From assembly GCA_016179105.1 (NCBI GenBank), contig JACOSB010000160.1, positions 164 through 64,163 of the forward strand: a DNA stretch of 64,000 bases, in the 5' to 3' direction. The notes beneath the pieces were generated by a model that was given only the letters and a program-made list of their open reading frames with translations, searched no databases and was not told the DNA's origin. This document shows positions 1 through 64,000 of the stretch, piece after piece (position 1 is the stretch's first letter; each line of letters opens with the position of its first letter). The stretch is from Candidatus Acetothermia bacterium (lineage in GTDB: Bacteria; Bipolaricaulota; Bipolaricaulia; RBG-16-55-9; DRXL01). The position numbers and the translations under genes were made by a program.

Positions 1-640
1 GAAGTTCAACGACCTGAACGGCAATGGCAAGCAGGACCCCGGCGAGCTCGGACTGCCTAACTGGATCTTCACAGTCCAACCAGGCAACCTTACCGGCATC
101 ACCAACCCTAAGGGGGAAATCTGCTTCACCGTGCCCGCTCCGGGGACGTACATAGTCACCGAGCAAGTGCAATCCGGGTGGATGCTGACGACGCCAAACC
201 CGCAAACGGTGACTGTCTTACCGGGCCAGACGGTGAACCTCAGCTTCGGGAATCGGCAAATCGGAAAGTGAGACCTGGCGATCATTAAGGAAGTCAAGCT
301 GATGATCAGCGGACAGCCAGCAACGTACGTCATTACCATCAGCAATAAAGGAGACGGAACCTGTAACCCCACAATCACGGTGACGGACATGTTGGGGTCG
401 GGCCTAAGCTTCAGCTCGGCAGGCGGGCCCGGGGTAGTGTGTGGAGCCGTTGCACAGACGGTCACCTGTACGAGCAATAACCCGCTCGGCCCCGGCCAGA
501 GCCTCCAGATCCAGATCAACGTCACTGTCAAGATTGATCCGGGGAAAGAAGCCAGGAACTGTGCCACTGTGAAGAATCCCAATGACGTCAATTTGACCAA
601 TAACGAAGCCTGTATCACGACCGTCGTAGGGAAAAAGTAA
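1..640 (+). pseudogene. Degenerate duplicate of the 3' end (DUF11-repeat C-terminus) of the 775..3849 surface-protein gene. It is interrupted by an in-frame TGA at 269-271 and a 6-nt deletion relative to the paralog.
   Basis: Frame-2 translation KFNDLNGNGKQDPGE...NRQIGK* parallels residues ~530-625 of the 1024-aa protein. Segment 302..640 (112 aa) is nearly identical at the nucleotide level to 3511..3849. The TGC codon of the paralog's GGKCDLAI is TGA here. Confidence 0.6.
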
Positions 641-653
641 AGGAGCAACGCAA

Positions 654-680
654 GGCGTCCGGGCCACGCGCCCGGACGCT
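654..680 (+). terminator. GC-rich hairpin 3' flank (GGCGTCCGGGC-cacgc-GCCCGGACGC), copy 1 of a conserved cassette 3' element. There is no U-tract.
   Basis: 10-bp perfect inverted repeat immediately after the stop of the duplicated gene fragment. Homologous elements follow the genes ending at 3849 and 6641. Confidence 0.45.
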
Positions 681-774
681 CGCCTTCGCAAACTATAGCC
701 GTAAATGCCCAACAGGAATTAGGAATATAGATGTCCAATAGGAATATAATGTTAAACAAGACAGGTGATCTACG

Positions 775-3700
775 ATGAAGTTCATCAAGCAGAACCCCGG
801 CCTGCTGAGGTCGGCGCGCAGCTGGGGAGCGCTGGGGTTGCTCCTGGCGCTCGTGGTGACGTTTGGGTCGTGGCAAGCTACTTCAATACCATCAACCTTC
901 ATTGTGGAAGGCACTGTGACTTACTCAGCGCAACCGCAACCTCCGACTCCTTGCGCTACACCCCCCTCTGGCATGGTCGCCTGGTATACGTTGGATGAGC
1001 AAAGTGGGGCTGGTGTTGTCTACGATGTAGCCGACTGGGACGATAACGGCAATACTTTGGATGCTAACGGCAGCACTACGACTATCAGCGCGACAGCGGG
1101 TCCTCCACCCGCAGGTCCTGTGCCCGTGACCTCACTTCCCTTAAGCTTACCGTCTGGCAAGGTCGGCAGTGCGCTCTATTTCTATGGGCCGTATGTGCAA
1201 GTGCCTCTGCCAGCAGCGGACTTGAACTTTGCGAAGGGCGATCTCAGCATAGACGCCTGGGTCTGGCCGGTCCAAGTCGGTCCAGGGCGCATTCAGCCTA
1301 TCGTGGATAGGCTCGACCTAAGCCAAAACAAGGGCTACGCCTTCTATGTGGAAGACGGCCTTCTGCGCTTCAGGATGGGGGACGGTACGTTTGCTGGGTC
1401 TGCGAGCACGGGAAGTGTCACCTATGGGACATGGAACCATGTAGCGGTCACAGTGAACAGAAGCGACCCCTTGAGCGGGGTTAAATTCTACATCAACGGG
1501 GCACTTGTCGGGTTCGGTCCGACAGTAACCGGGATCATTGACAATGCACAGGCTGTGTGGATCGGCAAGAGTAGGCTCAGCCCTCCAGCAGGCTTTGGTG
1601 AGATCGCCATTGACGAGCTGGAGGTCTTCAACCGTGTGCTCACACCAACGGAGATCAATGACATCTTCCAGGCCGACAAAGCGGGTAAGTGCAAATCCGA
1701 TCTGGGTGATGCACCGGATAGCACGAATCACGCCGCAGCGCAGATGGCTACTGGTTATGGGCCAACGGCCAACTTCCCCACGGTCTATGATCCGGGCGCG
1801 CCTCATGGTCCGATCCATCTGAATGCGACCGGCGATGCTTGGCTAGGGAAGGCTGTCACCTTAGAGGGAGAGGCCGATCAAGGATGGGACCAAGACCCGA
1901 CGAACAACATCCTACCTGGCCCCAACATCGCTAACAAGGATGGCGCAGACGACGGCGTGAGCCCGCTGCCCATTCTCCCTTTTTACTGCAGCACTCAGAC
2001 ACTCACCTATTCGGTAACCGTCATCGGCCCAACGAAACCCCGCTATGTGAACGTCTGGTTCGACTTCAAGCAGGATGGGGACTGGGATGATGTCATCCAA
2101 TGTCCAGGGACGCCACTATCTGCAAGAGAATGGGCTGTCCAGAACCACCTCATCAACTTAGGTCCCGGTTTTCACCCGGGTTTGGTGACGCCATCCTTTG
2201 TGGCCTTCCTAGACCCTAATAAGTCCATTTCGACGTGGATGCGGGTGACACTGACGGATGTGCCGGTCGCACCCGCACAGGCCGACGGCAGTGGCCCTCC
2301 TGGGGGATACCCGTTCGGTGAGACCGAGGACTACTTCTTGGGAAAGGACCCATCCGGTAGCGCCGAAATCTGCGTCTTCAAATTTGAAGACAAGAACGGG
2401 AATGGTATGTGGGACATTAACTTCAGCAACCCCAACGACCCCAACAACGAGCCTCTGCTATCTGGATGGACGTTTAACGTTAATCCAGGGCCCCCGAATC
2501 AGGTGACCACTGACCCTACAGGCAACATCTGTTTCAGTGTGCCCGCTCCGGGGACATACACGATCACGGAAGTGCCATTGCCCGGCTGGGTACCCACGTC
2601 GCTGAATCCGCAAACCCAGACGGTTTTCTCAACCACCCGCATGCACTTCTACTTCGGCAACCGGAGGCGAGAGGAAGTGAAGTGCGACCCGGCGATCAAG
2701 AAGACAGTTAACCCCAACCCCGTGCAAACCGGAGGGACGGTGACTGTCACGCTCGCCCTAACCGTGCCCGCAGGGCAAATCTGCGAAGCTACCACTGTTG
2801 TCGTGCAAGATCAATTGCCCCCCACGATGGTGTATCAGAACCTGTCGATGACTCCAAGCCCGCTTTCTGATTGGAGCTGTGTTACAACAATCCCGAGTTG
2901 TTACAATGTCATTCCACTGATAGGGCCTTACACAGCCATGTTCAGCTTCATGGCCAACGTGAACGCACCACCAGGAACTAGTATCACCAACTGCGCGACA
3001 GCAACCGTGTCAGGCCAGCTTATCAGTAAGTCATGCGTGCCTATCTCGGTCCTACCTAAAGCTGCCTGCGACCTGGCGATCAAGAAGTCCGTCACTCCCA
3101 ACCCCGTACAGAGCGGTCAACAGGTGACCTTTACCCTGACCGTGCAGAACGTCGGCACCGGACCGTGCCAAGGCATCACCACGGTGACGGATGGTCCACT
3201 CCCGTGGTTGCAGGTCACGAGCGTGGCGCAGGGCGGCAGCCAGTGGAATTGCTCGGTGGCGCCGCCAAATCCTGGAGCGACCATCAAGTGCACTTGGGAT
3301 GCCAGCATCCAGCCTGTACCGCCCGGGCCACTTCCCGCAATTACCATCACAGGGACTGTCATAGCATCGGCAACGGGTCAACTTCCAAACTGCGCGGCCG
3401 TCAGCAATCCGAACGACACCAACACGGCCAATAACCAGTCGTGCGTGATCGTGCAGGTCACAGGCGGAAAGTGCGACCTGGCGATCAGCAAGGAAGTCAA
3501 GCCGAATCCCTTAATCAGCGGACAGCCAGCAACGTACTTCATTACCGTCTTCAATAAGGGAGACGGAACCTGTAACCCCACAATCACGGTGACGGACACG
3601 TTGGCGTCGGGCCTAAGCTTCATCTCGGCAGGCGGGCCTGGGGTAGTGTGTGTACCGTTTGGACAGACGGTCACCTGCACGAGCAATAACCCGCTCGGCC

Positions 3701-3849
3701 CCGGCCAGAGCCTTCAGATCCAGATCAACGTCACGGTAAAGATTGAGCCGGGGAAAGAAGCGAGGAACTGTGCCACGGTGAAGAATCCGAACGATGTTAA
3801 CTTGACCAATAACGAAGCCTGTATTACGACCGTCGTAGGGAAAAAGTAA
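775..3849 (+). CDS. Secreted surface protein with a signal peptide, a LamG_3 / concanavalin-A-like jellyroll domain, a GEVED-like motif (PFGETEDYFLG) and about 3 DUF11 conserved-repeat domains.
   Basis: 1024-aa ORF with RBS AGGTGA 7 nt upstream. N-terminus MKFIKQNPGLLRSARSWGALGLLLALVV is signal-peptide-like. LamG_3 hallmarks: YFYGPYVQVP...DAWVWP...LLRFRMGDG...WNHVAVT...FYINGALVG...IDELEVFNRVLT. DUF11-like repeats: CDLAIKKSVTPNPVQSGQ..TFTLTVQNVGTGPC. Confidence 0.85.
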   Translation: MKFIKQNPGLLRSARSWGALGLLLALVVTFGSWQATSIPSTFIVEGTVTYSAQPQPPTPCATPPSGMVAWYTLDEQSGAGVVYDVADWDDNGNTLDANGSTTTISATAGPPPAGPVPVTSLPLSLPSGKVGSALYFYGPYVQVPLPAADLNFAKGDLSIDAWVWPVQVGPGRIQPIVDRLDLSQNKGYAFYVEDGLLRFRMGDGTFAGSASTGSVTYGTWNHVAVTVNRSDPLSGVKFYINGALVGFGPTVTGIIDNAQAVWIGKSRLSPPAGFGEIAIDELEVFNRVLTPTEINDIFQADKAGKCKSDLGDAPDSTNHAAAQMATGYGPTANFPTVYDPGAPHGPIHLNATGDAWLGKAVTLEGEADQGWDQDPTNNILPGPNIANKDGADDGVSPLPILPFYCSTQTLTYSVTVIGPTKPRYVNVWFDFKQDGDWDDVIQCPGTPLSAREWAVQNHLINLGPGFHPGLVTPSFVAFLDPNKSISTWMRVTLTDVPVAPAQADGSGPPGGYPFGETEDYFLGKDPSGSAEICVFKFEDKNGNGMWDINFSNPNDPNNEPLLSGWTFNVNPGPPNQVTTDPTGNICFSVPAPGTYTITEVPLPGWVPTSLNPQTQTVFSTTRMHFYFGNRRREEVKCDPAIKKTVNPNPVQTGGTVTVTLALTVPAGQICEATTVVVQDQLPPTMVYQNLSMTPSPLSDWSCVTTIPSCYNVIPLIGPYTAMFSFMANVNAPPGTSITNCATATVSGQLISKSCVPISVLPKAACDLAIKKSVTPNPVQSGQQVTFTLTVQNVGTGPCQGITTVTDGPLPWLQVTSVAQGGSQWNCSVAPPNPGATIKCTWDASIQPVPPGPLPAITITGTVIASATGQLPNCAAVSNPNDTNTANNQSCVIVQVTGGKCDLAISKEVKPNPLISGQPATYFITVFNKGDGTCNPTITVTDTLASGLSFISAGGPGVVCVPFGQTVTCTSNNPLGPGQSLQIQINVTVKIEPGKEARNCATVKNPNDVNLTNNEACITTVVGKK

Positions 3850-3861
3850 AGGAGCAACGCA

Positions 3862-3891
3862 GGGCGTCCGGGCCAACGCTCTCGGGCGCCC
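3862..3891 (+). terminator. GC-rich hairpin 3' flank (GGGCGTCCG...CGGGCGCCC), copy 2. It is followed by a second hairpin, CTCCTCG...CGAGGAG, in the convergent intergenic zone.
   Basis: Inverted repeats directly after the stop at 3849. The sequence taaaggagcaacgcagggcgtccgggcc matches the copy at 641-665. Confidence 0.45.
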
Positions 3892-3928
3892 TCCTCGGCT
3901 CTATCGGAGGACGAGGAGAAACTTCATC

Positions 3929-4192
3929 TCAAGCGGGCAGTGGCACTTCCTCCTGCTGCATTACCAACGAAGCGTAGTAGAGGGCGGCTTGGATGTCTTC
4001 TTCGGTCAGGGGAGGATATTCTTCAATGATCTCCCGATGGGTCATGCCGGCGGCCAGGGCGTCTAAGATGACGAAGACCGGAATGCGCGTGCCTTTGATA
4101 CAGGGCTTGCCGTGGCAGATCTGCGGGTCAACGGAGATACGCTCCAGAAGGTTGCTTGATTGCTGGTGTTTCATGGCGTTCACCCAGAGCAA
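3929..4192 (-). CDS. DUF433 family protein. This is antitoxin-like and usually pairs with DUF5615, but it is solitary here.
   Basis: 87-aa ORF with a family-typical HTH-like core (GKPCIKGTRIPVFVILDALAAGMTHREIIEEYP). No DUF5615 partner ORF is adjacent. Confidence 0.6.
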   Translation of the reverse strand: MLWVNAMKHQQSSNLLERISVDPQICHGKPCIKGTRIPVFVILDALAAGMTHREIIEEYPPLTEEDIQAALYYASLVMQQEEVPLPA

Positions 4193-4265
4193 TTTTAGAG
4201 CAAGTTGGCTACTGAAGCAAGCTCACGGGAGTATAGTAGTGCTGAAACGAACAGATCCACAAGAA

Positions 4266-4356
4266 GGGATCGAGAATGAAGTTCATCAAGAAGCATGCCG
4301 GCCTGTGGAGGTCGATGCGGAGTTGGGGAGCAGCTCGGGCGCCCTGCTTTTTATGA
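4266..4356 (+). pseudogene. Orphan remnant of the shared RBS plus signal-peptide 5' module (MKFIKKHAGLWRSMRSWGAA...), fused directly to a sequence resembling the cassette 3' hairpin half.
   Basis: ATG at 4276. The first ~20 codons are about 80% identical at the nucleotide level to the 5' ends of the genes at 775 and 6195. Homology breaks after GGGGAGC and continues as CTCGGGCGCCCTGC, which resembles the 3' flank at 3880-3893 and 6702-6712. Stop falls after 26 codons. Confidence 0.45.
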
Positions 4357-4788
4357 ATGCTTTTGCGCAAATAAGCGCTGGGGATCAACACGCTTGATCT
4401 CTGGAATGAGGTCCAAGTGTGCATCCGTCGAAATGATCTCGTGCAACTCGTTGTGGCGCATCACCGCCACATGAATCAGATCTCTTGCCGTAACCCCTTT
4501 GGGAGCATAGCGCTCAAAGAGCTGAACAGCCAGCCGGATGTCGGCCACCGCGATCGGATAGATCGTGGGCACCAGGTCCAGTAGGCTCTTGGCCATACTC
4601 GTCCCGATCGGCCAGCGACCGAGAGCGCCGTAGCGATACAAGATCTCTTGAATAATCTCGACATCTATGGCGGCGGCAAGCCGTCCCTCGGCGATCTCGG
4701 CCATAATCCAGGTACAAGGTGCTTTATAGAGATGTGCTTTGCCGGCGGCGTACATGGGCACGTTGACATCGAGAAAGAACTCAGCCAT
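4351..4788 (-). CDS. vapC: Type II toxin VapC (PIN-domain ribonuclease)
   Basis: 145 aa. N-terminal FLDVNVPMYAAG has the PIN acidic motif. It overlaps the upstream RHH antitoxin by 8 nt (ATGATGCC). Confidence 0.8.
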   Translation of the reverse strand: MAEFFLDVNVPMYAAGKAHLYKAPCTWIMAEIAEGRLAAAIDVEIIQEILYRYGALGRWPIGTSMAKSLLDLVPTIYPIAVADIRLAVQLFERYAPKGVTARDLIHVAVMRHNELHEIISTDAHLDLIPEIKRVDPQRLFAQKHS

Positions 4789-5062
4789 CTAAGGCACCTT
4801 TGGTAATTTCTTTTTCCATTTCTTCCCAGTCTGCCACCGGGGCTTTCAAACTGAGCAACTGTTGGAGGGCGGCCCGGCGCTGCTGCAGCACGGCCCCTTG
4901 GAAGCACGCCTCCACGATGGCCTCGCGGACGAGCACGCTGAGCGGTTTGCCGCGCTCTTGGGCGATCTTCAGAAGAAGTTCATACTGTTCTGTGCTGAGC
5001 ACGGTTTGGACGCGCTTGGTATAGACAGGGCTTGTGGCGTGTGTGGCGGCCAATGGCATCAC
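4781..5062 (-). CDS. vapB: Ribbon-helix-helix antitoxin (VapB/CopG-like), partner of vapC
   Basis: 93 aa. Shows the ...LSTEQYELLLKIAQERGKPLSVLVREAIVE... RHH signature and is translationally coupled to vapC. A palindromic candidate operator, GATAGTATC...GATACTAT, lies at 5066-5100 upstream. Confidence 0.75.
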   Translation of the reverse strand: MMPLAATHATSPVYTKRVQTVLSTEQYELLLKIAQERGKPLSVLVREAIVEACFQGAVLQQRRAALQQLLSLKAPVADWEEMEKEITKGALDG

Positions 5063-5179
5063 CTCAAGATAGTATCTTACAGATCGTATTTTAATGATAC
5101 TATATCCATAGTGCTGTTGCCACGGTGCCAGCGGGTGCGGGATGACTTTTTTAGCCCACCTCTTTGCTATTGTGAACGA

Positions 5180-5297
5180 TTAAGGATGAATGACGTGTGA
5201 GTTGAGTTCCTGCTTGAACAGGTCGAAATCGCGGTCATTGTGAAGCAGGGCATGATGGTGCAAATGAAAAAAGACGGTGGTGTCGACAAATCACCAT
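5180..5297 (-). pseudogene. Degraded vapC (PIN toxin) remnant downstream of the second vapB. It has a +1 frameshift after codon 3 and an internal deletion.
   Basis: ATG GTG ATT then an extra T. Removing it gives MVIVDTTVFFHLHHHALLHNDRDFDLFKQELNSHVIHP*. This shows the PIN N-terminal VDT motif and the C-terminal NDRDF motif, but only about 36 codons remain. Confidence 0.35.
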
Positions 5298-5300
5298 AGC

Positions 5301-5501
5301 TTAGCGGGCGCGGCCATCGCGCAGTTTCTCGAGATCGCCTTCCCAGGCGACCTTGCCACGCAAGCGGCGGACCTCGCTCTGCCCTTTCACCTGCACCAAC
5401 AACTGTAGAGCAGCTTCAATGACGGCGCGTTTGGTGGGCAGGCCGCTGGCGCGCAGGGCTTGGCGCATCAACTCATCGTCAATCACGACATTAGTGCGCA
5501 T
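5301..5501 (-). CDS. vapB: Type II antitoxin, VapB family (DUF2191-like, MRTNVVIDDELM N-terminus)
   Basis: 66 aa. The N-terminus MRTNVVIDDELMRQALRASG is characteristic of VapB-family antitoxins that pair with PIN toxins. The cognate toxin downstream is decayed. Confidence 0.7.
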   Translation of the reverse strand: MRTNVVIDDELMRQALRASGLPTKRAVIEAALQLLVQVKGQSEVRRLRGKVAWEGDLEKLRDGRAR

Positions 5502-5751
5502 GGGTGAGCACTCCTAAGAGTTTCGATGTGTATAGTATAGCAAAATCGTGTGTATTGGGCAATGGTCTTAGCTGGGCTCTTCTCGGTTTTTCCGGTTCCC
5601 ATGATATTTTGTTTCGCCACGCTATCGTCACGCGGGAAGTTTATACAAGGTTGTTAGACTCGCCTCCTTTTGGGCCATAGATAAGAGCGAAGTTCAGAGT
5701 CGCAGCTGAAGCACACGACAGAAGCAGCCACACAAAGAAAGAAAGGAGACG

Positions 5752-5964
5752 ATGACGATGAAATGGATACACCTCAAGAGCAAACACTGGATCGGGTCGG
5801 CGACGGTGATGATTCCTCAGGGAATGGCGGTGTGGCAGTTCAAGCAGCTGGTCGGTCTCCAGGAAGACAGCATTTTGACAGTGCCTGCGTTGGCGTTTCC
5901 TCTGCCAGATCAAGTGGTCCTGGACAAATATATCACGAATTTCGACACGGTCTATGTCGAGTAA
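5752..5964 (+). CDS. Small hypothetical protein (70 aa) in an AT-rich pocket
   Basis: Strong RBS GAAAGGAG 7-10 nt before ATG. No recognisable motif. It is flanked by imperfect direct repeats GGGCCATAGA...GAAGT at 5672 and 5973. Confidence 0.35.
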   Translation: MTMKWIHLKSKHWIGSATVMIPQGMAVWQFKQLVGLQEDSILTVPALAFPLPDQVVLDKYITNFDTVYVE

Positions 5965-6194
5965 TGCTGTTGGGGCCATAGACCGAAGTGAAACTCAATC
6001 ACCTTGAAGGAGGGTATCTTATGAAACTTTAGAAAGTATTCCCAATCGAAATCGAGCAATTACGCAGATTTGAAGCTCATTTCACGTTTTTGTCACGCTG
6101 GGGATTTAGACTAAAAGTGACCGACGGGTAGTCTTCCGGGCGGTTCAACGAAGTCAAAGCGAACGAACAGATCCAATAAAAGGAGAGATCTACG

Positions 6195-6641
6195 ATGAAG
6201 TTCATCCAGAAGAACGCCGGCCTGCTGAGGTCGGTGCGGAGTTGGGGAGTGCTGGGATTGGTCCTAGCGCTCGCGGTTGTCGCTAGTGTCTATGAACAGA
6301 CAGTAGCTCTTCCATATCCAGCAAACACTGTCAAGCTCTGGGAAGCAGCTTTGCCCCCATATACATATACTTTGCCCTCAAATAAATGTAATCTTGTCGC
6401 GCTGGTTGCCTATGATAACGGCATAACAATTGACCCGCGTTCAAACTATCTTGTGAAGTTCTATCAGATGCCCGGACATGTATATCAAGGCCAGTCTTTA
6501 AGCGGCACGAACGGTGAAGCCAACTTCTCTGTTCTACGCGGCGGTACTGTAGTCACTTTCTTCGTGGCGGAGGTTCAGTCGTGGATTGGGCTCCTCGTAA
6601 GCAACCAGATTGCTTGCGGAGCCCGTTATCCTGGAGACTGA
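6195..6641 (+). CDS. Small secreted protein (148 aa) carrying the shared signal-peptide 5' module
   Basis: MKFIQKNAGLLRSVRSWGVLGLVLALAVV is nearly identical to the N-terminus of the 775 gene. 20 nt of upstream sequence (gatctacgatgaagttcatc) are identical. It is followed by the conserved GC hairpin at 6685-6712. Confidence 0.7.
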   Translation: MKFIQKNAGLLRSVRSWGVLGLVLALAVVASVYEQTVALPYPANTVKLWEAALPPYTYTLPSNKCNLVALVAYDNGITIDPRSNYLVKFYQMPGHVYQGQSLSGTNGEANFSVLRGGTVVTFFVAEVQSWIGLLVSNQIACGARYPGD

Positions 6642-6684
6642 GAAGCAAATCAACGACAAAGTTTGACGCAGTAGGTCAAGGGAT

Positions 6685-6712
6685 GGGCGTCCGGGCCGCG
6701 CGCTCGGGCGCC
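6685..6712 (+). terminator. GC-rich hairpin 3' flank, copy 3 (GGGCGTCCGGGCC gcg CGCTCGGGCGCC)
   Basis: Same element as at 654 and 3862. It lies between the stop at 6641 and the RBS-supported start at 6788. Confidence 0.4.
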
Positions 6713-6787
6713 CCGCCCCACAGCATCACGGACGCAAAGACTGATCAGGAAACTGAAGAATCTGTACAATGGCTAGGAGAGATCGCA

Positions 6788-8563
6788 ATGCACATAAGAG
6801 AAGCAATGAAGCTACTCGGATTGGTCGCAGCCTTGGTCGTGTTGATCTTGGTTGTGATACAGAGCGAACAGGCCTGGTTGGCGCAAGCCGACTGCACGAT
6901 CATAGTACAGCCGGGGCAGTCTATCCAAAAGGTGATTGACCAAGCTCAAGCGGGCGCGGTCGTCTGTCTGAGCCCAGGAACGTTCCAAGAGAATATTCAG
7001 ATCAAAAAGAGCCTGACGCTGCGGGGCGCGGGAAGAATGCAAGCGGTCATCAAGGGCAAAGTAGAAAAGGGTCAGCGCGAGCCGGGTCCGCCCGGGGTGC
7101 AGATGACTGAGCCCGTGGTTCGGATCGAGAGCGCTTCAGAGATCGAAGTGAACATCAAGGGCCTCACGATCGCGGAGGCCGAATTCTACGGGCCCCCCCC
7201 AGTGACTTGTGACTTTGTTCCTTGTTTTTACGCACTTCGTATCCCGCCTAGTATCTCGGTGGGAGGCCATGCGAAAGCGACAATCCGATCCTCCACCGTC
7301 TCCCGCAGCGGGAGCGGTCTAGCTGTAGGAAACTCGGCTCAGGTGAGCCTGATTGACTCCCAAGTCTCCGACAACAGCGGGAGCGGCATCAGTGTGACAG
7401 GCTCTTCCGGCGATGCGAAAGTGACGATCCAATCTTCCATAGTTTCGGGCAATGGGGTTGGCCTCGATGTGCAGGACTCGGCTAAGTTGGAGGTGAATGA
7501 CAGCCGCTTCTTGGACAACCGGCAGTGCGGAATCAGGGTTCTCTCAGCCGATGCCCGGATTTCGGGCACTCCCAACGAGATGCGGGATAACGGGGTCGAT
7601 CTTTGCGGCTTCGCCCCCGTGGCCCTCCGCCGGCCGCTCGTCCCCCAGACGACGCGCACTCAACTGACAGTCCCCCAGGATTTTGCCAGCCTGCAGGAGG
7701 CAGTGGATGCCCTGGCCCCGGGCGGGACGATCTTGGTTGGGCTAGGCATCTATGAAGTGGGGCTGACGATCTGGAAACCGCTGACGCTGTGGGGGGTGAG
7801 CCGGACAGAAACGACGCTGAAGGTACGGCCTGAGCGTGGGTTGGTCGTCTCGGTCCCGGCCGAGGTGCAGGTAGTTACGCTGCAAGGACTTGCAGTGTTG
7901 GGCGGTGGTTTGAACATCTACGGTTATGTCTATCTTCAGGACGTCCAAGTCTCCGGCAATAGGGGCAGTGGCCTCTTTGTGGGGGGATCGGCCCAGGTGA
8001 GCCTGACCGGCTCCCAAGTCTCCACCAACGTCGGGTCAGGCCTCTCTGTGGAGGGCTCGGCCCAGGTGAGCCTGATTTACTCCCAAGTCTCCACCAATGT
8101 CGGGTCAGGCCTCTCTGTGGGAGGATCTGCCCGGGTGAGTCTGAGTGGCTCCACAATCTTCGGCAACACACAAGGCCTCGTGATGGAGGACTCGGCCCGT
8201 GCAGAAGTACGTCAAAGCCTCATCATAGGCAACGGCACTAACCCCGAGATGCAGCTTGTCGACGATTGTCAAGCCGGCAACCCCCGCAGAAAGGCAGACA
8301 TAATGTGCGGCGGGATCGTGGTTGGTGGCACAGAAGCGCGACTGACGCTGATAGGTTCCATTATCCAAGGGAACGCCGACTGGGGCCTGGGGGCGGAGTT
8401 GAAGCAGTGCGGCGGCTCCGAAGACAAGTTCACCGGCAAGGTGGTCTTCGAGGGTACGAACACGATCGAGGGCAACAACAGATCGGGCAAACTCATTGGC
8501 AAGGGCAACCCCGGCAACCACCCGTTCAAGAACTTACCCGACGGGCAGGTGTGTCTGCCGTAG
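6788..8563 (+). CDS. Secreted right-handed parallel beta-helix repeat protein (PbH1 / NosD / pectate-lyase-like fold)
   Basis: RBS AGGAGAGATCGCA-ATG. Signal/TM segment MHIREAMKLLGLVAALVVLILVVI. There are many 22-23-aa rungs of the form GNSAQVSLIDSQVSDNSGSGISVTGSSG. The upstream in-frame extension to 6581 was rejected. Confidence 0.75.
   Translation: MHIREAMKLLGLVAALVVLILVVIQSEQAWLAQADCTIIVQPGQSIQKVIDQAQAGAVVCLSPGTFQENIQIKKSLTLRGAGRMQAVIKGKVEKGQREPGPPGVQMTEPVVRIESASEIEVNIKGLTIAEAEFYGPPPVTCDFVPCFYALRIPPSISVGGHAKATIRSSTVSRSGSGLAVGNSAQVSLIDSQVSDNSGSGISVTGSSGDAKVTIQSSIVSGNGVGLDVQDSAKLEVNDSRFLDNRQCGIRVLSADARISGTPNEMRDNGVDLCGFAPVALRRPLVPQTTRTQLTVPQDFASLQEAVDALAPGGTILVGLGIYEVGLTIWKPLTLWGVSRTETTLKVRPERGLVVSVPAEVQVVTLQGLAVLGGGLNIYGYVYLQDVQVSGNRGSGLFVGGSAQVSLTGSQVSTNVGSGLSVEGSAQVSLIYSQVSTNVGSGLSVGGSARVSLSGSTIFGNTQGLVMEDSARAEVRQSLIIGNGTNPEMQLVDDCQAGNPRRKADIMCGGIVVGGTEARLTLIGSIIQGNADWGLGAELKQCGGSEDKFTGKVVFEGTNTIEGNNRSGKLIGKGNPGNHPFKNLPDGQVCLP
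7922..8190 (+). repeat. Tandem 69-nt (23-aa) repeat, about 3.5 units, inside the beta-helix gene
   Basis: gcccaggtgagcctga...gtcgggtcaggcctctctgtgg recurs at 7991, 8060 and 8129 with over 85% identity. Confidence 0.8.
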
Positions 8564-8679
8564 GAGCTACAAAATATGGAGGGAGAAACGGTGCACTCGG
8601 GTGCCCCGACGGACTCATCCCCATGACGCGAATTGACAAGTTTGAGCAGAAACAGATAGACTTCGAAAGGAGGTCTTCG

Positions 8680-10479
8680 ATGCGTACCAAACTGTCACTC
8701 CTGGTTATCGCTCTGATTTTTTATTTGTTCAGTGCAGGGGCAGCACAACCGGCTCTTTCCCCTTGCCCGCCCGCTCCAGCGCGCACCTTATTGCCCGGCG
8801 GTAGCGGTGAAGGGCAACAGTCCACGTCATTTTTGCAGCTCACGATTCAGCAGAAAGCCAAGGGGCTTGGTCCCTGTCGCGTCGGCCAAGAGCTGACGCT
8901 GAACGCCGTCGTTGCCTCTCTCGGAGCGATTGACCCGGATCAAGTACAATTTCTCATCGACGGTGCCCCCTTTCGCAACAGGCGCTTCACCTCCAGAGGA
9001 CCAGTTTCCACGGTCGGCCCACAACTCTTGGGTATTCAAGACAGCTGGACCGCAACGCCTTCCGAAAACATCAGCCATGAGATCAGCGCTTGTTTGAGCC
9101 TAAGCCCAAACCCTCCTCCTCTGTGCAGCACTTCTACGATTGATGTGCTTCGCATTGAGCTAAGAGAGGGAGTGGACTTCGCTCCCGGCATACTCTTGGT
9201 CAAGTTCAAACCGGGCGTAAGCTCCGGGGCGATTCAAGAGACGATCCGCCGTCTCAACACAACTCAAATCAGCTTCATCGCGTTCATTGAAGTTTATGTT
9301 TTGAGAATCACAGATGCCCAATCAGTGCTGCAGAAAATAGACGCCTTTCGGCGTGACTCAAACGTCCAGTACGCAGAACCCGACGGTTATTGGTATGCCC
9401 AGCAACAAATACCCAATGACCCGCAATTTTCAAAACAATGGAACCTTCGCAATCTCCCGACAGAGCATCCCTGCACTCGCAACGACATCACCGACGTTTT
9501 GTGGAATACGTTCTCACCACCCTTTCTCGACTGCAATCAGAAGGGCAAAGAGAAAGCCGACATCAGAGCCATGGACTTATGGGGACAATTTTCTAATAAC
9601 CAATTTAGCCAGGCGGTCACTGCAGCCGTCCTCGACAGCGGCATCGCCATACACCCGGACTTGGAAGCAAACGTCATCCGCACAGAGTCCAAAATTTTTA
9701 TAGACCCAAAGCTCAACGCTCCTGAAGACCAAGACACCAATATTTATGACACTTATGGGCATGGAACGTTTGTCGCGAGCATCATGGCCGCGTTGGGGAA
9801 CAACGGTCTCGGTCTCACGGGAATACTTTTTAATACCAAAGCCAAAGTCTGGCCTCTCAAAGTGAGCAAGAGTGGAAAACTCTTGTGGACTGACTTCGCT
9901 AATGCGATCGCCTACGTGCTCACACAAAAGACCCCAGCGAACATTCGCGTGATCAATCTCAGCTATGGCGGCATGAGGTCTGAGAGCTTGAGTAATGCCC
10001 TGGATCGTGTGAAAGAAGCCGGTTTACTCTTCATCACTTCTGCGGGAAACTATAAGCAAGACCTCGATCAAAAACCCTTTTACCCGTGCAGTTACGAGCG
10101 CGAGAATAAGAACGAGAATATCCTCTGCGTCGCCGCTTCGGACGATAAAGATCAACTATGGAGCGAATCCAGTTTTGGAGCTAAATCTGTCGATTTGGTT
10201 GCTCCTGGAGTAGACATCTTGGGGCTAATTCCCGAGGGATTGTCCTTGCCCGCGGGACGAAAATCGGCAGATTCTTCTTCGATCTTCGTGGGCAGCGGGA
10301 CTTCCTTTGCGGCCCCCCATGTGACGGCCGTCGTCGCTAGTCTGTGGGCGCGTTGCCCCACGGCGAGCGCGACGGTCATCCGGCGTATCCTGCTCGATGG
10401 AGTGGAGAAGCTTCATTTGCAGGCGCAAGTCGCCAGCGGAGGCCGCCTGCGCTGGCCGGAGAAAGTGAGCTGTAACTAG
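8680..10479 (+). CDS. Secreted subtilisin-like serine protease (peptidase S8) with an I9-like propeptide
   Basis: RBS AGGAGG then ATG. Signal peptide MRTKLSLLVIALIFYLFSAGAA. Catalytic-triad motifs are AVLDSGI (Asp), HGTFVASIMAA (His) and GTSFAAPHVTAVVASL (Ser). The in-frame extension to 8266 was rejected. Confidence 0.85.
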   Translation: MRTKLSLLVIALIFYLFSAGAAQPALSPCPPAPARTLLPGGSGEGQQSTSFLQLTIQQKAKGLGPCRVGQELTLNAVVASLGAIDPDQVQFLIDGAPFRNRRFTSRGPVSTVGPQLLGIQDSWTATPSENISHEISACLSLSPNPPPLCSTSTIDVLRIELREGVDFAPGILLVKFKPGVSSGAIQETIRRLNTTQISFIAFIEVYVLRITDAQSVLQKIDAFRRDSNVQYAEPDGYWYAQQQIPNDPQFSKQWNLRNLPTEHPCTRNDITDVLWNTFSPPFLDCNQKGKEKADIRAMDLWGQFSNNQFSQAVTAAVLDSGIAIHPDLEANVIRTESKIFIDPKLNAPEDQDTNIYDTYGHGTFVASIMAALGNNGLGLTGILFNTKAKVWPLKVSKSGKLLWTDFANAIAYVLTQKTPANIRVINLSYGGMRSESLSNALDRVKEAGLLFITSAGNYKQDLDQKPFYPCSYERENKNENILCVAASDDKDQLWSESSFGAKSVDLVAPGVDILGLIPEGLSLPAGRKSADSSSIFVGSGTSFAAPHVTAVVASLWARCPTASATVIRRILLDGVEKLHLQAQVASGGRLRWPEKVSCN

Positions 10480-10532
10480 TAGGGGCAGACCTACGTGTCT
10501 GCCCAAGGGCGAACACAAAGGTTCGCCCCTAC
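10479..10532 (+). repeat. Palindromic element, family A copy 1 (outer stem GTAGGGGC...GCCCCTAC with two inner hairpins)
   Basis: GTAGGGGCAGACCTACGTGTCTGCCCAAGGGCGAACACAAAGGTTCGCCCCTAC. It overlaps the TAG stop of the protease gene. Confidence 0.75.
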
Positions 10533-10564
10533 TCTGGTTTGTGAATTTGAGAAAGTGATCTCCC

Positions 10565-11464
10565 ATGCAATTACTCGAACAAGCGGCCCACTCCGGATGG
10601 ACGGCTGAGCTCAAAGAGAAATTTGTACATGCCTACGACCGACAGATCGGGCGATCGGTCTTAACTCTCTTGGCGCAGTATGGGCTCATCTCTAGCGCGC
10701 GAGAACTTAGCCTCTTGCGGCAGCATATAGAGTTGCGATTGGAGGGCAAGGCCAAAGCCAGCTCGAGCGAGCGGGTGGATCTTTTATGTGACGTCTACGT
10801 GAAAACCTATCACGAAGTCTTTCAAGAGCGCTTTGTGAAACGCTGGCTTTCTCAAGATCATGCTGCCGAGAGTTCTTTTGAACGCTATCTGCACGGCCTC
10901 ATCCGACACCAATTCTTCGCGGCCTTGGGCAAAGAAGATCTTTCCGAGAAAGAGCTCTTGGACCGGATCGTCCAGAGCAAGCGCGCCGAGACAAAAGAAA
11001 CCCATTTGCGGGAGGCCAAGTCGCGTCTCTGGGAGCGCGCAAGAGCCGCTCTGCTCTGTGTATCCACTCACGAGCTAGTACACCACCACGATGTTTTTGT
11101 AGGGGCAACCCCCCGTGGTTGCCCTCAAACTGGGCAGGCACAGGGGCCTGCCCCTACCATGAATAATCAACATAGTCGAGTACTGGAGCCTCAAGAAGCC
11201 CATCAGTTAGCAACCCAGGTTGATCGCCACATAGACGCGATCACGCACTATTTTTTCGAATGCTTCCTGCCCGAGCGTTATCCCCAGTTGATGGTGACCG
11301 CTCACGGCTCAAGCTTCGAGCGTTTGCTGGAATCTTTCCGTCAAGAACACTATCGACCGGGAAAGCTGAGCGATGAGATTCTCAACTACCGAGGGCGTTT
11401 GTCGCGTCGCCCGCCAGTGCGTCTCGTGGCCGGAGTTGAAGAAGATGAAGGAGATGACCAATAA
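10565..11464 (+). CDS. Hypothetical protein, 299 aa, with a possible divergent sigma-70/ECF-like N-terminal half. An in-frame palindromic-element insertion sits at codons ~179-198, so it may be a fusion of two genes.
   Basis: A region-4-like segment THLREAKSRLWERARAAL resembles the ECF sigma 4.2 motif. Family A palindrome 11099-11157 lies inside the ORF, encoding VGATPRGCPQTGQAQGPAPT. A TAG in the +1 frame at 11076-11078 sits about 20 nt before the palindrome, as stop codons do at the other copies. Confidence 0.4.
   Translation: MQLLEQAAHSGWTAELKEKFVHAYDRQIGRSVLTLLAQYGLISSARELSLLRQHIELRLEGKAKASSSERVDLLCDVYVKTYHEVFQERFVKRWLSQDHAAESSFERYLHGLIRHQFFAALGKEDLSEKELLDRIVQSKRAETKETHLREAKSRLWERARAALLCVSTHELVHHHDVFVGATPRGCPQTGQAQGPAPTMNNQHSRVLEPQEAHQLATQVDRHIDAITHYFFECFLPERYPQLMVTAHGSSFERLLESFRQEHYRPGKLSDEILNYRGRLSRRPPVRLVAGVEEDEGDDQ
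11099..11157 (+). repeat. Palindromic element, family A copy 2, located inside an ORF
   Basis: GTAGGGGCAACCCCCCGTGGTTGCCCTCAAACTGGGCAGGCACAGGGGCCTGCCCCTAC has the same architecture as copy 1: an outer 8-bp stem plus two inner hairpins. Confidence 0.75.
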
Positions 11465-11473
11465 TGAGGGACT

Positions 11474-11890
11474 ATGGACGACTGGGCACGCGAGTTGCGC
11501 TTGATCGTGTGGGATGGACTCTTGCGAGGCAACCCACCGAACGCGAACGACTCCGAACAGTTACAGAAACTCTGGGCTGCGCGCGAGACGCTGGGCGAAT
11601 CGAGCCGACAGGCACTACGCCTCTGTTTGGCTTGTCTCGCGTTGGCACAGGACGCATCGCCGGCGCTCCGCGAAGAGCTACGAATTTTTATAGCGTACTA
11701 TTTGAGTCGCGACGGCAGCGCTCCTATCAAGAGCCTGCCCGAGCCTCAATCTTCCCAAGAGTTGACTCTCGAGCGCTTGCGTGGACGCGAGATGAGCTGG
11801 GAGCAGATTTTTCAAATCTTTGGGCGCACGGCCAATCCCGATCGCGTGCGAAAACTCTTGCACGAGCAGCTCGATCGCGTGGGGGCGTGA
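11474..11890 (+). CDS. Hypothetical protein (138 aa)
   Basis: ORF sits 10 nt after the preceding stop, with no recognisable motif. It is probably co-transcribed with the flanking genes. Confidence 0.45.
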   Translation: MDDWARELRLIVWDGLLRGNPPNANDSEQLQKLWAARETLGESSRQALRLCLACLALAQDASPALREELRIFIAYYLSRDGSAPIKSLPEPQSSQELTLERLRGREMSWEQIFQIFGRTANPDRVRKLLHEQLDRVGA

Positions 11891-11896
11891 TTAAAA

Positions 11897-12409
11897 ATGT
11901 CCTCTGAAGATATTTTCGAGCAGAGTTTGCGTGGGGAACTGCGTGAGATCGCTCACTCCAGTCACCCTTCCTTCGCGATGCTTTTCAGCCACGCCCAACA
12001 GAATCTAGAAGCATCTCAACAGGGTTCACTCATGGCGCATGTGGTGAGTTGCGCGCGCTGTCAACGCGAGCTACAGACAATTCGGGAGGAACTGACTGTC
12101 TTGGATCAGGCGCTGCCCCAGTTTCTTCGCCAGAGCATGGAAGAGAAACCCAGTCCAGTGATACGGGAGACCAACCTCTGGCAAAGATGGTGGCAAAGTA
12201 TTCGTGCTCATCCATTTTTCTATGTTCATGTGAGCACCTACGCAGCAGCGGCGGCTGTGCTGATCGCTTTCAACCGAAGCCAGATGTGTTTCCCAACTCC
12301 ATCGATCGGGTGTCCGCAAAGTTCGGTGTCTTGGTGGGTCCAGTGGTTTTTAGTGCCGTGGGGGTTATTGCTTGCGGCACATATTTGGAAAACCTTCAAG
12401 AATCGTTAA
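11897..12409 (+). CDS. Putative anti-sigma factor with a zf-HC2-type zinc finger and a C-terminal transmembrane segment
   Basis: HVVSCARCQRELQ (H-x3-C-x2-C) resembles zf-HC2 of ChrR/RsrA-like anti-sigmas. Hydrophobic stretches FFYVHVSTYAAAAAVLIAF and WFLVPWGLLLAAHIW are present. A terminator hairpin GCCTTCTGAATGTCCGAAGGC follows the stop. Confidence 0.45.
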   Translation: MSSEDIFEQSLRGELREIAHSSHPSFAMLFSHAQQNLEASQQGSLMAHVVSCARCQRELQTIREELTVLDQALPQFLRQSMEEKPSPVIRETNLWQRWWQSIRAHPFFYVHVSTYAAAAAVLIAFNRSQMCFPTPSIGCPQSSVSWWVQWFLVPWGLLLAAHIWKTFKNR

Positions 12410-12596
12410 AGTGTTAAGAACGTCTAATACTGTTTTGCCTTCTGAATGTCCGAAGGCTGGCGTTACCAGATCAGCATTTTTCGCCCATCTATCACGACAT
12501 GATCAATGCAAAACAGTATAACAGAACCGATAAGAGATTCGCTATTGGCTTTTAGCAATTGGCCGTTAGTTGACACAGCCAATAGCCAACAGCCCT

Positions 12597-13019
12597 TCAC
12601 CCCACCATCTCGCTCTCTTTGAAGAAGAGTGCGACCTCGCGTTTAGCTGATTCCGGCCCATCGGAACCGTGTATCAAATTTTTTGTCAGATCGAGGCCGT
12701 AGTCGCCGCGGATCGTGCCGGGCGTGGCGTTGAAAGGGTTGGTCGCGCCCATCATCGCGCGCACGACGCTGATCGCATTGGGACCTTGCACGACCATCGC
12801 CAAGGCGGGTCCGTCCGTGACAAACTTGACCAATTCTTTGAAGAACGGTTTTTCTTTGAGCTCTGTATAATGCGTCTCGGCTAATTTTTTGTCGATTCGG
12901 ATCAGCCTCGCTGCGATGATTCTCAGATTCTTCTTCTCCAAGCGACTGATCAACTCTCCCACCAAGCGACGCTCGACCGCGTCGGGTTTGAGCATCACAA
13001 ATGTCTTCTCGTTCACCAT
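12597..13019 (-). CDS. ndk: Nucleoside diphosphate kinase
   Basis: FVMLKPDAVERRLVGELISRLEKK...NLIHGSDGPESAKREVALFF carries the canonical NDK motifs. Confidence 0.95.
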   Translation of the reverse strand: MVNEKTFVMLKPDAVERRLVGELISRLEKKNLRIIAARLIRIDKKLAETHYTELKEKPFFKELVKFVTDGPALAMVVQGPNAISVVRAMMGATNPFNATPGTIRGDYGLDLTKNLIHGSDGPESAKREVALFFKESEMVG

Positions 13020-13072
13020 AAATGCTCCCTCTTATGAGTTTAGTCAGAATGCGCTCTAAGGCCCGCAACTCA

Positions 13073-13124
13073 CCGCAGAGACGCCCAAAGATTTTCTTGG
13101 CGACCTTGGCGGCTTGGCGGTTCT
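13073..13124 (-). repeat. Family B dispersed repeat, copy 1 (three CGCCAAG heptads then AGAAAATCT...CTCTGCG)
   Basis: Reverse complement is gaaCCGCCAAGcCGCCAAGGtCGCCAAGAAAATCTtTGGgcgtCTCTGCGg. It is about 90% identical to 25616-25667. It lies between the dnaN stop and the ndk start. Confidence 0.7.
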
Positions 13125-13127
13125 GTC

Positions 13128-14258
13128 TCAAAAATCCATACGAATGGGCATGCAGACGTACAGAAAGCCGCGATCGTCTTCGCTGTCGCTCGGCTCGAGC
13201 AGACCGGCGCTCTCGGCATCGGCCAGCCAGAGGGTCACTTCATCAGACTTCACGCGCTTGAGTGCATCGATCAGATACTCGGCTCGGAACGAAATTTTCA
13301 CTTCGCTGATCTTCTTCTTGAGTTCAAGCGTCTCTTGCGCCTCACCCTTCTCGGCCGCTTGCGAGCTAAGCTGCAGCTTCGTGCCCGACGCGTTCAGAAT
13401 CACGGCATCGGACTCTTCGGCCGCTGTAATCTGCGCGCGCTGGAGCGCATTCAAAAAAACTTGGCGATCGAGCAGCAGTCCAATCGTGTTGTCACGTGGG
13501 ACTACTTTATCAAAGTCAGGATACTCTTCATCAATCAGCCGGGCGACAAAAACGACCGGACCCGACTTAAAGAAGAGATAATTGTCGGACTGATATAATT
13601 CTACTTGCTCGGCTTTGAGCTGCGAGAGAATGCTCGCGAGGTCTCGCAGCGAATCGGCAGCAGCGAGAAATTCTCCCTCGACGTTCGCCGCGCTCTCCAA
13701 CTTTTCTTCTTTAAGTGCGAGCCGATAACCGTTCGTCGCGACCATCTTGAGCGAATTTTTCTCTAAGACTAAGTCGACGCCCGTGAGACTCAAACGGGAT
13801 GTGTCGCGCGCCATGTGCGCCGAGAATGTCGTCAATTCCAGGGCACGCTCGAGCTGAGGCTTCGCGAGCTGACAGATGCGTTTACCCGGCAGGGTAGGGA
13901 TTTCGGGATAGTCTTCTTTAGGCAGCATGAAGAGATCGAAGGTCGCGCCGCCGCAGACGATCTCGACTTTGCCGGTGCCCTTGACGATCTTCATCGTCAA
14001 TTTATCGGCGGGAAGGGTGTTAGCGATTTTTGAAAGCAATTCGCCGTTCAGGACGACGACTTCGTCGCCGCCCGAATTCTCGATCGGGACCGAGCACCAG
14101 ATCGCTCGCTCCAAGTCGGTCGCGTACAGATTCAATTGATTGCCTTGAGTTTCTAGCTTGATGCCGGTAAGAATCGGCATGCTGGTGGCACGTCCCAGAG
14201 CACGACCAGCGACCTTGACTCCGAAAACCATCTCATCTCGGCCGCAAGAGAATTCCAT
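13128..14258 (-). CDS. dnaN: DNA polymerase III beta subunit (sliding clamp)
   Basis: 376 aa with ...NQLNLYATDLE..., ...VCMPIRMDF C-terminus and three-domain length. Confidence 0.9.
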   Translation of the reverse strand: MEFSCGRDEMVFGVKVAGRALGRATSMPILTGIKLETQGNQLNLYATDLERAIWCSVPIENSGGDEVVVLNGELLSKIANTLPADKLTMKIVKGTGKVEIVCGGATFDLFMLPKEDYPEIPTLPGKRICQLAKPQLERALELTTFSAHMARDTSRLSLTGVDLVLEKNSLKMVATNGYRLALKEEKLESAANVEGEFLAAADSLRDLASILSQLKAEQVELYQSDNYLFFKSGPVVFVARLIDEEYPDFDKVVPRDNTIGLLLDRQVFLNALQRAQITAAEESDAVILNASGTKLQLSSQAAEKGEAQETLELKKKISEVKISFRAEYLIDALKRVKSDEVTLWLADAESAGLLEPSDSEDDRGFLYVCMPIRMDF

Positions 14259-14874
14259 ACTGTTCCCCCTTTTCGCGAATCTTTTCCATCATCATATTCG
14301 TGAGCTGCTCGACGCTCTGCGTGGCATCTAAGTGCAAGCCGTCTTCATTGAGCTGGGCGATCTGCTCCCAATATGCCGAGCGCACGCGCTGCAAAAATTC
14401 AAGCCCCGCGATCTCCATGCGGTCTCGCTGCCCGCGCTTACGCTGTAACGCTAGCTCTACCGGCAGGTCGAGCAAGACTGTGAGATCGGGCTTGAGCCCG
14501 CCGGTCGCCAACTCATTCAGCGTTTCGATCAGCTCTAAACTCAACCCGCGCCCGTACCCTTGATACGCAACGCTCGACATCGTAAAGCGATCCGCCAGCA
14601 CGATTTTTTTAGATTCGAGCGCCGGCCGGATCACCGTCTGGACCAATTGGTGCCGCGAGGCTTCGAAGAGAAATAATTCAGCCACAGGCTCCAGTTGCAA
14701 CGTCTTGTCGAGTAACGTGTGGCGAATTTTATCCCCCGCGGGTGTTCCTCCTGGCTCCTCGACCGTGACGACATCGTGGCCACATTGTACCAAGTTTTGC
14801 TTCACCCGTCGCATCAGAGTCGACTTGCCGCTGCCGTCAATCCCCTCGAGCGCGACGAAGAGCCCGCGACTCAT
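14233..14874 (-). CDS. tmk: Thymidylate kinase
   Basis: FVALEGIDGSGKST P-loop and the DRF..S motif. It overlaps dnaN by 26 nt. Confidence 0.9.
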   Translation of the reverse strand: MSRGLFVALEGIDGSGKSTLMRRVKQNLVQCGHDVVTVEEPGGTPAGDKIRHTLLDKTLQLEPVAELFLFEASRHQLVQTVIRPALESKKIVLADRFTMSSVAYQGYGRGLSLELIETLNELATGGLKPDLTVLLDLPVELALQRKRGQRDRMEIAGLEFLQRVRSAYWEQIAQLNEDGLHLDATQSVEQLTNMMMEKIREKGEQYGILLRPR

Positions 14875-15371
14875 AGACTGCCCGTGGTCTCGTTGCTGGA
14901 GGCTTCTTGGGGTTCTTCTCGGCGTTTGAGCAAACTTAGAACGACGAGCCCCGTGCCGACCACGATCGCGGTATCCGCCACGTTAAAGACTGGGAAGTTG
15001 AAATGGGGAAGATAGCTGAAGTGCAAAAAATCGATGACATAACCGTAGTGAAACCGATCGATGAGATTCCCGATCGCACCGCCAGCAATCAGAACGAGCC
15101 CGGACTTAAGCGTCCTGTCCTGCACCCGTCCCGAAAAGAGCGCCCCTAGAATACCGATGCTGATGAGCGAAGCGACGAGCGTGATCCAGTTTCCGGCTTC
15201 TTCGTTATTCTGGAAGACGCCGAAGGCTCCTCCGTGATTATGCGCTTGCGTGATCTGAAAAAATCTTCCCCACACTTCGATGGACTCGCCCTGCTCCACC
15301 GATCGTACGATGAAAAATTTGCTAAGTTGGTCAACTAAAGTGACGACGGTAACCCACATTAATCCGTTCAT
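14871..15371 (-). CDS. lspA: Lipoprotein signal peptidase II
   Basis: 166 aa membrane protein with ...FNVADTAIVVG... and NLIDR motifs. It overlaps tmk by 4 nt. Confidence 0.85.
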   Translation of the reverse strand: MNGLMWVTVVTLVDQLSKFFIVRSVEQGESIEVWGRFFQITQAHNHGGAFGVFQNNEEAGNWITLVASLISIGILGALFSGRVQDRTLKSGLVLIAGGAIGNLIDRFHYGYVIDFLHFSYLPHFNFPVFNVADTAIVVGTGLVVLSLLKRREEPQEASSNETTGSL

Positions 15372-15410
15372 AAATATTACGTGCGAGTATAGACAAAAAA
15401 GCTCTTAAAA

Positions 15411-16538
15411 TCAATCGTTTTGGGCTAAAACCGATCGGAGAGCCTGGAATATCTTTTGGTTGTTCACAGAATCTTTGACGGCGGTGCGAATGAATTTCCC
15501 CGAAAAATGAAGGCTTTGCGAGTCGCAGTTGCGAATATGCACCCCCTGCTCGCGCACCTCGCGATACACTTGAGCCGCTGATTTTTTCGAGTGCGCCAAT
15601 TCCATCAAGATAAAATTTGCCACTGAATCATAGACTTTGAGTCCAGCGATCGTGCTCAGCTCTTGACTGAGTTCGCTACGCAGCCGATGCGTCTCTTGCA
15701 CTTTCGCGCGATAGTATTTTTCGTCGCTCAGCGCTTCGACGGCCGCGACTTGTGCGAGCAAACCCACTGCCCAAGGCGGAGAGAACGCCTTCAAGCGTTC
15801 AATAATCTCTTGAGAAGCCGCGAGATAAGCGACTCGTGCTCCGCTCAGCGCATAGAACTTGGACATCGATTTGATAACAATAAGATTATCGTAGCGCGAC
15901 ACCCACGACTCGACCGACGGAGAGGGCGTCACATAATCAACATACGTCTCATCGATAAACAGCAGTGTGTCCGAAGTGATCTCTTCGAGCAAGTTGCGCA
16001 CAAACTCACGCGTGACATATTGACCCGTGGGATTGTTCGGGTTCACCAGAATGATCATATCTGCATCGACGGCATTTGTAATCAGAGACTCAAACGCGAC
16101 ACGGAACGAAGTCTCTTTGGACTGAAAATTTCTCACGGGTTCTACGGGCAAGACGTTCTCCATGATGTGTGTGTACTCGCCGTACATGGGATCGAGCAAA
16201 AGCACACGAGCGCCTTTCGCGAGCAAATTGGGAAACGCGAGATACATCAGGTCCGAAGAGCCGCCGCCGGTGATCAAATTTTCTGGAGGAATCCCGCGCA
16301 CTTGAGAAATCGTTCGGATGAGCCCCTCACTGTAAATCGGGGGACTGGTCCTCACGAGCCAGGGCAGATACTCGGAGAGCTTGGCTGTCACTTTAGGAGA
16401 CGGGTCGTACCAGGCGTCCACTACATCGGCATTGATGATTTGGTTCTTTCGCTCTAGATCAGAAAAATCAGGACCGATATCCTCAAAGAAAGCGCCACCG
16501 TGATAAGCTTGAGCAATTTTCTCTTTTTGTATTTTCAT
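15411..16538 (-). CDS. PLP-dependent class I/II aminotransferase (HisC/CobD family)
   Basis: 375 aa with ...SMSKFYALSGARVAYL... (PLP-lysine motif) and NPNNPTG. Confidence 0.8.
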   Translation of the reverse strand: MKIQKEKIAQAYHGGAFFEDIGPDFSDLERKNQIINADVVDAWYDPSPKVTAKLSEYLPWLVRTSPPIYSEGLIRTISQVRGIPPENLITGGGSSDLMYLAFPNLLAKGARVLLLDPMYGEYTHIMENVLPVEPVRNFQSKETSFRVAFESLITNAVDADMIILVNPNNPTGQYVTREFVRNLLEEITSDTLLFIDETYVDYVTPSPSVESWVSRYDNLIVIKSMSKFYALSGARVAYLAASQEIIERLKAFSPPWAVGLLAQVAAVEALSDEKYYRAKVQETHRLRSELSQELSTIAGLKVYDSVANFILMELAHSKKSAAQVYREVREQGVHIRNCDSQSLHFSGKFIRTAVKDSVNNQKIFQALRSVLAQND

Positions 16539-16713
16539 CTCACACCTCGGCTTGACTCAGTGATAGTAAAAGACTATTTCCCCAGGCTTAAAAGATACTT
16601 AAAACTCGCTGCGAGCGTACGGCATTGGAGGAGGGAAAGTCAAGTGAGGCGTTTTGTGCGATTCTCGAAAAAATCTCGCTCCGAGTGTAATCTTGCAGAC
16701 TCTGAGAGAGTTT

Positions 16714-16828
16714 CAGGGTGAGGGGGGTTACCGACTTCGGGGAGCTTGGGAGGTAGACTGGGTGTGCAACCTCTCAATCCTCCTTGGGCTGCCCGGGGAC
16801 GAACTCACCCTGGGCCGCCTGACTTTTT
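16714..16828 (+). ncRNA. Candidate structured RNA or long terminator-like element. It is closed by a 9-bp helix CAGGGUGAG/CUCACCCUG with a UUCG tetraloop inside and ends in a U-run.
   Basis: Long-range inverted repeat 16714-16722 / 16804-16812 encloses GGGGGGUUACCGACUUCGGGGAGC...GGGCUGCCCGGGG. It is followed by GGCCGCCUGACUUUUU. The 430-nt intergenic region holds no supported CDS. A weak -10 TAATCT sits at 16686. Confidence 0.25.
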
Positions 16829-16974
16829 GGAGACTTTTCATCTTTCGCCTTGGAATCACGGAACGCCCTGAAAGACTACACAGAAAACGCGGAAGAAAGG
16901 CAAGCCGTTTTCCGTGTTTTCAGTGATGTGTTTTCGATTCAGAATCATGCGAACAAAAAGGAAGAAAAAACGGG

Positions 16975-17047
16975 CGGTCCCAACGGGATTTGAACCCGTG
17001 TTTACGCCTTGAGAGAGCGTCGTCCTAGGCCGCTAGACTATGGGACC
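16975..17047 (-). tRNA. tRNA-Glu (anticodon CUC)
   Basis: Cloverleaf: GGTCCCA|TA|GTCT..GGAC|G|ACGCT-CTCTCAA-GGCGT|AAAC|ACGGG-TTCAAAT-CCCGT|TGGGACC|G. U33 and A37 are present. CCA is not encoded. Confidence 0.7.
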
Positions 17048-17140
17048 GGACTGTTTTCAGCGAAAAGATGCTTTAATATAGCAAATGCAGCCCAGAGGGT
17101 CAAGGTGAATCGAGCCAGCAGTTCTTGTTTTTCGTAGCTG

Positions 17141-17167
17141 TTCTTGGCGCTCTTCGCGTCTTGGCGG
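17141..17167 (-). repeat. Family B-related repeat fragment (CCGCCAAGACGCGAAGAGCGCCAAGAA) upstream of the tRNA-Ser promoter
   Basis: Reverse complement matches the 45586-45620 variant GCCAAGGCACGAAGAGCGCCCAGAAAAATCT. Confidence 0.5.
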
Positions 17168-17168
17168 T

Positions 17169-17197
17169 TTGATGAGAGAGAACTCGACTGTTATAAT
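17169..17197 (+). promoter_or_regulatory. Sigma-70-type promoter for tRNA-Ser (TTGATG -17 nt- TATAAT)
   Basis: -35 at 17169-17174, 17-nt spacer, -10 TATAAT at 17192-17197. The tRNA starts 13 nt downstream. Confidence 0.6.
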
Positions 17198-17209
17198 CTC
17201 TTGCCATCG

Positions 17210-17297
17210 GGAGGGATGACCGAACGGTAAGGAACTGGTCTCGAAAACCAGCACGGCCCAAAAGGCCTTCCGGGTTCGAATCCCGGTCCCTCCGCCA
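17210..17297 (+). tRNA. tRNA-Ser (anticodon CGA), with CCA encoded
   Basis: GGAGGGA acceptor. Anticodon stem CTGGT/ACCAG with loop CTCGAAA. Long variable arm CACGGCCCAAAAGGCCTT. T-arm CCGGG-TTCGAAT-CCCGG. 3' GCCA. Confidence 0.85.
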
Positions 17298-17338
17298 AAC
17301 AAAAACATTCCACACCGTTTGAGCTAGCTTTTTTTTGG

Positions 17339-17367
17339 TTGACGCGCGCTCGTGAAATCGCTAAACT
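17339..17367 (+). promoter_or_regulatory. Sigma-70-type promoter for tRNA-Arg (TTGACG -17 nt- TAAACT)
   Basis: -35 at 17339-17344, -10 at 17362-17367. It is preceded by a T8 run after tRNA-Ser. Confidence 0.5.
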
Positions 17368-17379
17368 ACTCTCACACAT

Positions 17380-17456
17380 GCGCCCGTAGCTCAGCGGATT
17401 AGAGCGTTGGCCTGCGGAGCCAAAGGTCGGAGGTTCAATTCCTCCCGGGCGTACCA
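17380..17456 (+). tRNA. tRNA-Arg (anticodon reads GCG), with CCA encoded
   Basis: GCGCCCG acceptor. D-stem GCTC/GAGC. Anticodon stem TTGGC/GCCAA with loop CTGCGGA. T-arm GGAGG-TTCAATT-CCTCC. An encoded G34 for Arg is unusual in bacteria, where ACG is normal. Confidence 0.7.
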
Positions 17457-17557
17457 CAGATAGCATGGAGCACAGTTGCAAAGCCCTCAGTCTCTTTTCT
17501 TCTAGACACAGTCGCTTGACTTCATCCCCGTTCGCGCTAAAATGGTAGTCGATTGCT

Positions 17558-17959
17558 ATGCGTACGTTTTTCAATGCTGTCACCATCACACTGCTGATTG
17601 CATGCGTCAATATCCTTTCATTTTCGATTACGTGTTACTCCCCCATGTACGGCAGCGATGGCCACGAGCATACGTTCTTCCATCTCTTCGAGACCCACTC
17701 CGATGATCATTCCGAGACTCACTCTGATGCACACTCTAAGACTGATTCTGATGCAGACACCAACTCGCACCACTGCTCGCTCGATTCACATTCTTCGATG
17801 GCCATCATGCTGTCGGCCATGAGCTGCGATCTCTGCATCGGGCAAGCGTCCCTCGCGATTCATGCCCATCCCATCTCCGAGAAAATTCTCTCCGACCATA
17901 CGCTCTCCGTTGCCAGAGATTTTCTCCACCCTCCCACCGAACCTCCCGAACTCAGCTAA
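17558..17959 (+). CDS. Secreted histidine-rich protein with degenerate H-S-D/E repeats, a putative periplasmic metal (copper) binding protein
   Basis: Signal-like N-terminus. HEHTFFHLFETHSDDHSETHSDAHSKTDSDADTNSHHCSLDSHSS is encoded by degenerate ~15-nt repeats. It lies immediately upstream of the CopC genes. Confidence 0.55.
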   Translation: MRTFFNAVTITLLIACVNILSFSITCYSPMYGSDGHEHTFFHLFETHSDDHSETHSDAHSKTDSDADTNSHHCSLDSHSSMAIMLSAMSCDLCIGQASLAIHAHPISEKILSDHTLSVARDFLHPPTEPPELS

Positions 17960-18041
17960 GCTCCTACAGGCAGTCCGCTACGTCATCAAGTTGTGACGCT
18001 TTTTCGTTAGCTGTGTTAAACAACCGAAAGGAGCTTATCTC

Positions 18042-18431
18042 ATGTTCAAGCTGAGCAATCGCAACAAAGCACTCGCTATTTTCGCTGTCATCGGAGGCAT
18101 CGCACTGTGGATGGCCGTTCTCGTCTTCGCGCATCCGAAGGTCACAAGCTCGAACATCGCCCCCGGCGCCGTGCTCGCTGCGGCCGACGTGCCCGGAAGC
18201 ATCCAAGTGCAATTCAGCGAGGACATCGACAACAAGCGCAGTACAATCTACGTCTATAAGATGGGCCCAGACAATGTCGTCGACCTGGGTGATGTGAGAG
18301 TCAATCAAGACACGCTCTCGGTGAGCTTAAGGCCCTCTCTCAGCGCGGGCGTCTATCAAGTCCGCTGGATCGCGATCAGTCCTGATGACGGCGGCTACCG
18401 TGAGGGCACGATCAATTTCGCCATAAAGTAA
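18042..18431 (+). CDS. copC: CopC-domain periplasmic copper-binding protein
   Basis: AHPKVTSS..PG..L....P..IQVQFSEDID...YVYK........VRVNQDTLSVSL...LSAGVYQVRWIAISPDDGGYREGTINFAI is the CopC fold signature, N-terminal H included. Confidence 0.8.
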   Translation: MFKLSNRNKALAIFAVIGGIALWMAVLVFAHPKVTSSNIAPGAVLAAADVPGSIQVQFSEDIDNKRSTIYVYKMGPDNVVDLGDVRVNQDTLSVSLRPSLSAGVYQVRWIAISPDDGGYREGTINFAIK

Positions 18432-18491
18432 ACATCTATAGATGTCAAAGAGTGGGGATCAGAGAAAAATCTGGCCCTCACTCTAGTACAA

Positions 18492-18941
18492 TTGAGAGAA
18501 CTATTTCTGAAAGGAGCCAAGATGAAAAACTCTCGTTTCTTCTCGAAGAAAGCGTTTATCGTTCTAGGTACTCTCGTCGCTGTTTTGGCCATTGCTATCG
18601 CAGGGTTAGTGCAAGCGCATCCAAGTCTACGCGCTGCTGAATCGAGCCCCTCACCGGGTCAGATCTTGAGCGTTGCTCCCACGCAAGTCAAACTCTCCTT
18701 CAACGTAGAAGATCAGGGCTTGGTGACAGACCAGAGCTACGCCTGGGTTTACAAAGAAGAAGGATTACAAGTCGTTGCTCTTGGCAAGGTAGACTTAAGC
18801 AGCGCAGGTCGTAACGTGATGATCATGGCACTGCCAGCCAACTTGAGTCCGGGCATATATATCGTCAAATGGGTGGCCGTCTCTGTTGTCGACCGTGGCT
18901 TCAGTGAAGGCAGTTACAGTTTCGCTGTGACCGGCAAGTGA
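18492..18941 (+). CDS. copC: CopC-domain protein, second paralog
   Basis: AHPSLRAAESSPSPGQILSVAPTQVKLSFNVED...GIYIVKWVAVSVVDRGFSEGSYSFAV. Family A palindrome copy 3 follows at 18977. Confidence 0.75.
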   Translation: MRELFLKGAKMKNSRFFSKKAFIVLGTLVAVLAIAIAGLVQAHPSLRAAESSPSPGQILSVAPTQVKLSFNVEDQGLVTDQSYAWVYKEEGLQVVALGKVDLSSAGRNVMIMALPANLSPGIYIVKWVAVSVVDRGFSEGSYSFAVTGK

Positions 18942-18976
18942 TTGAAAATGCTTTTAACCGCTTAAAATACGATTTT

Positions 18977-19003
18977 GTAGGGGCGAGGTAACCTCGCCCC
19001 TAC
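18977..19003 (+). repeat. Palindromic element, family A copy 3 (perfect 13-bp palindrome GTAGGGGCGAGGT-A-ACCTCGCCCCTAC)
   Basis: Read directly. It sits between the copC2 stop and the copCD start. Confidence 0.8.
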
Positions 19004-19015
19004 AGGAAATTTCTA

Positions 19016-21097
19016 ATGAGCCAGCACAAAATCTTTTTCAGAATCAGTTTCGGATTGCTGCTTGCCGGGTTTCTTATCGTGAGTCTGGGAGCGAGTGCCT
19101 TCGCGCACGCGTACTTACAGAAGACCGACCCGCCGGCGGGCTCTACCGTCGCGACAGCTCCGGAGCATCTGCAATTTTATTTTAGTGAAGATGTCGATTC
19201 CAAATTCAGCCAACTGACGCTCTTTGACTCCGACGGCAAAAAACTTGCTGATCTCAACTTCAAACTCGCGCCGAATGACCCTTTGCATCTCGATGCTACT
19301 CTTCCTCACGTGAGTGACGGCACTTATACGATCGCGTGGCGCGTGATGTCCGCCGTCGACGGCCACACGACCAAAGGCACTTATCCTTTCCGCATCGGCA
19401 AAGAAAGTGCAAGCTGCCTCGATGCGCCTCCCGCGACGCCCGCAAAGACTGAGGAGACCCCAACTCCTTGGGCGCGCGTCTTCTTCCATTGGTTGAGCTT
19501 TTTCGCGATCATTGGACTCGCAGGAGCTTTTTTCTTCCAAGCCCTGGTCATCCAACCGAGTCTACAAAAAGCGGGTTTTCCGGCCGAGCACTGGGCGAGC
19601 GTCACCGTAACAAAGAGCCAGAGATTCTTGCTGATATGCTGGGTCCTCTTCATCCTCACAACCATTCTCGATCTCATCGCTCAAGCCATGAGCAACAGCG
19701 ACTCTTCGTTCAGCCAAGTCATGCAGAGTGCCGTGATGATGCAACTTTTATCGACACGTTTTGGGCTAATCTGGCTCGTGCGCATCGGGCTCGCGCTCCT
19801 GCTGGGCTTATTGATAATTCTGAAAATCCACAAGAGCCGCGCAGGGCTCTGGAGCTCGCTGGGGCTGAGCGCGCTCGTCTTGTTGAGCATTTCTCTATCG
19901 AGCCACAGCGCGGCGCTCAAGGACGGGACTGTCTTAGCTATCTTCGTCGACTGGGTGCATTTGCTGACGTCGGCGATCTGGATCGGCGGCCTGTTCCAAC
20001 TGATGTCCGTGGCTGTTCCGGCGCTACGCTTAATTCCCGAAACGAACCGATACAAACTGATATCGCAGATTGCACCGCGCTTTTCGAGTCTTGCTTTTGC
20101 CAGCGTGATCTTGCTCATCGCTACGGGCGTCTACAGCGCGCTTCGTCAAGTCTCGTCTTGGGAGGCGCTCTTCACGACAACTTACGGGCGCGCGATCGCG
20201 ATCAAACATGTTCTGCTTATCTTCACGATCGCCGTTGCTGCGATTCATTTCTTAAACATCGTGCCGCGCTTGTCGCGCATAGCCGATTCGATTACACAAG
20301 CTACGGCTGAACAAGCGAAGAGCTTGATCCGGCGTTTTCGCAGTTTGGTCAGCGTGGAAGCCGTCATGGTTGTCGCGGTGCTCTTCTTTGCGGGAATCTT
20401 GACGCTCGTCCCGACGGCCTCCCAACCTCAAGATGAGACAGCGTTAGCCCGCACGGGGCCGCTCACGTTCACGGGGCAATCTCAGGGGTTGACTATCATT
20501 CTCACGATGTGCTCGGACCAAGTGGGAGACAACGAGTTCGATGTCTTGGTCTCCGACCCTCAGAAGAATGCGCCCGTCGCCGATGCTCTACAGGTGCTTG
20601 TGGGCTTTAACTATCTCGGACAAGATTTGGGAGGGCTGCACGCCATCGCTGCGCTCAAGGGTAACGGTCATTATCGGACTCAAGGCGCTTTCATGAATTT
20701 AGCCGGAGACTGGGAAGCGACGGTCAGCGTGCGTCGCGCCGGGCAAGCTGAAGATGCCTCAGTAAAATTTTCTCTCAAAATTAAAGATAAGAACGGCCAG
20801 ACTCATGCGGAATCGAAGCCCCAATATGATGCAGCGATGATCGAAAAGGGGCAACTTTTGTACACGCAAAACTGCGCGGCGTGTCACGGTGACTCCGGCC
20901 GGGGCGATGGCCCGGCTGCCCCGACGCTCAAGTACAAGCCCGCGGATTTGGTCGCCCATCGTGGCCATCACACCGATCAAGATTTTCTCTGGGTTGTCCG
21001 TGATGGAACGGGCCTCACGATGCCGGGGTTTAAGGGCAAGGTGAGCGAGGAGGAGATTCGACAGATTATCGCGTATATTAGACAGTTGAAAGAATAA
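19016..21097 (+). CDS. Tripartite fusion: CopC domain, CopD copper-transport membrane domain and a C-terminal mono-heme cytochrome c domain
   Basis: N-terminus AHAYLQKTDPPAGSTV...YTIAWRVMSAVDGHTTKGTYPFRIG is CopC. The middle ~350 aa holds multiple TM helices of CopD type. C-terminus YTQNCAACHGDSGRGDGP...GLTMPGF has CxxCH plus a Met ligand, as in cytochrome c. Confidence 0.8.
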   Translation: MSQHKIFFRISFGLLLAGFLIVSLGASAFAHAYLQKTDPPAGSTVATAPEHLQFYFSEDVDSKFSQLTLFDSDGKKLADLNFKLAPNDPLHLDATLPHVSDGTYTIAWRVMSAVDGHTTKGTYPFRIGKESASCLDAPPATPAKTEETPTPWARVFFHWLSFFAIIGLAGAFFFQALVIQPSLQKAGFPAEHWASVTVTKSQRFLLICWVLFILTTILDLIAQAMSNSDSSFSQVMQSAVMMQLLSTRFGLIWLVRIGLALLLGLLIILKIHKSRAGLWSSLGLSALVLLSISLSSHSAALKDGTVLAIFVDWVHLLTSAIWIGGLFQLMSVAVPALRLIPETNRYKLISQIAPRFSSLAFASVILLIATGVYSALRQVSSWEALFTTTYGRAIAIKHVLLIFTIAVAAIHFLNIVPRLSRIADSITQATAEQAKSLIRRFRSLVSVEAVMVVAVLFFAGILTLVPTASQPQDETALARTGPLTFTGQSQGLTIILTMCSDQVGDNEFDVLVSDPQKNAPVADALQVLVGFNYLGQDLGGLHAIAALKGNGHYRTQGAFMNLAGDWEATVSVRRAGQAEDASVKFSLKIKDKNGQTHAESKPQYDAAMIEKGQLLYTQNCAACHGDSGRGDGPAAPTLKYKPADLVAHRGHHTDQDFLWVVRDGTGLTMPGFKGKVSEEEIRQIIAYIRQLKE

Positions 21098-21116
21098 TTC
21101 CGGGGAGAATCTCAAT

Positions 21117-21746
21117 ATGTCAAAAGAAAAAGCACAGAAAAAACAGAGTTCGAGCCCAAGCTCACGCGCCTGGCTCATCGGTGGCATCGTTGTAGCGATC
21201 GTAGCGGCCATCGCCATCGGAGCTTACATCTGGAAGACAAGCTCTGGGACAAGCTCAAGCCTAACGACCAATGGACCTGTCGAAAACCGGCCATTGCCTG
21301 ATCATGGAGACAAGAGCTTGCTCCAAGGGGTCGAATCGTTCCCCAACGAAGGACGCGATCACGTCTCATCTGCTTCTGAGCTTAACTATAAGACTGACCT
21401 ACCTACGTCGGGGGCTCATTTACCCAGCCCTGTGCCGGCGGGATTTTATAGCGAAAAAATTCAACCGGGGCTCTTGGTGCATAGTTTAGAGCACGGAGGG
21501 GTTGTCATCTATTATGATCCCGCGCGGCTCTCGAACGACGTCGAGAAAAGTTTGCGAGCTTTTGTCAAAGCGCACCTTGAGATGTGGGCGGGTGTCGTCG
21601 TCATGCCGAGCCCGGTACACTATGATGCTCCCTTTATTCTCACGGCCTGGACGAAGATGCTCAAGCTAGAAAATTATGATGCGCGCGTCGTGCAAGCTTT
21701 CTTGGCCGAGTACTTGGGGCGTGGGCCGGAGAACCCGGTGCGTTAA
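21117..21746 (+). CDS. DUF3105-domain membrane-anchored protein
   Basis: N-terminal TM segment (WLIGGIVVAIVAAIAIGAYIW) then ...HSLEHGGVVIYYDPA...TAWTKMLKLENYD, typical of DUF3105. Confidence 0.55.
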   Translation: MSKEKAQKKQSSSPSSRAWLIGGIVVAIVAAIAIGAYIWKTSSGTSSSLTTNGPVENRPLPDHGDKSLLQGVESFPNEGRDHVSSASELNYKTDLPTSGAHLPSPVPAGFYSEKIQPGLLVHSLEHGGVVIYYDPARLSNDVEKSLRAFVKAHLEMWAGVVVMPSPVHYDAPFILTAWTKMLKLENYDARVVQAFLAEYLGRGPENPVR

Positions 21747-23236
21747 GAGTCGGTGAGAGGTCTCTTCATAAACTCTGCAGGCCGGGGAAAAATCGAAGAT
21801 ATTTCCGACAATTCTGTTTTCAGCTGCGCTGCTACTTGCCTTGCTCGCTCCGCTAACTTCTCTCTCAGATAACCAGCTTCCATAGCCGCGTGCAGTTTGG
21901 CTTCGTCAATAATACGAACTTCTCCCTCCGGCTCGCGCGTCACGTCAATCTCCAAGTCGATATAACGGACGCGGTCGGGATAGATCTCGATCGGCGTGTT
22001 CACGTTCGCATAGATACCTTTGCAACGTTCATCGTTCGAATAATAGAAGGTGCGATACTCCCAACGGCCCTCGCAGAATTCTGTGAGCGCGAAATCTCCC
22101 GGAGCTTTGAGCGCGCTGAGCCCGTCGTAGCTTCCATTGCCTCGGATCTCGCGACGCAGCTGCACCGTCTTCTTCGCCGAATCGGCCGCCATTACCTTCC
22201 CGCGCCCCAAAATAATCGTCTCGCCCTCGGGCTTGACGTGTTCGATCAGCAGAGTCTCGCCGACTTCAGGGAATTCGACCATGCGCCCGTTGGAATGATC
22301 GGTGTTGTCACCGAGATACTGTTGGAGCCGTGCTTCGGCTCGATCCACTGTGCGAAAAGACCCGGCGGCTTTGTATTTGTGATGTCCCGGCAACGTCGGG
22401 ACGATCTCGCCACGAAGCTGATCCAAACGCTGCTTGGCGCTCCCGGGAAATTCAAACTGAGTCGTCGCTTCGAACCCGAGCAACAACCCGGGAATGCCTT
22501 CCTCGGGGTGGTCGTGCAAGTGTTCGGTGTGTGCGACCAGCCTCTCTAACTCTGCGATCAGTTCCGGCTCGTCACACTGATACGCGGCGGTGCGCCAGAT
22601 GACGCCCCAGCCTGGGGGCAAGAGTCGACGGCCCACGCGGAGCAAGCGCTCGCGCTCCGCCAACTCTTCTATTTCTCGACTGACTCGAATATTCCCTTGA
22701 GAAGAGAGGACGGCGCGTTGGCCGGGCAGGCTGATCTCCATCGTCACGATGAGATGTTTTCCGGCCGGAGCAAGCTCGCACACTTGGACCAAGATCGCTT
22801 CTCCCAGCCGCAACGGACGAGAGGCCTTGCTGTGAGGCAAGAACCCTACATCGCATCCCAAATCCATCAAATATCCCGACGGACGCAACGATTGAACGAG
22901 CCCCCAGTAGACCGAGTGCAAAGGAGCTTTCACCGGGCGCGTCATCACATCGGGCAAATCGTCTTGGAACGTTGTGGCTAATTTTTCGAGTGCTTCTTTT
23001 GGCCCAGCGGCGATGATGCCCTGACCGCACTCACTGTCTTTTAGCTCAAGGTCGAACGGCTCATACAGGGGCCCCAACTGAAACCGTTCTTGGATTTTGC
23101 GAGAGGGCTGGACGATGGAAAATCCCCGACGATGAAGCAGGTGGGTGAGGGCGGTTGAGTAGATTCCACGGACACGCACTCGGTTCATAAGTGCCCTAGA
23201 GTAACACATCGCGCGTAAAGAGACAACTGGTCCCAT
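21743..23236 (-). CDS. FAU-1-like RNase E/G-family RNA-binding protein with a C-terminal DUF402 (FomD-like) domain, an archaeal-type architecture
   Basis: N-terminus MNRVRVRGIYSTALTHLLHRRGFSIVQPS matches the archaeal FAU-1 start. C-terminus FYYSNDERCKGIYANVNTPIEIYPDRVRYIDLEIDVTREPEGEVRIIDE is DUF402. Confidence 0.6.
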   Translation of the reverse strand: MGPVVSLRAMCYSRALMNRVRVRGIYSTALTHLLHRRGFSIVQPSRKIQERFQLGPLYEPFDLELKDSECGQGIIAAGPKEALEKLATTFQDDLPDVMTRPVKAPLHSVYWGLVQSLRPSGYLMDLGCDVGFLPHSKASRPLRLGEAILVQVCELAPAGKHLIVTMEISLPGQRAVLSSQGNIRVSREIEELAERERLLRVGRRLLPPGWGVIWRTAAYQCDEPELIAELERLVAHTEHLHDHPEEGIPGLLLGFEATTQFEFPGSAKQRLDQLRGEIVPTLPGHHKYKAAGSFRTVDRAEARLQQYLGDNTDHSNGRMVEFPEVGETLLIEHVKPEGETIILGRGKVMAADSAKKTVQLRREIRGNGSYDGLSALKAPGDFALTEFCEGRWEYRTFYYSNDERCKGIYANVNTPIEIYPDRVRYIDLEIDVTREPEGEVRIIDEAKLHAAMEAGYLREKLAERARQVAAQLKTELSEISSIFPRPAEFMKRPLTDS

Positions 23237-23356
23237 CTTCTGTTATTATGCTCGATATGATCGAGATCGATGGAGCAATTGGCGGCGGTTCGGTCCTGCG
23301 GGCGGGGATCGGGCAAAACGCTGCCTTGGATTTACTCAAACCGTCCGTGTGAAGGG

Positions 23357-24136
23357 CTAAATCTCATATCGTTCAACGATCTTTTTCTCGCCCGTGCCGT
23401 CGCCGATGATCTCGACGTGAATCTCAAAATACTCTGCGATGCCTGAATTTTTGAGCTTGGGTTTGAGCAGATTATCGACCTGAAAAATGCCCGCCGAGTT
23501 GGCCATCTCGATCTCGATGCAGACCGGCTTTTTCTCACCGGGTTTCAATTTCACGTTCGCGATCGCGAGCGCCGAGACGGCGTGAATCGTCGCTGTGCCC
23601 GCTTTGAACGGGATGCGCGCGCGGCCCTCTTCCATGTCGAGCGCGTCGGCAATTTTCAGCACGCCGGCTTCGACGGTCATGGGCGGTATATCGGTGTCGT
23701 GCGCGTAGATGGCATGAAGGACTTCCGCCATCATGATCGCTTTCTCACGTTCTTGATAAATTCCCTCGAGCACGCCAGGAAGCATATCGAGCGCGATCGA
23801 GACCGAGAAGGGTTCGTGATGAATGCGATGCACGATATGCCCAATGTCGTGAAAGCACGCGGCGAGCACGACGATCACTTCGGCATCGTCTTTGCTCATC
23901 TGATGGTCCTTCTCGACGCTGGTTTGGATGCCCTTCTCCATGAGCATGCGCAGAATTTTTAGGGCGATGTTGCTCACGATGCGAATGTGCACCGGCCCGT
24001 GATCGTTGATGCCCAGGCGGTTGATCGCGTTCACATTGCAGCAGTACCAAAAGGTGTTGAGCTTTACGCTCTCGTCGATGCGCTTCACGATCGCCGCGAG
24101 TTTTTCGTTTTGTTTGACGGGAACATTCAACGGCAT
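23357..24136 (-). CDS. HD-domain metal-dependent phosphohydrolase
   Basis: H..H ... CFHDIGHIVHRIHHE ... D motifs of the HD superfamily. It sits 12 nt downstream of the NMNAT gene in the same operon. Confidence 0.7.
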   Translation of the reverse strand: MPLNVPVKQNEKLAAIVKRIDESVKLNTFWYCCNVNAINRLGINDHGPVHIRIVSNIALKILRMLMEKGIQTSVEKDHQMSKDDAEVIVVLAACFHDIGHIVHRIHHEPFSVSIALDMLPGVLEGIYQEREKAIMMAEVLHAIYAHDTDIPPMTVEAGVLKIADALDMEEGRARIPFKAGTATIHAVSALAIANVKLKPGEKKPVCIEIEMANSAGIFQVDNLLKPKLKNSGIAEYFEIHVEIIGDGTGEKKIVERYEI

Positions 24137-24148
24137 AGCATGAACTCC

Positions 24149-24682
24149 TTAGGGTTGCTTGTCGGTCTTGGCGATCTGGCGCAGGCGCTCGATCCCGTCG
24201 ATCTCGTCCAATACTGCGGCGACGGTCGTGGGCACGAATTTTTTCCATTCCTCGCCTTGGAGCATCAGCTCGCGAATTTTCGTTCCTTCGTAACGGTCGC
24301 GTTGGACGAAGGGCAAAGGTCTTACTTCAAATCCCGCTTCAGAAAAGAGTTCTTGCACCAGCGTATTGTTCGAGTAAACGATCTCAAACGGAGGAGTCAG
24401 CGAACGGATGTGCGCCACATAGAGCGAGTTTCTTTCAATGTCTTCGATGGGCAAAACATAGGTGGTCATCTTGGTTCCGGCGAGCGCTTTCGTGATCATC
24501 ATGATGCGTTCGCCGGCCGTGAACGGGTCTCTCAATGTGTGACTCCACTGAGCCGAGCCGACGGCGATCACCAGTTCGTCTACGTCGTCGCTCTGCACGA
24601 TATGGTCGATGAGCGCTTGATGGCCGTTGTGATAGGGCTGAAAGCGCCCAAGAAAGAGCGCGCGACAGACGTTGGTGCTCAC
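24149..24682 (-). CDS. nadM: Archaeal-type nicotinamide-nucleotide adenylyltransferase (NadM family)
   Basis: LFLGRFQPYHNGH (the (H/T)xGH nucleotidyltransferase motif in its archaeal GRFQPFHKGH form), AVGSAQ.SHT..PFTAGER and a C-terminal IERLRQIAKTD. Confidence 0.85.
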   Translation of the reverse strand: MSTNVCRALFLGRFQPYHNGHQALIDHIVQSDDVDELVIAVGSAQWSHTLRDPFTAGERIMMITKALAGTKMTTYVLPIEDIERNSLYVAHIRSLTPPFEIVYSNNTLVQELFSEAGFEVRPLPFVQRDRYEGTKIRELMLQGEEWKKFVPTTVAAVLDEIDGIERLRQIAKTDKQP

Positions 24683-24933
24683 GCGCGGGCACCCCCGGCG
24701 AGCGCTTGGCGGATGCGTTCTTTGATGAGATCGGGTTTGGGCAAAACGCCTTCCATCGCGAAAATTTTCTGGTCATTCAAAGATACATCGAAAACGCCCT
24801 CGTGCCCCGGCAGCAGTGTGAGCGAGTCGATCTGCTCAGGATGTTCTTCGAGCAAAGCCCGAACGAGCTCCAGGGCGCGGGGCAAATACATGCACTCAAC
24901 ACAGTATTCGATCGTGATGCATGCCCGTTTCAT
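24679..24933 (-). CDS. Rdx/SelW/SelT-family thioredoxin-fold protein (CxxC variant)
   Basis: 84 aa with ITIEYCVECMYL near the N-terminus, the Rdx CxxU/CxxC position. It is translationally coupled to nadM (ATGA overlap). Confidence 0.55.
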   Translation of the reverse strand: MKRACITIEYCVECMYLPRALELVRALLEEHPEQIDSLTLLPGHEGVFDVSLNDQKIFAMEGVLPKPDLIKERIRQALAGGARA

Positions 24934-25060
24934 ATGCGGCTCATTCTAGCACTCGCTGCACTGGGGTACAACTGAGTGTAGGCGCAGTTCGCGAACCGCC
25001 TCCGCGACGGTGGCCGAACTTCCTGTGCAGGGTTATAATTCACATCAAGGAGGAATCGAA

Positions 25061-25588
25061 ATGCTTAAATTCGGAGATGTCGCGCCAGAGTTCAACTTGC
25101 CCGGTGTCGAAGGAAAAAATCATAAACTTGCGGACCACAAAAGCAAGAAAGCCGTCGCTGTCATTTTTAGTTGCAACCATTGTCCCTACGTGAAAGCGTT
25201 CGAAGATCGGATGATCGCGCTCGCACGCGACTATGCTCCCAAGAGCGTGCAATTCTTGCTCATCAACGCCAACGATCCCGTAAAATACCCGAGCGACAGC
25301 TTTGAGCAGATGGCTGTCCACGCCAAAGAAAAGAACTACCCATTCCCGTACCTGCACGATGCGTCTCAACAAATCGCGAAAGCTTATGGCGCTCAGCGCA
25401 CACCCGAAGTTTTTTTGTTTGATAACAGCTTCAAGCTGCGCTATCGCGGGACGATTGACGACAGCGTAGACGACCCAAATAAAGTGACCAAGCGCTATCT
25501 GAAAGACGCGCTCGACGCCGTCGTGGCGGGCAGAGAGCCGGCAACGAAAGAGACAGCGCCGGTGGGTTGCACGATCAAATGGAAGTGA
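25061..25588 (+). CDS. Thioredoxin-fold thiol-disulfide oxidoreductase (redoxin/AhpC-TSA family)
   Basis: RBS AAGGAGG then ATG. ...AVAVIFSCNHCPYV has a CxxC motif. A TATAAT -10 lies at 25034-25039. Confidence 0.8.
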   Translation: MLKFGDVAPEFNLPGVEGKNHKLADHKSKKAVAVIFSCNHCPYVKAFEDRMIALARDYAPKSVQFLLINANDPVKYPSDSFEQMAVHAKEKNYPFPYLHDASQQIAKAYGAQRTPEVFLFDNSFKLRYRGTIDDSVDDPNKVTKRYLKDALDAVVAGREPATKETAPVGCTIKWK

Positions 25589-25615
25589 GCGCGAGTCAAT
25601 CTAACAACGTCTAAC

Positions 25616-25667
25616 GAAACCGCCAAGTCGCCAAGGACGCCAAGAAAAATCTATGGTTCCTCTGCGC
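25616..25667 (+). repeat. Family B dispersed repeat, copy 2
   Basis: gaaaCCGCCAAGtCGCCAAGGaCGCCAAGAAAAATCTaTGGttcCTCTGCGc lies between the convergent trx-like and pyrF genes. Confidence 0.7.
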
Positions 25668-25685
25668 TCTTTACAGTGAGTTTCG

Positions 25686-26540
25686 TTAAGTGTTCTTACG
25701 ATATTGATTGATCCGAGCGCGCCAGTGCTCCGCGCGTCGGCGGGCGGCTTGCACGAAATCTTTTTCGCTCGACGCGAAGATCACATCGCGCGAGACGTTG
25801 ACGAGCAGTCGTGCTTTGTTTGCGCCCATCCCGTTTTTCACAGACTGTTCGAGATCTCCGGATTGGGCACCGATCCCCGGCAAGAGAATCGGCATCTCGT
25901 TGCCAATAGTTTTGCGGATGATGCCTAGCTCGCGCGGGGCCGTTGCTCCGACGACGAGTCCAATGTTCTGATCTTTGTTCCACTCGCGCGCGCTCTCCGC
26001 CAAATGCTGATAGAGCGGTTTGCCTTCACAATTCAGTTCTTGGAAATCGCGTGCGCCGGGATTGGATGTGCGACACAGTAGAAAGATCAGTTTGTCAGAA
26101 TATCTTAAGTATGGCGCGAGCGAGTCATAGCCCATGAGCGGGTTCACTGTTGCTGAATCAAACTGATAAAACTCGAAGAGTGCCTTGGCATACTGGCGCG
26201 CTGTGTTCTCTAAATCTCCGCGCTTGGCATCGGCGAGCGTGATGATTTCTTTGGGGATGTATTCGCGTGTCTTTTGTAGCTCTTCCAGGCCCGCCGGGCC
26301 GAGCGCTTCGTAAAACGCCAAGTTCGGCTTGTACGCGCAGACTAGATCTGCCGTTGCGTCAATAATTTGCTTATTGAACTCAAAGAGCGCGTTGACGCCG
26401 TATTTCCCTACGAGAAAGCGCGGCAGCTTTTCGTACTCTGGATCGAGCCCGATGCAGAGCAAGCTCTGGTTGGATGCACAAACAGCGTCTAGTTTTGCGA
26501 TGAATTTCACAATGGCTCTAGAAGATCTCTCTGAGAGCAA
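25686..26540 (-). CDS. pyrF: Orotidine-5'-phosphate decarboxylase, type 2 (long form)
   Basis: LLCIGLDPE..., KPNLAFYEALG and TLADAKRGDLENTA match type-2 PyrF. Confidence 0.85.
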   Translation of the reverse strand: MLSERSSRAIVKFIAKLDAVCASNQSLLCIGLDPEYEKLPRFLVGKYGVNALFEFNKQIIDATADLVCAYKPNLAFYEALGPAGLEELQKTREYIPKEIITLADAKRGDLENTARQYAKALFEFYQFDSATVNPLMGYDSLAPYLRYSDKLIFLLCRTSNPGARDFQELNCEGKPLYQHLAESAREWNKDQNIGLVVGATAPRELGIIRKTIGNEMPILLPGIGAQSGDLEQSVKNGMGANKARLLVNVSRDVIFASSEKDFVQAARRRAEHWRARINQYRKNT

Positions 26541-27081
26541 TCTGCAGGCCTACTAGGAGAGGCGAGATCAGAGTTTCGTTCTTTTTATAAAACCCGGCAC
26601 GCTCGTATCTTTTTCGTCCCAACATCAAGACTTCGATCGTCTCATCCTCCGGGTCCACCATCCAGTATTCTTTCACCCCGTGCTTGGCATAGAGTCTGCG
26701 CTTGTAATTTTTGTCTTTTTCTTTTGTAGAAGGCGAGAGAATTTCGATCGCTAGATCGGGTGCGCCATGCACCGCATCTTCGCGAATGATCCGACGTTGC
26801 GCCTTCGAGATAAAAAGAATATCAGGTTCGGCCACTTCTTCTTCCCCTGGTGGGCCAAGTACGACGTCAAAAGGAGCTACGTAAATATGACCCAAGCTAT
26901 GCTCCCGCACATAACGCATTAACAAAAAAGCAAGCGCTATTAAAATCCTCTGGTGTGCTTCATTCGGCGAGGTCATTCGAATCAACTCCCCATCCAACAG
27001 CTCGTAGCGCACACCCTCGACGTAGGGCAGGCTCTTGTAGTCCTCATATGTGAATTTAATTCTCGTATGAGCTTTCGCCAT
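26518..27081 (-). CDS. Uma2-family (DUF820) putative restriction-endonuclease-like protein
   Basis: ...YELLDGELIRMTSPNEAHQRI...PDLAIEILSPST...D...KRRLYAKHGVKEYWMVDPEDETIEVL carries the PD-(D/E)xK-like Uma2 signature. Confidence 0.8.
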   Translation of the reverse strand: MAKAHTRIKFTYEDYKSLPYVEGVRYELLDGELIRMTSPNEAHQRILIALAFLLMRYVREHSLGHIYVAPFDVVLGPPGEEEVAEPDILFISKAQRRIIREDAVHGAPDLAIEILSPSTKEKDKNYKRRLYAKHGVKEYWMVDPEDETIEVLMLGRKRYERAGFYKKNETLISPLLVGLQIALREIF

Positions 27082-27141
27082 CTATCATTCACCCTGCTGC
27101 TATCCTACCCTTGCTCGCCGGATTCGTCAACCCTAAAATCC

Positions 27142-27564
27142 TCAACGCGTGACCAAATAGATCGCGAGCACCGCGCAGACAAGACCGAGCACGCGTGTGA
27201 TTGTGAGAGTTTCTCCGAGCAAGACGACGCTCATAAGACTGGAGACAACGATAAAAAGCCCGTAGATGGGCACGACGATGGAAACCGGCCCCGCACCAAT
27301 CGCCAAGTAGTACGCGATAATGCTGATCCCCAGAAAGATTCCCGCCCCGACCAACAGCCAAATAGGCTTGGCCGTGAGATAGGGCATGATCGACTTGCCT
27401 TGAAATTTTGCCCAGCTGAAGGCCATTAGAGCGAGAATCGAGTTAGTGATGACGACCGCGACTTCGGGTGGTATTTGTCTGGTCGCGAGCTTGACCAAAG
27501 GCGCGACCATCGCATAGCAGACGAGTGCTACGACTGAGAGAGCAACGTAGTTCATAAAAATCAC
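27142..27564 (-). CDS. Small EamA/DMT-family membrane transporter
   Basis: 140 aa with four predicted TM helices, with an EamA-like half-transporter topology. Confidence 0.55.
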   Translation of the reverse strand: MIFMNYVALSVVALVCYAMVAPLVKLATRQIPPEVAVVITNSILALMAFSWAKFQGKSIMPYLTAKPIWLLVGAGIFLGISIIAYYLAIGAGPVSIVVPIYGLFIVVSSLMSVVLLGETLTITRVLGLVCAVLAIYLVTR

Positions 27565-27705
27565 TCCTATGAGAGATCACTCTAGCTGATGCGAGCCCGA
27601 TCGGACAACTATGTCTAGCGTGCGCGAAGCCGATACAGCGTGTATAACAGTTCTCTCTGAGTACTGCGTGATCTCTGCGGTTTATTCAGTTATGCTTAAC
27701 TTCAT

Positions 27706-28293
27706 ATGCGCACCTTCGTCATCCTCGCTCATAAAGCCCCGCTCACACACGAATTTAGCTTGAATGACTTGCCCGGCGGCGCGGGCCGCATCGATGTGCT
27801 CTGCCGCTGCGTGACCGCAAGTTTTTGCCTCTCTCACGGCATCCGCAAAGACGTACAAGTCTATCTCGTTTTTCAGAATCAGCTCGTCGTTCGCTTGCAC
27901 GGAGAAACTCTAAGACACCTAAACCCCGACGAACGCTCGACGGCTGCACTTTTGCAGAAAGCCCTCAAAGCCCAGTCCGAATGCGTCGGCGAGCAAGAAG
28001 TCCAGAGCACCTCTGGAATCTTTGTCTCGAGACGCGGACTGCCCCAACTGCTCGAACAACTCCAATCGCAAAATACTAAAATCATCCAACTGCACGAAGC
28101 CGGAGCGCCTTTGCGCAATACTGTGTTGCCAACCAACTGCGCCTTCCTCTTGAGCGACCATTTAGAGTTCGACCCCGCAGAAGACGCTCTCCTCAGCCAA
28201 GCGCTCCGTCTCAATCTGGGTCCGAAGAGCCTCCACGCTGACCACTGCATCACGATCGTGCACAACGAACTCGACTTGCGGGAGATCAACTAG
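27706..28293 (+). CDS. trmY: TrmY-like SPOUT methyltransferase (DUF358; tRNA pseudouridine-54 N1-methyltransferase family, archaeal type)
   Basis: FVILAHKAPLTHEFSLNDLPGGAGRIDVLCRCVTASFCLSHGIRKDVQVYLVF matches the TrmY/DUF358 N-terminal signature. Confidence 0.65.
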   Translation: MRTFVILAHKAPLTHEFSLNDLPGGAGRIDVLCRCVTASFCLSHGIRKDVQVYLVFQNQLVVRLHGETLRHLNPDERSTAALLQKALKAQSECVGEQEVQSTSGIFVSRRGLPQLLEQLQSQNTKIIQLHEAGAPLRNTVLPTNCAFLLSDHLEFDPAEDALLSQALRLNLGPKSLHADHCITIVHNELDLREIN

Positions 28294-28408
28294 CGCGATC
28301 TAGGGAGATTTTCCCATTCTTGCTGTATGTTAATCACCTAGTTAATATGAATAAAAACTTATTGTGGCAAAAACGCTGTCAGGAACGATTATTAATAGCG
28401 ATTGCCTC

Positions 28409-28437
28409 TTGACAAAAGCAGACTCTTTTAGTATGCT
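28409..28437 (+). promoter_or_regulatory. Sigma-70 promoter (TTGACA -17 nt- TATGCT) for the ZIP transporter. An AT-rich imperfect palindrome CGATTATTAATAGCG 20 nt upstream is a candidate metalloregulator (Zur-like) operator.
   Basis: Consensus -35 at 28409-28414 and -10 at 28432-28437. The palindrome is at 28386-28400. Confidence 0.5.
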
Positions 28438-28479
28438 TTTACGACCGCCGAGAAAATAATCGATCACTGCGGGAGGATC

Positions 28480-29319
28480 ATGTCATTCTCACAGTTGTTG
28501 TTGGTCGGGGCGATTGCTGGGTTCACGGTCTATTTGGGGTTGCCGGTCGCGGCCTTGCGTCGCACGGGGCTACGCACGCGGGGCGTACTCAACGGCATTG
28601 CCACGGGCATTCTCGTTTATTTAATGATTGAAATCCTCAAAAGCCCCTTGGGTTTTGGTGAAGATGCTCTGGAACATGCCATCGGGAAATCAAGCACGGA
28701 CTTGCTCTTGCTATTTTCGGTATTAGTCGGCGGTGTGACCCTGGGTTTAGTAGGCATTCCGATCTTAGAACGCTGGATGTTGCGCCAGTGGGCTCGGTCG
28801 CCGAGGCCGCTAGGGATCGTCGCCCAGACGGTGACGGCTCCCTCACGGGAACGCGCAAAAGAACTCCAGCCCTTCGTGCTCGCTCTGATGATCTCGGCGG
28901 GCATCGGTCTGCACAACTTCAGCGAGGGGCTGGCTATCGGGCAGCAGGCCACGCTCGGACATATGTCGCTCGCCTGGGCTCTGATAATCGGCTTTGCCCT
29001 TCACAACATCACCGAAGGGTTTGGCATAGCTGCTCCGTTGGCTGGAACGCGCCCTTCGCTCGGCTTTCTCGCACTGGCGGGTTTGATCGCGGGTGGGCCG
29101 ACCTTCTTAGGCACGGTCGTCGGAGCGAGCTGGCAATCCCCATTAGCTTCGATTGCGTTTCTCGCACTGGCGGGCGGGGCCTTGCTCTACGTCATCTCCG
29201 AGCTGCTGCGCCTGGGCCACGCCATGCTCGCCAAAGTCCCCTTCATGCTGAGCCTATCGTTGGGATTTTTTATCGGTTATTTTACGGAATTGGTGCTCGA
29301 GCGCGTACTTGGGGGCTGA
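28480..29319 (+). CDS. ZIP-family divalent metal transporter (ZupT-like)
   Basis: 8 TM segments. GLHNFSEGLAIG and ALHNITEGFGIAAPL are the ZIP signature motifs. Confidence 0.85.
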   Translation: MSFSQLLLVGAIAGFTVYLGLPVAALRRTGLRTRGVLNGIATGILVYLMIEILKSPLGFGEDALEHAIGKSSTDLLLLFSVLVGGVTLGLVGIPILERWMLRQWARSPRPLGIVAQTVTAPSRERAKELQPFVLALMISAGIGLHNFSEGLAIGQQATLGHMSLAWALIIGFALHNITEGFGIAAPLAGTRPSLGFLALAGLIAGGPTFLGTVVGASWQSPLASIAFLALAGGALLYVISELLRLGHAMLAKVPFMLSLSLGFFIGYFTELVLERVLGG

Positions 29320-29404
29320 ACAATCCAGCACGCACTGCTGACAGTGCTACGGCAATCCCCGATCGCTCTCAATCGAAGCTGAAATACTTGGAGGAGGAGT
29401 CAGG

Positions 29405-29905
29405 ATGATTAAGAAGACTCGTCGTCAAACGTTACAACTCGCAGGCGCAGCTTTGCTAGGGGGACTCGCGACCTCAACGCTCGGCCCTTCGCCGTCTGCG
29501 CTCGCTCAACAAGCCCCCGGCCTTGAGCCCTGGGAGGCCTATATTGACGAGAAACTCGAGATCGAGATGGGCACGAATTATTTTCAAGTAAAAGGGCAGG
29601 AGAAGAACGCTCCGATCACTCTCAAGGTGGGCAAGATCTATTTGTTGGAGTTCGCGAACGTCGACAAAGGCGTGATCGGCAGAGGCGTTCCGCATAACGC
29701 GCTCTTCGGCAAAGACCCCGATTTGTCCAAGCGCTTTTATAAAACTCTTTTGATTGACAACGTCTTCGGGATTGACCTGGAGGGGGGACAAGAAGGAGAA
29801 TTCGCTTTCCGTGTGCCCGACAAGCCCGGCGAATGGGAGATGGGCAGCTTCGTCACCGGCCAGTACGAAGCGGGCATGAAGATCACTCTTATCATCAAAA
29901 AGTAA
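29405..29905 (+). CDS. Tat-secreted small periplasmic protein with a cupredoxin-like C-terminus that lacks the canonical Cu ligands
   Basis: Twin-arginine motif TRRQTLQLAGAALLGG. ...GEWEMGSFVTGQYEAGMKITLIIKK resembles a cupredoxin C-terminal strand, but no Cys or His ligands are present. Confidence 0.5.
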   Translation: MIKKTRRQTLQLAGAALLGGLATSTLGPSPSALAQQAPGLEPWEAYIDEKLEIEMGTNYFQVKGQEKNAPITLKVGKIYLLEFANVDKGVIGRGVPHNALFGKDPDLSKRFYKTLLIDNVFGIDLEGGQEGEFAFRVPDKPGEWEMGSFVTGQYEAGMKITLIIKK

Positions 29906-29923
29906 ATAAATCCTGTTTCATCG

Positions 29924-30397
29924 TCATCCAAGCAGAGAGAACAAAGCAGGCAGGAAATTGTGTGCCATATGGATGAACGTCGTCACAAGAAGGGCTTCGA
30001 ACAATCCATACTCGAACCAAGCCATAAAAGCCCTGGACATGACATAGAAAGACCATACCACCAGAAGCCCCCAAGGAGCCCAGGCCAATGAGTGCAACAT
30101 CGCCCACACGATCGCTGAAGCAATCGCCAAACCATGAACGTCCTTTATCACATAAGAAGCTAATCCTAGCAGCAATGCGAGAATCAGAGTCTCTACCAAA
30201 GGGCCTATCGTCACCGCCAGCAGAGCGGCTGTGAAGTCATGATCTGGAATGGCTCGGAAGTTGGTGGCGAAGAGGCTAGGAATTAATAAAGACAAGAGAA
30301 ATCCGATAATTATTGTTGGAATGAACGAAAGAACCCACATGCGCAGCACATACCTCCACATGGGCCACGAAGGCTTGAAGAACATTTTTCTGCCCAC
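29924..30397 (-). CDS. CPBP-family (CAAX protease / Abi-like) intramembrane protease homolog
   Basis: Polytopic membrane protein. FIHMAHNFLPALF resembles CPBP motif 3 (HxxxN). Confidence is limited. Confidence 0.4.
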   Translation of the reverse strand: MGRKMFFKPSWPMWRYVLRMWVLSFIPTIIIGFLLSLLIPSLFATNFRAIPDHDFTAALLAVTIGPLVETLILALLLGLASYVIKDVHGLAIASAIVWAMLHSLAWAPWGLLVVWSFYVMSRAFMAWFEYGLFEALLVTTFIHMAHNFLPALFSLLG

Positions 30398-30546
30398 CCT
30401 TTTATCTTAGTTTGCTGTCTGTTTTAAGCTGCTCTGGACAGCGAGCGAGATCCCTTGCTGTCGCTCAGGCAGTATATAGTTCCCTCCGATGAGCCATTTT
30501 GTTGATAAGCTGCCCTGTCTCTTTTATCTATCACACGAGCTTGTTT

Positions 30547-31128
30547 TTATTTCGCGACCGGTATCATCACATGCTGATAGGGCGTGCCCTTCCACATGAC
30601 CCATGGACCGCCATTGTTTAGGTCTGCAGTCATCTCCGCCAGCGCCACTGGATCGGGACTGATCCACATCACATGCGGTGGAAGAATCAACCACTGCTCA
30701 CCCGGTCCGGGGGCTGTCTTGAACGGGTCAGTGTTGCTTGCATCGGCTCCACCTTGCAGCATGTATCCGATGCCGGGGACCTTGGTGCTGAACGGCTTCT
30801 TCTCAGCCCAGGCTTGGAACCAAGCCTGCCAAACTTGGTCAAGACAGATAGGATCATTCGCGGGCGTTCCTGGGTCATCGGGGTAGCAGACCCAGCCGTT
30901 CGTGCCCGCGCGCAGCTGCTTCGGCTGAGCCCCCGCGGAGGCAGGCAAGTCCAGGATTGTGGCATTCTTGGAAATGGCCATAGGAGCTGCACTCATGGCA
31001 TTTTGAATCTTTTGCTCATCGGTCATGTTCCCCGTGGGTGGTGTCAGTCCGGTGCAACTCATCGCAACAACGAGTAAAACGGTCAGAGCCATCCCTAAGC
31101 CGAAAAACTTGAGTGTGGTTGTACGCAT
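30547..31128 (-). CDS. Putative lipoprotein, function unknown
   Basis: RBS AGGAGGGG 7 nt before ATG (MRTTTLKFFGLGMALTVLLVVAMSC). Lipobox-like VAMSC. The longer 31155 start was rejected. Confidence 0.55.
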   Translation of the reverse strand: MRTTTLKFFGLGMALTVLLVVAMSCTGLTPPTGNMTDEQKIQNAMSAAPMAISKNATILDLPASAGAQPKQLRAGTNGWVCYPDDPGTPANDPICLDQVWQAWFQAWAEKKPFSTKVPGIGYMLQGGADASNTDPFKTAPGPGEQWLILPPHVMWISPDPVALAEMTADLNNGGPWVMWKGTPYQHVMIPVAK

Positions 31129-31266
31129 TGTGACTCCCCTCCTATACTGATTCAAATTTAACTAAATTTCTTCGGCTCTATCAAGGTCCGATGATTCACT
31201 ATTTGACTTCTTAAACTACGTCCTCATAATAGTTCTAGCGAACTCTGTATTTATGGGAGAATCTCG

Positions 31267-34200
31267 ATGGCTGACCAATTTGAGAATCCTGACTCACATT
31301 CAAACTCTGATGAGCTGACAGCTCTACGACAGCAGGCCGAGCAATACGCAGCACAATTGCAAATCATCAATAGCATTCAACAAGGGCTTGCAAGCAAACT
31401 GGATATACAAGCCATTTATGATCTGGTTGGCGACAAGGTCTGCGAGATCTTCGATGCCCACGTGGTTCAAATTCTCTCATACGATCCGGCAGCGAATCTC
31501 ATGCATTACCCGTATTGTAATGAAATGGGCGACCGACATTCACACGACCCACGTCTGCCCGGCGGCTTTTCAGGCCACATACTCCAGACGCGCCAACCAC
31601 TCATGATCAACCAGAACCTGGTGGCGCGTTCAGCGGAACTCGGGAAAACCGTACCGTTATCCGGAGACTGGCCTAAATCTTATCTGGGGGTTCCTTTGCT
31701 CGTGGGTGATGAAGTTCGCGGTGTTCTCACTCTCCAAATCTTAGACCGCGAGAACGGCTTCAACGAATCTGACCTGCGCCTGCTTCAGACGCTCGCCAGT
31801 AGCATGAGCATGGCGCTCGAAAACGCGCGTCTCTTTGATGAAGTGCAAAATCGAAATGATGAGATCACTGATGCGTTAGAGCGAGAAACTGCAACGAGCG
31901 ATATTCTCAAAGTGATCGCCAACTCGCCCACCTACATTCAGCCTGTGCTCGATGTGATCGCTGAGCATTCGGCACGGTTATGTGCATCGGACGACGCTGT
32001 CATCGTGCTGGTGGAAGACAACTTTTTGAGGGTGTCCGCCCATTACGGCAGTATCCCCATCACACAAGTGGGTGAAGGGATTCCGTTGGATAAAGAGACT
32101 GTCGTCGGGCGAGCGATCCTGGAGGGTGGAACCTTTCAAACGATCCATGGCCAGAACGAGGCCGCACCCGACTATCCGGCCGGCGACGCAAACGCAAAAA
32201 AATTCGGCTATCGCATGACGTTCTCGACCCCGCTGATGCGGCAAGGCAAGGCAATCGGCGGCATCACCATTCGCCACATCGAACCAAAGCTACTGAGCGA
32301 TAAACAAGTCGAACTGGTCAAGACCTTTGCCGATCAAGCGGCCATTGCTGTCGAGAATGTGCGGCTCTTCAACGAGACCAAAGAAGCACTCGAACAACAG
32401 ACCGCTACGAGCGAAGTGCTCCGTGCCCTGAGTAGCTCTCAAACGGACTTGAAGTCTTTGTTGGAAGTCATTGCCGTGAACGCGGCTAAGGTCTGTGGCG
32501 CCGATGATGCTCACATCTACCGCGTTGAGGGCAACATGCTCAAAGAATGGACACACCGCGGGCCAATTCCAGGGTTAGAGGCGGGCGAATCCTTACCGCT
32601 CAACCGCAAGTCGTTGACGGGCCGCGCGATCGTGGATCGGCAAACTATCCATATCCACGATGCGGCTGCAGAATTGAACGAGGCCGAGTATCCGATCAGT
32701 GCCGCTCTTCAGCGACGATGGGGCACTCGGACGGTGCTATCTATTCCATTGCTCCGCGATGGAGAGCCGATCGGGGGCATTGCCATTCGCCGCAAAGTGG
32801 TGCAACCGTTTACGGAGAAGCAGATTGAGTTGCTCAAATCCTTCGCCGATCAGGCTGTGATTGCGATTGAGAATGTGCGTCTTTTTGATGAGACTCAGCG
32901 TCTGCTCAAAGACACTCAACAACACGCCGCCGAGCTCGCCATTATCAACAGCGTGCAAGAAGGGTTGGCGTCTAAGCTAGATTTCGAGGCAATCATTGAT
33001 CTCGTGGGTGACAAGATTCGTGAAATATTCGATGCGCAGAGCGTGGCCATTGGCAGGTACGATCACGTGAATGGTCTGGTCAACTATAGTTATGTGGTCC
33101 AAAAAGGACACCGAGTGCAATGGAGTCCGTCGCCTTTTGCGGGTATGAGCCATCATATGATTAACACTCGACGGACATTGGTCATCAATGAAAATGTTGC
33201 TCAACGAATGAAAGAAATTGGTGCCATCTTCCCAGATGAGTTTGATCTGCCGCGCTCTACAGTGTATGTACCGCTGCTTGTGGGAGAAACGATCACGGGT
33301 GTGATTAATATCGCTAATCTGGATCGCGAGCACGCCTTTAGCGAATCCGATGTGCGCCTGCTCCAAACGCTCGCCAACAGCATGAGCGTGGCGCTCGAAA
33401 ACGCGAGGCTCTTTAATGAGACTCAACAACGCAACGCCGAGCTTGCCATCCTCAACAGCGTGAGCGAAGCCATGTCGAAGACGCTCGATGTCAAGACCGT
33501 GACGAAGATCGTGGGCGACAAGGTGCAAAGTATCTTTGCCTCAGAAGCCGTGAGCATCCGCTTATATGATCCCGCCACCAACCTCATTCAGCGCGCCTAT
33601 GATTATGACCGCGGTTATGAAGACCTGACTGATACCTCGTTTCCCATGGGCCAAGGGCTGACCTCGAAAATCATCCTTTCCGGCAAGCCGCTCATGTTTG
33701 GCACAGAACAGGAATCATACAGCGCTGGCTCACTGAATGTGCCTTCCCAGAAGGGCGACGAAGCGACGCAATCCTATCTTGGCGTTCCCATTATCGTCAA
33801 TGATAAAGTGATAGGCACCGTTTCCATTCAAAGTTATAAACAACACGCCTATAACGAAAATCACTTGCGCCTCCTGCAAACGCTCTCGTCCAACATGGGC
33901 GTCGCCATCCAGAATGCACGTCTCTTTGAAGCCGAGAAGCAGCGCGCCGCTGAACTTGCGATCATCAACAGTGTGCAAGCAGGACTCGCGTCAAAACTCG
34001 ATATGCAAGCGATTTACGATTTGGTGGGCGACAAGATTCGCGAGATCTTCGACGCACAGGTAGTAACCATTCTCTCTTACGACCACACCAGCAATCTCTT
34101 GCACTTTCGCTACTCGATCGAAAAAGGCGAACGGCAAACCGCTGAACCTTCACCGCTCGGCAAAGGATTTGCCTCCCATATTTTTAGGACACGCGAGCCG

Positions 34201-37200
34201 TTGCTCATCAATCAAGATATTGAAAAGCGGCGCGCTGAATTTGGCGCGGTTGTCCCCATGGGCTCTCCTGCCAAATCCTATCTCGGCGTTCCTTTGATCG
34301 TCGGTGATGAAGCCAAAGCCGTCATCACCTTGCAAAACATTGATCGCGAGAACGCTTTCACCGAATCCGACCTGCGTCTCTTACAGACACTCGCCAACAG
34401 CATGAGCGTCGCCCTCGAAAACGCCCGTCTCTTCGACGAGACTCAGCGCCTGCTCAAAGAGACCGAACAGCGCAACGCGGAACTGGCAGTCATTAACAGT
34501 GTCCAAACTGCGCTCGCCGCTGAACTCAACATGCAAGGCATCTACGACGCGGTAGGCGACAAGATCCGTGAGATATTCAATCAGGCAGATATCAACATCC
34601 GTATCTATGACCCCAAGACAAATCTAGTTCACTATCCATACGCATACGAAAATGGGAAACGCATCGCGATTGATTCGCGCCCGTTACGCGAAACCGGCTT
34701 CAATGCTCATGTCCTCCGCACCCGCGAGACATTGGTCATCAACGAGAACATGGCGCAAGAAATAGTAAAGTATGGCAGCTCCATCATCCTAGGCACACAA
34801 CTGGAAAAATCGGCTATGTATGTGCCGCTCGTGGCAGGCGATCAAGCGCGCGGGTTAATTGAAATCGGCGATTATCAACGCGAACACGTCTTTAGCGAAT
34901 CAGATGTCCGTCTCCTGCAAACCCTCGCCACTGCAATGAGCGTCGCGCTGGAAAACGCACGTCTGTTCGATGAGACTCAGCGCCTGCTCAAAGAGACCGA
35001 ACAGCGCGCTGCCGAACTCGCCATCATCAACAGCGTGCAAGAAGGACTCGCATCAAAGCTCGATATGCAGGCGATTTACGATTTGGTGGGCGACAAGATT
35101 CGCGAGATTTTCGACGCACAAGCGGTAACGATCGCCACCTTTGATCTCGAAAAAGAGATGGGTTATCAGCGCTATAGCATCGAAAAGGGTCAGCGCTTTT
35201 ACTCCGAGCCGGCACGATACGGTAATATTGCCAAGCAACTGATCGCCACTCGCCAGCCCGTGCTTTACCAAACCCGCCAGCAACTCATCGCAACGGGTGT
35301 CGGCGTCGCTCCTGGGACGGAGCCATCCAAGTCCGCCGTGTATGTGCCGCTCGTCGTCGGCGATGTGGTGAAGGGCGCGATAAGTTTGCAAAACGTTGAT
35401 CGCGAGTACGCGTTCACCGAATCGGATGTGCGCCTATTACAAACCTTTGCCAACAGCATGAGCGTCGCCCTCGAAAACGCACGGCTCTTCGACGAGACCC
35501 AGCGCCGAGCGCAGGAAATGTCAGCACTGATCGAAGTAGGTCGTGACATCTCGGCAACGCTCGATCCGACGACAGTCTTGGAACGCATCGCACGTCACGC
35601 ACGCGATCTTTTGCAGGTCAGTGATTGTGCCGTCTTCTTACCCGATGAAACGGGGCAGGCGATGAAGGCCTTCGTCGCGCTTGGACCCATCGCTGCGCAA
35701 ATCAAAGCGATGACGATTCAATTCGGCGCGGGCATTATCGGCAGCATCTGGAAGACGGGAGCCGCCGAAGTCATCAACGATGCGAGCCAAGATCCGCGCG
35801 GCGTAAAGATCGCTGGGACTGAGGATAAATCTGATGAAAAACTGATGGTCGCGCCGTTGTTATCGGGTGATAAAGTGATCGGCTTAATGTCGGTCTGGAG
35901 ATCGGGCGGCGATCGTTTTTTCGAGGACGATCTAATATTCTTGATGGGCTTGGCTCGCCAAGCTACCATCGCCATTCAGAATGCACGTCTCTTCAATGAA
36001 ATCCAGGCGCGCAACCGTGACATCACCGAAGCCTTGGAACAACAAACCGCAACCAGCGAAATCCTGCGCGTCATCGCCAGTTCTCCGACAGACGTGCAAC
36101 CCGTGCTCGAAACGGTTGCGCGGCACGCAGTGAAACTGTGTGATGCGGTATTTTGCGGCGTGTATCGAGTGCAGAACGGAATAGTTTCTCTCGGGGCACA
36201 GTACAATTTGACGCCGGAGGTGGTTGAAGAACTCAACCGCGTACTGCCTGCACCGATCGAGAGCGCACCTAGTATCTCTGCTGAAGCGGTGCGTCGCCAA
36301 ACAATCATTCACATTGCAGACATCGAAAACGAACCCACCGTACCCTCGTGGACGCTTCGAGTCGCGCGGAAGCTAGGGTATAAGAGCATTGTTGCCATCC
36401 CAATGTTGCGGGAGGGTGAGGTCCTCGGTGCCATCACGGTCGCCAGACGCGAAGCAGGGAATTTCACGGATAAACAGATCGCTCTCCTGCAAACCTTCAC
36501 CAATCAAGCGGTCATCGCCATCGAAAATATACGACTATTCAATGAGGTGAAGAACCAGAGACAATTCTTGGAAGCAGTGATCGCCAACAGCCCTGCTGCG
36601 ATTGCGCTCATCGGAAGAGATGCAATAATCAGGGGATGGAATCTGGCTGCTGAAAAATTGTTCGGTTATACCGAAACAGAAGCCCTCGGCCGCAATATTG
36701 ACGATCTGATCGCCTATAGAGAAGAGGTGCGTTTCGAAGCCCTTCACTATACGAATCAAGCCCTCACCGAGAACCGATTCCATATTATCACGAAGCGTGT
36801 CCGTAGAGATGGTAGCTTCGTCGATGTGGAAATATCGGTCTTGCCCATCAACCCTGCCAATCTGAACGAGGGATTTGTTGTTATCTATCACGACATCACC
36901 GAACTCCAGCGCGCGCGCCAAGAAGCGATCGCGGCCAATGAAGCGAAGAGCGCCTTCTTGGCAACGATGAGCCACGAGATTCGCACTCCGATGAACGCCG
37001 TCATCGGAATGAGCGGCCTACTGATGGACACTGATCTCACCCGAGAACAGCACGAGTATGCCGAGACAATCCGCAACTCCAGCGATACGCTTTTAACTAT
37101 CATCAATGATATATTGGACTTCAGCAAGATCGAGGCCGGGAAGATGGAATTGGAGCATCAGCCCTTCGATGTGCGCGAGTGCGTTGAGTCGGCACTGGAC

Positions 37201-38517
37201 TTGGTCGCGGGGCGCGCCGTCGAGCGCGGACTCGATCTGGCGTATCTGATTGATGACGAGGTGCCCAGCGTCGTGCGCGGCGATGTCACGCGCGTGCGTC
37301 AGATTTTGCTCAACTTACTGAGCAACGGAATCAAGTTCACTGATCATGGCGAAGTAGTCGTTGAAGTGAAGCGCGGACAAGCTGCCAATGAGTTGCTCTT
37401 CTCGGTGCGCGATACCGGCATCGGCATCTCACCCGAGGGCATGAAGCGGCTCTTCCAGTCTTTTAGTCAAGCCGACTCGTCGACGACGCGCAAATACGGT
37501 GGTACGGGCTTAGGCTTGGCCATCAGCCGAAAACTTGCGGACATGATGGGCGGTACGATGTGGGCCGAGAGCAAGGGTGTGCCGGGCAAAGGGTCTACTT
37601 TCTTCTTCACGATTAAAGCAGAGGTGGCAAAGTCAATTGTGAGTAAATCGGTGCGCAATCTGAGCAGCCTGCAGCCCGAAGTCGAGGGCAAGCGCATTCT
37701 CATTGTGGACGACAACGCGACCAACGGTCGCATCTTGGAAATACAGACGAAGAAGTGGGGCATGACTCCACGAGTGGCAAAATCGCCCAAGCAAGCGCTC
37801 AAGATTGTGAAGACGAAGAAAAAATTTGATCTGGCAATTTTGGATATGCACATGCCCGAGATGGACGGCATGGCGCTCGCGAAAGCGCTGCGAAAATTGC
37901 CCAGTGCCAAGAAATTGCCTTTGATCTTACTCACGTCGTTGGGGCGTCAAGGAACCAAAGAAAAAGTTTCAGCATTTGCAGCGTATCTCACCAAGCCGGT
38001 CAAGCCCTCACAACTCTTTGATGCGCTGGCGAGCGTTTTTGCTGGCGCGAAAACCAAGCAGCGTAAAGCAACTTTATCAAAGATTAAGACAGCGAAACAA
38101 AAATTCGATCCAAAGATTGCCAAGCGGCATCCTTTGCGGATCTTGCTCGCCGAAGACAACGTCGTCAACCAGAAAGTCGCGCTGCGCATTTTGGATCAGA
38201 TGGGCTATCGTGCCGATGTGGCGTCGAATGGTCTGGAAGCGATCGAAGCCGTCGAGCGTCAGCATTATGATGTGATCTTGATGGACGTGCAGATGCCCGA
38301 AATGGATGGGCTTGAAGCGACGCGGCGCATTGTCGCACGCTGGAGTAAAAAGAAGCGTCCGCACATCGTCGCGATGACGGCAAATGCGATGCAGGGCGAC
38401 CGCGAGATGTGCCTCGCTGCGGGCATGAATGATTACATCACCAAGCCCATTCGAGTCGATGAACTAATCGGCGCTCTGAACAACGTCACTCCCCAAAAGA
38501 GGAGAAATAATTTATGA
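31267..38517 (+). CDS. Giant hybrid sensor histidine kinase with 10 tandem GAF domains, a PAS domain, HisKA, HATPase_c and two receiver domains
   Basis: 2416 aa. Ten GAF units are each bounded by L(E/Q)NARLF(D/N)E(T/V)Q linkers. HisKA: [23 protein letters not shown]. HATPase: [15 protein letters not shown]...[13 protein letters not shown]1: [10 protein letters not shown]...[13 protein letters not shown]2: [10 protein letters not shown]...[11 protein letters not shown]. Confidence 0.9.
31363..35520 (+). repeat. Intragenic array of near-identical ~150-200-nt repeats (GAF linker plus GAF N-terminus) with a ~0.6-kb period
   Basis: gagactcagcgcctgctcaaagagaccgaacagcg...atcatcaacag(c/t)gtgcaag...ctcgatatgcaagcgatttacgatttggtgggcgacaagattcgcgagat recurs at ~32880, 33960, 34440 and 34975 with over 85% identity. 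Confidence 0.8.
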
Positions 38518-38867
38518 GCGACAGTGCTATAGATTTATCTGTGTTTAACAATCTGAAAGAGATGGTCGGCGAGGATTTTATCGGCGAGCTGATTGATACG
38601 TTTCTTGACGAGGCTCCGCAATTGATTGCTTCGATGCAAAAAGCTCTTCCTAAAAATGATGTTGAGACGTTTCGCCGATCGGCTCATTCGCTTAAATCCA
38701 ACAGCGCGAGTTTTGGCGCGCACGCTTTATCCGACCAAGCCAAGGCGCTAGAAATGCTAGGACGAGCGGGCCAACTAAGCCAAGTCGGGGATAAGCTTGA
38801 GACTCTATCGGCTGAGTACAAAAAAGTAGAAGAAGTCTTGAAGAGATTGCGCCATGACTTCGAATAA
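38514..38867 (+). CDS. Histidine phosphotransfer (Hpt) protein
   Basis: 117 aa. FRRSAHSLKSNSASFGA is the Hpt phospho-His motif. The start overlaps the kinase stop (ATGA). Confidence 0.8.
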   Translation: MSDSAIDLSVFNNLKEMVGEDFIGELIDTFLDEAPQLIASMQKALPKNDVETFRRSAHSLKSNSASFGAHALSDQAKALEMLGRAGQLSQVGDKLETLSAEYKKVEEVLKRLRHDFE

Positions 38868-39909
38868 GATGCACGGGCCGGGACGATTATTAGTCGTCGA
38901 AGACAACAAGGTCAATCGCATTTTGCTTCTGCGCGGGCTGGAGCAACAGGGGCACGTGGTGACGGCTGTTGAAAACGGAAAACAAGCGTTGAAGCTCTTA
39001 CACAGCCAGCCTTTTGACATCGTTTTATTAGATATTGAGATGCCCGAAATGAATGGGTTCCAAGTCTTGGAAACGTGTCTGCAAGACACGCACCTGCGCG
39101 AGATCCCGATTATTATGACGTCGGCGATGGACGAGCTGGACAGCGTCGTCAAGTGCATTGAGATGGGAGCCGAAGACTATCTCACAAAGCCACTTAATAC
39201 AGTCTTGCTCCGGGCGCGAGTCAACGCGAGCCTTGAAAAGAAACGGTTGCGCGATCAGCAGCGCAAGCTCTTTGATACAGTAGCGACCAGCGAAGTCGCT
39301 GAAGAATTGATCAGCAAAGGATTTTCATTGGGCGGCAAACACGTGGACGCTTCGGTCATGTTCACGGACATTCGCTCTTTCACTTCGATTGCCGAATCGC
39401 AAGACCCCTCGGAGACAATGGAGTTGCTCAACACTTACTTTACGTTGATGTTCGAGCCCATCAAAGATCATGGTGGAATCGTCAACCAAATTGTCGGTGA
39501 TGAGATCATGGCCATTTTCGGTGCCCCGATTCCACGAGTCGATCATCGCGAGCAAGCGGTCTTTGCGGCGATCGAGATGCTCGAATTGTTAAAAGGCTTT
39601 AATCAAGAACAAGCGTTGCGCAATAGAGTACAAATTCAGATCGGTGTGGGGATTGCATCGGGTAGAGTTATTGCGGGATACACAGGTACCCAACAGCGCG
39701 CGATTTTCACTTGCATAGGGGATACGGTGAATGTGGCTTCGCGTATACAAGACCATACCAAAATTATTGGCCAGCCTCTTCTCATAAGCGAGAACACTCA
39801 GCAAAGCTTGCCCACGGCGCTTCACACCGAGCTATTGGACTCAATAGTCTTTAAGGGAAAGAGCCAACCCGTCTCAGTCTATAGCGTCAAGACGGAACCG
39901 GCGGATTAA
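38854..39909 (+). CDS. Response regulator with an N-terminal receiver domain and a C-terminal class III nucleotidyl cyclase (adenylate/guanylate cyclase, CHD) domain
   Basis: REC: LLVVEDNKVNR...LLDIEMPEMNG...KPL. Cyclase: VMFTDIRSFTSIAE...IVGDEIMAIFGAP...GIASGRVIAGYTG. It overlaps the Hpt gene by 14 nt. Confidence 0.85.
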   Translation: MTSNKMHGPGRLLVVEDNKVNRILLLRGLEQQGHVVTAVENGKQALKLLHSQPFDIVLLDIEMPEMNGFQVLETCLQDTHLREIPIIMTSAMDELDSVVKCIEMGAEDYLTKPLNTVLLRARVNASLEKKRLRDQQRKLFDTVATSEVAEELISKGFSLGGKHVDASVMFTDIRSFTSIAESQDPSETMELLNTYFTLMFEPIKDHGGIVNQIVGDEIMAIFGAPIPRVDHREQAVFAAIEMLELLKGFNQEQALRNRVQIQIGVGIASGRVIAGYTGTQQRAIFTCIGDTVNVASRIQDHTKIIGQPLLISENTQQSLPTALHTELLDSIVFKGKSQPVSVYSVKTEPAD

Positions 39910-40292
39910 CGCAAACTGACTGGCAAGTCGTGAGCAGAGGAGTGCGTTCCTCGATCGAAGGGTTCTTCGGGGAATTCCTCAAACGTCGCATCAAAGACTT
40001 TGACAAGTATTTCCGCAGTGCCCGCTACAAATTACGACGTGTGAAAGAATGGGTGAGAGTTTTTTTCTTGGTTCCACAAGCACTTTCGTTCAGGCGGTGC
40101 TCCCTTCTCTATTTGAACCGGCCCCTCCGTTGTGGGTCGAAATCACCGCTGGCAAGCGAACCAGAAAGATACATGCCGACAAAATGGTTCCCGAGAATAG
40201 TGCGCACTCCTGATAGTAATAGGTGCAGTATGGTATTGAGGTCGGGGTAAGGCGTAGGCTGAGTAACGCGAGCTGACACTGAGCCTCCCCTG

Positions 40293-41462
40293 CTAAGCTG
40301 CCCTCCTCACCGCGAGCGAAATCCCGTTCCCGCCGCCCATGCAGATCGTCGCGAGCCCTAACTCTGCGCCGCGATCCTTCATCGCCCAGACGAGCGTGCC
40401 GACAATGCGCGCTCCGCTGCAACCAATGGGGTGCCCGAGCGCGATCGCGCCACCGTTCACATTAACACGATCCCAGTCCCACTCCAGCTCCTTGCCATCT
40501 GCAAGCGTCTGTGATGCGAACGCTTCGTTCACTTCAATCAGATCAAACGCATTCACGTTGACCTTCATCTTGGCCATGAGTTTTCTCGTCGACTCAACCG
40601 GAGCATAGAAGAGATCGATCGGTGCGGTGCCTGCGACAGCGTAATCGACGATCGTCGCCAAGGGCTTATAGCCGCGCTTCTTCGCTTCTTCTTTGGAGCA
40701 AATCAAGAGTGCCGCAGCTCCATCATTCAACCCCGGCGCGTTGCCCGCTGTGACCGTGCTCCCATCTTTGAACGCGGGCTTCAGCTTGGCCAACTTTTCG
40801 ATCGTCGTATCCAGGCGCGGCGTCTCGTCTTGCTCGATGGGTCCGTCTTGAGCTTGCAAGGGAATCAGCTCGTTCTTAAATTTCCCATTTTGAATCGCTT
40901 TCACGGCCTTCATGTGGCTCTGATAGGCAAAACGATCCTGCTCCTCGCGCGAGATTTTAGACTTAGTGGCTGTGTACTCGGCGGCATCACCCATGATCTT
41001 CCCATCGAATGACGACCAGAGCCCATCGATTACGATCGAGTCCACTAATTTTTGGTCGCCGTATTTAAGCCCAGAACGAGCACCCTTGAGTAAATAGGGC
41101 GCATTGCTCATGCTCTCCATGCCCGCCGCGATGACTATCTTCGCGTCGCCGGCTTTGATTGCTTGGGCTGCGAGCAAGATCGCTTTCATGCCCGAGCCGC
41201 AAACTTTGTTCACAGTAAGGGCTGGTACAGACGGAGAGATTCCACCTTTGATGCTCGCTTGACGCGCCGGGGCCTGACCGACGCCCGCCTGGACAACGTT
41301 CCCGATTATGACTTCGTCCACTTCGTCGCCCTTTAAGCTATTTCTGTCTTTAATGGCTTTGATCGCCGCTGCGCCCAAATCCGTTGCGCTGAATTGCGCA
41401 AGTTTTCCCTGAAATCGTCCCATCGGCGTGCGCACGGCATCGACAATCACCACTTCAGCCAT
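40293..41462 (-). CDS. Acetyl-CoA C-acetyltransferase (thiolase II)
   Basis: [13 protein letters not shown]..., [11 protein letters not shown] (active-site Cys) and a C-terminal [11 protein letters not shown]...CMGGGNG. Confidence 0.9.
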
Positions 41463-42501
41463 TTCGTTTCACACTCCTTTGTAACTTACGTTTCCCCACG
41501 TTCTTCGCTCGACCATTTTCTGCTAAACTCATCTTCGCTGGCACAGTTTCTAGAACGTTAGAAAGAGTTGAGCACAGTTCGCCGTTCACATAGAGCTCAA
41601 AAACATCAGGGCGCCCGTAGTGCCCAACTGGATCGAACCGAGATCGTTCTTCATACACTTTTTCGAGATCGATCTCCGCATACAAAATGCTTTCATCGTT
41701 CCACAAGGGGCCAGCCAAGAATTTCCCATTGGGTCCAATGATCGCCGTCGTCCCAAACTGCATCTGTTTGCCCTTGTATTTTTCTAAATCTTTGCGCAGC
41801 TCGAAATCTTTCGGGAGGCTATCAATCTTCAAAATAGGCGAGACTGGGATCACGTACATCCGGTTCTCGAACGCGATGTGCTGCATCGCAGCGAGCCAGT
41901 TTTCGGTGTCGTCAGCCGTCGGTGCAACATAAATCTGAACGCCTTGGGCATAGAGCGCATAGCGCGCTAAGGGCATGAAATTTTCCCAACAGATCAAGCC
42001 ACCGATGCGACCCAGCTCGGTCTCATAAACTTTGAGATCGGTCCCGTCGCCGCGGCCCCAGATCATCCGCTCGTGATAGGTTGGCACGAGTTTTCGATGT
42101 GTACCGAAAATCTCTCCCGCTTTGCCGAAATAGATAATCGTATTGTAGAGAGTACCCGAATGCTTTATATCCCGTTCATTCACACCCATGACCACGATCG
42201 CTTTCGCTTTGCGCGCAGCCTGGCCGAGCGCGCGAGTCTCCGATCCGGGGATCTCGACAGAGTTTTTGTAGAGCCGCGCATAGGCTTTCTTTAACGGAGC
42301 ATATTCATAGCCGCCCGAGCAGAATGCAGTCCAAAACGGGTAGATGGGCAAAAACGCTTCGGGAAAGACAATCAGCTCAGCGCCTTCGTCGGCCGCTGCT
42401 TCGATGAGCTTGATCGCTTTCTCCAGCGATGCATCGAGGTCGAGCAAGACCGGCTCGGCCTGAACTGCAGCGACCTTGTACTTGGGAAACTTTAATGACA
42501 T
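41455..42501 (-). CDS. Carbon-nitrogen hydrolase (nitrilase / aliphatic amidase family)
   Basis: VAAVQAEPV...LIVFPEAF (Glu), ...K... and GGLICWENFMP (Cys) form the catalytic triad of the nitrilase superfamily. Confidence 0.8.
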   Translation of the reverse strand: MSLKFPKYKVAAVQAEPVLLDLDASLEKAIKLIEAAADEGAELIVFPEAFLPIYPFWTAFCSGGYEYAPLKKAYARLYKNSVEIPGSETRALGQAARKAKAIVVMGVNERDIKHSGTLYNTIIYFGKAGEIFGTHRKLVPTYHERMIWGRGDGTDLKVYETELGRIGGLICWENFMPLARYALYAQGVQIYVAPTADDTENWLAAMQHIAFENRMYVIPVSPILKIDSLPKDFELRKDLEKYKGKQMQFGTTAIIGPNGKFLAGPLWNDESILYAEIDLEKVYEERSRFDPVGHYGRPDVFELYVNGELCSTLSNVLETVPAKMSLAENGRAKNVGKRKLQRSVKRNG

Positions 42502-42504
42502 CGC

Positions 42505-42942
42505 TCAGCCTTTGGAGTTGATCTCATATTCATAAGAAATCTTGCTCTTCATCGTGGTGGAGACCGTGCAATATTTTTCGAGCGACAGCTCGATCGCTTT
42601 CTTGAACTTCTCTTCGTCGATCTCCTCACCCCAGATGCGATAGATAATTTTCACAGTATCAATGAATGTTGGGTACTCCGTGGTCTTATGTCCGTCCAAA
42701 TCAATCTCCAAGCGATCGAAGCGCACGCGCTGTTTGGTGAGAATCGAGACGACGTCCATACCCGAGCATGACCCTTGCGCAACCAAGAGCAATTCCGTCG
42801 GGCGCGCTCCCGTGTCGTTTCCATGCCCTTCGACGGATGAATCTATCACGACAGAATGTCCACTGCCGCTGGTGCCGAGAAATTGCATGCCACCGGTGTA
42901 CCTCACGACTGCCGTTGCCATGACGCCTCCTTCGAAATTCAA
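42505..42942 (-). CDS. OsmC/Ohr-family peroxiredoxin-like protein
   Basis: ...ARPTELLLVAQGSCSGMDVVSIL...KYCTVS has the OsmC two-Cys signature. Confidence 0.8.
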   Translation of the reverse strand: MNFEGGVMATAVVRYTGGMQFLGTSGSGHSVVIDSSVEGHGNDTGARPTELLLVAQGSCSGMDVVSILTKQRVRFDRLEIDLDGHKTTEYPTFIDTVKIIYRIWGEEIDEEKFKKAIELSLEKYCTVSTTMKSKISYEYEINSKG

Positions 42943-42990
42943 AACTCGAACTCATTGTAACGAGAGGGTTTAGGGGGAACAACAAATATT

Positions 42991-43018
42991 GTAGGGGCGT
43001 AGCATGCTACGCCCCTAC
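42991..43018 (+). repeat. Palindromic element, family A copy 4 (GTAGGGGCGTAGCATGCTACGCCCCTAC)
   Basis: Perfect 11-bp arms around GCATGC, between the OsmC start region and the lactate-oxidase-like gene stop. Confidence 0.8.
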
Positions 43019-43024
43019 GGCAAA

Positions 43025-44035
43025 TTATCTCGGCAACTTCACCAACGACCGATCGATCTCTTTTACGGTCGGACATCCCGCGAGCGCCATCGCGAGATCG
43101 AATTCATCGCGTAAGAGCTCGATCACACGACGTGCGCCGGCTTCGCCATTGACGGCGAGGCCCCAGAGCACCGGGCGACCGAGCAAGACGGCCCGTGCTC
43201 CCAGTGCGAGCGCTTTCAGAATATCCGTCCCACGACGGATGCCGCCGTCGACATAGACTTCGATCTGATGCGCAACAGCTTCGGCAATCTCGGGAAGCAT
43301 CTCGATCCCCGCCGGGACTGTGTCCAGTTGACGCCCACCGTGATTTGAGACGACGATGCCGGCTGCTCCGTGCTCGACGGCGCGTATCGCATCAGCGGCT
43401 CTATGAATTCCCTTGAGCACCATCGGGAGTTTCGTGATCGAGCGCAGCCAGTCGACATCTTTCCAGTTGAGCGAAGCATCAGGACCCATTTGGCCCGCCG
43501 CACCGCCAGCGCCCAAGAGCATAAAATTATTGCGCACGTCGCGCTCGCGCCGTCCCAGCTCGGGAACATCGACGGTGAGACAGATCGCCTTGAAACCAAC
43601 CTTCTCAGCGCGCTGCACCAATTCCTTGCTCATCTCGCGATCCCTAAAATAGAGCTGAAACCAGAGCGGCCCGGTCGCGGCCGCCGCGACTTCTTCGATC
43701 GTGCTGCTCGCGAGCGTGCTCAAGATCATGATTGTGCCCGTCGCTCCGATAGCCCGCGCGGTCGCGACTTCTCCGTCGGGATGAGCCATCTTTTGTAAAG
43801 CCATCGGTGCGACCATCACAGGAAACGAAATTTTTTGGCCGAGCACGGTGGTCGATGTGTCTCGTTTGCTCACATCGACCAAGACCCTGGGCAAAATCTT
43901 GATGTGATCGAACGCCTGGTGGTTCTCGCGCAGAGTGATTTCGTCATTCGCTCCGCCGGCGAAATAGTCATAGGCGGGTTGAGGGAGTTTCTCCCGCGCC
44001 AACGCTTCGTATTCAAATATATTGCTAGGTTCCAT
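43025..44035 (-). CDS. FMN-dependent alpha-hydroxy-acid dehydrogenase/oxidase (L-lactate or glycolate oxidase family)
   Basis: ...VSNHGGRQLD..., LGRPVLWGLA and the TIM-barrel FMN motifs. Confidence 0.85.
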   Translation of the reverse strand: MEPSNIFEYEALAREKLPQPAYDYFAGGANDEITLRENHQAFDHIKILPRVLVDVSKRDTSTTVLGQKISFPVMVAPMALQKMAHPDGEVATARAIGATGTIMILSTLASSTIEEVAAAATGPLWFQLYFRDREMSKELVQRAEKVGFKAICLTVDVPELGRRERDVRNNFMLLGAGGAAGQMGPDASLNWKDVDWLRSITKLPMVLKGIHRAADAIRAVEHGAAGIVVSNHGGRQLDTVPAGIEMLPEIAEAVAHQIEVYVDGGIRRGTDILKALALGARAVLLGRPVLWGLAVNGEAGARRVIELLRDEFDLAMALAGCPTVKEIDRSLVKLPR

Positions 44036-44147
44036 GCTCCAAGACTAGACGATTTACCCTAGCACAGTCAAGCACTCTGCTGGACACATATTGATTACAC
44101 TTTCGCGTCGGTTCAAGCTATAATCAACTGAAGAAAGCGAGATTTTT

Positions 44148-45575
44148 ATGGCAGAAGCGCCGGAGAGCACTCGAACGCTCCCCAAGAATCGTGAAGCCGA
44201 GCAAGTTGTCCTCGGCGCGTTGATGTTCGAGGCCGAGACCGTCGTCCCGTTGTTACAAGCCAAGCTTTTGCCCGACCAGTTCTACTGGCCCCCGCACCGC
44301 ACGATCTATCACGCGATCCTGGACCTCGCGGAGGCCGCCAAACCCGTCGATTTGATCACCGTCGGGAATAGACTTGAAGAACTGGGAAAGCTCGCAGAAG
44401 TCGGCGGACGCGCCTACTTAAGCGAGATCTATAGCAAAGTCACGACGACGACCAGCGTCGATCATTACGCCGATATCATTCGCAAAAAAGCCGTCTTGCG
44501 CGACCTCATCACTGCCGGTCGCGAGATCGCCGAGCTCGGCTTCGACGAAGAGTTAGAGATGACTCAACTGCTCGACGCCGCTGAAGAAAAACTTTTCCGA
44601 ATCTCCAGACTCGAAGTGCAGCAAAACTATTATTTAATTCGCGATTTCATTCACGAGCATCTGAGCCACCTGGAAAAATTGCAAAGAGACGCCTCGCAGC
44701 ACACCGTCACAGGCCATGCGACGGGTTATCAAAAGTTCGATGAGTTGACTTCGGGTCTACAGCCTTCTGACTTGGTCGTCATCGCCGCACGCCCGAGCGT
44801 CGGTAAGACGTCGTTGGCTTTGAGCGTGACTCGCCAGATGGCGCTGCACTATAACAAATGCGTCGGCATCTTCAGTTTGGAGATGACCAAGGAGCAAGTT
44901 TTGGAGCGCTTGCTCTGCGCCGAAGCGCGCATCAACTTACACCGCCTGCGCGGCGGCTATCTGCAAACAGATAGTAAAGCGTGGAGTCAAATTATCAATG
45001 CTGCCGGTAAACTCCAGAACAGCAAAATCATTATTGACGACACGCCAGCGATCTCGATCACCGAATTGAAAGCCAAAGCCCGACGCATGAAGACCGAGCA
45101 CCATCTCGACGCACTCTTCGTTGACTATTTGCAGCTCGTCGAAGCAGTGGGTCGCAGCGATGTGCGCGAACAAGAAGTTGCGTACATCGTGCGCTCGCTC
45201 AAGGGCTTGGCACGCGAGTTGGGTGTCCCGGTGGTGACTCTCTCGCAGCTCTCGCGTGCGCCGGAGCGTGGTGAGGGTCGCGAACCGAGATTATCTGATT
45301 TGCGTGAGAGCGGTGAGATCGAACAGGCTGCTGACGTCGTGATATTCATTCATCGGGAAGAACCCAGAAAAGACAAAGAGGAATCATCTCCAGAAGTTAT
45401 GGAAGACAGAGCGGAGCAGCAAGATTCCTTGAGCGAAGATCTTAAGATCATCATCGGCAAACAACGCAACGGTCCCGCGGCAGTTTCGTTCATCTTGCGA
45501 TTTCTTCGCTCATACGCCAGCTTCGAGGAACCCACGTATCAACCCTTCTCTGCCCGCGACGAGGCACCGTTTTAA
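44148..45575 (+). CDS. dnaB: Replicative DNA helicase DnaB
   Basis: 475 aa with ...AARPSVGKTSLAL (Walker A), ...LFVDYLQL... and SQLSRAPE. No intein is present. Confidence 0.9.
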   Translation: MAEAPESTRTLPKNREAEQVVLGALMFEAETVVPLLQAKLLPDQFYWPPHRTIYHAILDLAEAAKPVDLITVGNRLEELGKLAEVGGRAYLSEIYSKVTTTTSVDHYADIIRKKAVLRDLITAGREIAELGFDEELEMTQLLDAAEEKLFRISRLEVQQNYYLIRDFIHEHLSHLEKLQRDASQHTVTGHATGYQKFDELTSGLQPSDLVVIAARPSVGKTSLALSVTRQMALHYNKCVGIFSLEMTKEQVLERLLCAEARINLHRLRGGYLQTDSKAWSQIINAAGKLQNSKIIIDDTPAISITELKAKARRMKTEHHLDALFVDYLQLVEAVGRSDVREQEVAYIVRSLKGLARELGVPVVTLSQLSRAPERGEGREPRLSDLRESGEIEQAADVVIFIHREEPRKDKEESSPEVMEDRAEQQDSLSEDLKIIIGKQRNGPAAVSFILRFLRSYASFEEPTYQPFSARDEAPF

Positions 45576-45585
45576 CATTTGAACT

Positions 45586-45620
45586 GCCAAGGCACGAAGA
45601 GCGCCCAGAAAAATCTCTCA
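45586..45620 (+). repeat. Family B-related repeat variant (GCCAAGGCACGAAGAGCGCCCAGAAAAATCT)
   Basis: It faces an inverted family B copy at 45631-45665, so the pair forms an imperfect large palindrome between the convergent dnaB and oxidoreductase genes. Confidence 0.55.
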
Positions 45621-45630
45621 AGTTCTTCTT

Positions 45631-45665
45631 AGCGTCCTTGGCGTCTTGGCGGTTAATTTTCAACC
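45631..45665 (-). repeat. Family B dispersed repeat, copy 3, inverted
   Basis: Reverse complement aaaattaaCCGCCAAGaCGCCAAGGaCGCtAAGAAgAA. Confidence 0.6.
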
Positions 45666-46847
45666 TGCAATGCTATACTCGTACTGCCCGCGAATATATT
45701 GTTTTTTCGCAAACCGATCATAATTAAAAAATTTCACATCGGGCACAGCCGACTTCCCTCCAGTGACTAAATCGGCGACCATATCGCCCGTCGCGGGAGC
45801 GAGCTTGAACCCATGCCCACTAAAACCCGCGACAATAAAAAGCCCCTCGGGACCGACTTGGTCGATCACCGGATGCCAGTCGGGCGTGATATCATAGAGC
45901 CCGACCCAGCCGCCTTTGTAGAGCCCGTTCTTCAAGATGGGAACGCGCTTCGCGAGCTTTTCGAGCATCTCGTCTCTAAAGTGTGTATCGACGGCTTCTT
46001 TGTAGCTGTCGGGGTTCGGCGCGCGGTCTTCGGCTTCCTTCGGATCGATCGAGCCGACCAGCGTCTGTCGTCCCTCTTCGGGGCGAAGGTAGATACTGCT
46101 GACAAAGTCCGCGTAGATCGGATGCACTTCTTCTTTCATTTGAGCAGGCCGTTCAACGATGCAGATCTGTGCGCGACACGCGTGAATGGGCAAAGAAATT
46201 CCTAACGGTGCCACGAGCATCGGCGTCCAGGGACCGACGGCTGCAATCACGGTTTGTGTTTCAATTGTGCCCTTGTCGGTTTCTACGCCTAACACTCGAC
46301 TACTGTTCGCTTTGACCGATCTCACAAAAGTTTTCTGAAAGACTTGGACACCCAATCTCTTCGCTGCTTCGCCGTAAGAACTCGTCGTCAGCACAGGGTC
46401 CGCGTGACCCGCTTCGGGTTCATAGGCAGCGTAGAGAAAATCTTCGGTGCACAGATAGGGATCGATCTGCTTGACTTCGTTCGCTGTGATGAGCTGTGTT
46501 TTGATTCCGATGCGCTGTTGCATCGCGACGTTCTGTTTGAGCCTGTCAGCATCGCGCGCATCGACAATGATCATAAAGCCCGTCTTGACATAGCCGCACT
46601 CGCCGCCGACTTTATGGGAAAATTCTTGGAATTCTTTCAGACTGTTGAACGCCATTCTGGCTGTGACTTCGTTCGAATAGTGCTGGCGCAAAATGGCGCT
46701 CGACCGCCCAGTCGGTCCGCCAGCGAGCGTCTCTTTTTCGAGCAAGACAATATTTCTTACTCTGCGCTCGGCCAAGTTGAACGCGATGCTCGCTCCGTTG
46801 ACCCCACCGCCGATGATGACGACATCTGCTGCCCTAGGGAAAGTCAT
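45660..46847 (-). CDS. FAD-dependent oxidoreductase (DadA / sarcosine-oxidase-beta-like glycine/D-amino-acid oxidase family)
   Basis: ADVVIIGGGVNGASIAFNLAER Rossmann GxGxxG motif, 395 aa. Confidence 0.8.
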   Translation of the reverse strand: MTFPRAADVVIIGGGVNGASIAFNLAERRVRNIVLLEKETLAGGPTGRSSAILRQHYSNEVTARMAFNSLKEFQEFSHKVGGECGYVKTGFMIIVDARDADRLKQNVAMQQRIGIKTQLITANEVKQIDPYLCTEDFLYAAYEPEAGHADPVLTTSSYGEAAKRLGVQVFQKTFVRSVKANSSRVLGVETDKGTIETQTVIAAVGPWTPMLVAPLGISLPIHACRAQICIVERPAQMKEEVHPIYADFVSSIYLRPEEGRQTLVGSIDPKEAEDRAPNPDSYKEAVDTHFRDEMLEKLAKRVPILKNGLYKGGWVGLYDITPDWHPVIDQVGPEGLFIVAGFSGHGFKLAPATGDMVADLVTGGKSAVPDVKFFNYDRFAKKQYIRGQYEYSIAG

Positions 46848-46891
46848 CCGTTCGCCCTTTCTCGTTTTTTTACCTTTTCGACTCGACTCAC

Positions 46892-47164
46892 TCAGTTCGA
46901 TTCATCCTCAGCGTCAGTATCTTGCAAATCGCTGATCTCATCGAGAATCTCTCGCAATGTGTTCGCTTTGGTTTCCAAAACATTCAGAGAAACATAAAGC
47001 TCAGCCCAAGCATCGTCGTACGCCTCTGTGCCCAATTTAACTCTATGCAGTCTTCGCAGGAGCCGCTGTGTCTTGACATACTCGGAATCCAATTCTTTGA
47101 CGAAAACGCCGAACGCTTCTTGTAAATCTTCTAGAGAATACTCTCTGGTCTTGACCGTTTTCAT
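46892..47164 (-). CDS. Small hypothetical protein (about 90 aa, acidic C-terminus)
   Basis: Strong RBS GGAGGAGG 8 nt before the ATG for MKTVKTREY.... Its ATGA start overlaps the stop of the upstream small basic ORF. Confidence 0.45.
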   Translation of the reverse strand: MKTVKTREYSLEDLQEAFGVFVKELDSEYVKTQRLLRRLHRVKLGTEAYDDAWAELYVSLNVLETKANTLREILDEISDLQDTDAEDESN

Positions 47165-47346
47165 CGTTTCAACCTCCTCCGTCGATGCTCGATTTGTCTT
47201 TGCCACGTTAAGGTTTGTTTTTGCCAAAATCCGATCAATCCAGTACGCGGGCGAGGTCGTTTCAGTTCTTCTTGTACCTTGAGTTCATGTTCTTCAATTA
47301 GCCGCTCCCAACTCTTGATTGATTTAAGTTTTCTCTTTTTCCCCAA
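47161..47346 (-). CDS. Small, highly basic hypothetical protein (61 aa, TTG start)
   Basis: RBS AGGTGAAAGG before TTG. K/R-rich (GKKRKLKSIKSWERL...HRRRRLKR). Translationally coupled to the downstream acidic ORF. Confidence 0.3.
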   Translation of the reverse strand: MGKKRKLKSIKSWERLIEEHELKVQEELKRPRPRTGLIGFWQKQTLTWQRQIEHRRRRLKR

Positions 47347-47555
47347 GTCCTTTCACCTACCCAATTGCTCTTTAGACTTCCCATTCTGGCAATCCCCTGC
47401 TGTAAAGTCAAGCCTAGCCTAGCACCGTGAGCTAGGTGCAGAATATGCTGATTTGATCTAACCTAGAGCCAAGAGTATAATCCTGCTCACGCAGACAAGG
47501 CTGATAGCATAAGCGTTAGAAGACCCTAAGAACGGGGTGTCTTTACTCAAAAAAT

Positions 47556-48335
47556 ATGCTCATCGTACGAGATCTCGTCAAAGATTTCGGCGGCCTACGC
47601 GCCGTCAATCGCTGTTGCCTTGAAGTCAAACAAGGTACGATCACCGGGCTCATCGGCCCGAACGGTGCGGGAAAAACGACGCTCTTCAATCTGGTCACCG
47701 GCTTCATCCCACCCGACAGTGGAGTGATTACTTTCAAAGATGAGCGCATCGATGGCCTGCCCGCCCACAGAGTCTTTCATAAAAAACTCGTCAGAACCTT
47801 TCAGATTCCACGCGAGTTCAAACAAATGACTGTTCTAGAAAATTGTATGCTCGTTCCCGGAGGACAAACCGGAGAGCGCCTCTGGGCTTCGTGGTTTCGT
47901 CCGGGACGTGTCCGCCGGCAAGAAGCCGAAGTCCGCGACAAAGCCCTCGATGTCTTACAGTTTGTCAACTTGACCGATTTGAAAGACGAATACGCCGCCA
48001 ATCTCTCCGGCGGCCAGAAAAAATTGTTGGAGATCGCCCGTGCAATGATGGCCGATCCCGAAATGATCCTGCTCGATGAGCCCGGTGCCGGCGTCAACCC
48101 CACGTTAATGAATAAACTCGTCGGCTATATTGAGAAGCTGGTCACCGAGCGAAACGCTACGGTCTTTCTCATCGAGCACGACATGGACCTAGTGATGACG
48201 CTCTGCAATCCCGTGATCGTGATGAGCAACGGAGAGAAACTCGCCGAGGGCACGCCGGCAGAGATCCGAAAGAACGAACGCGTACTCGAAGCGTATTTGG
48301 GCAGCCAGTATGCCGAATCGCGCGTGCAAAGCTGA
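47556..48335 (+). CDS. livG: Branched-chain amino acid ABC transporter, ATP-binding protein LivG
   Basis: GLIGPNGAGKTT Walker A, LSGGQKKLLEIARAM signature and LLDEPGAG Walker B. Confidence 0.9.
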   Translation: MLIVRDLVKDFGGLRAVNRCCLEVKQGTITGLIGPNGAGKTTLFNLVTGFIPPDSGVITFKDERIDGLPAHRVFHKKLVRTFQIPREFKQMTVLENCMLVPGGQTGERLWASWFRPGRVRRQEAEVRDKALDVLQFVNLTDLKDEYAANLSGGQKKLLEIARAMMADPEMILLDEPGAGVNPTLMNKLVGYIEKLVTERNATVFLIEHDMDLVMTLCNPVIVMSNGEKLAEGTPAEIRKNERVLEAYLGSQYAESRVQS

Positions 48336-48356
48336 CAAAAAATAGTGGAGTAGTGA

Positions 48357-49061
48357 ATGAGCTTACTCGAAGCCAACGGCATTGTCTCCGGCTACGGCGG
48401 GATCGATATTTTGCACGGGGTCTCGCTCAAGGTCGAGCCCGGTGAGATCGTATCGATCATCGGACCGAACGGAGCCGGCAAGTCTACGTTGATGAAATCG
48501 GTCTTCGGTCTGCTCAAGCCTCGTTCGGGCCAAGTCGTCTTCAACAGTACAGACATCACCGGATGGAGCCCCGATCGCATCGTCCATCAGGGCATCTGTT
48601 ACGTGCCTCAGACCGAAAATATTTTTCCCTCGCTCACGATCCAAGAGAATTTAGAGATGGGCGCGTACATCCGCAAAGACAATTTCCGCCACAAATTAGA
48701 AGAAATTTATTCTCTTTTCCCCGACTTAAGAAACAGAAAAAACACACGAGCCGGAAAACTTTCCGGGGGCCAGCGCCAGATGGTCGCCATGGGCCGCGCA
48801 CTCATGCTCGACCCTAAATTGCTGTTATTGGACGAGCCCTCGGCGGGACTTGCCCCCAAGTTGGTCGAGCTCATTTTTGAGAAGACGATCGAAGTGAATA
48901 AAACGGGCGTTGCCATCTTAATGATCGAGCAGAACGCCCGCGAAGCGCTAAGGTTTTCTCATCGCGGCTACGTCTTGGCTGCCGGAGAAAACCGATTCGA
49001 AGACACAAGCGAAAATATTCTGAGCAACCCCGAAATCGGCCGGCTTTATCTTGGAGGCTAA
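48357..49061 (+). CDS. livF: Branched-chain amino acid ABC transporter, ATP-binding protein LivF
   Basis: IIGPNGAGKSTL, LSGGQRQMVAMGRAL and LLLDEPSAG. Confidence 0.9.
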   Translation: MSLLEANGIVSGYGGIDILHGVSLKVEPGEIVSIIGPNGAGKSTLMKSVFGLLKPRSGQVVFNSTDITGWSPDRIVHQGICYVPQTENIFPSLTIQENLEMGAYIRKDNFRHKLEEIYSLFPDLRNRKNTRAGKLSGGQRQMVAMGRALMLDPKLLLLDEPSAGLAPKLVELIFEKTIEVNKTGVAILMIEQNAREALRFSHRGYVLAAGENRFEDTSENILSNPEIGRLYLGG

Positions 49062-49064
49062 CGA

Positions 49065-50186
49065 ATGCAACAGAGTCAAACTGCAAACGCACCTCTACTT
49101 GCTGGGATCCGTCTCAAATGGGCTATTGGACTCGCAATCCTTGTCTTGCTTGCTGTACTCATCGCCCTAGGCATTGCTGTATCTGATGGATTCAGGAAAT
49201 GGCTTACTGACAGCATCGACACGCTCCAAACCCAAGGCCTTCAAAGCCTATTCAACGGGATTCGCTACGGCTGTATCTTGCTCTTAGGCGCGATCGGCCT
49301 TTCGCTCACCTATAAAATTCTGAACTTCGGCAACTTTTCGCACGGCGACGTCATGGCCATAGGTGTCGCGATCGCGATCAGCCTCAATGATCTCGCGCGA
49401 GGGTTTCTTACGTCCTCCCTCCCTGATCTCGAGCCAAGTTTGCGAGAGATTTATGGTCTGGCTTTTGCGTTTGTGGGCACGGTCTTAATCACTCCCTGGG
49501 TTGCGATCGCGGTCGATAGAATTCTCTATAAACGCTTTCGCAAGGCAAAACCCGTCGTCTTGATCATCGCTTCGTTCGGCATGGCTCTCATTCTGCGCAG
49601 CTTGGTCCAAGTCATCTGGGGTACGCAAAACCAAGGGTTTGGGCAGCACATCTCCGTCACTCCGCCCTTAAGCTTAGGGTACATCGGCGACAAAGAGATC
49701 ATCGTTCGCATCTCCAATCAAGATTGGCTCATCATCGGCGCGGCGATTGTGCTGACGCTCTTGCTCCATTTTTTCTTAAAATACTCGAAGCTTGGTAAGG
49801 CGATGCGCGCGATGGCCGACAACACCGATCTGGCGCGCTCCACGGGCATCGACACCGAACGAGTCATCTTTTGGACCTGGTGGATCGGCGGGGCCTTGGC
49901 CGCCGCCGGAGGTTTTTTCTTATGCTTGGTCTTCGGCCCCTTCCGGCTCTTCAACGTCGGCCCGCAAGTCGTGCTCCCGCTCTTCGCCGCCACCATCCTT
50001 GGTGGCATCGGCTCGCCCTACGGAGCGATGGCCGGCGGTTTGCTCATCGGACTCGCGCAAAACGTTCTAGTGTTGTTCATCCCGGGCCAATATAACCCGA
50101 CGGCGTGGCAACCCGCCGTTGCCTTCGCTCTCTTGATTATTATGCTCCTGATCCGTCCTCAGGGAATCCTCGGGAGTGGCAAATGA
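49065..50186 (+). CDS. livH: Branched-chain amino acid ABC transporter permease LivH
   Basis: Polytopic. YGCILLLGAIGLSL...LNFGNFSHGD matches the LivH N-terminal consensus. Confidence 0.85.
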   Translation: MQQSQTANAPLLAGIRLKWAIGLAILVLLAVLIALGIAVSDGFRKWLTDSIDTLQTQGLQSLFNGIRYGCILLLGAIGLSLTYKILNFGNFSHGDVMAIGVAIAISLNDLARGFLTSSLPDLEPSLREIYGLAFAFVGTVLITPWVAIAVDRILYKRFRKAKPVVLIIASFGMALILRSLVQVIWGTQNQGFGQHISVTPPLSLGYIGDKEIIVRISNQDWLIIGAAIVLTLLLHFFLKYSKLGKAMRAMADNTDLARSTGIDTERVIFWTWWIGGALAAAGGFFLCLVFGPFRLFNVGPQVVLPLFAATILGGIGSPYGAMAGGLLIGLAQNVLVLFIPGQYNPTAWQPAVAFALLIIMLLIRPQGILGSGK

Positions 50187-51412
50187 CGATACTCCAGATT
50201 CGTGATCTGATCTCCTCGGGTGGAATGCTGACGATCGTCATCGGCCTCTTTCTCTTCTTGCGCGCGGAGACCTCGCGAGGTCGTGGACTGGTCGCTCTCA
50301 TCAGCTTTGCGGCGCTGGGTTTGCTCTATGGCGGAGCCGCTCCGTTCATCCCAGACCACGATGTCGCCAGCCTCCTCACGTACTTAGTTAGGACGATGCT
50401 CGTCTTAGGCGGGCTCTACGGGTTGGCGCTCTTGGGGCTCAATTTACAGTGGGGCTACACGGGACTTTTTAACATCGGCATTCATGGGTTTGTCGCGCTC
50501 GGCGCTTACACATCCGCGCTCCTGGTGAAAGCTTCCGACATCACGCTCGGCGCAGAGCACTTGGCCGAAACCCCTATTCCCGCGTTGGGACTACCGTTCA
50601 TCGTGGGATTGATGGGGGCTATCTTGGTCGCGGGCCTCTTCGCGCTCATCACCGGCATTTCTACGCTCAAGCTGCGCGAAGACTATCTCGCCATCGCGAC
50701 GATCGGCTTGGCCGAAATCATTCGTGTCTCAGCTCAAAATCTTCCCATCACGGGCAAGACGCGCGGCATCGCCGACATCCCCTCACCACTCTTTGACTGG
50801 CTGGTCAAAAGTTCCGACCAAGACCCGACCGGCTTTGTCGACCCCAACTTTTACATCTGGTTCTACGCTGGCATGATCGTTGTCGCGCTGATCGTCGTCT
50901 ATTTCGCTTTCCAACGAATCGCCCGTTCGCCGTGGGGCAGGGTCTTAAAAGCGATTCGCGAGGACGAGGATGCCGCGAATGCACTCGGCAAAAACCCTTT
51001 TCGATTTAAGCTCCAGTCGCTCGTCTTGGGCGCGATGATCATGGGCGCCGTGGGGAGTTTTTGGGCACACTCAGCCCGCTCGATCACGCCGGATGCGTTC
51101 GATGCCGTCCAGTGGACTTTCCTGCCCTGGGTCATGCTGATCATCGGGGGCAGCGGCAACCACAAGGGTGCGCTCTTCGGTGCATTTCTCATCTGGGCGC
51201 TCTACAGCATCACGAACTTTCAGAACGACTTCCTGCCTCCGCGCGTGCAGTTCGACCTCTTTAGTTGGAAGATTGACTTAGATATTGCCGGGCGACTCTT
51301 CGGCCCTTTGCGGGTAATCATCATCGCGGTCGCGCTCGAACTGATCTTGATCTATCGCCCGCGCGGGCTTCTCGGTGAAGAGAAACAAGTCTCAACCTTG
51401 CTTAAGCGTTGA
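50183..51412 (+). CDS. livM: Branched-chain amino acid ABC transporter permease LivM
   Basis: ATG at 50183 overlaps the livH stop (ATGA). LNLQWGYTGLFNIGIHGFVALGAY is the LivM motif. The extension to 50105 was rejected. Confidence 0.85.
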   Translation: MTILQIRDLISSGGMLTIVIGLFLFLRAETSRGRGLVALISFAALGLLYGGAAPFIPDHDVASLLTYLVRTMLVLGGLYGLALLGLNLQWGYTGLFNIGIHGFVALGAYTSALLVKASDITLGAEHLAETPIPALGLPFIVGLMGAILVAGLFALITGISTLKLREDYLAIATIGLAEIIRVSAQNLPITGKTRGIADIPSPLFDWLVKSSDQDPTGFVDPNFYIWFYAGMIVVALIVVYFAFQRIARSPWGRVLKAIREDEDAANALGKNPFRFKLQSLVLGAMIMGAVGSFWAHSARSITPDAFDAVQWTFLPWVMLIIGGSGNHKGALFGAFLIWALYSITNFQNDFLPPRVQFDLFSWKIDLDIAGRLFGPLRVIIIAVALELILIYRPRGLLGEEKQVSTLLKR

Positions 51413-51495
51413 GACTGGCTCGATTTCTTCAGTTCATCAAAACGCCTTGACAAACCGGGTGGGTTCCCTTTAGCATAGCTTTTGAGGAGTTTGGT

Positions 51496-51849
51496 ATGGC
51501 TGAGCATATTCGACTAGGCCGACGCGCCGAAGCCTCCGCGCGCGAGTTTCTCAAACAACACGGGTATCTCATCATCGCCGAACGCTATCGCTGGCGCGGC
51601 GGCGAAATAGATTTGATCGCCCGCGAAGCCGACTGTCTTGTCTTCATCGAAGTCAAGTCACGCTCGAATCATTCACACGGCCTGCCCGAAGAAGCCATCA
51701 CGTCAGAAAAACGGCGCAAGCTGATCCTCACAGCGCAGCGCTATTTGTCAGACCATCCGACCAACCTGGATACGCGTTTTGACGTCGTCGCGCTCTCTCA
51801 AGGAAAACTGAGATTGTACAAAAACGCCTTCGGGTTGAGTGATTTTTAA
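51496..51849 (+). CDS. yraN: YraN-family (UPF0102) endonuclease
   Basis: GRRAEASAREFLKQHGYLIIAERYRWRGGEIDLIAREADCLVFIEVKSRS matches the family core. Confidence 0.85.
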   Translation: MAEHIRLGRRAEASAREFLKQHGYLIIAERYRWRGGEIDLIAREADCLVFIEVKSRSNHSHGLPEEAITSEKRRKLILTAQRYLSDHPTNLDTRFDVVALSQGKLRLYKNAFGLSDF

Positions 51850-51862
51850 GGAGTGATGCACG

Positions 51863-53413
51863 ATGTTTGCCAAAGCTTTGAGCGGTGCTGTCTTGGGAAT
51901 TGACGCGTCTTTGATCGAGGTCCAGTGCGATATTGCTATGGGCTTGCCCAACTTTACGATCGTCGGGCTTCCCCAGAAAGAAGTCCAAGAAAGCCGCGAG
52001 CGCATTCGTAGCGCTATCAAGAACACGGGCTACGAATTCCCGATGAAGCGCATTACGGCCAACTTGGCTCCCGCCGACGTGCCCAAGGAGGGCGTCGGCC
52101 TCGATTTGCCCCTGGCGCTCGCGATCTTGGTCGCCACGGGCCAAGTCTCGGGCGAAAAACTTTCAGAATATCTCTTGCTCGGCGAGCTTTCTCTGGACGG
52201 AGGGCTAAGGCCCGTGCATGGAGTGCTGCCTATCGTGCTCGCCGCGAAAAATTTTGGGATCACCTCGGTCGTTCTTCCCGCGGGCAACGCCAAAGAAGCC
52301 GCGATCGTCGGTGATCTGAAAGTTTATCCGTTGTCCCATTTGCGCGAAGTCGTCGCGCTGCTGGAGGGCCAGCTCGTCCCGAAACCCTTCGAATTCGACC
52401 GTGAAAGTTATTTCGCGACCGAACGTATGTATGAGTGCGACTTTCAGGAAATCAAAGGTCAAGAGCAGGCGAAGCGCGCGCTCGAAGTGGCTGCCGCCGG
52501 AGCGCACAATGTTTTACTCATCGGCCCACCGGGCTCCGGCAAGAGCATGTTAACCAAGAGATTGCCGACGATCTTGCCCGATCTCACTCTGGAGGAAGCG
52601 ATCGAGGTGACCAAAATTTACAGCATTATGGGATTACTCCCCACAGACCGCCCGTTGCTCACGGCGCGTCCCTTTCGCGCGCCCCATCACACCGTCTCTT
52701 ATGCCGGGATGGTCGGAGGCGGTCACGGCACCCCTCGACCCGGCGAGATCAGCCTGGCGCATCACGGGGTTCTCTTTCTGGATGAGCTACCCGAATTCGA
52801 GCGCTACGTCTTAGAAACTTTAAGACAGCCCTTGGAAGAACGCTCGATCACTATCTCGCGCGCGACGATCGCGGTCAATTTCCCCGCGAATTTTATGCTC
52901 GTCACCGCGATGAACCCCTGTCCCTGCGGGCACCTGGGAGACCCGAAAAAGCCCTGCCGTTGCGGCCCTTTGGAAATCCGGCGCTATCGCAAGCGGATTT
53001 CCGGTCCGTTTTTGGATAGAATAGACATATTCATCGAAGTACCGCGATTGACGAAGGAGGAGTTGATGGGTAAACCGACCGGAGAACCGTCGTCGCAGGT
53101 GCGCGAGCGCGTCGCGGTGGCTCGCGCGACTCAGCACAGACGGTTCGCCGGCAAGCGCCTGTTCACCAACGCCCAGATGGGCCTCAGCGAAATACGGCGT
53201 CTGTGCCCTCTGGAGCCAGCCGCGCAGGGCCTGCTGGAACGCGCCATCGAGCATTACAGCCTCAGCGCCCGGGCATACCATCGCGTCCTCAAGGTCGCGC
53301 GCACGATTGCCGACCTCGCTCACTCAGACACCCTACAGACGGCACACGTGGCAGAAGCAATCCAGCATCGCCGCTCCGAAGAGAGCGTGCTCGAAGGAGG
53401 AGTTTGGTCTTGA
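51863..53413 (+). CDS. comM: YifB/ComM-family Mg-chelatase-like AAA+ ATPase
   Basis: LLIGPPGSGKSMLTKRLP Walker A, HHGVLFLDELPEF Walker B and a C-terminal ChlI-like helical region. Confidence 0.9.
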   Translation: MFAKALSGAVLGIDASLIEVQCDIAMGLPNFTIVGLPQKEVQESRERIRSAIKNTGYEFPMKRITANLAPADVPKEGVGLDLPLALAILVATGQVSGEKLSEYLLLGELSLDGGLRPVHGVLPIVLAAKNFGITSVVLPAGNAKEAAIVGDLKVYPLSHLREVVALLEGQLVPKPFEFDRESYFATERMYECDFQEIKGQEQAKRALEVAAAGAHNVLLIGPPGSGKSMLTKRLPTILPDLTLEEAIEVTKIYSIMGLLPTDRPLLTARPFRAPHHTVSYAGMVGGGHGTPRPGEISLAHHGVLFLDELPEFERYVLETLRQPLEERSITISRATIAVNFPANFMLVTAMNPCPCGHLGDPKKPCRCGPLEIRRYRKRISGPFLDRIDIFIEVPRLTKEELMGKPTGEPSSQVRERVAVARATQHRRFAGKRLFTNAQMGLSEIRRLCPLEPAAQGLLERAIEHYSLSARAYHRVLKVARTIADLAHSDTLQTAHVAEAIQHRRSEESVLEGGVWS

Positions 53414-53415
53414 AA

Positions 53416-55728
53416 ATGCTGCGACTCACCGGGTTGGTTGTTTTTATAGTCATAGGGTTCTCGGCTCTTGTCCTGGCTCAGGGCGAACCCAACAAATGGA
53501 CGGTCAGAGAGATCACTATTAAGGGTGCCAAAAACGTCAGAGTCTCCGAGATCAAAGCCGCGCTCCCGTTCAAAGTGGGAGTAGCGGTCGTCGAGAACGA
53601 TATTATTAAGGGCAAAGATGCGATCGAGCGCATGGGGCTTTTCAAGAGCGCCGATTATACCAAAAAAGTCGACGGCTCCGACGTCCGTATCACTTACACG
53701 GTCGTCGAGAATCCCGTGGTCAAGCGCATCAGTATCTCAGGGAACCAAACTTATAAGTTGTACTTTGACCTGCTCATCGTCAAAATCCCCTACAACGATA
53801 AGATCATGCGCAAGGACGATATTCTCGATGCGCTGCGCGACAAGGGTATAGAGAACGACAAGGTGCTCAACCTCAAATGGATCAAAGACGGGATCATCCA
53901 GGCGGCCATCACGGACCTTTATCATAAGAAGGGCTATGCGTTCGTCGGCGTGACCGGCGGCTTCGACCCAGACAAGAATGTTCTCAACATTCAGATTATC
54001 GAAGGCAAGCTCGAAGAGTTGAAGATCGCCGGGTTAGAGACAGTCCCGGCTTCCGAAGCCGAAAAGCTGATCAAGCTGACAAAAAATGAGCCGATGAAGC
54101 TCGCCCCCGTCCAAGAAGCCTTCCAAAAAATCGGCCGTTCGGTCTATTTCTTGTCCGTCGATCCCAACAAAGATATCCAGGTCAATCCCGGTAGCGCTCA
54201 AGACAAAGTGAAAATTACCTGGACCGTGCGCGAGCGCAAGATCCTCGACAAGCCTGAAGCGCTCCAAAAGATAGCGTTTTCGGGCTACACGCTCTACTCC
54301 GCCGATCTGTTGAACGCCAAGCTGGGTAAATTGCCCTCCGAGCCCATCGATAATTATAAACTCTTGCAAATCTTAAAAGGGATTTACGACACCTATCGCA
54401 AAGATGGGTATCTGATGGCCGATTTCTACAACGAGGGCCTGGAGAACGGCACGCTCAAACTAAAAATCATCGAAGGCCAGATCGGCAAGATCGAGATCAA
54501 GAACCCGTGCCCGGGGCCTCAGACGGTCTTCCAGATCCCGGAAGGATCGCAAAAGCCGTTGATCGATCTCCAGAAGCAGTGCACCTCACTCGAGGTGATT
54601 CGCAAAGAGCTGCGCATCAAAGAGGGCCAGATTCTGAACGAAAATCCTCTCCGCGACAGCTACAGAAATCTTTTACAGTTGGGCTATTTTAAGGAAGGTG
54701 GCGTGAATATCGCTCCTAAGCTTGAGTCTCTCCAGTCGGGCATTGTCGATATTACTATCGATGTTTTAGAAGAAGACAAGCTCGGCAGCCTCAACGGAGC
54801 GATCTCCTATAATGCCGATGCGGGCATCGTCGGGCAGATCAAGCTCGGCTGGAAGAATGTCTTAGGCACCGGCCAAGACATCACGTTTGAGTTTGACCGC
54901 GGTGTGATCGGCAAGCCGACGACGAACTATAAGATCGAGTACAATACGCACACGTTCCCGTTCTTCAAGGATTATAATTTTTTGAGCTTTAGCGTCTTTC
55001 GCGAGACCAAGAAAGAGGACGAGAATCAACCCTCGCAGCACAATCTGGTCCGCACCGGCCTAGAGTTCGGCGTGGGCTACCCGCTCGATGCCTTCTTGAA
55101 ACTTCCCATCTCCCTCACGCTCCAGTATCGCTATGAGTACGATGAGAAGTTTTTCCCGCCGATTGACAACAAGCCCTCATCCCTGGACAGCAAAGAGCTG
55201 ATCTCTTCGGTCACGCTCCAGCTCGATCACGACTACCGGAACAACCCGATCTTCCCCACGCGGGGGGGCTACGAGCGCTTCGGCATCGAGCAAGCGGGCG
55301 GCTTCTCGGTGGGCACCAAGTTCACCAAGCTCACCAGCCAGATTGTCTTTCACTGGCAGACGTTTGAGGACCAAACGATCGCCGTGCGCTTGCTCGCTGA
55401 AGCTGGCTGGGACTTGCCCTCGCAGGAGCGATTCATCCTCGGTAGCGTCATCACGGTGCGCAACTGGGACGCCCACTTCACGGATATGCTCGGTATTCTT
55501 AACGTTGAATACCGCGCCCGCGTCACCGACATGGCCGTGGGCATTCTCTTCTTCGACGCCGGCATCGGTCGCGATGTCGCGCTCTTGCGCTCGTTCGGCG
55601 TCGAGGGGCAAATCGACACGCCTGTGCTCGGCAAAGTCCGTCTGATTATTTCCATGAAGATTGAGGAAAATAAACCGCTTTGGCCGCAGACACCGCTCTT
55701 CCAATTCGGCCTGGGCACGATGTTCTAG
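53416..55728 (+). CDS. bamA: Outer-membrane protein assembly factor BamA (Omp85/D15, POTRA repeats plus beta-barrel)
   Basis: Signal peptide MLRLTGLVVFIVIGFSALVLAQG. POTRA-like repeats, and a C-terminal barrel with a terminal ...LGTMF. The extension to 53203 was rejected. Confidence 0.85.
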   Translation: MLRLTGLVVFIVIGFSALVLAQGEPNKWTVREITIKGAKNVRVSEIKAALPFKVGVAVVENDIIKGKDAIERMGLFKSADYTKKVDGSDVRITYTVVENPVVKRISISGNQTYKLYFDLLIVKIPYNDKIMRKDDILDALRDKGIENDKVLNLKWIKDGIIQAAITDLYHKKGYAFVGVTGGFDPDKNVLNIQIIEGKLEELKIAGLETVPASEAEKLIKLTKNEPMKLAPVQEAFQKIGRSVYFLSVDPNKDIQVNPGSAQDKVKITWTVRERKILDKPEALQKIAFSGYTLYSADLLNAKLGKLPSEPIDNYKLLQILKGIYDTYRKDGYLMADFYNEGLENGTLKLKIIEGQIGKIEIKNPCPGPQTVFQIPEGSQKPLIDLQKQCTSLEVIRKELRIKEGQILNENPLRDSYRNLLQLGYFKEGGVNIAPKLESLQSGIVDITIDVLEEDKLGSLNGAISYNADAGIVGQIKLGWKNVLGTGQDITFEFDRGVIGKPTTNYKIEYNTHTFPFFKDYNFLSFSVFRETKKEDENQPSQHNLVRTGLEFGVGYPLDAFLKLPISLTLQYRYEYDEKFFPPIDNKPSSLDSKELISSVTLQLDHDYRNNPIFPTRGGYERFGIEQAGGFSVGTKFTKLTSQIVFHWQTFEDQTIAVRLLAEAGWDLPSQERFILGSVITVRNWDAHFTDMLGILNVEYRARVTDMAVGILFFDAGIGRDVALLRSFGVEGQIDTPVLGKVRLIISMKIEENKPLWPQTPLFQFGLGTMF

Positions 55729-55839
55729 GGGGTGAGCGGCGGAAGGTTTGGCGGCGTAGATCGTAATCATCGCAACCGTATAAGCTAGACAGAAACAGAG
55801 AAACCGTGAGAAATTTCAAACTTTGACAGGAGGTCTGTT

Positions 55840-56397
55840 ATGAGACAGAATTGGATATGGGTTGTTTTGGTAATTGCGGCATTGGTCGTAGGATATTTGG
55901 GGGGCCAAATGCTCTCCAGCGGCATCCCAGACGATGTGAAAAAGCAGATCAGCACGCTCCAGAGCCAAGTCAAGGAGTTGCAAGACAAGCTCACCAGTTC
56001 CAGCAGCTCCGGCGGCCCGCTCAAGCTTGCATATCTGGATGCGAACGCCGTCTTCACTCAGTACAAGGGCACGCAAGGAGCCGTCGAGCAGTTTAAGCAA
56101 GAGCGTGAGAAAAAGCAGCAAGACTTCGACAAAATCAAGAAAGACTTTGAAGCAGCCAAGATCAGCAGCAAGGACTATGAAGAGGCCGCCGCGAAGCTCC
56201 AGCAAGAGTTGCAGCTGGTCGACCTCAAGCTCACTTCAGAAATCCAGAGCAAGATGCTCGCCGCGATTAAAAAGATCGGCCAAGCCAAGGGTTACGATTG
56301 GGTGACCCAGAAAAAGGACGTCGTCCTCTACATCAAGAACGGCGTCATGGAAGATATCACGGGCGCTGTGCTGGACGAGCTGAACAATCAACAGTAA
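55840..56397 (+). CDS. skp: OmpH/Skp-family periplasmic chaperone
   Basis: Signal/TM then coiled-coil K/E-rich region (YLDANAVFTQYKGTQGAVEQFKQEREKKQQDFDKIKKDFEAAK), directly downstream of bamA. Confidence 0.75.
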   Translation: MRQNWIWVVLVIAALVVGYLGGQMLSSGIPDDVKKQISTLQSQVKELQDKLTSSSSSGGPLKLAYLDANAVFTQYKGTQGAVEQFKQEREKKQQDFDKIKKDFEAAKISSKDYEEAAAKLQQELQLVDLKLTSEIQSKMLAAIKKIGQAKGYDWVTQKKDVVLYIKNGVMEDITGAVLDELNNQQ

Positions 56398-56411
56398 CCT
56401 GTGGATACGGC

Positions 56412-57008
56412 ATGAATCAGCCAGAGAACATCCAAAAAACGGAGAGTGGCCAGAATCGGCTGCTGATCGGGGTTGCCGTCGCCGCGATCGTCTTATTCTT
56501 GATCGTGGTGGTCGGCGGCCAGTTGATGTCGCGGGCGTTTACGGACTTGAACACGCTCAAGCAGAATTACAGTATGCTAAGCGATAGGCTTGGCGAAGTC
56601 GAGAAGCTCAAGCCCGGTTCTTCCAAAGTAGCGCTCGTCGACACGCAACGCGTCTTCAAAGACTACAAAGGCTTTGCCGGCGCGGCGCAGCAATTCACCG
56701 ACGAGCGCGATAAAAAACAAAAAGAAGTGGAACAATTGCAGAAGGATTTCGATGCCGGAAAGATTAGCTCGATCGATTTCCAGAAAAAACAAGCCGAGCT
56801 GCTCGGCCAGCTACAACAGCTCGATGTACAGTTGGCCGCCCCAATCCAGCGCAAGATGATCGAGGTCATCCGTCGGCTCGGTGCCGAAAAAGGCTATACG
56901 ATGGTCTTCAACAACCAAGAGGGGAACTTGACCGTGCTCTACTCGAAAGAAAGTGACGTTGAAGACATCACGGACGAAGTGCTCAAGCAAATGAACCAAG
57001 GGCCCTAA
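56412..57008 (+). CDS. skp: OmpH/Skp-family periplasmic chaperone, second tandem paralog
   Basis: ALVDTQRVFKDYKGFAGAAQQFTDERDKKQKEVEQLQKDFDAGK parallels the first Skp. The extension to 56298 was rejected. Confidence 0.75.
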   Translation: MNQPENIQKTESGQNRLLIGVAVAAIVLFLIVVVGGQLMSRAFTDLNTLKQNYSMLSDRLGEVEKLKPGSSKVALVDTQRVFKDYKGFAGAAQQFTDERDKKQKEVEQLQKDFDAGKISSIDFQKKQAELLGQLQQLDVQLAAPIQRKMIEVIRRLGAEKGYTMVFNNQEGNLTVLYSKESDVEDITDEVLKQMNQGP

Positions 57009-57024
57009 CGCGCGCGGTGAGATC

Positions 57025-57459
57025 GTGCAGGACATAGAAGCGATCAAAGAGATATTGCCACATCGGTATCCGTTCTTGTTGGTCGACCGCGTGTTAGAGA
57101 TGAATGCAACCCAGGTGCGGGCGCTCAAGAACGTGACGATCAACGAGCCTTATTTCGCCGGGCATTTTCCGCAAGAAGCGGTGATGCCCGGCGTCTTGAT
57201 TCTAGAGGGCCTGGCTCAGGCAGCGGGTCTTTTGGTCAGCCAGGGCCGCGCCCAGCTCATCGGGTACTTGGTTGGCGTCGACAAAGCACGTTTTCGCCGC
57301 AAAGTCATCCCCGGAGACCAACTCCTCTATGAGGTGACGGTCACCCGCGAACGTTCAGGCTTTTATCAGATTGAAGCCAAGGCGAGCGTGGATGGCGAGC
57401 TCGCTGCTGAGGCGGTCATTTCCGTCGTTGTCCAGGGTGAAGGGGCTTCTAATTTGTGA
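57025..57459 (+). CDS. fabZ: 3-hydroxyacyl-ACP dehydratase FabZ
   Basis: LPHRYPFLLVDRV..., EPYFAGHFP and GVLILEGLAQ hotdog-fold motifs. Confidence 0.9.
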   Translation: MQDIEAIKEILPHRYPFLLVDRVLEMNATQVRALKNVTINEPYFAGHFPQEAVMPGVLILEGLAQAAGLLVSQGRAQLIGYLVGVDKARFRRKVIPGDQLLYEVTVTRERSGFYQIEAKASVDGELAAEAVISVVVQGEGASNL

Positions 57460-58367
57460 ATCGGTTGATCGAGTGCGTGCCCAACATCAGCGAGGGGCGA
57501 GACGCAAAAAAAATTGAGCAGATCGTCTCTGCTATCAAACAAACTCCCAACGCCGTTTTGCTCGATGTAGATTCCGATCACGATCACAACCGCACGGTGA
57601 TCACTTTTGTCGGCGACGATCTTTCGGTGGAGAAAGCGATTCTCGCTCTTACTGAAAAAGCGATTGCACTCATCGATCTCAACCATCATCAGGGCGAGCA
57701 CCCGCGCATGGGCGCTGTCGACGTCATCCCCTTCATTCCTATCAAAGGCGCAACGATGGAGAACTGTATCGCGCTCGCCCAGCGCGTGGGGAAACAGATT
57801 TGGGAAAAATTTCGTTTTCCCGTTTATCTCTACGAAGAAGCAGCGACCCGCCCCGAGCGTAAAGACCTCTCGAACATTCGCAAGGGCGAGTTCGAGCACT
57901 TCGCGCAGAAAATTCTAGAATCCGATTGGGCCCCAGATTTTGGCGAGCGAAAAATTCATCCGACGGCTGGAGTTGTTGCGGTCGGCGCGAGAATGCCCTT
58001 AATTGCTTTCAACGTCAACCTCGGCACAGATAATTTAGAAATTGCTAAAAAGATCGCCAAGGCCGTCAGGCACTCGGATGGGGGCTTTCGTTTCGTGAAA
58101 GCGCTGGGCTTCGCGCTCGAAGAACGGGGCATCGTCCAAGTCTCGATGAACATGACCAATTACAAAAAAACTCCGCTCTTCCGCGTCTTCGAGATGGTCA
58201 AGCGCGAGGCAGAGCGCTATGGCGTCTCCGTTATTGGAAGTGAGATCGTCGGCTTGGCTCCACAAGAAGCCCTCGATCAGGTCGCAGACTTTTATTTGCA
58301 ACTGGAAGATTTTCAATCCGAACAAATCTTGGAAAACCGATTGGAGCATGCGCAGACGAAAAGTTAA
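57456..58367 (+). CDS. Glutamate formimidoyltransferase (FtcD N-terminal formiminotransferase domain protein)
   Basis: LIECVPNISEGRD start and 303-aa length typical of stand-alone formiminotransferases. Start overlaps the fabZ stop. Confidence 0.8.
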   Translation: MNRLIECVPNISEGRDAKKIEQIVSAIKQTPNAVLLDVDSDHDHNRTVITFVGDDLSVEKAILALTEKAIALIDLNHHQGEHPRMGAVDVIPFIPIKGATMENCIALAQRVGKQIWEKFRFPVYLYEEAATRPERKDLSNIRKGEFEHFAQKILESDWAPDFGERKIHPTAGVVAVGARMPLIAFNVNLGTDNLEIAKKIAKAVRHSDGGFRFVKALGFALEERGIVQVSMNMTNYKKTPLFRVFEMVKREAERYGVSVIGSEIVGLAPQEALDQVADFYLQLEDFQSEQILENRLEHAQTKS

Positions 58368-58379
58368 GGAGGGGATTTA

Positions 58380-58637
58380 ATGATCCAGCTTTTCACCCAA
58401 GATCCCGAGACCAGGGAGCGCGAGCTGTTGGGAGCGATCACCGAAGAGCAATTGCAATTTTTGGTCGACCACCTGGAAGAAGAGTTTGAGGAAGACAAAT
58501 CGTACTATATCGATCACGACACGGCCGACTATTTGCAAGAAACAGGCGCCGACGACGAACTGATCCATCTCTTAGAGAAAGGGTTATTGACAGTAGGTGA
58601 CGAAGAGGGGATCGAGATTGCCTACGAGCGGCATTAG
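58380..58637 (+). CDS. Small acidic hypothetical protein (85 aa)
   Basis: RBS GGAGGGG before ATG. E/D-rich with no recognisable motif. Confidence 0.4.
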   Translation: MIQLFTQDPETRERELLGAITEEQLQFLVDHLEEEFEEDKSYYIDHDTADYLQETGADDELIHLLEKGLLTVGDEEGIEIAYERH

Positions 58638-58776
58638 CTCCTTGCTCTGCCTAATAATCAAAACAACGTTGTCTATCCAAACTTAGTGGAAATTTATTGA
58701 ATCTCAGGCTCGTTTTCTGTTAAGATAGTTTGTCCATTTTGTATCCCAAGGGAAAATGTTTTTTTGAGGTGACCCG

Positions 58777-60747
58777 ATGAAACTGGATGAGATCAAGACG
58801 ATCGCTGTGATTGGCGCCGGCACGATGGGACACGGAATCGCCGAGCTAGCCGCGCTCGCCGGCTACAAAGTGAAGCTCCGTGACATCAATGAAGAAATCG
58901 CCAAAAAGGGCTACGATCAAATCAAATGGAGCTTGAACAAACTGGCTGAGAAGGGCAATTTTGGACTTACTCCCGCGAAGGCCGAGGAAGTCGCCCAGCG
59001 CATCACTCCGCTCGTCGACATCAAAGAAGCCGTCAAAGACGCGGATGTTGTGATCGAGGCTGCCCCCGAGATCATGAAGCTGAAGCTCGAGCTTTATCAA
59101 GAGCTCGACAAGAGCGCACCCAAGCACACTGTACTCGCGTCCAACACGAGCAGCTTGAGCATCACCGATCTAGGCAAGATTACCAAGCGCGCGGGTCAAG
59201 TCGTCGGGATGCACTTTTTCAACCCGCCGGTCAAGATGGCACTCGTCGAAGTCATCAAGGGAGAAAAAACTTCGGAAGAGACGATGAATCTCATCGTCGA
59301 GTTATCGAAAAAGCTTACGCGCACTCCGATTCGCGTCGAGAAAGACGTGCGCGGGTTTATCGTGAACAGAGTTTTGGTTGGCCCTTTTATGTTTGAATCG
59401 GCTTGGATTGCCTCGCGCGGAGACGCAACGATCGATCAAATTGATAGTCGCATGAAGTTCTATGAGAGTTTCCCGATGGGGCCCTTCGAGTTGCAAGACC
59501 TCACGGGCATTGATATTGGGTATCATTTGATGAAAGAAGCGGGCGTCGTGATCCCGCCGGTGATTGAAAATACGGTCAAAGCTGGGAATTTGGGCCGCAA
59601 AACGGGAAAAGGTTTTTACACCTACAAAGACGGTGCTGGAGCCAACTACACACGGGAGGCCGGAGAAAAATTCGATCCGATAGCGATTTACGCACTCATG
59701 GTCAACGAGGCTGCGTGGCTAATTGAGCACAAAGTCTCGACGGCTGATCAGATTGACTTGGCGTGCCAGCTTGGTGCGGGCTTCCCTGAAGGATTGCTGC
59801 GTCGTGCCGATCGCATCGGCGTCGATAAGATTCTCAAATCTCTTGACGAGCACTATGCCAAGTACAAAGAAGAGCGCTACAAGGCGACTCCGTTGCTTCG
59901 CCAGATGGTCGAACAGGGCAAGACGGGCGAAAAAGCTGGTGCTGGTTTCTATGGCTACGAGAAGACGGGCAAAGAGTACAAAGCGCTCAAGGTCGAGATC
60001 GACAAGAACTCAAAAATCGCGTGGGTGATCTTGAATCGCCCGGCGCGCTTGAACGCGATCAACTCAGATATGCGCGCGGAGTTGCCCAGAGTCTTTGAAG
60101 AGCTTCGCTTCAATGATGACGTGCGCGTGATTGTGATCCGAGGCGAGGGCGGACGTGCCTTCAGCGCTGGAGCCGACATCACCGAGTTCGTCGGCGGCAA
60201 GCCCCATCAGTTCGTCGAGCTTGGAGAATTTTTTAGAGCACCGGAGCTTTGCACGAAGCCTGTGATCGCGGCCATTGATGGGTTTGCCCTCGGTGGCGGA
60301 TTGGAACTGGCACTCGCGTGCGATTTCAGAGTCGCGAGCAAGCGCAGCGAAGTCGGTCAGCCAGAAATTTTCTTAGGCTTGATCCCCGGCGGTGGCGGCA
60401 CGCAGCGTCTCACGAGACTCGTTGGACTCTCACGCGCCAAGGAGTTAGTTATGATTGGAGAGCGCGTTAGTGCTGAAAAGGCCTATCAGTATGGGTTAAT
60501 CGATCACATGTATGAGAACGAGAAATTTGAGCAAGAAGTGAAGCTTTTTGCCGAAAAACTCGCGGCTGGCCCACCGATCGCAATTCGTCTTGCGAAGCAA
60601 ATCATGAATGCCGGTGCCGAGTCTCCGCTCGAGGCAGCGCTTCTGATGGAGCGCGAGGCCTTCGGCATTCTCTTTGCCACCGAAGACATGATGGAGGGTG
60701 TGAACTCCTTCTTGATGAAGAAGAAGCCCGAGTTCAAGGGTAGATAA
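58777..60747 (+). CDS. Bifunctional 3-hydroxyacyl-CoA dehydrogenase / enoyl-CoA hydratase (FadB/FadJ-like, with HAD N-terminal and crotonase C-terminal)
   Basis: IAVIGAGTMGHGIAE (NAD-binding) with HFFNPP. C-terminal crotonase ...AIDGFALGGGLELALACDFR.... Confidence 0.9.
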   Translation: MKLDEIKTIAVIGAGTMGHGIAELAALAGYKVKLRDINEEIAKKGYDQIKWSLNKLAEKGNFGLTPAKAEEVAQRITPLVDIKEAVKDADVVIEAAPEIMKLKLELYQELDKSAPKHTVLASNTSSLSITDLGKITKRAGQVVGMHFFNPPVKMALVEVIKGEKTSEETMNLIVELSKKLTRTPIRVEKDVRGFIVNRVLVGPFMFESAWIASRGDATIDQIDSRMKFYESFPMGPFELQDLTGIDIGYHLMKEAGVVIPPVIENTVKAGNLGRKTGKGFYTYKDGAGANYTREAGEKFDPIAIYALMVNEAAWLIEHKVSTADQIDLACQLGAGFPEGLLRRADRIGVDKILKSLDEHYAKYKEERYKATPLLRQMVEQGKTGEKAGAGFYGYEKTGKEYKALKVEIDKNSKIAWVILNRPARLNAINSDMRAELPRVFEELRFNDDVRVIVIRGEGGRAFSAGADITEFVGGKPHQFVELGEFFRAPELCTKPVIAAIDGFALGGGLELALACDFRVASKRSEVGQPEIFLGLIPGGGGTQRLTRLVGLSRAKELVMIGERVSAEKAYQYGLIDHMYENEKFEQEVKLFAEKLAAGPPIAIRLAKQIMNAGAESPLEAALLMEREAFGILFATEDMMEGVNSFLMKKKPEFKGR

Positions 60748-60770
60748 TAAACCATTTATCTCTCTCACAA

Positions 60771-61316
60771 TCAATTAGACATGAGTGCAAGATAGTCTTC
60801 ACGCGTTAGCTGATAACGAATGACCCCAGGCTCAGAGCCTTGTCCGATAAATTTGAATCCATTCTTCTCTAGCACTCGGATAGAAGGCCGCAGCTCCGGC
60901 AATGTCTCAGCGATCACACCCTTTATCATCGAATGCCCGAAAGCCCAGGCAACAAGAGCGCGTACTGCCTCGCTCCCCTACCCCTGCTTGTGAAATCTTT
61001 CTAGCAATGAGTAGCCAATCTCAACCGTGCCGTCGGGAGAAGGCCTGCCCTTGAAGCCACCGCCTCCTATTAAAATATGCTCTTGCTCATTCTCAGAGCG
61101 CAAGATGAAGTACCATAATCCCCAGCCGTTAGCATCCGGATTCTGTGCAAAATAGTCTCGTGCAGATCTCATCGAGTTTTCATCGTTGAGTGGAGGAGGC
61201 CAGTCTGTAACTTGCGCGTTGAGCAACCGGCTAAACTCGTTGAGATCATTGATTTCTGCTTCAGACAATTCTAGATTTCCAGCCACCAACTCTAAGCGTT
61301 CTGTTTTGATGCGCAA
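60771..61316 (-). pseudogene. GNAT-family (RimJ/RimL-like) N-acetyltransferase interrupted by an in-frame TAG stop at 60975-60977
   Basis: N-terminal part ends ...SLLERFHKQG* and continues in the same frame GSEAVRALVAWAFGHSMIKGVIAETLPELRPSIRVLEKNGFKFIGQG..., a classic GNAT C-terminal. The stop replaces the residue before GSEA, which is commonly Y/K/Q. Confidence 0.6.
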
Positions 61317-61508
61317 AGTATTCCCTCTTCCCCAGTCAAGCCATCCGTCCTCTGGCCGTTTCTCTTTTGCCCATAGGGACCCATTTATGCAGCTTCCGCC
61401 AGCGATTGATCCTCAGCCTGATGAGGAAGATGCAGAATTTTCCACTCAGCTCCGCGGTCATTCTTTCTTGGATAATCTTGGCCATGCACTTCTCTTTGCG
61501 TGAAGAGT

Positions 61509-62465
61509 TTAGAATTCTGCCACGAGCTTATCCAGCTTCTTGGCCACTAAGAACGGTAAATAATATCGCGGAGATAAAACTCCACTGGAACGGTATGTCA
61601 CTAGATCACTCTGAACCGTCTTCCAAATGTCATCTCGAACTCGCTCATAATCTGAACGGATTTGACTGAACAAAATCAAAATTGTAAGGTTCAAGATCGT
61701 ACCACCGATAGTCTGGAAATTGGTATGCCCATGAAGAGATGAATTTCTCCACTCATATATCAGGTCGAATGGATCCTTGGTGCTATCTAAAGTAGAAAGG
61801 TGTTTTCGCATCTCGTCCAATTTTGATTTCAAATCTGTATCTGATACGTCTTTATAAAATAGGTGTAGCAAATCTCGAAGACTGCTACACTTCCTTTGAC
61901 TTAGACTAGAGCTATGAGGATCGTATTCCTTCAAATTGCCGCCACGACCTTGCACATTGAATGGTTTTATCACATTCCCGTCATAATCTACATAAGCTTT
62001 GCAAACCTTTTTTAGAATTGCTTCAAGAAGAGGAAGCGATAGATATGCTAAAATCAGATGTGCTTTGAGCATGAATTTTTCATTAAATCCAAGTGGATTG
62101 GTCTGCCTTGACAGAGTAATGCTAGTAATAGAGGCTAGAACACAGGTTTCCAATAGTTCTTGAACATATCGTTCTTCATTAGAAAATGTTCTTGGTAAAG
62201 AAAATAGAAATAATTCTCCAGCCCACGCCCAAAATAATTGATGATCAAGACTAATTACTGTATTCATTCCCTTTAGCAACAATACTTTGCTAAGACTTGT
62301 GCAAGCTATCTGGATTTCCGGATAGTTTAATTCATGAAATTTGATGCCGTTTTTGTGTAGCCGAAATTTTTCTGGATCTTCATGAGAACTACTACTTGAT
62401 CGCTGATAAGCAGCTATCCACGCATCACATAACTGTCTAATCAAATCTTCTCGAGACTGGACCAT
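61509..62465 (-). CDS. Hypothetical protein (318 aa) with no recognisable domains, in an AT-rich (~40% GC) island
   Basis: Continuous ORF in a region whose GC content is about 15-20 points below its flanks. Rich in L/K/S/N. Confidence 0.5.
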   Translation of the reverse strand: MVQSREDLIRQLCDAWIAAYQRSSSSSHEDPEKFRLHKNGIKFHELNYPEIQIACTSLSKVLLLKGMNTVISLDHQLFWAWAGELFLFSLPRTFSNEERYVQELLETCVLASITSITLSRQTNPLGFNEKFMLKAHLILAYLSLPLLEAILKKVCKAYVDYDGNVIKPFNVQGRGGNLKEYDPHSSSLSQRKCSSLRDLLHLFYKDVSDTDLKSKLDEMRKHLSTLDSTKDPFDLIYEWRNSSLHGHTNFQTIGGTILNLTILILFSQIRSDYERVRDDIWKTVQSDLVTYRSSGVLSPRYYLPFLVAKKLDKLVAEF

Positions 62466-62519
62466 AGTTTATTCTCGGGTTTGGTTAGATTAAAAACACG
62501 AACCTTCTTTATAAAGCAA

Positions 62520-62777
62520 TCATGCGTGTTCAATGCCACGTGCATAAGACTCGTTTAACACTCGTATTTCTTCACGGGGCAAGTCAACCAAAATGAAATA
62601 ATCTGCCGGATACAGATAATCTTCTCCGCTCTCGTCGATGACACGCAAATCGCCATCGCGCTCGGCTTCTTTGTCCGGAAGCACGCGATAGATTTTATGC
62701 TTCTCCAACGAGGCAGGATACTCCGAATTATCGATGCAAATTGCGAAGCGGGGAGTAGAAACTTTTCGTGTCGACAT
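62520..62777 (-). CDS. Small hypothetical protein (85 aa), downstream member of a tightly linked two-gene module
   Basis: ORF sits 3 nt after the upstream 78-aa ORF stop. No confident family assignment. Confidence 0.4.
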   Translation of the reverse strand: MSTRKVSTPRFAICIDNSEYPASLEKHKIYRVLPDKEAERDGDLRVIDESGEDYLYPADYFILVDLPREEIRVLNESYARGIEHA

Positions 62778-62780
62778 AAT

Positions 62781-63017
62781 TCAATCTAAGTAGCGCTTGC
62801 GCTTAAACTCTTTTCTGCCGATACCATGTGCTTCGTACCAGTGAATTTCTGCTCGTCGTATGCGACCATTCGCTAAACGAATCATAGCGACTTCTTTGAG
62901 TTTGCGCCAGTGCCCAAGGCCGTACTGTTTTCGCAACCGTGCAACATCTCGAATTGCACTTCCAACCGCAATCATCTCAATCTCAGTGATCTCACTGATG
63001 ATCTCAAAGGATTTCAT
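62781..63017 (-). CDS. Small hypothetical protein (78 aa, basic C-terminus IHWYEAHGIGRKEFKRKRYLD), upstream member of a two-gene module
   Basis: Tightly linked to the 85-aa ORF. Size and arrangement resemble a toxin-antitoxin-like pair. Confidence 0.4.
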   Translation of the reverse strand: MKSFEIISEITEIEMIAVGSAIRDVARLRKQYGLGHWRKLKEVAMIRLANGRIRRAEIHWYEAHGIGRKEFKRKRYLD

Positions 63018-63217
63018 CTGTACTTGCCAGGCAACATCAAATAGCCTTAAGCTCGCTCAGCCGGCCCCGATTTAAAAATCATCAGAGCAATGACATCTTC
63101 GAAGACGCCTCACTTGTGCACGCGCTGACACAAAGTTCTCTCTTCCTACAGCCCAATTCGTTTAAGCGCTTTACCCGATGCTGGATCACGCATCACGTAA
63201 TGCGCATAAATGCGAGT

Positions 63218-63862
63218 CTACTTACTTGATGGTGGCAACAACTGCTCCAAACACTCCATCACCGGCGGCAGCGGCTCCTGCCACAACCACTCTGCCTCAA
63301 ACCAGAAACCCTGCAGCACCGACGAAGTTACTTTACCCGCAGTGATAATCTCCTCTTGATAGCGCCCAGTCGCTTGCCGTCGATCAATGATTATCTTGCG
63401 ATTCTCTGAATCTATAAAAAAGATTTCCCGAATTCCCGCTTCTTGATAAACCTGACGCTTCTCAATCAAATCATACTGCCGCGCCGACTCGGAGAGAATC
63501 TCGACCACTAGATCAGCAGCACCTTCGAATTCTTTCGTCAATGGAGTCGGCACTCGATGTTGTGCCACGAACATAATGTCCGGCGCAAACTTGCGCCCTT
63601 GTGCCAAGCGCATCAAGGTGTTTGGCCCAGTCATGTTGCCTAATCTTTTGGAATCTGCAAAAACCCTCATCAGGCTTGCCAAAAACAATTGAAGGTCGTC
63701 ATGTCTCCACGTCGTCGGCGAGTGCACGATCATCACCCCATCATAGAGCTCAGCCCGAGTCTCTTCGTCCGCCAGCTCTTCAAACTCTTGTTCAGTGATG
63801 CCGAACAAGCGCACCAAGAAGGGCTGACGAACCTCGCGATCTCGAAGCACAAAATGCGCCAT
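63218..63862 (-). CDS. Uma2-family (DUF820) putative restriction-endonuclease-like protein, second copy in the window
   Basis: ...ELYDGVMIVHSPTTWRHDDLQLFL...PDIMFV...ADLVVEILSESARQYDLIEKRQVYQEAGIREIFFID carries the Uma2 PD-(D/E)xK signature. Confidence 0.8.
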   Translation of the reverse strand: MAHFVLRDREVRQPFLVRLFGITEQEFEELADEETRAELYDGVMIVHSPTTWRHDDLQLFLASLMRVFADSKRLGNMTGPNTLMRLAQGRKFAPDIMFVAQHRVPTPLTKEFEGAADLVVEILSESARQYDLIEKRQVYQEAGIREIFFIDSENRKIIIDRRQATGRYQEEIITAGKVTSSVLQGFWFEAEWLWQEPLPPVMECLEQLLPPSSK

Positions 63863-64000
63863 ACCATCTATCCTTTCCCAACTACTCTAGCGCAGGAAAT
63901 TTACCTAAGCAAGTGAAAAATGGGAGTACGATCTCAAAGAGGTCCAAGACTGCTCTGGGGCAGTGATGAAAACGCCCATTTTCGTCTCAGGCAGAAGATG

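Follow-up and report, generated by a model that had tools for sequence, protein, structure and literature searches.

The window, by which we mean the whole stretch of DNA analysed here, is a 64-kb part of contig JACOSB010000160.1 (GCA_016179105.1) from a Candidatus Acetothermia bacterium of a little-known groundwater lineage, and it starts inside an array of genes for secreted proteins (Table 1). The 3-kb gene for an adhesin-like protein and the gene for a 148-aa protein begin with a shared 5' module and are each followed by a GC-rich stem-loop, HP1. Toxin-antitoxin (TA) genes and a decayed cassette lie between them, and a beta-helix protein and a subtilisin are encoded further downstream. The domains that a first-pass annotation had proposed for these proteins were borne out by Pfam, and the anatomy seen in the window is confirmed as real and far beyond chance. 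About 15 loci from other metagenomes or MAGs ("Acetothermia"/Fraserbacteria) made up the comparison set; they are labelled L001, L002 and so on.

Table 1. Features of the array and its neighbours, in window coordinates
Feature	Position	Strand	Description
Upstream paralogous adhesin-like gene, 3' end	1..271	+	SdrD_B/Cna-B-like; TGA 269-271; NCBI HYR54_16990, partial
DUF11 segment, duplicate of the last repeat of the 3-kb gene (3465-3849)	262..640	+	past the TGA; residual ORF 302-640; DUF11 E=3.8e-12
HP1 copy 1	654..680	+	11-bp GC-rich stem, 5-nt loop, 14 nt past stop; -27 kcal/mol including extended stem
Direct repeat and TATAAT	721..750	+	read from sequence; consensus promoter scan made no call
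5' module of 3-kb gene	767..870	+	GATCTACG, ATG, 32-codon leader MKFIKQNPGLLRSARSWGALGLLLALVVTFGS; predicted leader mRNA hairpin 795-816
Adhesin-like protein, leader-bearing, 1024 aa	775..3849	+	Laminin_G_3, GEVED, SdrD_B-like segment, 3x DUF11 (Pfam, NCBIfam)
HP1 copy 2	3862..3891	+	11-bp stem, 8-nt loop, 13 nt past stop
DUF433 (antitoxin-like), orphan	3929..4192	-	Pfam E=3.5e-27; between HP1 and the next 5' module
Decayed "empty" cassette	4246..4345	+	5' box 4246-4275, leader codons 1 to ~18 (4276-4332), HP1 3' arm CTCGGGCGCCCT 4334-4345
Type II TA pair, intact	4351..5062	-	PIN toxin 4351-4788, RHH antitoxin 4781-5062; weak Pfam PIN and RHH_5 matches
VapBC, decayed	5183..5501	-	VapB 5301-5501 (Pfam E=2.6e-13); VapC remnant 5183-5290, internally deleted (FVDTTVFF...LLHNDRDFDL)
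5' module of 148-aa gene	6161..6290	+	box GAACGAACAGATCCAATAAAAGGAGAGATCTACG 6161-6194, leader MKFIQKNAGLLRSVRSWGVLGLVLALAVVASV; predicted leader mRNA hairpin 6215-6236
148-aa leader-bearing protein HYR54_17030	6195..6641	+	orthologues with ~31% identity (mature part) in L003 and L016
HP1 copy 3	6685..6713	+	12-bp stem, 5-nt loop, 44 nt past stop
Right-handed beta-helix protein (Beta_helix/NosD)	6788..8563	+	Pfam; ordinary signal peptide, not the special leader
Subtilisin, Peptidase_S8 and fervidolysin N-pro domain	8680..10479	+	Pfam; ordinary signal peptide

Orthologues of the 3-kb gene are found in L008, L011, L012 and L014 (36-41% identity), and the subtilisin is conserved beside the arrays in L001 and L011. 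Pfam returned no domain for the 148-aa protein. Its cargo may, with low to moderate confidence, be an all-beta Ig/Fn3-like sandwich, as suggested by a model with a pLDDT of 64 and a fold search that gave weak, generic Ig/Fn3 matches only. Exact-sequence look-ups of window proteins and of P0014 returned no record.

The window had been described as opening with a decayed duplicate of the end of the 3-kb gene. The TGC to TGA change at 269-271 and a 6-nt gap near 302 are present, but the first bases of the window belong to a paralogous gene rather than to a free-standing fragment. Bases 1-268 are in-frame SdrD_B/Cna-B-like coding sequence with 76% identity to 2508-2570 of the 3-kb gene, and the deposited 143-aa partial protein (HYR54_16990) stops at the same TGA, which also occurs in L005, an independent contig that is 99.7% identical. 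A third intact gene with the 5' module had been counted in this region; the paralogous gene (1-271) is indeed there, but the contig begins only 54 codons ahead of the window and the 5' end of the gene, with its N-terminus, lies off it. Positions 262-680 duplicate 3465-3890 at 85-98% identity per 40-nt block, with sharp edges near 262 and 680 that would fit gene conversion or a recent segmental duplication; 14 synonymous stand against 11 non-synonymous codon differences in 112 codons.

The locus had also been credited with three TA systems, whereas only the RHH/PIN pair has two adjacent and intact genes as in type II systems; VapBC is decayed, and the orphan DUF433 gene has no partner ORF. The PIN and RHH genes overlap by 8 nt, which is typical of TA operons. 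An analogous PIN/FitA-RHH pair lies directly behind an HP1 in L002, and a PIN protein with a similar N-terminal sequence is found elsewhere in L011. The best matches of the empty cassette are the 5' modules of the 148-aa gene and of L017, and it carries the 10-mer CTCGGGCGCC, which across the 64-kb window it shares with HP1 copies 2 and 3 alone.

A leader shared by unrelated extracellular proteins

The near-identical 5' block reported at 775 and 6195, with a remnant at 4276, was found as described (copies at 767-857 and 6187-6277, 88% identity; decayed copy at 4268-4358, 64% identity), and a 40-nt degenerate pattern of the module matches only 775 and 6195 in 64 kb, with 0 matches expected. The block does not start 20 nt before the ATG as had been claimed; contiguous upstream identity between 775 and 6195 amounts to about 8 nt (GATCTACG). 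The box at 6161-6194 is identical to L017_8001 over more than 30 nt.

Leader proteins were collected by an exhaustive phmmer search, which gave about 15 cluster representatives of 61-1503 aa, and by degenerate-pattern locus searches. Across about 15 loci of other samples, the leader precedes at least 10 unrelated extracellular cargos; the cargo families are mutually unrelated by BLASTP and their domains are of extracellular types, and the combination of unrelated cargo with a shared 5' module and 3' hairpin, first noticed in the window, recurs in this set. An exact-pattern DNA scan for the 5' module in GTDB genomes gave no match, the pattern being too strict (L005 departs from it by one synonymous base), and a word-indexed search with the leader alignment returned two fragments only.

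The leader follows the pattern M[KT]F[IV].K[NQ].GLL[RK]S.R[SN]WG.LGL.LAL.. over about 30 codons. Sec-type signal peptides combine a basic n-region, a hydrophobic h-region of about 10-15 residues and a polar c-region that has small residues ahead of the cleavage site; here the basic n-region (K2, K5/6, R12, R15) and the h-region (WG.LGL.LAL.V) are present in all copies and the c-region varies, and AF2 models residues 8-35 as a single helix. The leader is a putative Sec-type signal peptide or anchor whose n-region is unusually long, conserved and basic. Neither the N-termini of the leader proteins nor the leader alone matched Pfam or NCBIfam at E up to 1, and the motif models for YSIRK, ESPR and Tat were not matched either. 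Three other identities were considered and set aside: by eye the leader has no G/FTLIE motif of prepilins and no lipobox, and the cargos are large, folded extracellular domains, which speaks against a RiPP leader. Given that the neighbouring beta-helix and S8 proteins carry ordinary signal peptides, the leader marks a distinct class.

Between genomes, synonymous changes accumulate in the leader while its peptide is kept, and orthologous cargos under the same leader share only 31-60% identity across more than 12 genomes or samples. Leaders are slightly closer within a genome (distance of 0.14) than between genomes with the same cargo (0.18), as seen in 8 of 9 triplets, and this signal of concerted evolution is small, at 2-5 nt per 55.

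The leader mRNA is predicted to fold into a hairpin of 7-9 bp over codons 8-14, and compensatory synonymous changes support this. In helix 1, the CG of pair 33-48 (22 sequences) is replaced by UA in 4; at pair 37-44 the counts are 19 for CG and 6 for UA, and unpaired combinations do not occur in either. The covariation score of 0.213 was reached in none of 500 shuffles, a control that ignores relatedness, and slid controls gave at most 0.099; few independent events, probably two to three per pair, underlie it. Single-sequence folds have z of about -3 (6215-6236: -16 kcal/mol, z = -3.0). A long-range pairing proposed by RNAalifold between CCCCAA, 3' of HP1, and UUGGGG in the Ser-Trp-Gly codons was rejected, as it shows no covariation and is absent upstream of the 148-aa gene. 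Rfam 15 (E <= 1; window 1-12000 and L006, L014, L019 and L022) contained no relevant match for HP1, the 5' box or the leader hairpin.

Stem-loops at the 3' ends

The same GC hairpin had been reported after the genes ending at 640, 3849 and 6641, and the three HP1 copies do follow these. The HP1 5' arm GGCGTCCGGGCC occurs in the window only at 654, 3863 and 6686 (0.27 expected), the stems have 11-12 bp in stem-loops of about 27-30 nt, and across loci HP1 lies 13-62 nt past stop codons. Association was counted in 195 kb of non-redundant sequence: HP1 stands behind 14 of 19 leader ORFs (five leader genes are without it) versus 2 of 184 other ORFs (Fisher p ~1e-15). Three copies, L006 7498, L006 8490 and L016 9894, are not behind a leader gene. 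In four loci that were fetched independently, HP1 is present behind each of the five leader genes whose stop can be read. Within the 195 kb the hairpin is not a ubiquitous REP found after most genes, a possibility that had been raised against the first-pass annotation's reading; it is confined to arrays, being absent from all flanks beyond them and from the 57 kb of the window that lie outside its array. The single match given by an HP1 scan of viral contigs is attributed to chance, since it lies inside a coding region of a high-GC contig and has no leader or box.

The junction of HP1, box and leader is conserved in L001, L003, L006, L017 and L021. The HP1 sequence is almost invariant and covariation is uninformative on its stem, which is strand-specific, with a G.U at pair 17-28 in 13 of 14 sequences. 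In the window HP1 has no T-run and the terminator scan made no call; because it lacks a U-tract, HP1 is not a canonical intrinsic terminator. A second stem-loop, HP2, is absent from the window and forms HP1-spacer-HP2 composites in L006, L014, L019 and L022. It is followed by a T-run (GGCTTTTT) in L006c, L006d and L022 and by T-poor tails in L006b, L001, L014 and L019. Behind HP1 copy 3 lies a degenerate version of the spacer (CATCACGGACG) found ahead of HP2 in other genomes.

Other palindromes were observed as well. A hairpin unrelated to HP1 lies at 3892-3917, right after HP1 copy 2; REP-like palindromes (GTAGGGGCAG...) occur at 10479 and 11131, and CCCCTCTCCCC...GGGAGAGGGG palindromes in L001, L008, L011 and L016.

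Array remodelling and its interpretation

Array content differs between the same flanks at one conserved chromosomal site (L001, L006, L011 and L014). The leader units are tandem and co-oriented; L006 also has modules without a leader that run in the opposite orientation, each of them flanked by HP1+HP2 units. Arrays hold deletion remnants and TA insertions, and in the window, L002 and L011 the TA modules are immediate neighbours of hairpins. Three leader-only remnants are known, the empty cassette of the window, one in L001 and L017c, with breakpoints at codons ~18, 28 and 21, respectively; the L001 remnant is an L015-type cassette minus about 474 nt.

We consider it probable that these genes follow a lineage-specific format for secreted proteins, in which a special signal peptide and 5' and 3' RNA stem-loops are combined in operon-like arrays, and these arrays change through ordinary recombination, deletion and a limited amount of gene conversion. 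Each unit would open with a conserved box in the 5' UTR, which includes a strong Shine-Dalgarno sequence, followed by the leader as Sec-type signal peptide or anchor with its mRNA hairpin, an unrelated extracellular cargo and HP1 behind the stop codon. The arrays are most likely operons, given that the gap between HP1 and the following start codon is only about 40 nt. On the sense RNA, HP1 could protect 3' ends between cistrons or terminate transcription in part, and HP1 with HP2 and a U-run could be the terminal terminator. Selection on both peptide and RNA structure would keep the shared modules, with within-genome gene conversion adding to it; because synonymous changes spare the peptide and the RNA helix, functional constraint probably explains most of the leader conservation, with no need to invoke service as a recombination substrate. 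These homologous modules would double as substrates for ordinary recombination, which would account for the tandem paralogue with its converted 3' end, the cargo-deleted remnants and the differing arrays. Selfish TA modules would pile up beside the hairpins.

The first-pass annotation had instead seen cassette exchange or gene conversion, as in antigenic or phase variation. Conversion or segmental duplication remains in keeping with the sharp-edged 3' duplicate and with leaders slightly closer within a genome, but programmed exchange, in which shared ends let cargos swap into an expression site, is in our opinion very unlikely. In favour of programmed exchange are the ends that unrelated cargos have in common, the variation of arrays at a conserved site, the leader-only remnants, the converted 3' segment, weak within-genome homogenisation and a serine recombinase that lies 4 kb away from the L017 array. 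However, every copy, remnants included, begins with its own Shine-Dalgarno box, ATG and leader, and silent 5'-truncated donor cassettes are therefore absent; the remnants differ in their breakpoints, and the only one whose origin could be followed, in L001, is a cassette, intact elsewhere, that has simply lost an internal segment. No invertase or integrase is consistently near the arrays, no inverted-repeat switch or homopolymer tract was seen at junctions, and the leader is conserved at the peptide and RNA level amid synonymous drift. Capture in the manner of an integron, with HP1 or the ~100-nt HP1-spacer-HP2 unit as an attC-like folded site where a recombinase would insert cassettes including TA modules, appears most improbable. 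The arrays do resemble chromosomal integrons and CALINs in their tandem units with palindromes between, in variable content at a fixed site and in interspersed TA modules, which are typical of chromosomal integron arrays; the bounded modules of L006 and the strand-specific HP1 stem could be read in the same way. attC sites, however, span ~57-141 nt and have R''/L''-L'/R' arms with an R' core GTTRRRY and an R'' RYYYAAC, whereas HP1 has about 30 nt, GTTRRRY is found within -60/+90 nt of 0 of 15 HP1 copies and RYYYAAC is sporadic at inconsistent offsets. The genes called in up to 10 kb of flanking sequence (L001, L006, L011, L016, L017 and L021; the window starts inside its array) include no integrase, tyrosine integrases among them, the cassettes come with a common leader and with translation signals of their own, and most copies of HP1 merely form the 3' end of a leader gene.

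Ordinary paralogy with a generic REP, the leader being the signal peptide of recent duplicates and HP1 a common palindrome, is also unlikely. It gains from the clearly duplicated adhesin paralogues, from the further REP-like palindromes in these genomes and from the resemblance of HP1 and HP2 to REP/BIME palindromes. The cargos, however, are unrelated and not diverged paralogues, the leader-HP1 pairing holds in more than 12 genomes or samples over the divergent orthologous cargos described above, and in the 195 kb HP1 is confined to arrays.

Relation to known systems

The lineage-specific format has its closest counterparts in YSIRK-G/S of Gram-positive cocci and ESPR of autotransporters, which like the leader place a motif in a lengthened n-region before an ordinary hydrophobic core and are common to many unrelated surface or secreted proteins of one lineage, beside ordinary signal peptides. 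The motif here is a different one, GLL[RK]S.R[SN]WG, with no Pfam or NCBIfam match, and the definitions of YSIRK and ESPR do not include the 5' UTR box, in-frame mRNA hairpin and 3' hairpin that leader genes have. Lipoprotein and surface-protein families such as Borrelia erp/mlp and Mycoplasma vlp/vsa likewise have a 5' UTR and signal peptide conserved at the nucleotide level, unrelated or highly divergent mature parts and a clustered arrangement. Compared with these, leader genes are without lipobox, homopolymer or invertible switch and plasmid context, and their conservation spans genomes with 31-60% cargo identity and includes a 3' hairpin. HP1 has the build of REP/BIME elements, which serve as intercistronic mRNA stabilisers or partial terminators, as does the REP of E. 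coli malE-malF: it is a short, imperfect, GC-rich palindrome just past stop codons and forms BIME-like composites with HP2, and 3'-end protection and polarity within operons are a plausible role. Unlike dispersed REP elements it is array-confined in the 195 kb; its sequence is conserved across genomes, and no RAYT transposase is in view.

If the model holds, a candidate phylum without cultured members has a dedicated format for a subset of its secreted proteins, and the leader motif would be a practical metagenome marker for that secretome. The in-frame mRNA hairpin bears on the long debate about RNA-level information in signal-sequence codons, and the arrays illustrate how a locus can become hypervariable and prone to recombination through functional modules that its genes share, with no dedicated recombinase. 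It can further be speculated, although we hold this to be quite unlikely, that the 5' box, the signal-codon hairpin and the 3' HP1, with or without HP2, form an RNA "address label" through which a whole class of secretome mRNAs would be handled in a coordinated, post-transcriptional way (by localisation of the mRNA, by pacing of translation for export or through a shared RNA-binding regulator), and double as a portable scaffold that captures cargos and selfish modules; Fraserbacteria/"Acetothermia" would then have a cassette system that diversifies the secretome without an integrase.

A minor observation concerns the sequence before the 3-kb gene, where the direct repeat AGGAATATA (721-729 and 740-748) is accompanied by TATAAT at 745-750; this element is possibly a promoter or operator of that gene's own.

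A leader and a hairpin shared by unrelated cargos

The window was drawn from an NCBI MAG under the label Candidatus Acetothermia, and an ORF map with a repeat search bore out the 5' anatomy proposed for it, in which the 3-kb adhesin-like gene at 775 and the gene at 6195 begin with a common block that also survives as a decayed copy at 4276. The block spans 91 nt at 767-857, and its copies at 6187-6277 and 4268-4358 are 88% and 64% identical to it; a degenerate 40-nt pattern of it matches solely 775 and 6195 across the 64 kb, where chance would supply none. The common GC hairpin described after three genes is likewise present: the 12-mer GGCGTCCGGGCC, found in the window solely at 654, 3863 and 6686 (0.27 expected), is the 5' arm of every window copy of a GC-rich stem-loop (HP1, stem 11-12 bp) that lies 13-44 nt 3' of a stop codon, and a U-tract is absent from all of these copies. 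The 3-kb gene lacks the long conserved 5' UTR box that other internal leaders have. A direct repeat, AGGAATATA, occurs at 721-750 in two copies 19 nt apart, the second overlapping a TATAAT hexamer 25 nt 5' of the ATG at 775; judged from sequence, the arrangement may provide that gene with an operator and promoter of its own.

Protein searches, exhaustive phmmer and degenerate-pattern locus searches recovered further copies of the module in ~15 non-redundant loci (L numbers) from different metagenomes, one of them (L006) from a Candidatus Fraserbacteria MAG. The leader, with the consensus M[KT]F[IV].K[NQ].GLL[RK]S.R[SN]WG.LGL.LAL.., opens proteins of 61-1503 aa whose mature parts are mutually unrelated by BLASTP, except for four small orthologue families; the cargos include LamG/SdrD/GEVED/DUF11 adhesins, a Peptidase_S74 tail-fibre-like protein, a beta-helix protein and several small all-beta proteins. 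Exhaustive phmmer returned only 17 cluster representatives among 1.84 billion at E <= 1e-3, so the leader family is rare and narrow in distribution, and the shared elements have no model in Pfam, NCBIfam or Rfam. Two leader classes can be told apart. Members of the first-in-array class (MTFITKQ...) have CATCACCACAGGAGGGTGATTCAG 5' of them; those of the internal class (MKFIKQN...), to which all three window copies belong, follow HP1 and the conserved box. Over >30 nt, the box 5' of 6195 matches one in L017 base for base, whereas orthologous cargos are only ~31% identical between genomes.

Every domain call of the first-pass annotation was upheld by Pfam, with Laminin_G_3, GEVED and three DUF11 domains in the 3-kb gene and Beta_helix/NosD and Peptidase_S8 with a fervidolysin pro-domain in the other secreted genes; the 148-aa product of the gene at 6195 matched no Pfam family. 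The beta-helix and subtilisin (S8) neighbours have ordinary signal peptides, and the leader would therefore mark a separate class of exported proteins. Within the beta-helix gene, the stretch 7309-8131 contains internal repeats with a 69-nt period (e.g., 7963, 8032, 8101); they encode one helix turn after another, G-S-x-V-S-L-x-x-S-Q-V-S-x-N-x-G-S-G-L, as is ordinary for PbH1-type proteins. The three toxin-antitoxin (TA) systems reported earlier reduce to one intact RHH/PIN pair, a VapBC with an internally deleted VapC and a partnerless DUF433 gene.

Across 195 kb of non-redundant sequence, 14/19 leader ORFs have an HP1 copy <=85 nt from the stop, against 2/184 other ORFs (Fisher p ~1e-15); of the two exceptions, one is in fact a leader gene whose start was mis-called, and of the five leader ORFs that lack HP1, one was wrongly called as a leader. 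Leader genes without HP1 terminate in another palindrome or a classic terminator, the palindrome in L008 also being accompanied by the usual pre-HP2 spacer. Tandem units (L001, L003, L006, L017, L021) run from HP1 through the box (...CCAGAACGAACAGATCCAATAAAAGGAG.GATCTACG), within ~40-75 nt, to the next leader. HP1 cells are paired in 93.5% of cases and, because the sequence is near-invariant, covariation is uninformative on HP1 either way; pair 17-28 is G.U in 13/14 sequences, and the stem is therefore specific to the sense strand.

A widespread palindrome, CCCCTCTCCCCTCTGAGGGAGAGGGG(TC)GGGGTGAGGGG, stands in for HP1 3' of some adhesin genes. Array ends carry a ~100-nt composite, kept across genomes, of HP1, the spacer CAACGAAATCACGGACGGATCGGCG and a second hairpin, HP2 (GGGGCCGGGCG...CGCTCGGCCCC), followed in some copies (L006c, L006d, L022) by a T-run. 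In its layout, a 5' stem-loop and a terminator with a single-stranded stretch between them, this composite is like small RNAs derived from a 3' UTR; it gave no Rfam match.

Constraint on the leader codons

The leaders of w6195 (the copy at 6195) and its L003 orthologue differ by ~9 synonymous changes in 32 codons, so the peptide is the main object of constraint. Leader codons 8-14 also fold to a hairpin, 5'-CGCCGGCYU/NCUG/ARGUCGGYG-3' (window 795-816 and 6215-6236), for which single-sequence folds give z ~ -3. Of 26 leader copies, 22 have C-G and 4 have U-A at pair 33-48, with synonymous changes at both third positions (Ala-8 and Ser-13); at pair 37-44, 19 have C-G and 6 have U-A. No cell of either pair is unpaired. 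The covariation score of 0.213 exceeds that of shuffles (0.163 +/- 0.012; reached in 0/500) and of slid-partner controls (at most 0.099), in statistics that rest on few independent events among related sequences. Within that frame, the leader is under RNA-level constraint besides that on the peptide. The system joins known kinds, namely a motif-bearing signal peptide and REP-like operon hairpins, and this covarying mRNA hairpin within signal-peptide codons is its one unexpected feature.

Array variability and its likely origin

Synteny with relatives shows that L001, L006, L011 and L014 share both flanks, one comprising a BTAD/AAA/TPR regulator, two small secreted proteins, S8 and a three-gene sigma/anti-sigma-like group and the other His_Phos and pyrimidine genes, while the array content between them differs (table). 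Three leader-only remnants (w4276, L001r and L017c) break at about codons 18, 28 and 21. L001r equals an L015-type cassette minus ~474 nt of cargo, its 3' side 100% identical over 171 nt, and in w4276 the leader continues into the HP1 3' arm, with the 10-mer CTCGGGCGCC, which the window otherwise has solely in HP1 copies 2 and 3.

The duplicated 3' end of the 3-kb gene was confirmed as well: 262-680 copies 3465-3890 with 85-98% identity per 40-nt block and sharp edges, carrying TGA in place of TGC at 269-271 and lacking 6 nt near 302. The TGA is genuine, since L005 (JACPZN010000218.1), independently assembled, 99.7% identical and from another bin, also has it and NCBI gene HYR54_16990 stops there. 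Positions 1-268, however, are open in-frame coding sequence, SdrD_B/Cna-B-like, and the window thus starts within a paralogous adhesin gene rather than with an isolated decayed fragment; this paralogue is missing two DUF11 repeats of the 3-kb gene, and its N-terminus lies beyond the contig end. L005 itself, a 2.46-kb contig matching window 177-2637, was deposited in a Nitrospirae-labelled MAG of the same groundwater study, and the closest array relatives of the window carry the label Fraserbacteria, which, beside the Acetothermia label of the window MAG, indicates a conflict in binning or in taxonomy labels.

Leaders of the same genome with different cargo are slightly closer (p-distance 0.14) than those of orthologous cargo in different genomes (0.18; 8/9 triplets agree), and both HP1 copies of L021 have one private loop sequence. 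These patterns and the sharp edges of the 3' duplicate suggest that some gene conversion has occurred, although the signal is modest.

The best-supported reading combines a specialised leader, operon-like hairpin arrays and ordinary recombination, whereby we infer export, operon structure and RNA roles. The leader would be a Sec-type signal peptide or anchor of a specialised kind; HP1, acting on the sense RNA as a 3' stem-loop between cistrons, would protect the RNA or terminate it partially, and HP1, HP2 and a U-run together would form the terminal terminator. Repeated functional modules of this kind would be prone to ordinary homologous recombination, to conversion and to deletion, yielding a hypervariable locus in which TA modules may lodge next to hairpins.

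The cassette-exchange reading of the first-pass annotation is supported in part, as modular, recombination-prone secretome arrays; antigenic or phase variation under a programme is unlikely, as silent donors, fixed breakpoints and switch elements are all absent. An integron-like system could be suspected from the HP1+HP2-bounded modules of L006, but none of 15 HP1 copies has GTTRRRY nearby, a palindrome of this size is too short and the sequence seen contains no integrase, leaving this origin a small probability. Ordinary paralogy combined with a generic REP is contradicted, if not fully, by the unrelated cargos and by the confinement of HP1 to arrays: no copy lies outside them in the 195 kb, and HP1 is therefore not a ubiquitous REP within that scope.

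Candidate regulators and adjoining elements

Large BTAD/AAA/TPR proteins (SARP- or MalT-like) adjoin the arrays in most loci with sufficient flank, L021 having a TPR protein, and are candidate transcriptional regulators of the arrays. Directly 5' of the BTAD regulator region of L006, the sequence scores 57.4 bits (E=2e-11) for the c-di-GMP-I-GGC riboswitch aptamer, slightly below the gathering score of 59. L017 alone has, ~4 kb 5' of its leader array, an ORF of 210 aa in which the N-terminal motif of serine recombinases, YVRVSTKGQ, is present.

Coordinates and composition of features in the window and related loci
Feature	Locus	Position	Strand	Remark
RHH/PIN TA pair	window	4351-5062	minus	intact
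VapB	window	5301-5501		then internally deleted VapC, 5183-5290
DUF433	window	3929-4192		without partner gene
Array	L014			one adhesin with HP1+HP2
Array	L011			adhesin and ParE/Phd TA pair
Array	L001			remnant, HP1, adhesin
Array	L006			two small leader genes, then two opposite-orientation non-leader modules, each HP1+HP2-bounded (Pfam)
HP1-spacer-HP2	L006	6677-6790, 7498-7610, 8490-8600
HP1-spacer-HP2	L014	4436-4540
HP1-spacer-HP2	L019	1067-1165
HP1-spacer-HP2	L022	1001-1100
HP1-spacer-HP2	window	6685-6735		degenerate
Palindrome in place of HP1	L001	about 13290-13325
Palindrome in place of HP1	L016	about 8660-8700
Palindrome in place of HP1	L008, L011			3' of adhesin stops
Array-adjoining regulator	L001	727-3909
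Array-adjoining regulator	L006	267-3449
Array-adjoining regulator	L011	1-1224
Array-adjoining regulator	L021	3116-4387		TPR protein
Array-adjoining regulator	L016	4585-7551	minus
Array-adjoining regulator	L017	3037-6426	minus
Three-gene group beside S8	window	10565-12409
Three-gene group beside S8	L001	7783-9455
Three-gene group beside S8	L011	5828 to about 7500
Aptamer match	L006	39-113	minus
Serine-recombinase-motif ORF	L017	2299-2931	minus
Second REP-like palindrome	window	10479-10505, 11131-11157		inverted pair

The conserved three-gene group encodes a 252-299-aa protein, a ~140-aa protein with a sigma-70 region 4-like C-terminus and a CxxC 2TM protein (2TM by Pfam); its make-up is reminiscent of a split ECF sigma/anti-sigma module, and the group might regulate the arrays. 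Of the second REP-like palindrome (GTAGGGGCAGRCC...TGCCC), the 11131 copy falls within ORF 10565-11464, in a ~47-aa stretch (...GATPRGCPQTGQAQGPAPT...) missing from the 252-aa orthologues in L001 and L011, and it looks like an element inserted in frame within the coding region.

Follow-up and report, generated by a model that had tools for sequence, protein, structure and literature searches.

How a 26-codon open reading frame (ORF) with the start of a signal peptide (SP) came to lie against the 3′ end of a toxin gene is the question raised by positions 4276-4356 (plus strand) of the 64,000-nucleotide stretch of DNA analysed here, hereafter the window. The ORF encodes MKFIKKHAGLWRSMRSWGAARAPCFL and is convergent with the vapC ORF (4351-4788, minus strand), within which its last 6 nt lie, an overlap with the vapC stop that the initial annotation had described correctly. 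That annotation read the segment as an emptied cassette, a 5′ module fused to a 3′ module, adjacent to an inserted toxin–antitoxin (TA) module. We consider it highly probable that the stub, 4246-4356 with its leader, is the dead remnant of a secreted-protein gene and the scar of an internal deletion, that is, an ordinary pseudogene, because relatives hold a full-length gene at its position, in one case (contig L021) with the same SP and hairpin.

The two parts of the stub come from the brackets of a family of secreted-protein genes, each opening with a 5′ untranslated region (5′UTR) and an SP of ~28 codons (M[KT]F[IV]xKxAGLLRSxRSWGVLGLLLALAV) and followed, shortly after the stop codon, by an 11-bp GC-rich hairpin. 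Intact SP modules head a 1024-aa DUF11/LamG/GEVED protein (775-860, plus strand; gene 775-3849) and, together with a type A 5′UTR, a 148-aa protein (6162-6280, plus strand; gene 6195-6641). Intact 3′ hairpins, all on the plus strand, follow both genes (3863-3890, with -30.9 kcal/mol and z -3.7 on the plus strand; 6686-6712, with -31.5 kcal/mol, z -2.6 on the plus strand and z +0.1 on the minus strand) and also a DUF11 gene that ends at 640 (654-679). A selenocysteine reading of the TGA at 269 was rejected, no SECIS-like fold being present. The hairpin consists of GGCGTCCGGGCC, a loop of 3-6 nt and CTCGGGCGCC, and spans 27 nt. REP-type dispersal was considered within the window, where the hairpin occurs only three times in 64 kb, always within the same 7 kb and always 3′ of SP-module or DUF11 genes. 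As plus-strand RNA, full hairpins reach -27 to -31.5 kcal/mol (z -2.6 to -3.7), with a weaker fold on the minus strand; the 11-bp stem is common to 10 copies from the window and relatives, and one covarying pair (U-A / U.G / C-G), together with a G.U pair conserved in nine of the ten, points to a sense-strand structure. These hairpins have the strong stem of an intrinsic terminator, but their 3′ flank (CCGCCCCA) is not U-rich, and a terminator scan called none of those in the window. Neither hairpin nor 5′UTR matched Rfam at gathering score or at E ≤1; the SP, the 148-aa protein and a 70-aa ORF at 5752 were all unmatched in Pfam and NCBIfam, and an exact-protein look-up with the 6195 protein returned no match. 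Another module remnant, even shorter than the stub, lies at 5970-6032, with a 5′UTR like that of contig L004 followed by ATGAAACTTTAG.

The 5′ half of the stub is readily recognised as a member of this family. An 18-mer from the ORF start, with ≤1 mismatch allowed, occurs in the window only at 775, 4276 and 6195 (expected 0.07). By BLAST, the stub is 79.5% identical to the 775 copy over 83 nt and 83% identical to the 6195 copy over 88 nt, which bears out, for 19 codons, the earlier estimate of ~80% identity to the first ~20 codons of both genes. About 30 nt of 5′UTR (4246-4275, plus strand; GAAACGAACAGATCCACAAGAAGGGATCGAGA) fall within the similarity; this remnant is of type A, was aligned with 16 other copies and, over 4246-4267, is 86% identical to 6162-6183. 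The first 19 codons of the SP module follow (4276-4331, plus strand; MKFIKKHAGLWRSMRSWGA), and the hydrophobic core that is present in every intact copy is missing. Nucleotide identity of this 5′ half to at least 15 intact copies is 79-85% over 55-88 nt, and the stub is the most divergent of the type A copies (83% to the 6195 copy, compared with 94.5% between the 6195 copy and that of contig L010). In an alignment of 17 copies the stub departs after GGGGAGC (4331), whereas the others stay conserved to about nucleotide 85 of the coding region, through the hydrophobic core; BLAST matches from 12 related loci likewise all end at 4330-4340. Because the hydrophobic core is absent, the product cannot serve as a signal peptide. 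In annotation, 4276-4356 should be a pseudogene fragment rather than a 26-aa protein.

Beyond this point the sequence turns into that of the hairpin. The 15-mer beside the vapC end, GCAGGGCGCCCGAGC, corresponds to the second (3′) arm of the hairpin with its 3′ flank (4333-4347, plus strand; GCTCGGGCGCCCTGC), the first arm and the loop being absent, and the vapC stop codon lies 3 nt from it; codons 20-26 of the stub are read from this hairpin-derived sequence and the vapC 3′ end. Exact matches to the 11-mer CTCGGGCGCCC number three in the 64 kb: two belong to the 3′ arms of the 3863-3890 and 6686-6712 hairpins, and the third is at 4334-4344. With the hairpin regions, positions 4331-4350 have a 12-mer exactly in common and agree at 14/15 positions, and 4333-4347 is identical at 14 of 15 positions to the hairpin flank of L021 (GCTCGGACGCCCTGC). 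The resemblance to the second hairpin arm, which had been proposed from the letters, is beyond chance (P ~1e-4 to 1e-3): in 30,000 trials on the 20-nt segment between the clear SP similarity and the vapC stop, matches of this quality arose in ~1e-4 of random genomic 20-mers and in 3e-4 to 8e-4 of shuffles of the segment. The half hairpin is without stable structure, since shuffled sequences fold at least as well as the junction does (z +1.5, compared with z -2.6 to -3.7 for intact hairpins). A terminator reading of the junction (GCAG..CTGC, then TTTTT) was rejected for the same poor fold and because the terminator scan did not call it.

The junction reads GGGGAGC-A-GCTCGGGCGCCCTGC, which can also be written GGGGAGC-(A)-GCTCGGGCGCC. 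Intact SP copies read GGGGAGCGCTGGGG and hairpins read GCGCGCTCGGGCGCCC, with GCGCT(G/C)GGG common to both, and joining SP sequence broken as GAGCGCT/GGGG to hairpin sequence broken as GCGCGCT/CGGGCGCC predicts GGGGAGCGCTCGGGCGCC, which is the observed junction minus one A. The two endpoints resemble each other (SP ..GAGCGCTGGGG.., hairpin ..GCGCGCTCGGG..) and form an imperfect microhomology (GCGCTGGGG / GCGCTCGGG), which 4333-4339 overlap. The abrupt end of similarity originally noted is therefore upheld as a departure after 4331 in the 17-copy alignment, but it is blurred by this microhomology, as seven of the next nine nucleotides fit an SP reading and a hairpin reading alike. An independent Logan assembly (contig L001) is 100% identical over 3832-5679, across both junctions, so the stub region is not an assembly artefact.

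Comparison with relatives was anchored on the DUF433 antitoxin-like gene (3929-4192, minus strand; Pfam DUF433, E 3.5e-27), which is divergent from the stub, and syntenic loci were taken as the contigs of proteins 85-93% identical to the DUF433 protein of the window. A full DUF5615 toxin gene of 112-117 aa follows in all of these homologues. A check proposed with the initial annotation, for a full-length gene at the stub's position in relatives, proved positive: every relative with readable DNA has a full-length secreted-protein gene divergent from DUF433, with 405 aa in L021, 366 aa in five contigs (L013, L014, L017, L018 and L019), 151 aa in L022 and at least 112 aa in L024. The 366-aa protein is also encoded in L003, there beside other genes. 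The closest syntenic locus is L021, where the 405-aa gene has the SP module (MLFVQKQNADLLKSARSWGALGL...) and ends 45 nt before a full hairpin (GGCGTCCGGGCCGTGCGCTCGGACGCC), compared with 19 codons and half a hairpin in the window. Window and L021 are colinear over the hairpin and the DUF5615 3′ end (3861-3912, 83%), the DUF5615 5′ end, DUF433 and 30 nt upstream of it (3912-4222, 83%) and the SP module (4288-4340, 79%); ~390 nt of leader in L021 compare with 65 nt in the window. Because hairpins and SP modules are repeated elements, strict orthology is not the only conceivable source of this colinearity, which TA insertion into similar intergenic contexts might instead have produced. The mature part of the 366- and 405-aa proteins left no trace detectable by tblastn anywhere in the 64-kb window. 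Genes that lie downstream of the 366-aa gene in L013 and L003 (for an S8 peptidase and 252-aa, 142-aa and 2TM proteins) recur in the window at 8.7-12.4 kb.

Apart from an identical copy of the same strain, the stub sequence itself was not found elsewhere. A codon-degenerate pattern for the module, run against species-representative genomes, returned only contig L002, 99.7% identical to the window. A 2.5-kb contig 99.7% identical to the window has been deposited as a ‘Nitrospirae bacterium’ groundwater MAG. No genome was found with the exact pre-deletion allele, in which a type A 5′UTR, full gene and full hairpin would be followed by vapC.

These observations add up to the features by which pseudogenes are recognised, namely 5′ homology, an ORF that is too short and whose missing part is absent, an intact gene in relatives and no artefact. 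Both halves of the stub are homologous to known modules and colinear with an intact locus, the mature coding sequence is absent and the folding of the hairpin is lost. We infer that a secreted-protein gene was once divergent from the DUF433 antitoxin gene, as it still is in relatives, and that a single illegitimate deletion, of ~1.2 kb by the measure of L021, would have removed the gene body. Its endpoints would lie after SP codon 19 and, within the hairpin of the gene itself, in the loop or the 3′ arm, and the remaining reading frame would then run out of the scar to a stop codon overlapping the vapC end. Replication slippage or microhomology-mediated joining may have produced the deletion, perhaps with help from the hairpin; a strong hairpin at an endpoint is a classical context for slippage deletions. 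A single event, and any particular order of the deletion relative to the arrival of vapBC, are likewise presumptive. The parent gene may have been another member of the array than the orthologue of the 405-aa gene, because the 5′UTR of the stub is of type A and the leader of L021 is of type B, and more than one deletion may have occurred. Two observations weigh against the stub being a deletion scar: the stretch attributed to the hairpin is short, with 15 nt of which seven could be SP, and the extra A means that the microhomology model is not an exact fit.

An alternative interpretation is that insertion of vapBC truncated the gene without any fusion to a hairpin, in which case the 15 nt after GGGGAGC would be diverged SP sequence with a small indel and their likeness to the hairpin coincidental. 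MAFFT can fit 4333-4350 to the SP h-region by opening a gap of 9 nt, a 1-nt gap suffices to align GAGCAGCTCGGGC to GAGC-GCTGGGGC of L021, vapC starts 3 nt after the segment, and the lack of close relatives of vapBC is what a recent arrival would show. We nevertheless consider truncation by insertion unlikely because SP identity after the gap is only ~10/17, compared with 14/15 and an exact 12-mer for the hairpin arm and flank, because the 8 nt following GGG match the hairpin flank at 7/8 positions but the SP at only 2-3/8, and because the remainder of the gene is absent both beyond the TA genes and elsewhere in the window.

The TA genes at issue are a PIN/VapC toxin gene (4351-4788, minus strand) and a ribbon-helix-helix antitoxin gene (4781-5062, minus strand), which overlap by 8 nt. 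Their Pfam matches, to PIN and RHH_5 respectively, are weak and below gathering score, and NCBI names a protein identical to the toxin a VapC family toxin; the pair (4351-5062) appears intact and has the features of a type II TA system of the VapBC kind. Of 456 vapC homologues at E ≤1e-25, most carry a precomputed PF01850 match; apart from an identical contig, the only one returned by an exact VapC look-up, the closest are ≤70% identical and come from other phyla and unrelated contexts, and no hairpin-like sequence was seen downstream of the best vapC relatives. Since close relatives of vapBC are absent from the sampled genomes, its pattern fits a recent acquisition in this lineage, and insertion at this exact spot is plausible. 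Thus the adjacency to a TA module reported initially is confirmed, and its description as inserted is no more than plausible, given distant homologues in unrelated contexts.

A second alternative is that the stub is a functional small element, whose retained promoter, ribosome-binding site and start codon would yield either a 26-aa peptide or an antisense transcript reaching into the vapC 3′ end and modulating the toxin. Consistent with such a role, the start codon and a recognisable ribosome-binding site are kept, the 26 codons are open, the ORF is convergent with vapC with a 6-nt overlap, and 4329-4351 contains a weak stem with TTTTT after it. A function is nonetheless very improbable: the Shine-Dalgarno sequence is weakened to AAGGGA from the AAGGAG of intact copies, the hydrophobic core is lost, and all five codon differences from the 6195 copy are non-synonymous with none synonymous (only 19 codons were compared). 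Moreover, the sequence was recovered from one strain only, the junction neither folds better than shuffles nor is called by the terminator scan, and similar stubs in relatives carry different tails.

Site-specific excision of a cassette, integron-like or vsp/vpma-like, with the SP module and the hairpin as recombination sites for a recombinase acting precisely, would account for unrelated genes sharing conserved 5′ and 3′ brackets, for gene content that varies among relatives at equivalent positions and for interspersed TA modules, and a serine recombinase gene does lie 4 kb from the array in L010, but we regard excision as extremely improbable because integrase, recombinase and transposase domains are absent from the sizeable ORFs of the 64-kb window, there is no att-like site, the 27-nt hairpin has neither attC-type R/L core sites (GTTRRRY) nor a match in Rfam or to another family, the junction falls within the coding region and the hairpin loop rather than at a module boundary, and other scars (L003, L027) break elsewhere. 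What survives of the emptied cassette is accordingly the loss of a gene between its 5′ and 3′ modules, as the full gene of L021 indicates, and not its excision by a recombinase, none having been found in the window and the junctions lying inside the modules.

The internal deletion that we favour for the stub is one of three in 1.5 kb of the window, two of which inactivate toxins and spare the antitoxins. Next to the DUF433 gene, the DUF5615 toxin is reduced to a remnant (3901-3927, minus strand) that reads MKFLLVLR and then stops, in which the first 5 codons are fused in frame to the last 3 and the stop, ~326 nt having been deleted relative to L021. The PIN partner of VapB at 5301-5501 lacks 278 nt by comparison with an 82%-identical pair in L013 and is also frameshifted. 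Domains of recombinases, integrases or transposases were found neither in window ORFs of ≥150 aa nor in the smaller ORFs of 1-9 kb; the remaining genes of the window include dnaN, tmk, lspA, dnaB, bamA, ompH, ABC transporters and a 2416-aa GAF-rich histidine kinase. The stub itself is of little importance, except as a marker of rapid turnover of the locus by deletion. Only 3-10 nt separate the end of either toxin gene from a hairpin flank, and DUF5615 also abuts a hairpin in L021, L022 and L023, though the upstream genes there are unrelated; TA modules sitting against hairpins merit attention.

More worthy of study than the stub is the lineage-restricted and undescribed family that it came from, with its SP conserved at the nucleotide level and its 3′ hairpin. 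Scanning JGI metagenomes with a degenerate pattern, together with an exhaustive profile search, placed the SP module at the head of at least 48 cluster representatives, mutually <50% identical and 56 to 1878 aa long, many of them very large DUF11/LamG/GEVED surface proteins; SP-module genes in L005-L012 encode 124 to >1300 aa. The type A 5′UTR (GAACGAACAGATCCAATAAAAGGAGAGATCTACG) is found in the stub, the 6195 gene and L010, and in tandem arrays directly follows the hairpin of the previous gene (L010, with a related variant in L003), while type B is a long leader ending in CATCACCACGAGGAGGGTGATTCAG (L003, L005-L009 and L021). Codon positions 1, 2 and 3 of the SP module vary to about the same extent (entropies 0.39, 0.27 and 0.48), which places its conservation at the nucleotide level; recent common origin, gene conversion or RNA-level constraint could each be responsible. 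A search of the literature for Acetothermia and signal peptides gave no relevant result. Questions of interest are what RSxRSWG does when a diderm secretes or sorts proteins, and whether mRNA 3′ ends are defined by the hairpin.

Relatives carry comparable scars, with tails and breakpoints that differ. At L003 10076-10290 an SP module (99.8% identical to the full gene in L006) runs directly into the final 35 nt of a coding region. From those 35 nt through the hairpin and the following gene, the sequence matches L008 at 100% identity; missing from the scar are the 473 nt that make up the body of the 203-aa gene of L008. At L027 5098-5250 a decayed SP is followed ~70 nt on by a hairpin, an arrangement seen on nine contigs, and P0262 and P0276 are further rearranged copies. 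A broader proposal, tentative and rather unlikely as it stands, is that the brackets may be portable homology arms, by which this Acetothermia-like lineage would have its secreted and surface genes swapped, deleted and reassorted within arrays to give a recombination-driven variable secretome; stubs would then be by-products, and TA modules at hairpin flanks would stabilise the arrays. Compatible with this proposal are the equal variation at the three codon positions, the different genes found between the same brackets, the mosaic junctions and the abutment of both toxin genes on a hairpin flank.

Several known systems resemble parts of this locus. Mycoplasma vsp/vpma/vlp surface lipoproteins have a conserved 5′UTR and signal peptide before variable mature regions (PMC2268961). 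Like them, the SP family has clustered genes that vary between strains, with 5′UTR and SP conserved at the nucleotide level; unlike them, it is without an adjacent Xer-type recombinase, each gene has its own ribosome-binding site and many a promoter-like leader, and a 3′ hairpin is present. Neither the window copies nor most relatives have a lipobox Cys after the h-region, and as regards inversion or phase switching, all module copies have the same orientation and inverted repeats of the module were not found in the window. Integron cassette arrays resemble this array in that unrelated ORFs stand in series, with a conserved imperfect hairpin after each one, and in the interspersion of TA modules that is seen in chromosomal integrons. 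Integron attC sites typically span 57-141 nt and have R′′-L′′...L′-R′ core sites (R′ = GTTRRRY); the array differs in having neither IntI nor an attC core (GTTRRRY is absent from the hairpin and its flanks), in having its own 5′ expression and secretion module and in its much shorter hairpin of 27 nt, which is more stable as sense RNA, with its conserved G.U pair.

The SP module is also reminiscent of the YSIRK-G/S and KxYKxGKxW signal peptides, which share with it a long n-region, a basic/aromatic motif (here RSxRSWG) before the hydrophobic core and occurrence on many otherwise unrelated large surface proteins of one lineage. Their Pfam and NCBIfam models did not match the SP at E ≤1, and the host here differs in being a diderm, as BamA and OmpH in the window indicate. 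The neighbourhood as a whole resembles decaying type II TA loci, with an intact DUF433 beside an 8-codon DUF5615 stub and an intact VapB beside a PIN gene that lacks 278 nt, although a third pair, RHH-PIN, is apparently intact and the 26-codon stub is itself no TA component. The stub most closely parallels bacterial internal-deletion pseudogenes, a class linked to deletional bias and to deletions at palindromes and between short direct repeats, in which the 5′ and extreme 3′ ends are kept and the body is lost, a short imperfect repeat marks the junction, one endpoint lies in a hairpin, neighbours carry deletions of the same style and relatives hold an intact gene at the equivalent position; nothing essential separates the two, the only oddity, and the one that made the scar recognisable from the letters alone, being that both of the ends kept here are recognisable repeated modules.

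The lineage-restricted signal-peptide (SP) module M[KT]F[IV]xKxAGLLRSxRSWGVLGLLLALAV forms the N-terminus of at least 48 proteins, which are dissimilar to one another and 56-1878 aa long; the module was found at 775-860 and 6195-6280 in the window and in the related contigs L003, L005-L012, L021 and L027. The module is conserved at the nucleotide level, all codon positions varying equally, is accompanied by one of two alternative types of 5'UTR, and had no match among Pfam or NCBIfam models. Within the 26-codon orphan ORF, the segment KKHAGLWRS (4288-4311) shares a His and a Trp substitution with a decayed module (P0281, KHAGLWRR; L027 5098-5140), which lies at an unrelated locus in a different metagenome; neither substitution was seen in any of the ~48 full-length module proteins. 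An array of three module genes in L010 has a TGA after SP codon 20 of its third gene (1-200, minus strand); the sequence of that gene becomes unrelated ~100 nt before the contig end, so a repeated or mobile element may have interrupted it.

Module-bearing genes are followed, just 3' of their stop codons, by a conserved hairpin with a GC-rich 11-bp stem, in which one pair covaries and a G.U pair is conserved. Copies lie at 654-679, 3863-3890 and 6686-6712 in the window, at 10257 in L003, and in L006, L007, L008, L010 and L021. The hairpin has no U tract, its 3' flank being CCGCCCCA, and a comparison with Rfam returned no match; in tandem arrays, the 5'UTR of the next gene begins 15-20 nt after it.

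A second module-gene remnant, shorter than the orphan, occupies 5970-6032 (plus strand), where a 5'UTR matching that of a gene in L004 (TTGGGGCCATAGACCGAAGTGAAACTCAATCACC..AGGAGG) is followed by the three codons ATGAAACTTTAG, after which comes the 6195 gene's promoter-like region. Around this remnant, ~455 nt present in the window are absent from L004, and a 70-aa ORF within that stretch (5752-5964) had no family match. Promoter-like motifs, GGTTGTTAGA-N14-TTTTGGGCCATAGA and TCATTTCACGTTTTTGTCACGC, are conserved upstream of module genes or arrays in several genomes (window 5660-5692 and 6078-6101; L003 9578-9800; L004 156-235; L013; L021). A BTAD/AAA/TPR regulator gene adjoins the module arrays in L003 and L010.

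The DUF11-repeat gene in frame 2..640 (plus strand) is open except for an in-frame TGA at 269-271, which aligns with a Cys codon (TGC, 3472-3474) where the 775 gene has a paralogous repeat of 90% identity, and which is also present in an independent metagenome-assembled genome (MAG) contig, L002. A search for a SECIS-like fold serving this TGA found none (z -0.6), and the gene is either a nonsense pseudogene or one of a Cys/Sec pair. L002 (JACPZN010000218.1) is 99.7% identical to window 177-2637 and was deposited as a 'Nitrospirae bacterium' MAG, whereas the window's proteins are recorded as those of a 'Candidatus Acetothermia bacterium'; probably either one bin or one label is in error. The window also encodes a 2416-aa hybrid histidine kinase (31267-38517, plus strand) with ~10 GAF domains, one PAS domain, HisKA/HATPase domains and a pair of receiver domains; after it comes a gene (38854-39909) for a receiver-adenylate/guanylate cyclase.

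In the window and three relatives, the 3' ends of toxin-antitoxin toxin genes lie within 3-12 nt of hairpin 3' flanks (window 3891-3901 and 4347-4351; L021 2322-2334; L022; L023), and the genes to which these hairpins belong are unrelated. The abutment could reflect a shared bidirectional terminator, a single old insertion followed by turnover of the neighbours, or insertion targeted to the hairpin, each of which is possible. At 3901-3927 (minus strand), a DUF5615 toxin remnant persists as an in-frame eight-codon stub (MKFLLVLR*) composed of the first five and last three codons of the gene, which in relatives encodes 112-117 aa at full length; its partner, DUF433, is intact. Compared with the 82%-identical VapB-PIN pair of L013, a relative carrying DUF433, the PIN toxin gene remnant at 5176-5297 (minus strand) has an internal deletion of 278 nt and an insertion of 1 nt, which leave its partner VapB (5301-5501) as an orphan antitoxin.

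Follow-up and report, generated by a model that had tools for sequence, protein, structure and literature searches.

GTAG-tagged palindromes with features of REP elements in a genome segment of Candidatus Acetothermia

Anatomy and location of the four elements

The window analysed here, a stretch of 64,000 nucleotides, originates from a MAG of Candidatus Acetothermia (Bipolaricaulota). It harbors four palindromic elements (Table 1), which had been grouped as one dispersed family in an earlier note and were all recovered at the positions given there. Copy 1 abuts the TAG stop codon of a subtilase gene (10477-10479). Copy 3 is located between two co-directional CopC/CopCD genes, 35 nt past the stop codon of the first and 12 nt ahead of the next ATG. 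Copy 4 is found 6 nt downstream of the stop codon of a minus-strand gene for an FMN-dependent dehydrogenase (43025-44035) and also upstream of an OsmC gene. The description of three copies as lying immediately after stop codons does not apply to copy 2, which is contained in frame within an open reading frame (10565-11464).

Table 1. Positions of the palindromic elements, their units, and the gene and insert containing copy 2
Feature	Position	Length	Strand	Description
Copy 1	10479..10532	54 nt	none	probable head-to-head REP heterodimer; GTAG GGGCAGAC ctacgt GTCTGCCC aa GGGCGAAC acaaag GTTCGCCC CTAC
Copy 1, left unit	10479-10504		+	GTAG GGGCAGAC ctacgt GTCTGCCC
Copy 1, right unit	10507-10532		tag on -	GTAG GGGCGAAC ctttgt GTTCGCCC
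Host gene of copy 2	10565..11464	299 aa	+	conserved hypothetical protein, NCBI HYR54_17045
Insert segment	11075..11182	108 nt (36 codons)	+	copy 2 plus 24- and 25-nt flanks, in frame
Copy 2	11099..11157	59 nt	none	probable head-to-head REP heterodimer; GTAG GGGCAACC ccccgt GGTTGCCC tcaaact GGGCAGGC acaggg GCCTGCCC CTAC
Copy 2, left unit	11099-11124			GTAG GGGCAACC ccccgt GGTTGCCC
Copy 2, right unit	11132-11157		tag on -	GTAG GGGCAGGC ccctgt GCCTGCCC
Copy 3	18977..19003	27 nt	none	single unit tagged on both strands; GTAG GGGCGAGG taa CCTCGCCC CTAC
Copy 4	42991..43018	28 nt	none	single unit tagged on both strands; perfect palindrome GTAGGGGCGTAGCA|TGCTACGCCCCTAC

In the basic unit, GTAG is directly followed by a GC-rich hairpin of the general form GGGC-R-N3 / loop / N3-Y-GCCC. 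Two arrangements were observed. Copies 3 and 4 are single hairpins, GTAG-GGGC-N4-loop-N4-GCCC-CTAC, and are tagged on both strands because their 3' side ends in CTAC, to which the tag is complementary and predicted to pair. Copies 1 and 2 are REPIN/BIME-like head-to-head doublets of two inverted 8-bp hairpins with the GTAG tags outside, each unit carrying an unpaired tag at one end only. The spacer between the units consists of 2 nt (AA) in copy 1 and of 7 nt in copy 2. All four doublet units combine an 8-bp stem with a 6-nt loop that reads C-N3-G-T on the tagged strand. GTAG directly adjoins the outer 5' end of the stem in six of six units, and the stems beyond the tag comprise 8-9 bp with loops of 2-6 nt. 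The inner stems differ among all six, and no 16-mer is common to them. The earlier picture of a common outer stem enclosing variable inner hairpins is correct regarding the shared arms, but the interiors of copies 1 and 2 are not unrelated, since each of these copies is composed of two inverted tagged units.

The arms are not randomly distributed. GTAGGGGC occurs eight times in the window on both strands, and all eight occurrences are arms of the four elements. In 100 shuffles, the mean was 0.68 and the maximum four, so that none reached eight. For the paired pattern TAGGGGC-N(2-32)-GCCCCTA the expectation in the window is 0.00. Variants of GTAGGGGC with one mismatch are at chance level (38 versus 28 +/- 6). 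Perfect GGGC-N4-loop-N4-GCCC hairpins were detected exactly six times in the window, all within the four elements, compared to 0.1 in shuffles. Structure predictions yielded z-scores of -3.8 to -7.2 relative to shuffled sequences. As DNA, copy 1 is predicted to form two hairpins closed by GTAG/CTAC (-19.2 kcal/mol, z -5.0), and as RNA one long hairpin (-37 kcal/mol, z -5.0). Such a long hairpin is the predicted minimum-energy RNA fold of both doublets and also the DNA minimum for copy 2; it is imperfect because its two arms have different stems. The DNA folds of copies 3 and 4 reach -16.8 kcal/mol (z -7.2) and -14 kcal/mol (z -6.5), respectively. A search of the window against Rfam 15 at the gathering threshold returned three tRNAs only and nothing at the four elements.

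The in-frame translation of copy 2 is VGATPRGCPQTGQAQGPAPT. In the protein alignment, the 36-aa insert LVHHHDVF-VGATPRGCPQTGQAQGPAPT-MNNQHSRV is missing in 11 homologues of 242-263 aa, and DNA alignments revealed that strains L121 and L254 are also devoid of the 108-nt insert. Its position corresponds to a poorly conserved linker between two conserved halves of the HYR54_17045 protein, for which a Pfam search gave no match. The gene order subtilase / HYR54_17045 homologue / 138-aa gene / 2TM gene is kept in the loci L125-L130.

Strain differences and occurrence in other genomes

Strain L121, with near-identical DNA, is without copies 1 and 2. Strain L254, 99% identical over 9 kb, is without copy 2 and retains copy 3 at the orthologous site, where the loop is TTA rather than TAA. 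Two of the three comparable sites differ between genomes of about 99% identity, which is direct strain-level evidence that these elements turn over quickly. At the site of copy 1, strain L121 contains ten other bases forming a 6-bp mini hairpin. The TAG codon is identical in this strain, and the stop of the subtilase gene therefore does not originate from copy 1. At the site of copy 2, the polymorphic block exceeds the doublet by 49 nt and the surrounding stretch is only 88-95% identical between strains, so that allele replacement by recombination, and not transposition in situ, could explain this difference. Neither a target-site signature nor a clean insertion junction can be seen at the polymorphic sites.

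In more distant Acetothermia (52-57% amino acid identity in a neighbouring gene), the orthologous sites are empty and the same units are present elsewhere, at about one element per 7-10 kb. Two to three elements were counted per 13-21 kb in related Acetothermia loci and four in the 64 kb window. The units found elsewhere include the AGAC+GAAC doublet of copy 1, which is located at non-orthologous sites in L125 (16155-16208) and L126 (17877-17930). Several Acetothermia and other genomes contain this doublet as a whole at different sites, with differences in the loops only, and it may be replicated as such.

More than 240 loci distributed over many phyla were found to contain the same units. In other phyla, family members most often have the 28-nt length of copy 4 (78 of 128 matches), and the head-to-head arrangement was detected in 14 of 128 genome matches and in many metagenome matches. 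Around 70% of 164 elements from other genomes are intergenic, compared to about 28% of random positions; 30 of 100 and 17 of 64 elements reside inside a long open frame, versus 74% and 69% of random positions. Among 46 different 28-mers of other phyla, each of the four inner pairs of the stem left unconstrained by the search is 93-100% Watson-Crick, with two to four pair types. In 712 kb of metagenome loci, GTAG precedes 84 of 560 other perfect 8-bp hairpins, whereas 1 in 256 would be expected, and 69 of these 84 start with GGGC. A T-rich 5' lead, formerly regarded as a family feature, is reduced to a preference for pyrimidines at positions -1 and -2 when 255 and 135 units from other genomes are considered.

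Linkage to RAYT genes and alternative explanations

For RAYT genes, 120 genome and 120 metagenome loci chosen by the repeat alone were examined. RAYT-like ORFs were present in three and seven of these loci, respectively. They score 57-70 bits with NCBIfam NF047646 'REP-associated tyrosine transposase', match Pfam Y1_Tnp as well, and show only a remote relationship to RayT of E. coli (phmmer E = 1.9e-6). The RAYT gene in L252 and L253 contains a sequence identical to the left unit of copy 1. The doublet is inside the gene in L252, and about 13 AGAC+GAAC/AAAC doublets are found in and around the gene in L253, about 11 of them flanking. In L137 and L028, an identical 28-mer is located upstream of the RAYT gene and within it. 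The RAYT clade, whose genes often neighbour or contain the units, is very large and comprises at least 7,998 clusters at 90% identity from many phyla. In this clade, the AGAC+GAAC doublet of copy 1 is in frame and encodes a loop right after the HUH motif. The loop has the sequence VGADLRVCP ... GEHxGSPL and, through tandem repeats, reaches 29-122 aa. The genes of a sister subclade contain a doubly tagged 28-nt palindrome and have an identical one about 40-100 nt upstream, the interior being matched to each gene. No RAYT gene was detected in the window or among about 200 kb of sequence from Acetothermia, and the label Acetothermia is absent among the best 120 of the at least 7,998 proteins of the clade.

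From these analyses it is very probable that the four palindromes are non-autonomous, GTAG-tagged REP elements whose hairpins would be processed in single-stranded form by a RAYT, a function as 3'-end hairpin being a side role at most. The assignment to REP-type miniature palindromes, already considered in the earlier note, agrees with the GTAG tag, the short GC-rich hairpins, the head-to-head doublets and the intergenic bias, and is further backed by presence or absence in strains and by the finding that RAYT genes of other genomes are physically linked to the same units. According to the proposed mechanism, a unit would fold when the DNA is single-stranded, and the RAYT, an HUH/Y1 enzyme, would bind the hairpin plus GTAG, cut adjacent to it and join strands, thereby creating, deleting or moving copies. 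These would persist where they do little harm, either shortly past the stop codons of co-directional genes or, when in frame, within a protein linker that tolerates them, and may secondarily act as 3'-end hairpins by stabilising mRNA or by weak termination. This mechanism, and with it RAYT-driven mobility in the source genome and any role at the RNA level, is proposed by analogy to the RAYT systems of E. coli, Stenotrophomonas and Marinomonas. To our knowledge, there is no system in which a RAYT has been demonstrated to transpose REPs in vivo. The role of GTAG and cleavage adjacent to CT by RAYTs are experimental results, and binding and cleavage of single-stranded REPs have been shown only for the enzymes of E. 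coli, Stenotrophomonas and Marinomonas (PMC8266576).

As an alternative, the elements could have evolved in place, as ordinary intrinsic (Rho-independent) terminators or as hairpins stabilising mRNA 3' ends; the common GTAGGGGC would then reflect a stem preference of the host without any mobility. Three of the four are indeed located in short gaps following genes of the same transcriptional direction, all four form far more stable folds than shuffled sequences, and copy 3 as well as copy 4, the latter on the minus strand, pass a simple terminator scan in the direction of the gene with the tails AATTTCTAAT and AATATTTGTT. These tails are weakly T-rich, with barely the minimum of five T in eight, and the terminator-like character suggested before is at best retained for copies 3 and 4; it is lost for copies 1 and 2, where no T tract is present, copy 2 being translated within a gene. 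Copy 3 in turn ends 12 nt ahead of the next start codon in an apparent operon. Moreover, whole elements differ between near-identical strains, the same tagged units are found inside coding sequences of many phyla, including RAYT genes, and the conserved GTAG outside every unit is left unexplained, all of which renders terminators evolved in place unlikely.

Recognition of the inverted half-sites GTAGGGGC and GCCCCTAC in double-stranded DNA by a dimeric protein would be in line with the invariant, inverted outer 8 bp and with the fact that 54 of 78 28-mers in other genomes are perfect palindromes. Such operators are nevertheless very improbable: the half-site spacing varies from 11 to 43 nt in the window and from 10 to 40 nt elsewhere, the bases in between co-vary to keep a hairpin that a duplex operator does not need, and the elements are positioned behind or inside genes and not at promoters, with no promoter-like site adjacent. 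Conventional MITEs, which derive by deletion from a DDE-type insertion sequence and are mobilised by its transposase via terminal inverted repeats, are likewise very improbable. They would account for small, palindromic, dispersed and strain-variable elements, but 27-59 nt is below the usual size of MITEs, the two polymorphic sites lack target-site duplications, an IS with matching ends was not observed, and no transposase family other than the Y1/HUH RAYT clade is in physical linkage with the units. Coincidence of a common GC-rich octamer has nothing in its favour beyond the moderate G+C content of the window (0.47-0.57) and is practically negligible; with eight occurrences against 0.68 expected, all of them paired, one-mismatch variants at chance and a paired pattern not expected at all, it is refuted.

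If the elements are GTAG-tagged REPs, a candidate phylum known mainly from MAGs joins the hosts of such repeats. The 8-nt start of tag plus stem, and even the same doublet, recurs across many phyla and inside RAYT genes. Provided that this recurrence has not already been described, it offers a handle on how RAYTs choose their REPs and why REPs persist. Tentatively, the window elements might even be dispersed copies of a REP type that has its reference copy in frame in its own transposase gene, although we consider this somewhat doubtful. If true, the substrate of the enzyme would be part of its own coding sequence, making self-regulation or self-diversification possible, and the variable hairpin interior would act as a specificity code by which each REP subfamily is assigned to one RAYT. 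This would also account for the failure of surveys based on 16-mers to tie this RAYT group to REPs. For annotation, peptides such as VGADLRVCP and GEHxGSPL in predicted proteins indicate translated repeats, and the 299-aa "hypothetical protein" of the window bears a 36-aa repeat-derived insert.

Comparison with known repeat systems

Classical high-copy REP families consist of near-identical copies within one genome, whereas the six units of the window all have different inner stems. A survey of GTAG REPs described 24 families, among them the SMAG repeats of Stenotrophomonas maltophilia (Di Nocera, De Gregorio & Rocco 2013, BMC Genomics 14:522, PMC3733652). In the account given there, the superfamily resembles the window elements in having GTAG directly 5' of a GC-rich stem of 6-13 bp with a short loop, and in occurring as singles or head-to-head dimers (superfamily spacers are 1-5 nt). 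Superfamily members are repeated many times per genome, mostly outside genes and behind co-directional or convergent ones, may associate in head-to-head, tail-to-tail or head-to-tail dimers or in clusters, and are linked to RAYT genes, a linkage also seen for the window type of unit in other genomes. The window units are GC-rich palindromes within the superfamily limits of 5-13 bp for the stem and 2-20 nt for the loop. The same survey reports heterodimers with different stems, complementary stem variants, overlap with TAG stop codons, and dimers located in frame within genes, where they encode 20-30 aa. The combination of a common stem with exchanged interiors had been taken for an undescribed modular structure; copies 1 and 2 represent the known head-to-head REP dimer, and this structure is therefore not new. 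Differences concern the tag, which in the survey's definition is unpaired at one end and in the single copies of the window pairs to the 3' CTAC, and the hosts, since Acetothermia or Bipolaricaulota are absent from the phyla in the survey's account. Rickettsia palindromic elements (RPEs) and the intragenic REPs of Opitutus terrae are, in their published descriptions, likewise inserted in frame in protein genes as tolerated extra peptides. The families of RPEs are different ones (CGTC-tagged, or the longer RPE-1), and only one of the four window copies is intragenic.

A doublet of REPs as mobile unit corresponds to the REPIN concept (PMC3116915, PMC3337134). REPINs are two inverted REPs able to form one long hairpin, as are the window doublets, and were proposed as the unit replicated by a single-copy RAYT (Bertels & Rainey 2011, PLoS Genet 7:e1002132). 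The REPINs of Pseudomonas differ in that their spacers measure tens of nt, against 2 and 7 nt in the window, and in that the copies are near-identical. The linked RAYT clade also differs from the group 2 and group 3 RAYTs tied to REPINs and, by its host range, looks more like group 4 (PMC5581495). REP/BIME sequences of E. coli with their enzyme TnpA-REP (RayT/YafM) share the GTAG tag plus hairpin and the alternating orientation in clusters, and this Y1/HUH enzyme binds single-stranded REPs and cuts adjacent to them (PMC8266576, PMC3479197). The stems of E. coli REPs are longer and bulged, the bulge being required for activity, whereas the short perfect stems of the window units resemble the group 3 REPs of Stenotrophomonas.

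Anatomy and frequency of the palindromic elements

The four dispersed palindromes of the window described in the earlier note proved to be correctly placed in all four cases, but its picture of an outer stem with swapped interiors is better replaced by that of one unit in two arrangements. In the unit, GTAG is followed by a stem opening with GGGC, to which one purine and three free bases are added; past a short loop, the complementary arm leads to GCCC. The two arrangements are listed in the table. The inner stems do vary, with six different sequences in the six units. In both doublets, all loops are 6 nt long and read C-N3-G-T on the tagged strand; the predicted folds are either two hairpins closed by GTAG/CTAC or one long imperfect hairpin.

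Coordinates of the repeat elements and associated features. Copies 1 to 4 are the elements of the window; L-numbers designate loci or contigs from other genomes or metagenomes.
Feature	Coordinates	Arrangement	Context
Copy 1	10479-10532	two inverted units, tags outward, 2-nt spacer, 8-bp stems	subtilase upstream; element abuts its TAG stop
Copy 2	11099-11157	two inverted units, tags outward, 7-nt spacer, 8-bp stems	ORF 10565-11464, open straight through the element
Copy 3	18977-19003	single hairpin, then CTAC; tagged unit readable from both strands	flanked by CopC and CopCD; begins 35 nt after stop, next ATG 12 nt beyond end
Copy 4	42991-43018	single hairpin, then CTAC; tagged unit readable from both strands	FMN-dependent dehydrogenase and OsmC genes, minus strand; begins 6 nt past dehydrogenase stop
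Window, tRNA genes	16975-17453		three genes spanning less than 480 nt: one minus-strand, two plus-strand
Window, long ORF	31267-38517		single ORF of 2,416 aa, plus strand
L128/L130	9800-10000		200-nt gap orthologous to copy 1 site
L252	10280-10355	RAYT-internal unit	Chloroflexi MAG
L252	6815-13740		RAYT gene between hsdS and hsdR
L253	10265-10454	two doublets in RAYT gene	Candidatus Kapaibacterium, complete genome
L253	1-9968		genes preceding RAYT gene
L253	8836-9968 and 10793-11464	translated REP-doublet arrays	three called genes beside RAYT
L234	209-305	RAYT-internal doublet
L228	1425-1450	RAYT-internal doublet
Proteins P0015-P0134		RAYT-internal doublet
L137	8721-10266	internal and upstream palindromes	two tandem RAYT genes
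L028	2668-3434	internal and upstream palindromes	RAYT gene

The octamer GTAGGGGC occurs eight times over both strands of the window, each time as an arm of one of the four elements. Shuffles preserving dinucleotides contained 0.68 on average and never reached eight; for the paired octamer pattern, the expectation is zero. Octamer variants with one mismatch are found at chance level, and there is therefore no halo of degenerate copies. Perfect GGGC-N4-loop-N4-GCCC hairpins number six in the window, all within the four elements, compared to 0.1 in shuffles. A window scan for GTAG followed by any perfect hairpin detected the element units and one weak 6-bp match by chance. The HIP1 sequence GCGATCGC is present seven times versus 3.5 expected, which is no enrichment and leaves a cyanobacterial origin unsupported. 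At the Rfam gathering threshold, tRNAs alone were matched in the window; these three clustered genes are unrelated to the repeats.

Three other readings were dropped on anatomy: attC sites of an integron, as the GTTRRRY core is absent, CRISPR, as there is no spacer array, and a classical MITE, as terminal repeats and duplications are absent. Only copies 3 and 4 might act as terminators, a role also suggested in the earlier note, or as RNA stabilisers, and they would do so as a by-product.

Gene context and turnover between strains

The neighbours of the four elements are ordinary genes; for the CopCD protein, no exact match is on record. Copy 2 had been placed behind a stop codon in the earlier note, which is wrong. 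The ORF spanning it exactly matches HYR54_17045, an NCBI protein from a Candidatus Acetothermia bacterium MAG whose contig measures 65,957 bp, and a block of 36 aa, LVHHHDVF-VGATPRGCPQTGQAQGPAPT-MNNQHSRV, is missing in all 11 homologues (242-263 aa, aligning along the entire protein). The block is located in a poorly conserved linker of the host protein. Since the ORF reads through and the homologues lack the block, copy 2, alone among the four, is intragenic and in frame rather than placed behind a stop.

Comparisons with related genomes revealed that the elements are not constant. In a sister strain (Logan contig L121), the end of the subtilase gene and the next gene are nearly identical at the DNA level, yet copies 1 and 2 are absent. 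At the copy 1 site, ten different bases forming a 6-bp mini hairpin are found instead; at the copy 2 site, 108 nt are missing, comprising the 59-nt doublet and flanks of 24 and 25 nt. The same 108 nt are also missing in MAG HY230, assembly GCA_016201315.1, which is 99% identical to the window across 9 kb. Copy 3 is present in HY230 at the orthologous site with one change in the middle loop base, TAA in the window (18988-18990) versus TTA (7866-7868 of the HY230 locus). TTA is also the reverse complement of TAA; either a single-base substitution or inversion of the entire palindrome could account for the difference.

The 1.3 kb around copy 2 show 88-95% identity between these strains. Because its surroundings are this divergent, the copy 2 difference may stem from allele import and not from new insertion. 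At window 10865-12427, identity to HY230 is 88-95% versus 99% over the next 9 kb; judged from these identities, a diverged allele around the gene harboring copy 2 may have been imported by recombination. The only candidate for a target-site duplication at copy 2, CGAG...CGAG, is too short to be meaningful, and an extended inverted repeat in the 24- and 25-nt flanks was limited to about six weak fold pairs and is unconvincing.

In distant Acetothermia (52-57% amino acid identity in a neighbouring gene), gene order is kept and the orthologous sites are empty. The same repeat family is found there at other sites, with about one element per 7-10 kb. Among these elements is the AGAC+GAAC doublet of copy 1, two inverted tagged units named by their inner stem bases, in which the loops alone are changed. 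In another Acetothermia lineage, the gap corresponding to the copy 1 site (L128/L130) is filled with unrelated GC-rich hairpins, at least five in number, among them CCCCCTTCCCgaaaGGGAAGGGGG and GTGCCGCCaaaGGCGGCAC. The intergenic site of copy 1 seems to collect palindromes.

Distribution in other phyla and linkage to transposase genes

A genome collection was scanned with GTAGGGGC-N(10-40)-GCCCCTAC, a gap that misses copy 2 with its interior of 43 nt, and at least 120 loci matched. Hosts among the loci listed are cyanobacteria, Chloroflexota, Acidobacteriota, Clostridia, Bacteroidales, Planctomycetales, Desulfobacterota, and Methylobacter. In a BLAST search with the window, none of the 120 loci listed proved to come from a relative of the source genome. 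By our own estimate, chance would account for about 4,300 matches to the pattern in 596 Gb. Among the matches listed, 78 of 128 elements are exactly 28 nt long, 54 of these 78 being perfect palindromes, and several phyla contain doublets 48-56 nt long. In 46 distinct 28-mers, the four unconstrained inner pairs are Watson-Crick in 93-100% of cases, each with two to four pair types, and position 9 is always a purine. The length of 28 nt, the palindromy, the inner pairing, and the doublets show that the matches are not due to chance.

For the left unit of copy 1, a metagenome scan likewise yielded at least 120 loci. In the matches listed, the loops are mostly CYNYGT and the partner units mostly GGGCGAAC, GGGCGCAC or GGGCGGAC. 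Long open frames contained 30% and 27% of the elements versus 74% and 69% of positions drawn at random from these loci. The T-rich 5' lead noted previously is not a general trait; the only preference seen is for a pyrimidine at positions -1 and -2.

Of the loci listed, all selected by the repeat alone, 3 of the 120 from genomes and 7 of the 120 from metagenomes contain ORFs resembling RAYTs (REP-associated tyrosine transposases, Y1/HUH enzymes). Their products score 57-70 bits against NCBIfam NF047646, "REP-associated tyrosine transposase", below the equivalog cut-off of 80, and also match Pfam Y1_Tnp; many relatives are named "REP element-mobilizing transposase RayT" by JGI. The repeat both adjoins these genes and is located inside them, in frame, directly past the HUH motif. 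In L252, the left unit within the RAYT gene is identical to that of copy 1, and about eleven doublets flank the RAYT gene of L253 in addition to its internal ones.

A profile search placed at least 7,998 clusters in this RAYT clade. In 82 of the best 120 of these, the segment following the HUH motif starts with VGADxxVCP and ends with GEHxGSPL, which are translated AGAC/GAAC units, a proportion biased upward because the query profile contained these peptides. The in-frame doublet of the clade is AGAC+GAAC or AGAC+GCAC and reads VGADLRVCP ... GEHxGSPL. The segment is 29-122 aa long, the stretch between the two units being expanded by tandem repeats. At the level of sequence, the same REP doublet is part of the presumed transposase's own coding sequence in many phyla, outside the window. 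Literature searches with GTAGGGGC, with 12-13-mers from the units or with the peptides they encode returned irrelevant matches or none. The doublet within a presumed transposase gene is possibly the most novel thread of the analysis. HMM searches of all ORFs in the window and about 200 kb of Acetothermia loci detected no RAYT, and the best 120 of the at least 7,998 profile matches were all from other phyla.

Several RAYT loci show further peculiarities. Each of the two tandem RAYT genes of L137 contains an internal 28-nt doubly tagged palindrome and has an identical copy upstream of its start, the interiors differing by gene (GGGCAATTC.. versus GGGCGACCG..). The pairing recurs in L028, about 100 nt ahead of the start. 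In both loci, the paired palindromes are 367-465 bp apart and enclose the N-terminal half of the gene, which carries the HUH motif. The L252 gene is located in a type I restriction-modification operon, and that of L253 is preceded by GmrSD, SNF2-helicase, and Eco57I-type genes; a link of the clade to defence islands is possible. The three called genes of L253 represent BIME-like clusters and are likely annotation artefacts.

Comparison with known REP systems

From these analyses we conclude that the elements of the window are real and are GTAG-tagged REPs (repetitive extragenic palindromes), present in Acetothermia as single copies and head-to-head doublets. REP doublets (REPINs) are described as the replicating unit (Bertels & Rainey 2011, PLoS Genet 7:e1002132), and RAYTs bind single-stranded REPs, require GTAG to cleave, and cut at CT beside the hairpin (Corneloup et al. 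2021, PMC8266576). By homology and by the linkage in other genomes, a RAYT would process the elements as folded single strands. Abundant flanking 16-mers are tied to RAYT groups 2 and 3 only, while group 4, common in Cyanobacteria, Chlorobia, and Caldilineae, has few (Bertels et al. 2017, PMC5581495). The clade linked here may be group 4; its low 16-mer counts would then be due to the diversity of inner stems.

GTAG-tagged REPs are described from several phyla by Di Nocera et al. (2013, PMC3733652), as single units or head-to-head, tail-to-tail, and head-to-tail dimers, including heterodimers whose units differ in their stems, along with complementary stem variants. According to that study, they prefer the space behind co-directional or convergent genes, overlap TAG stops, flank RAYT genes, and form in-frame intragenic dimers encoding 20-30 aa. 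The elements of the window match them on every tested sequence criterion but one: in the single copies of the window, the tag is paired on both sides.
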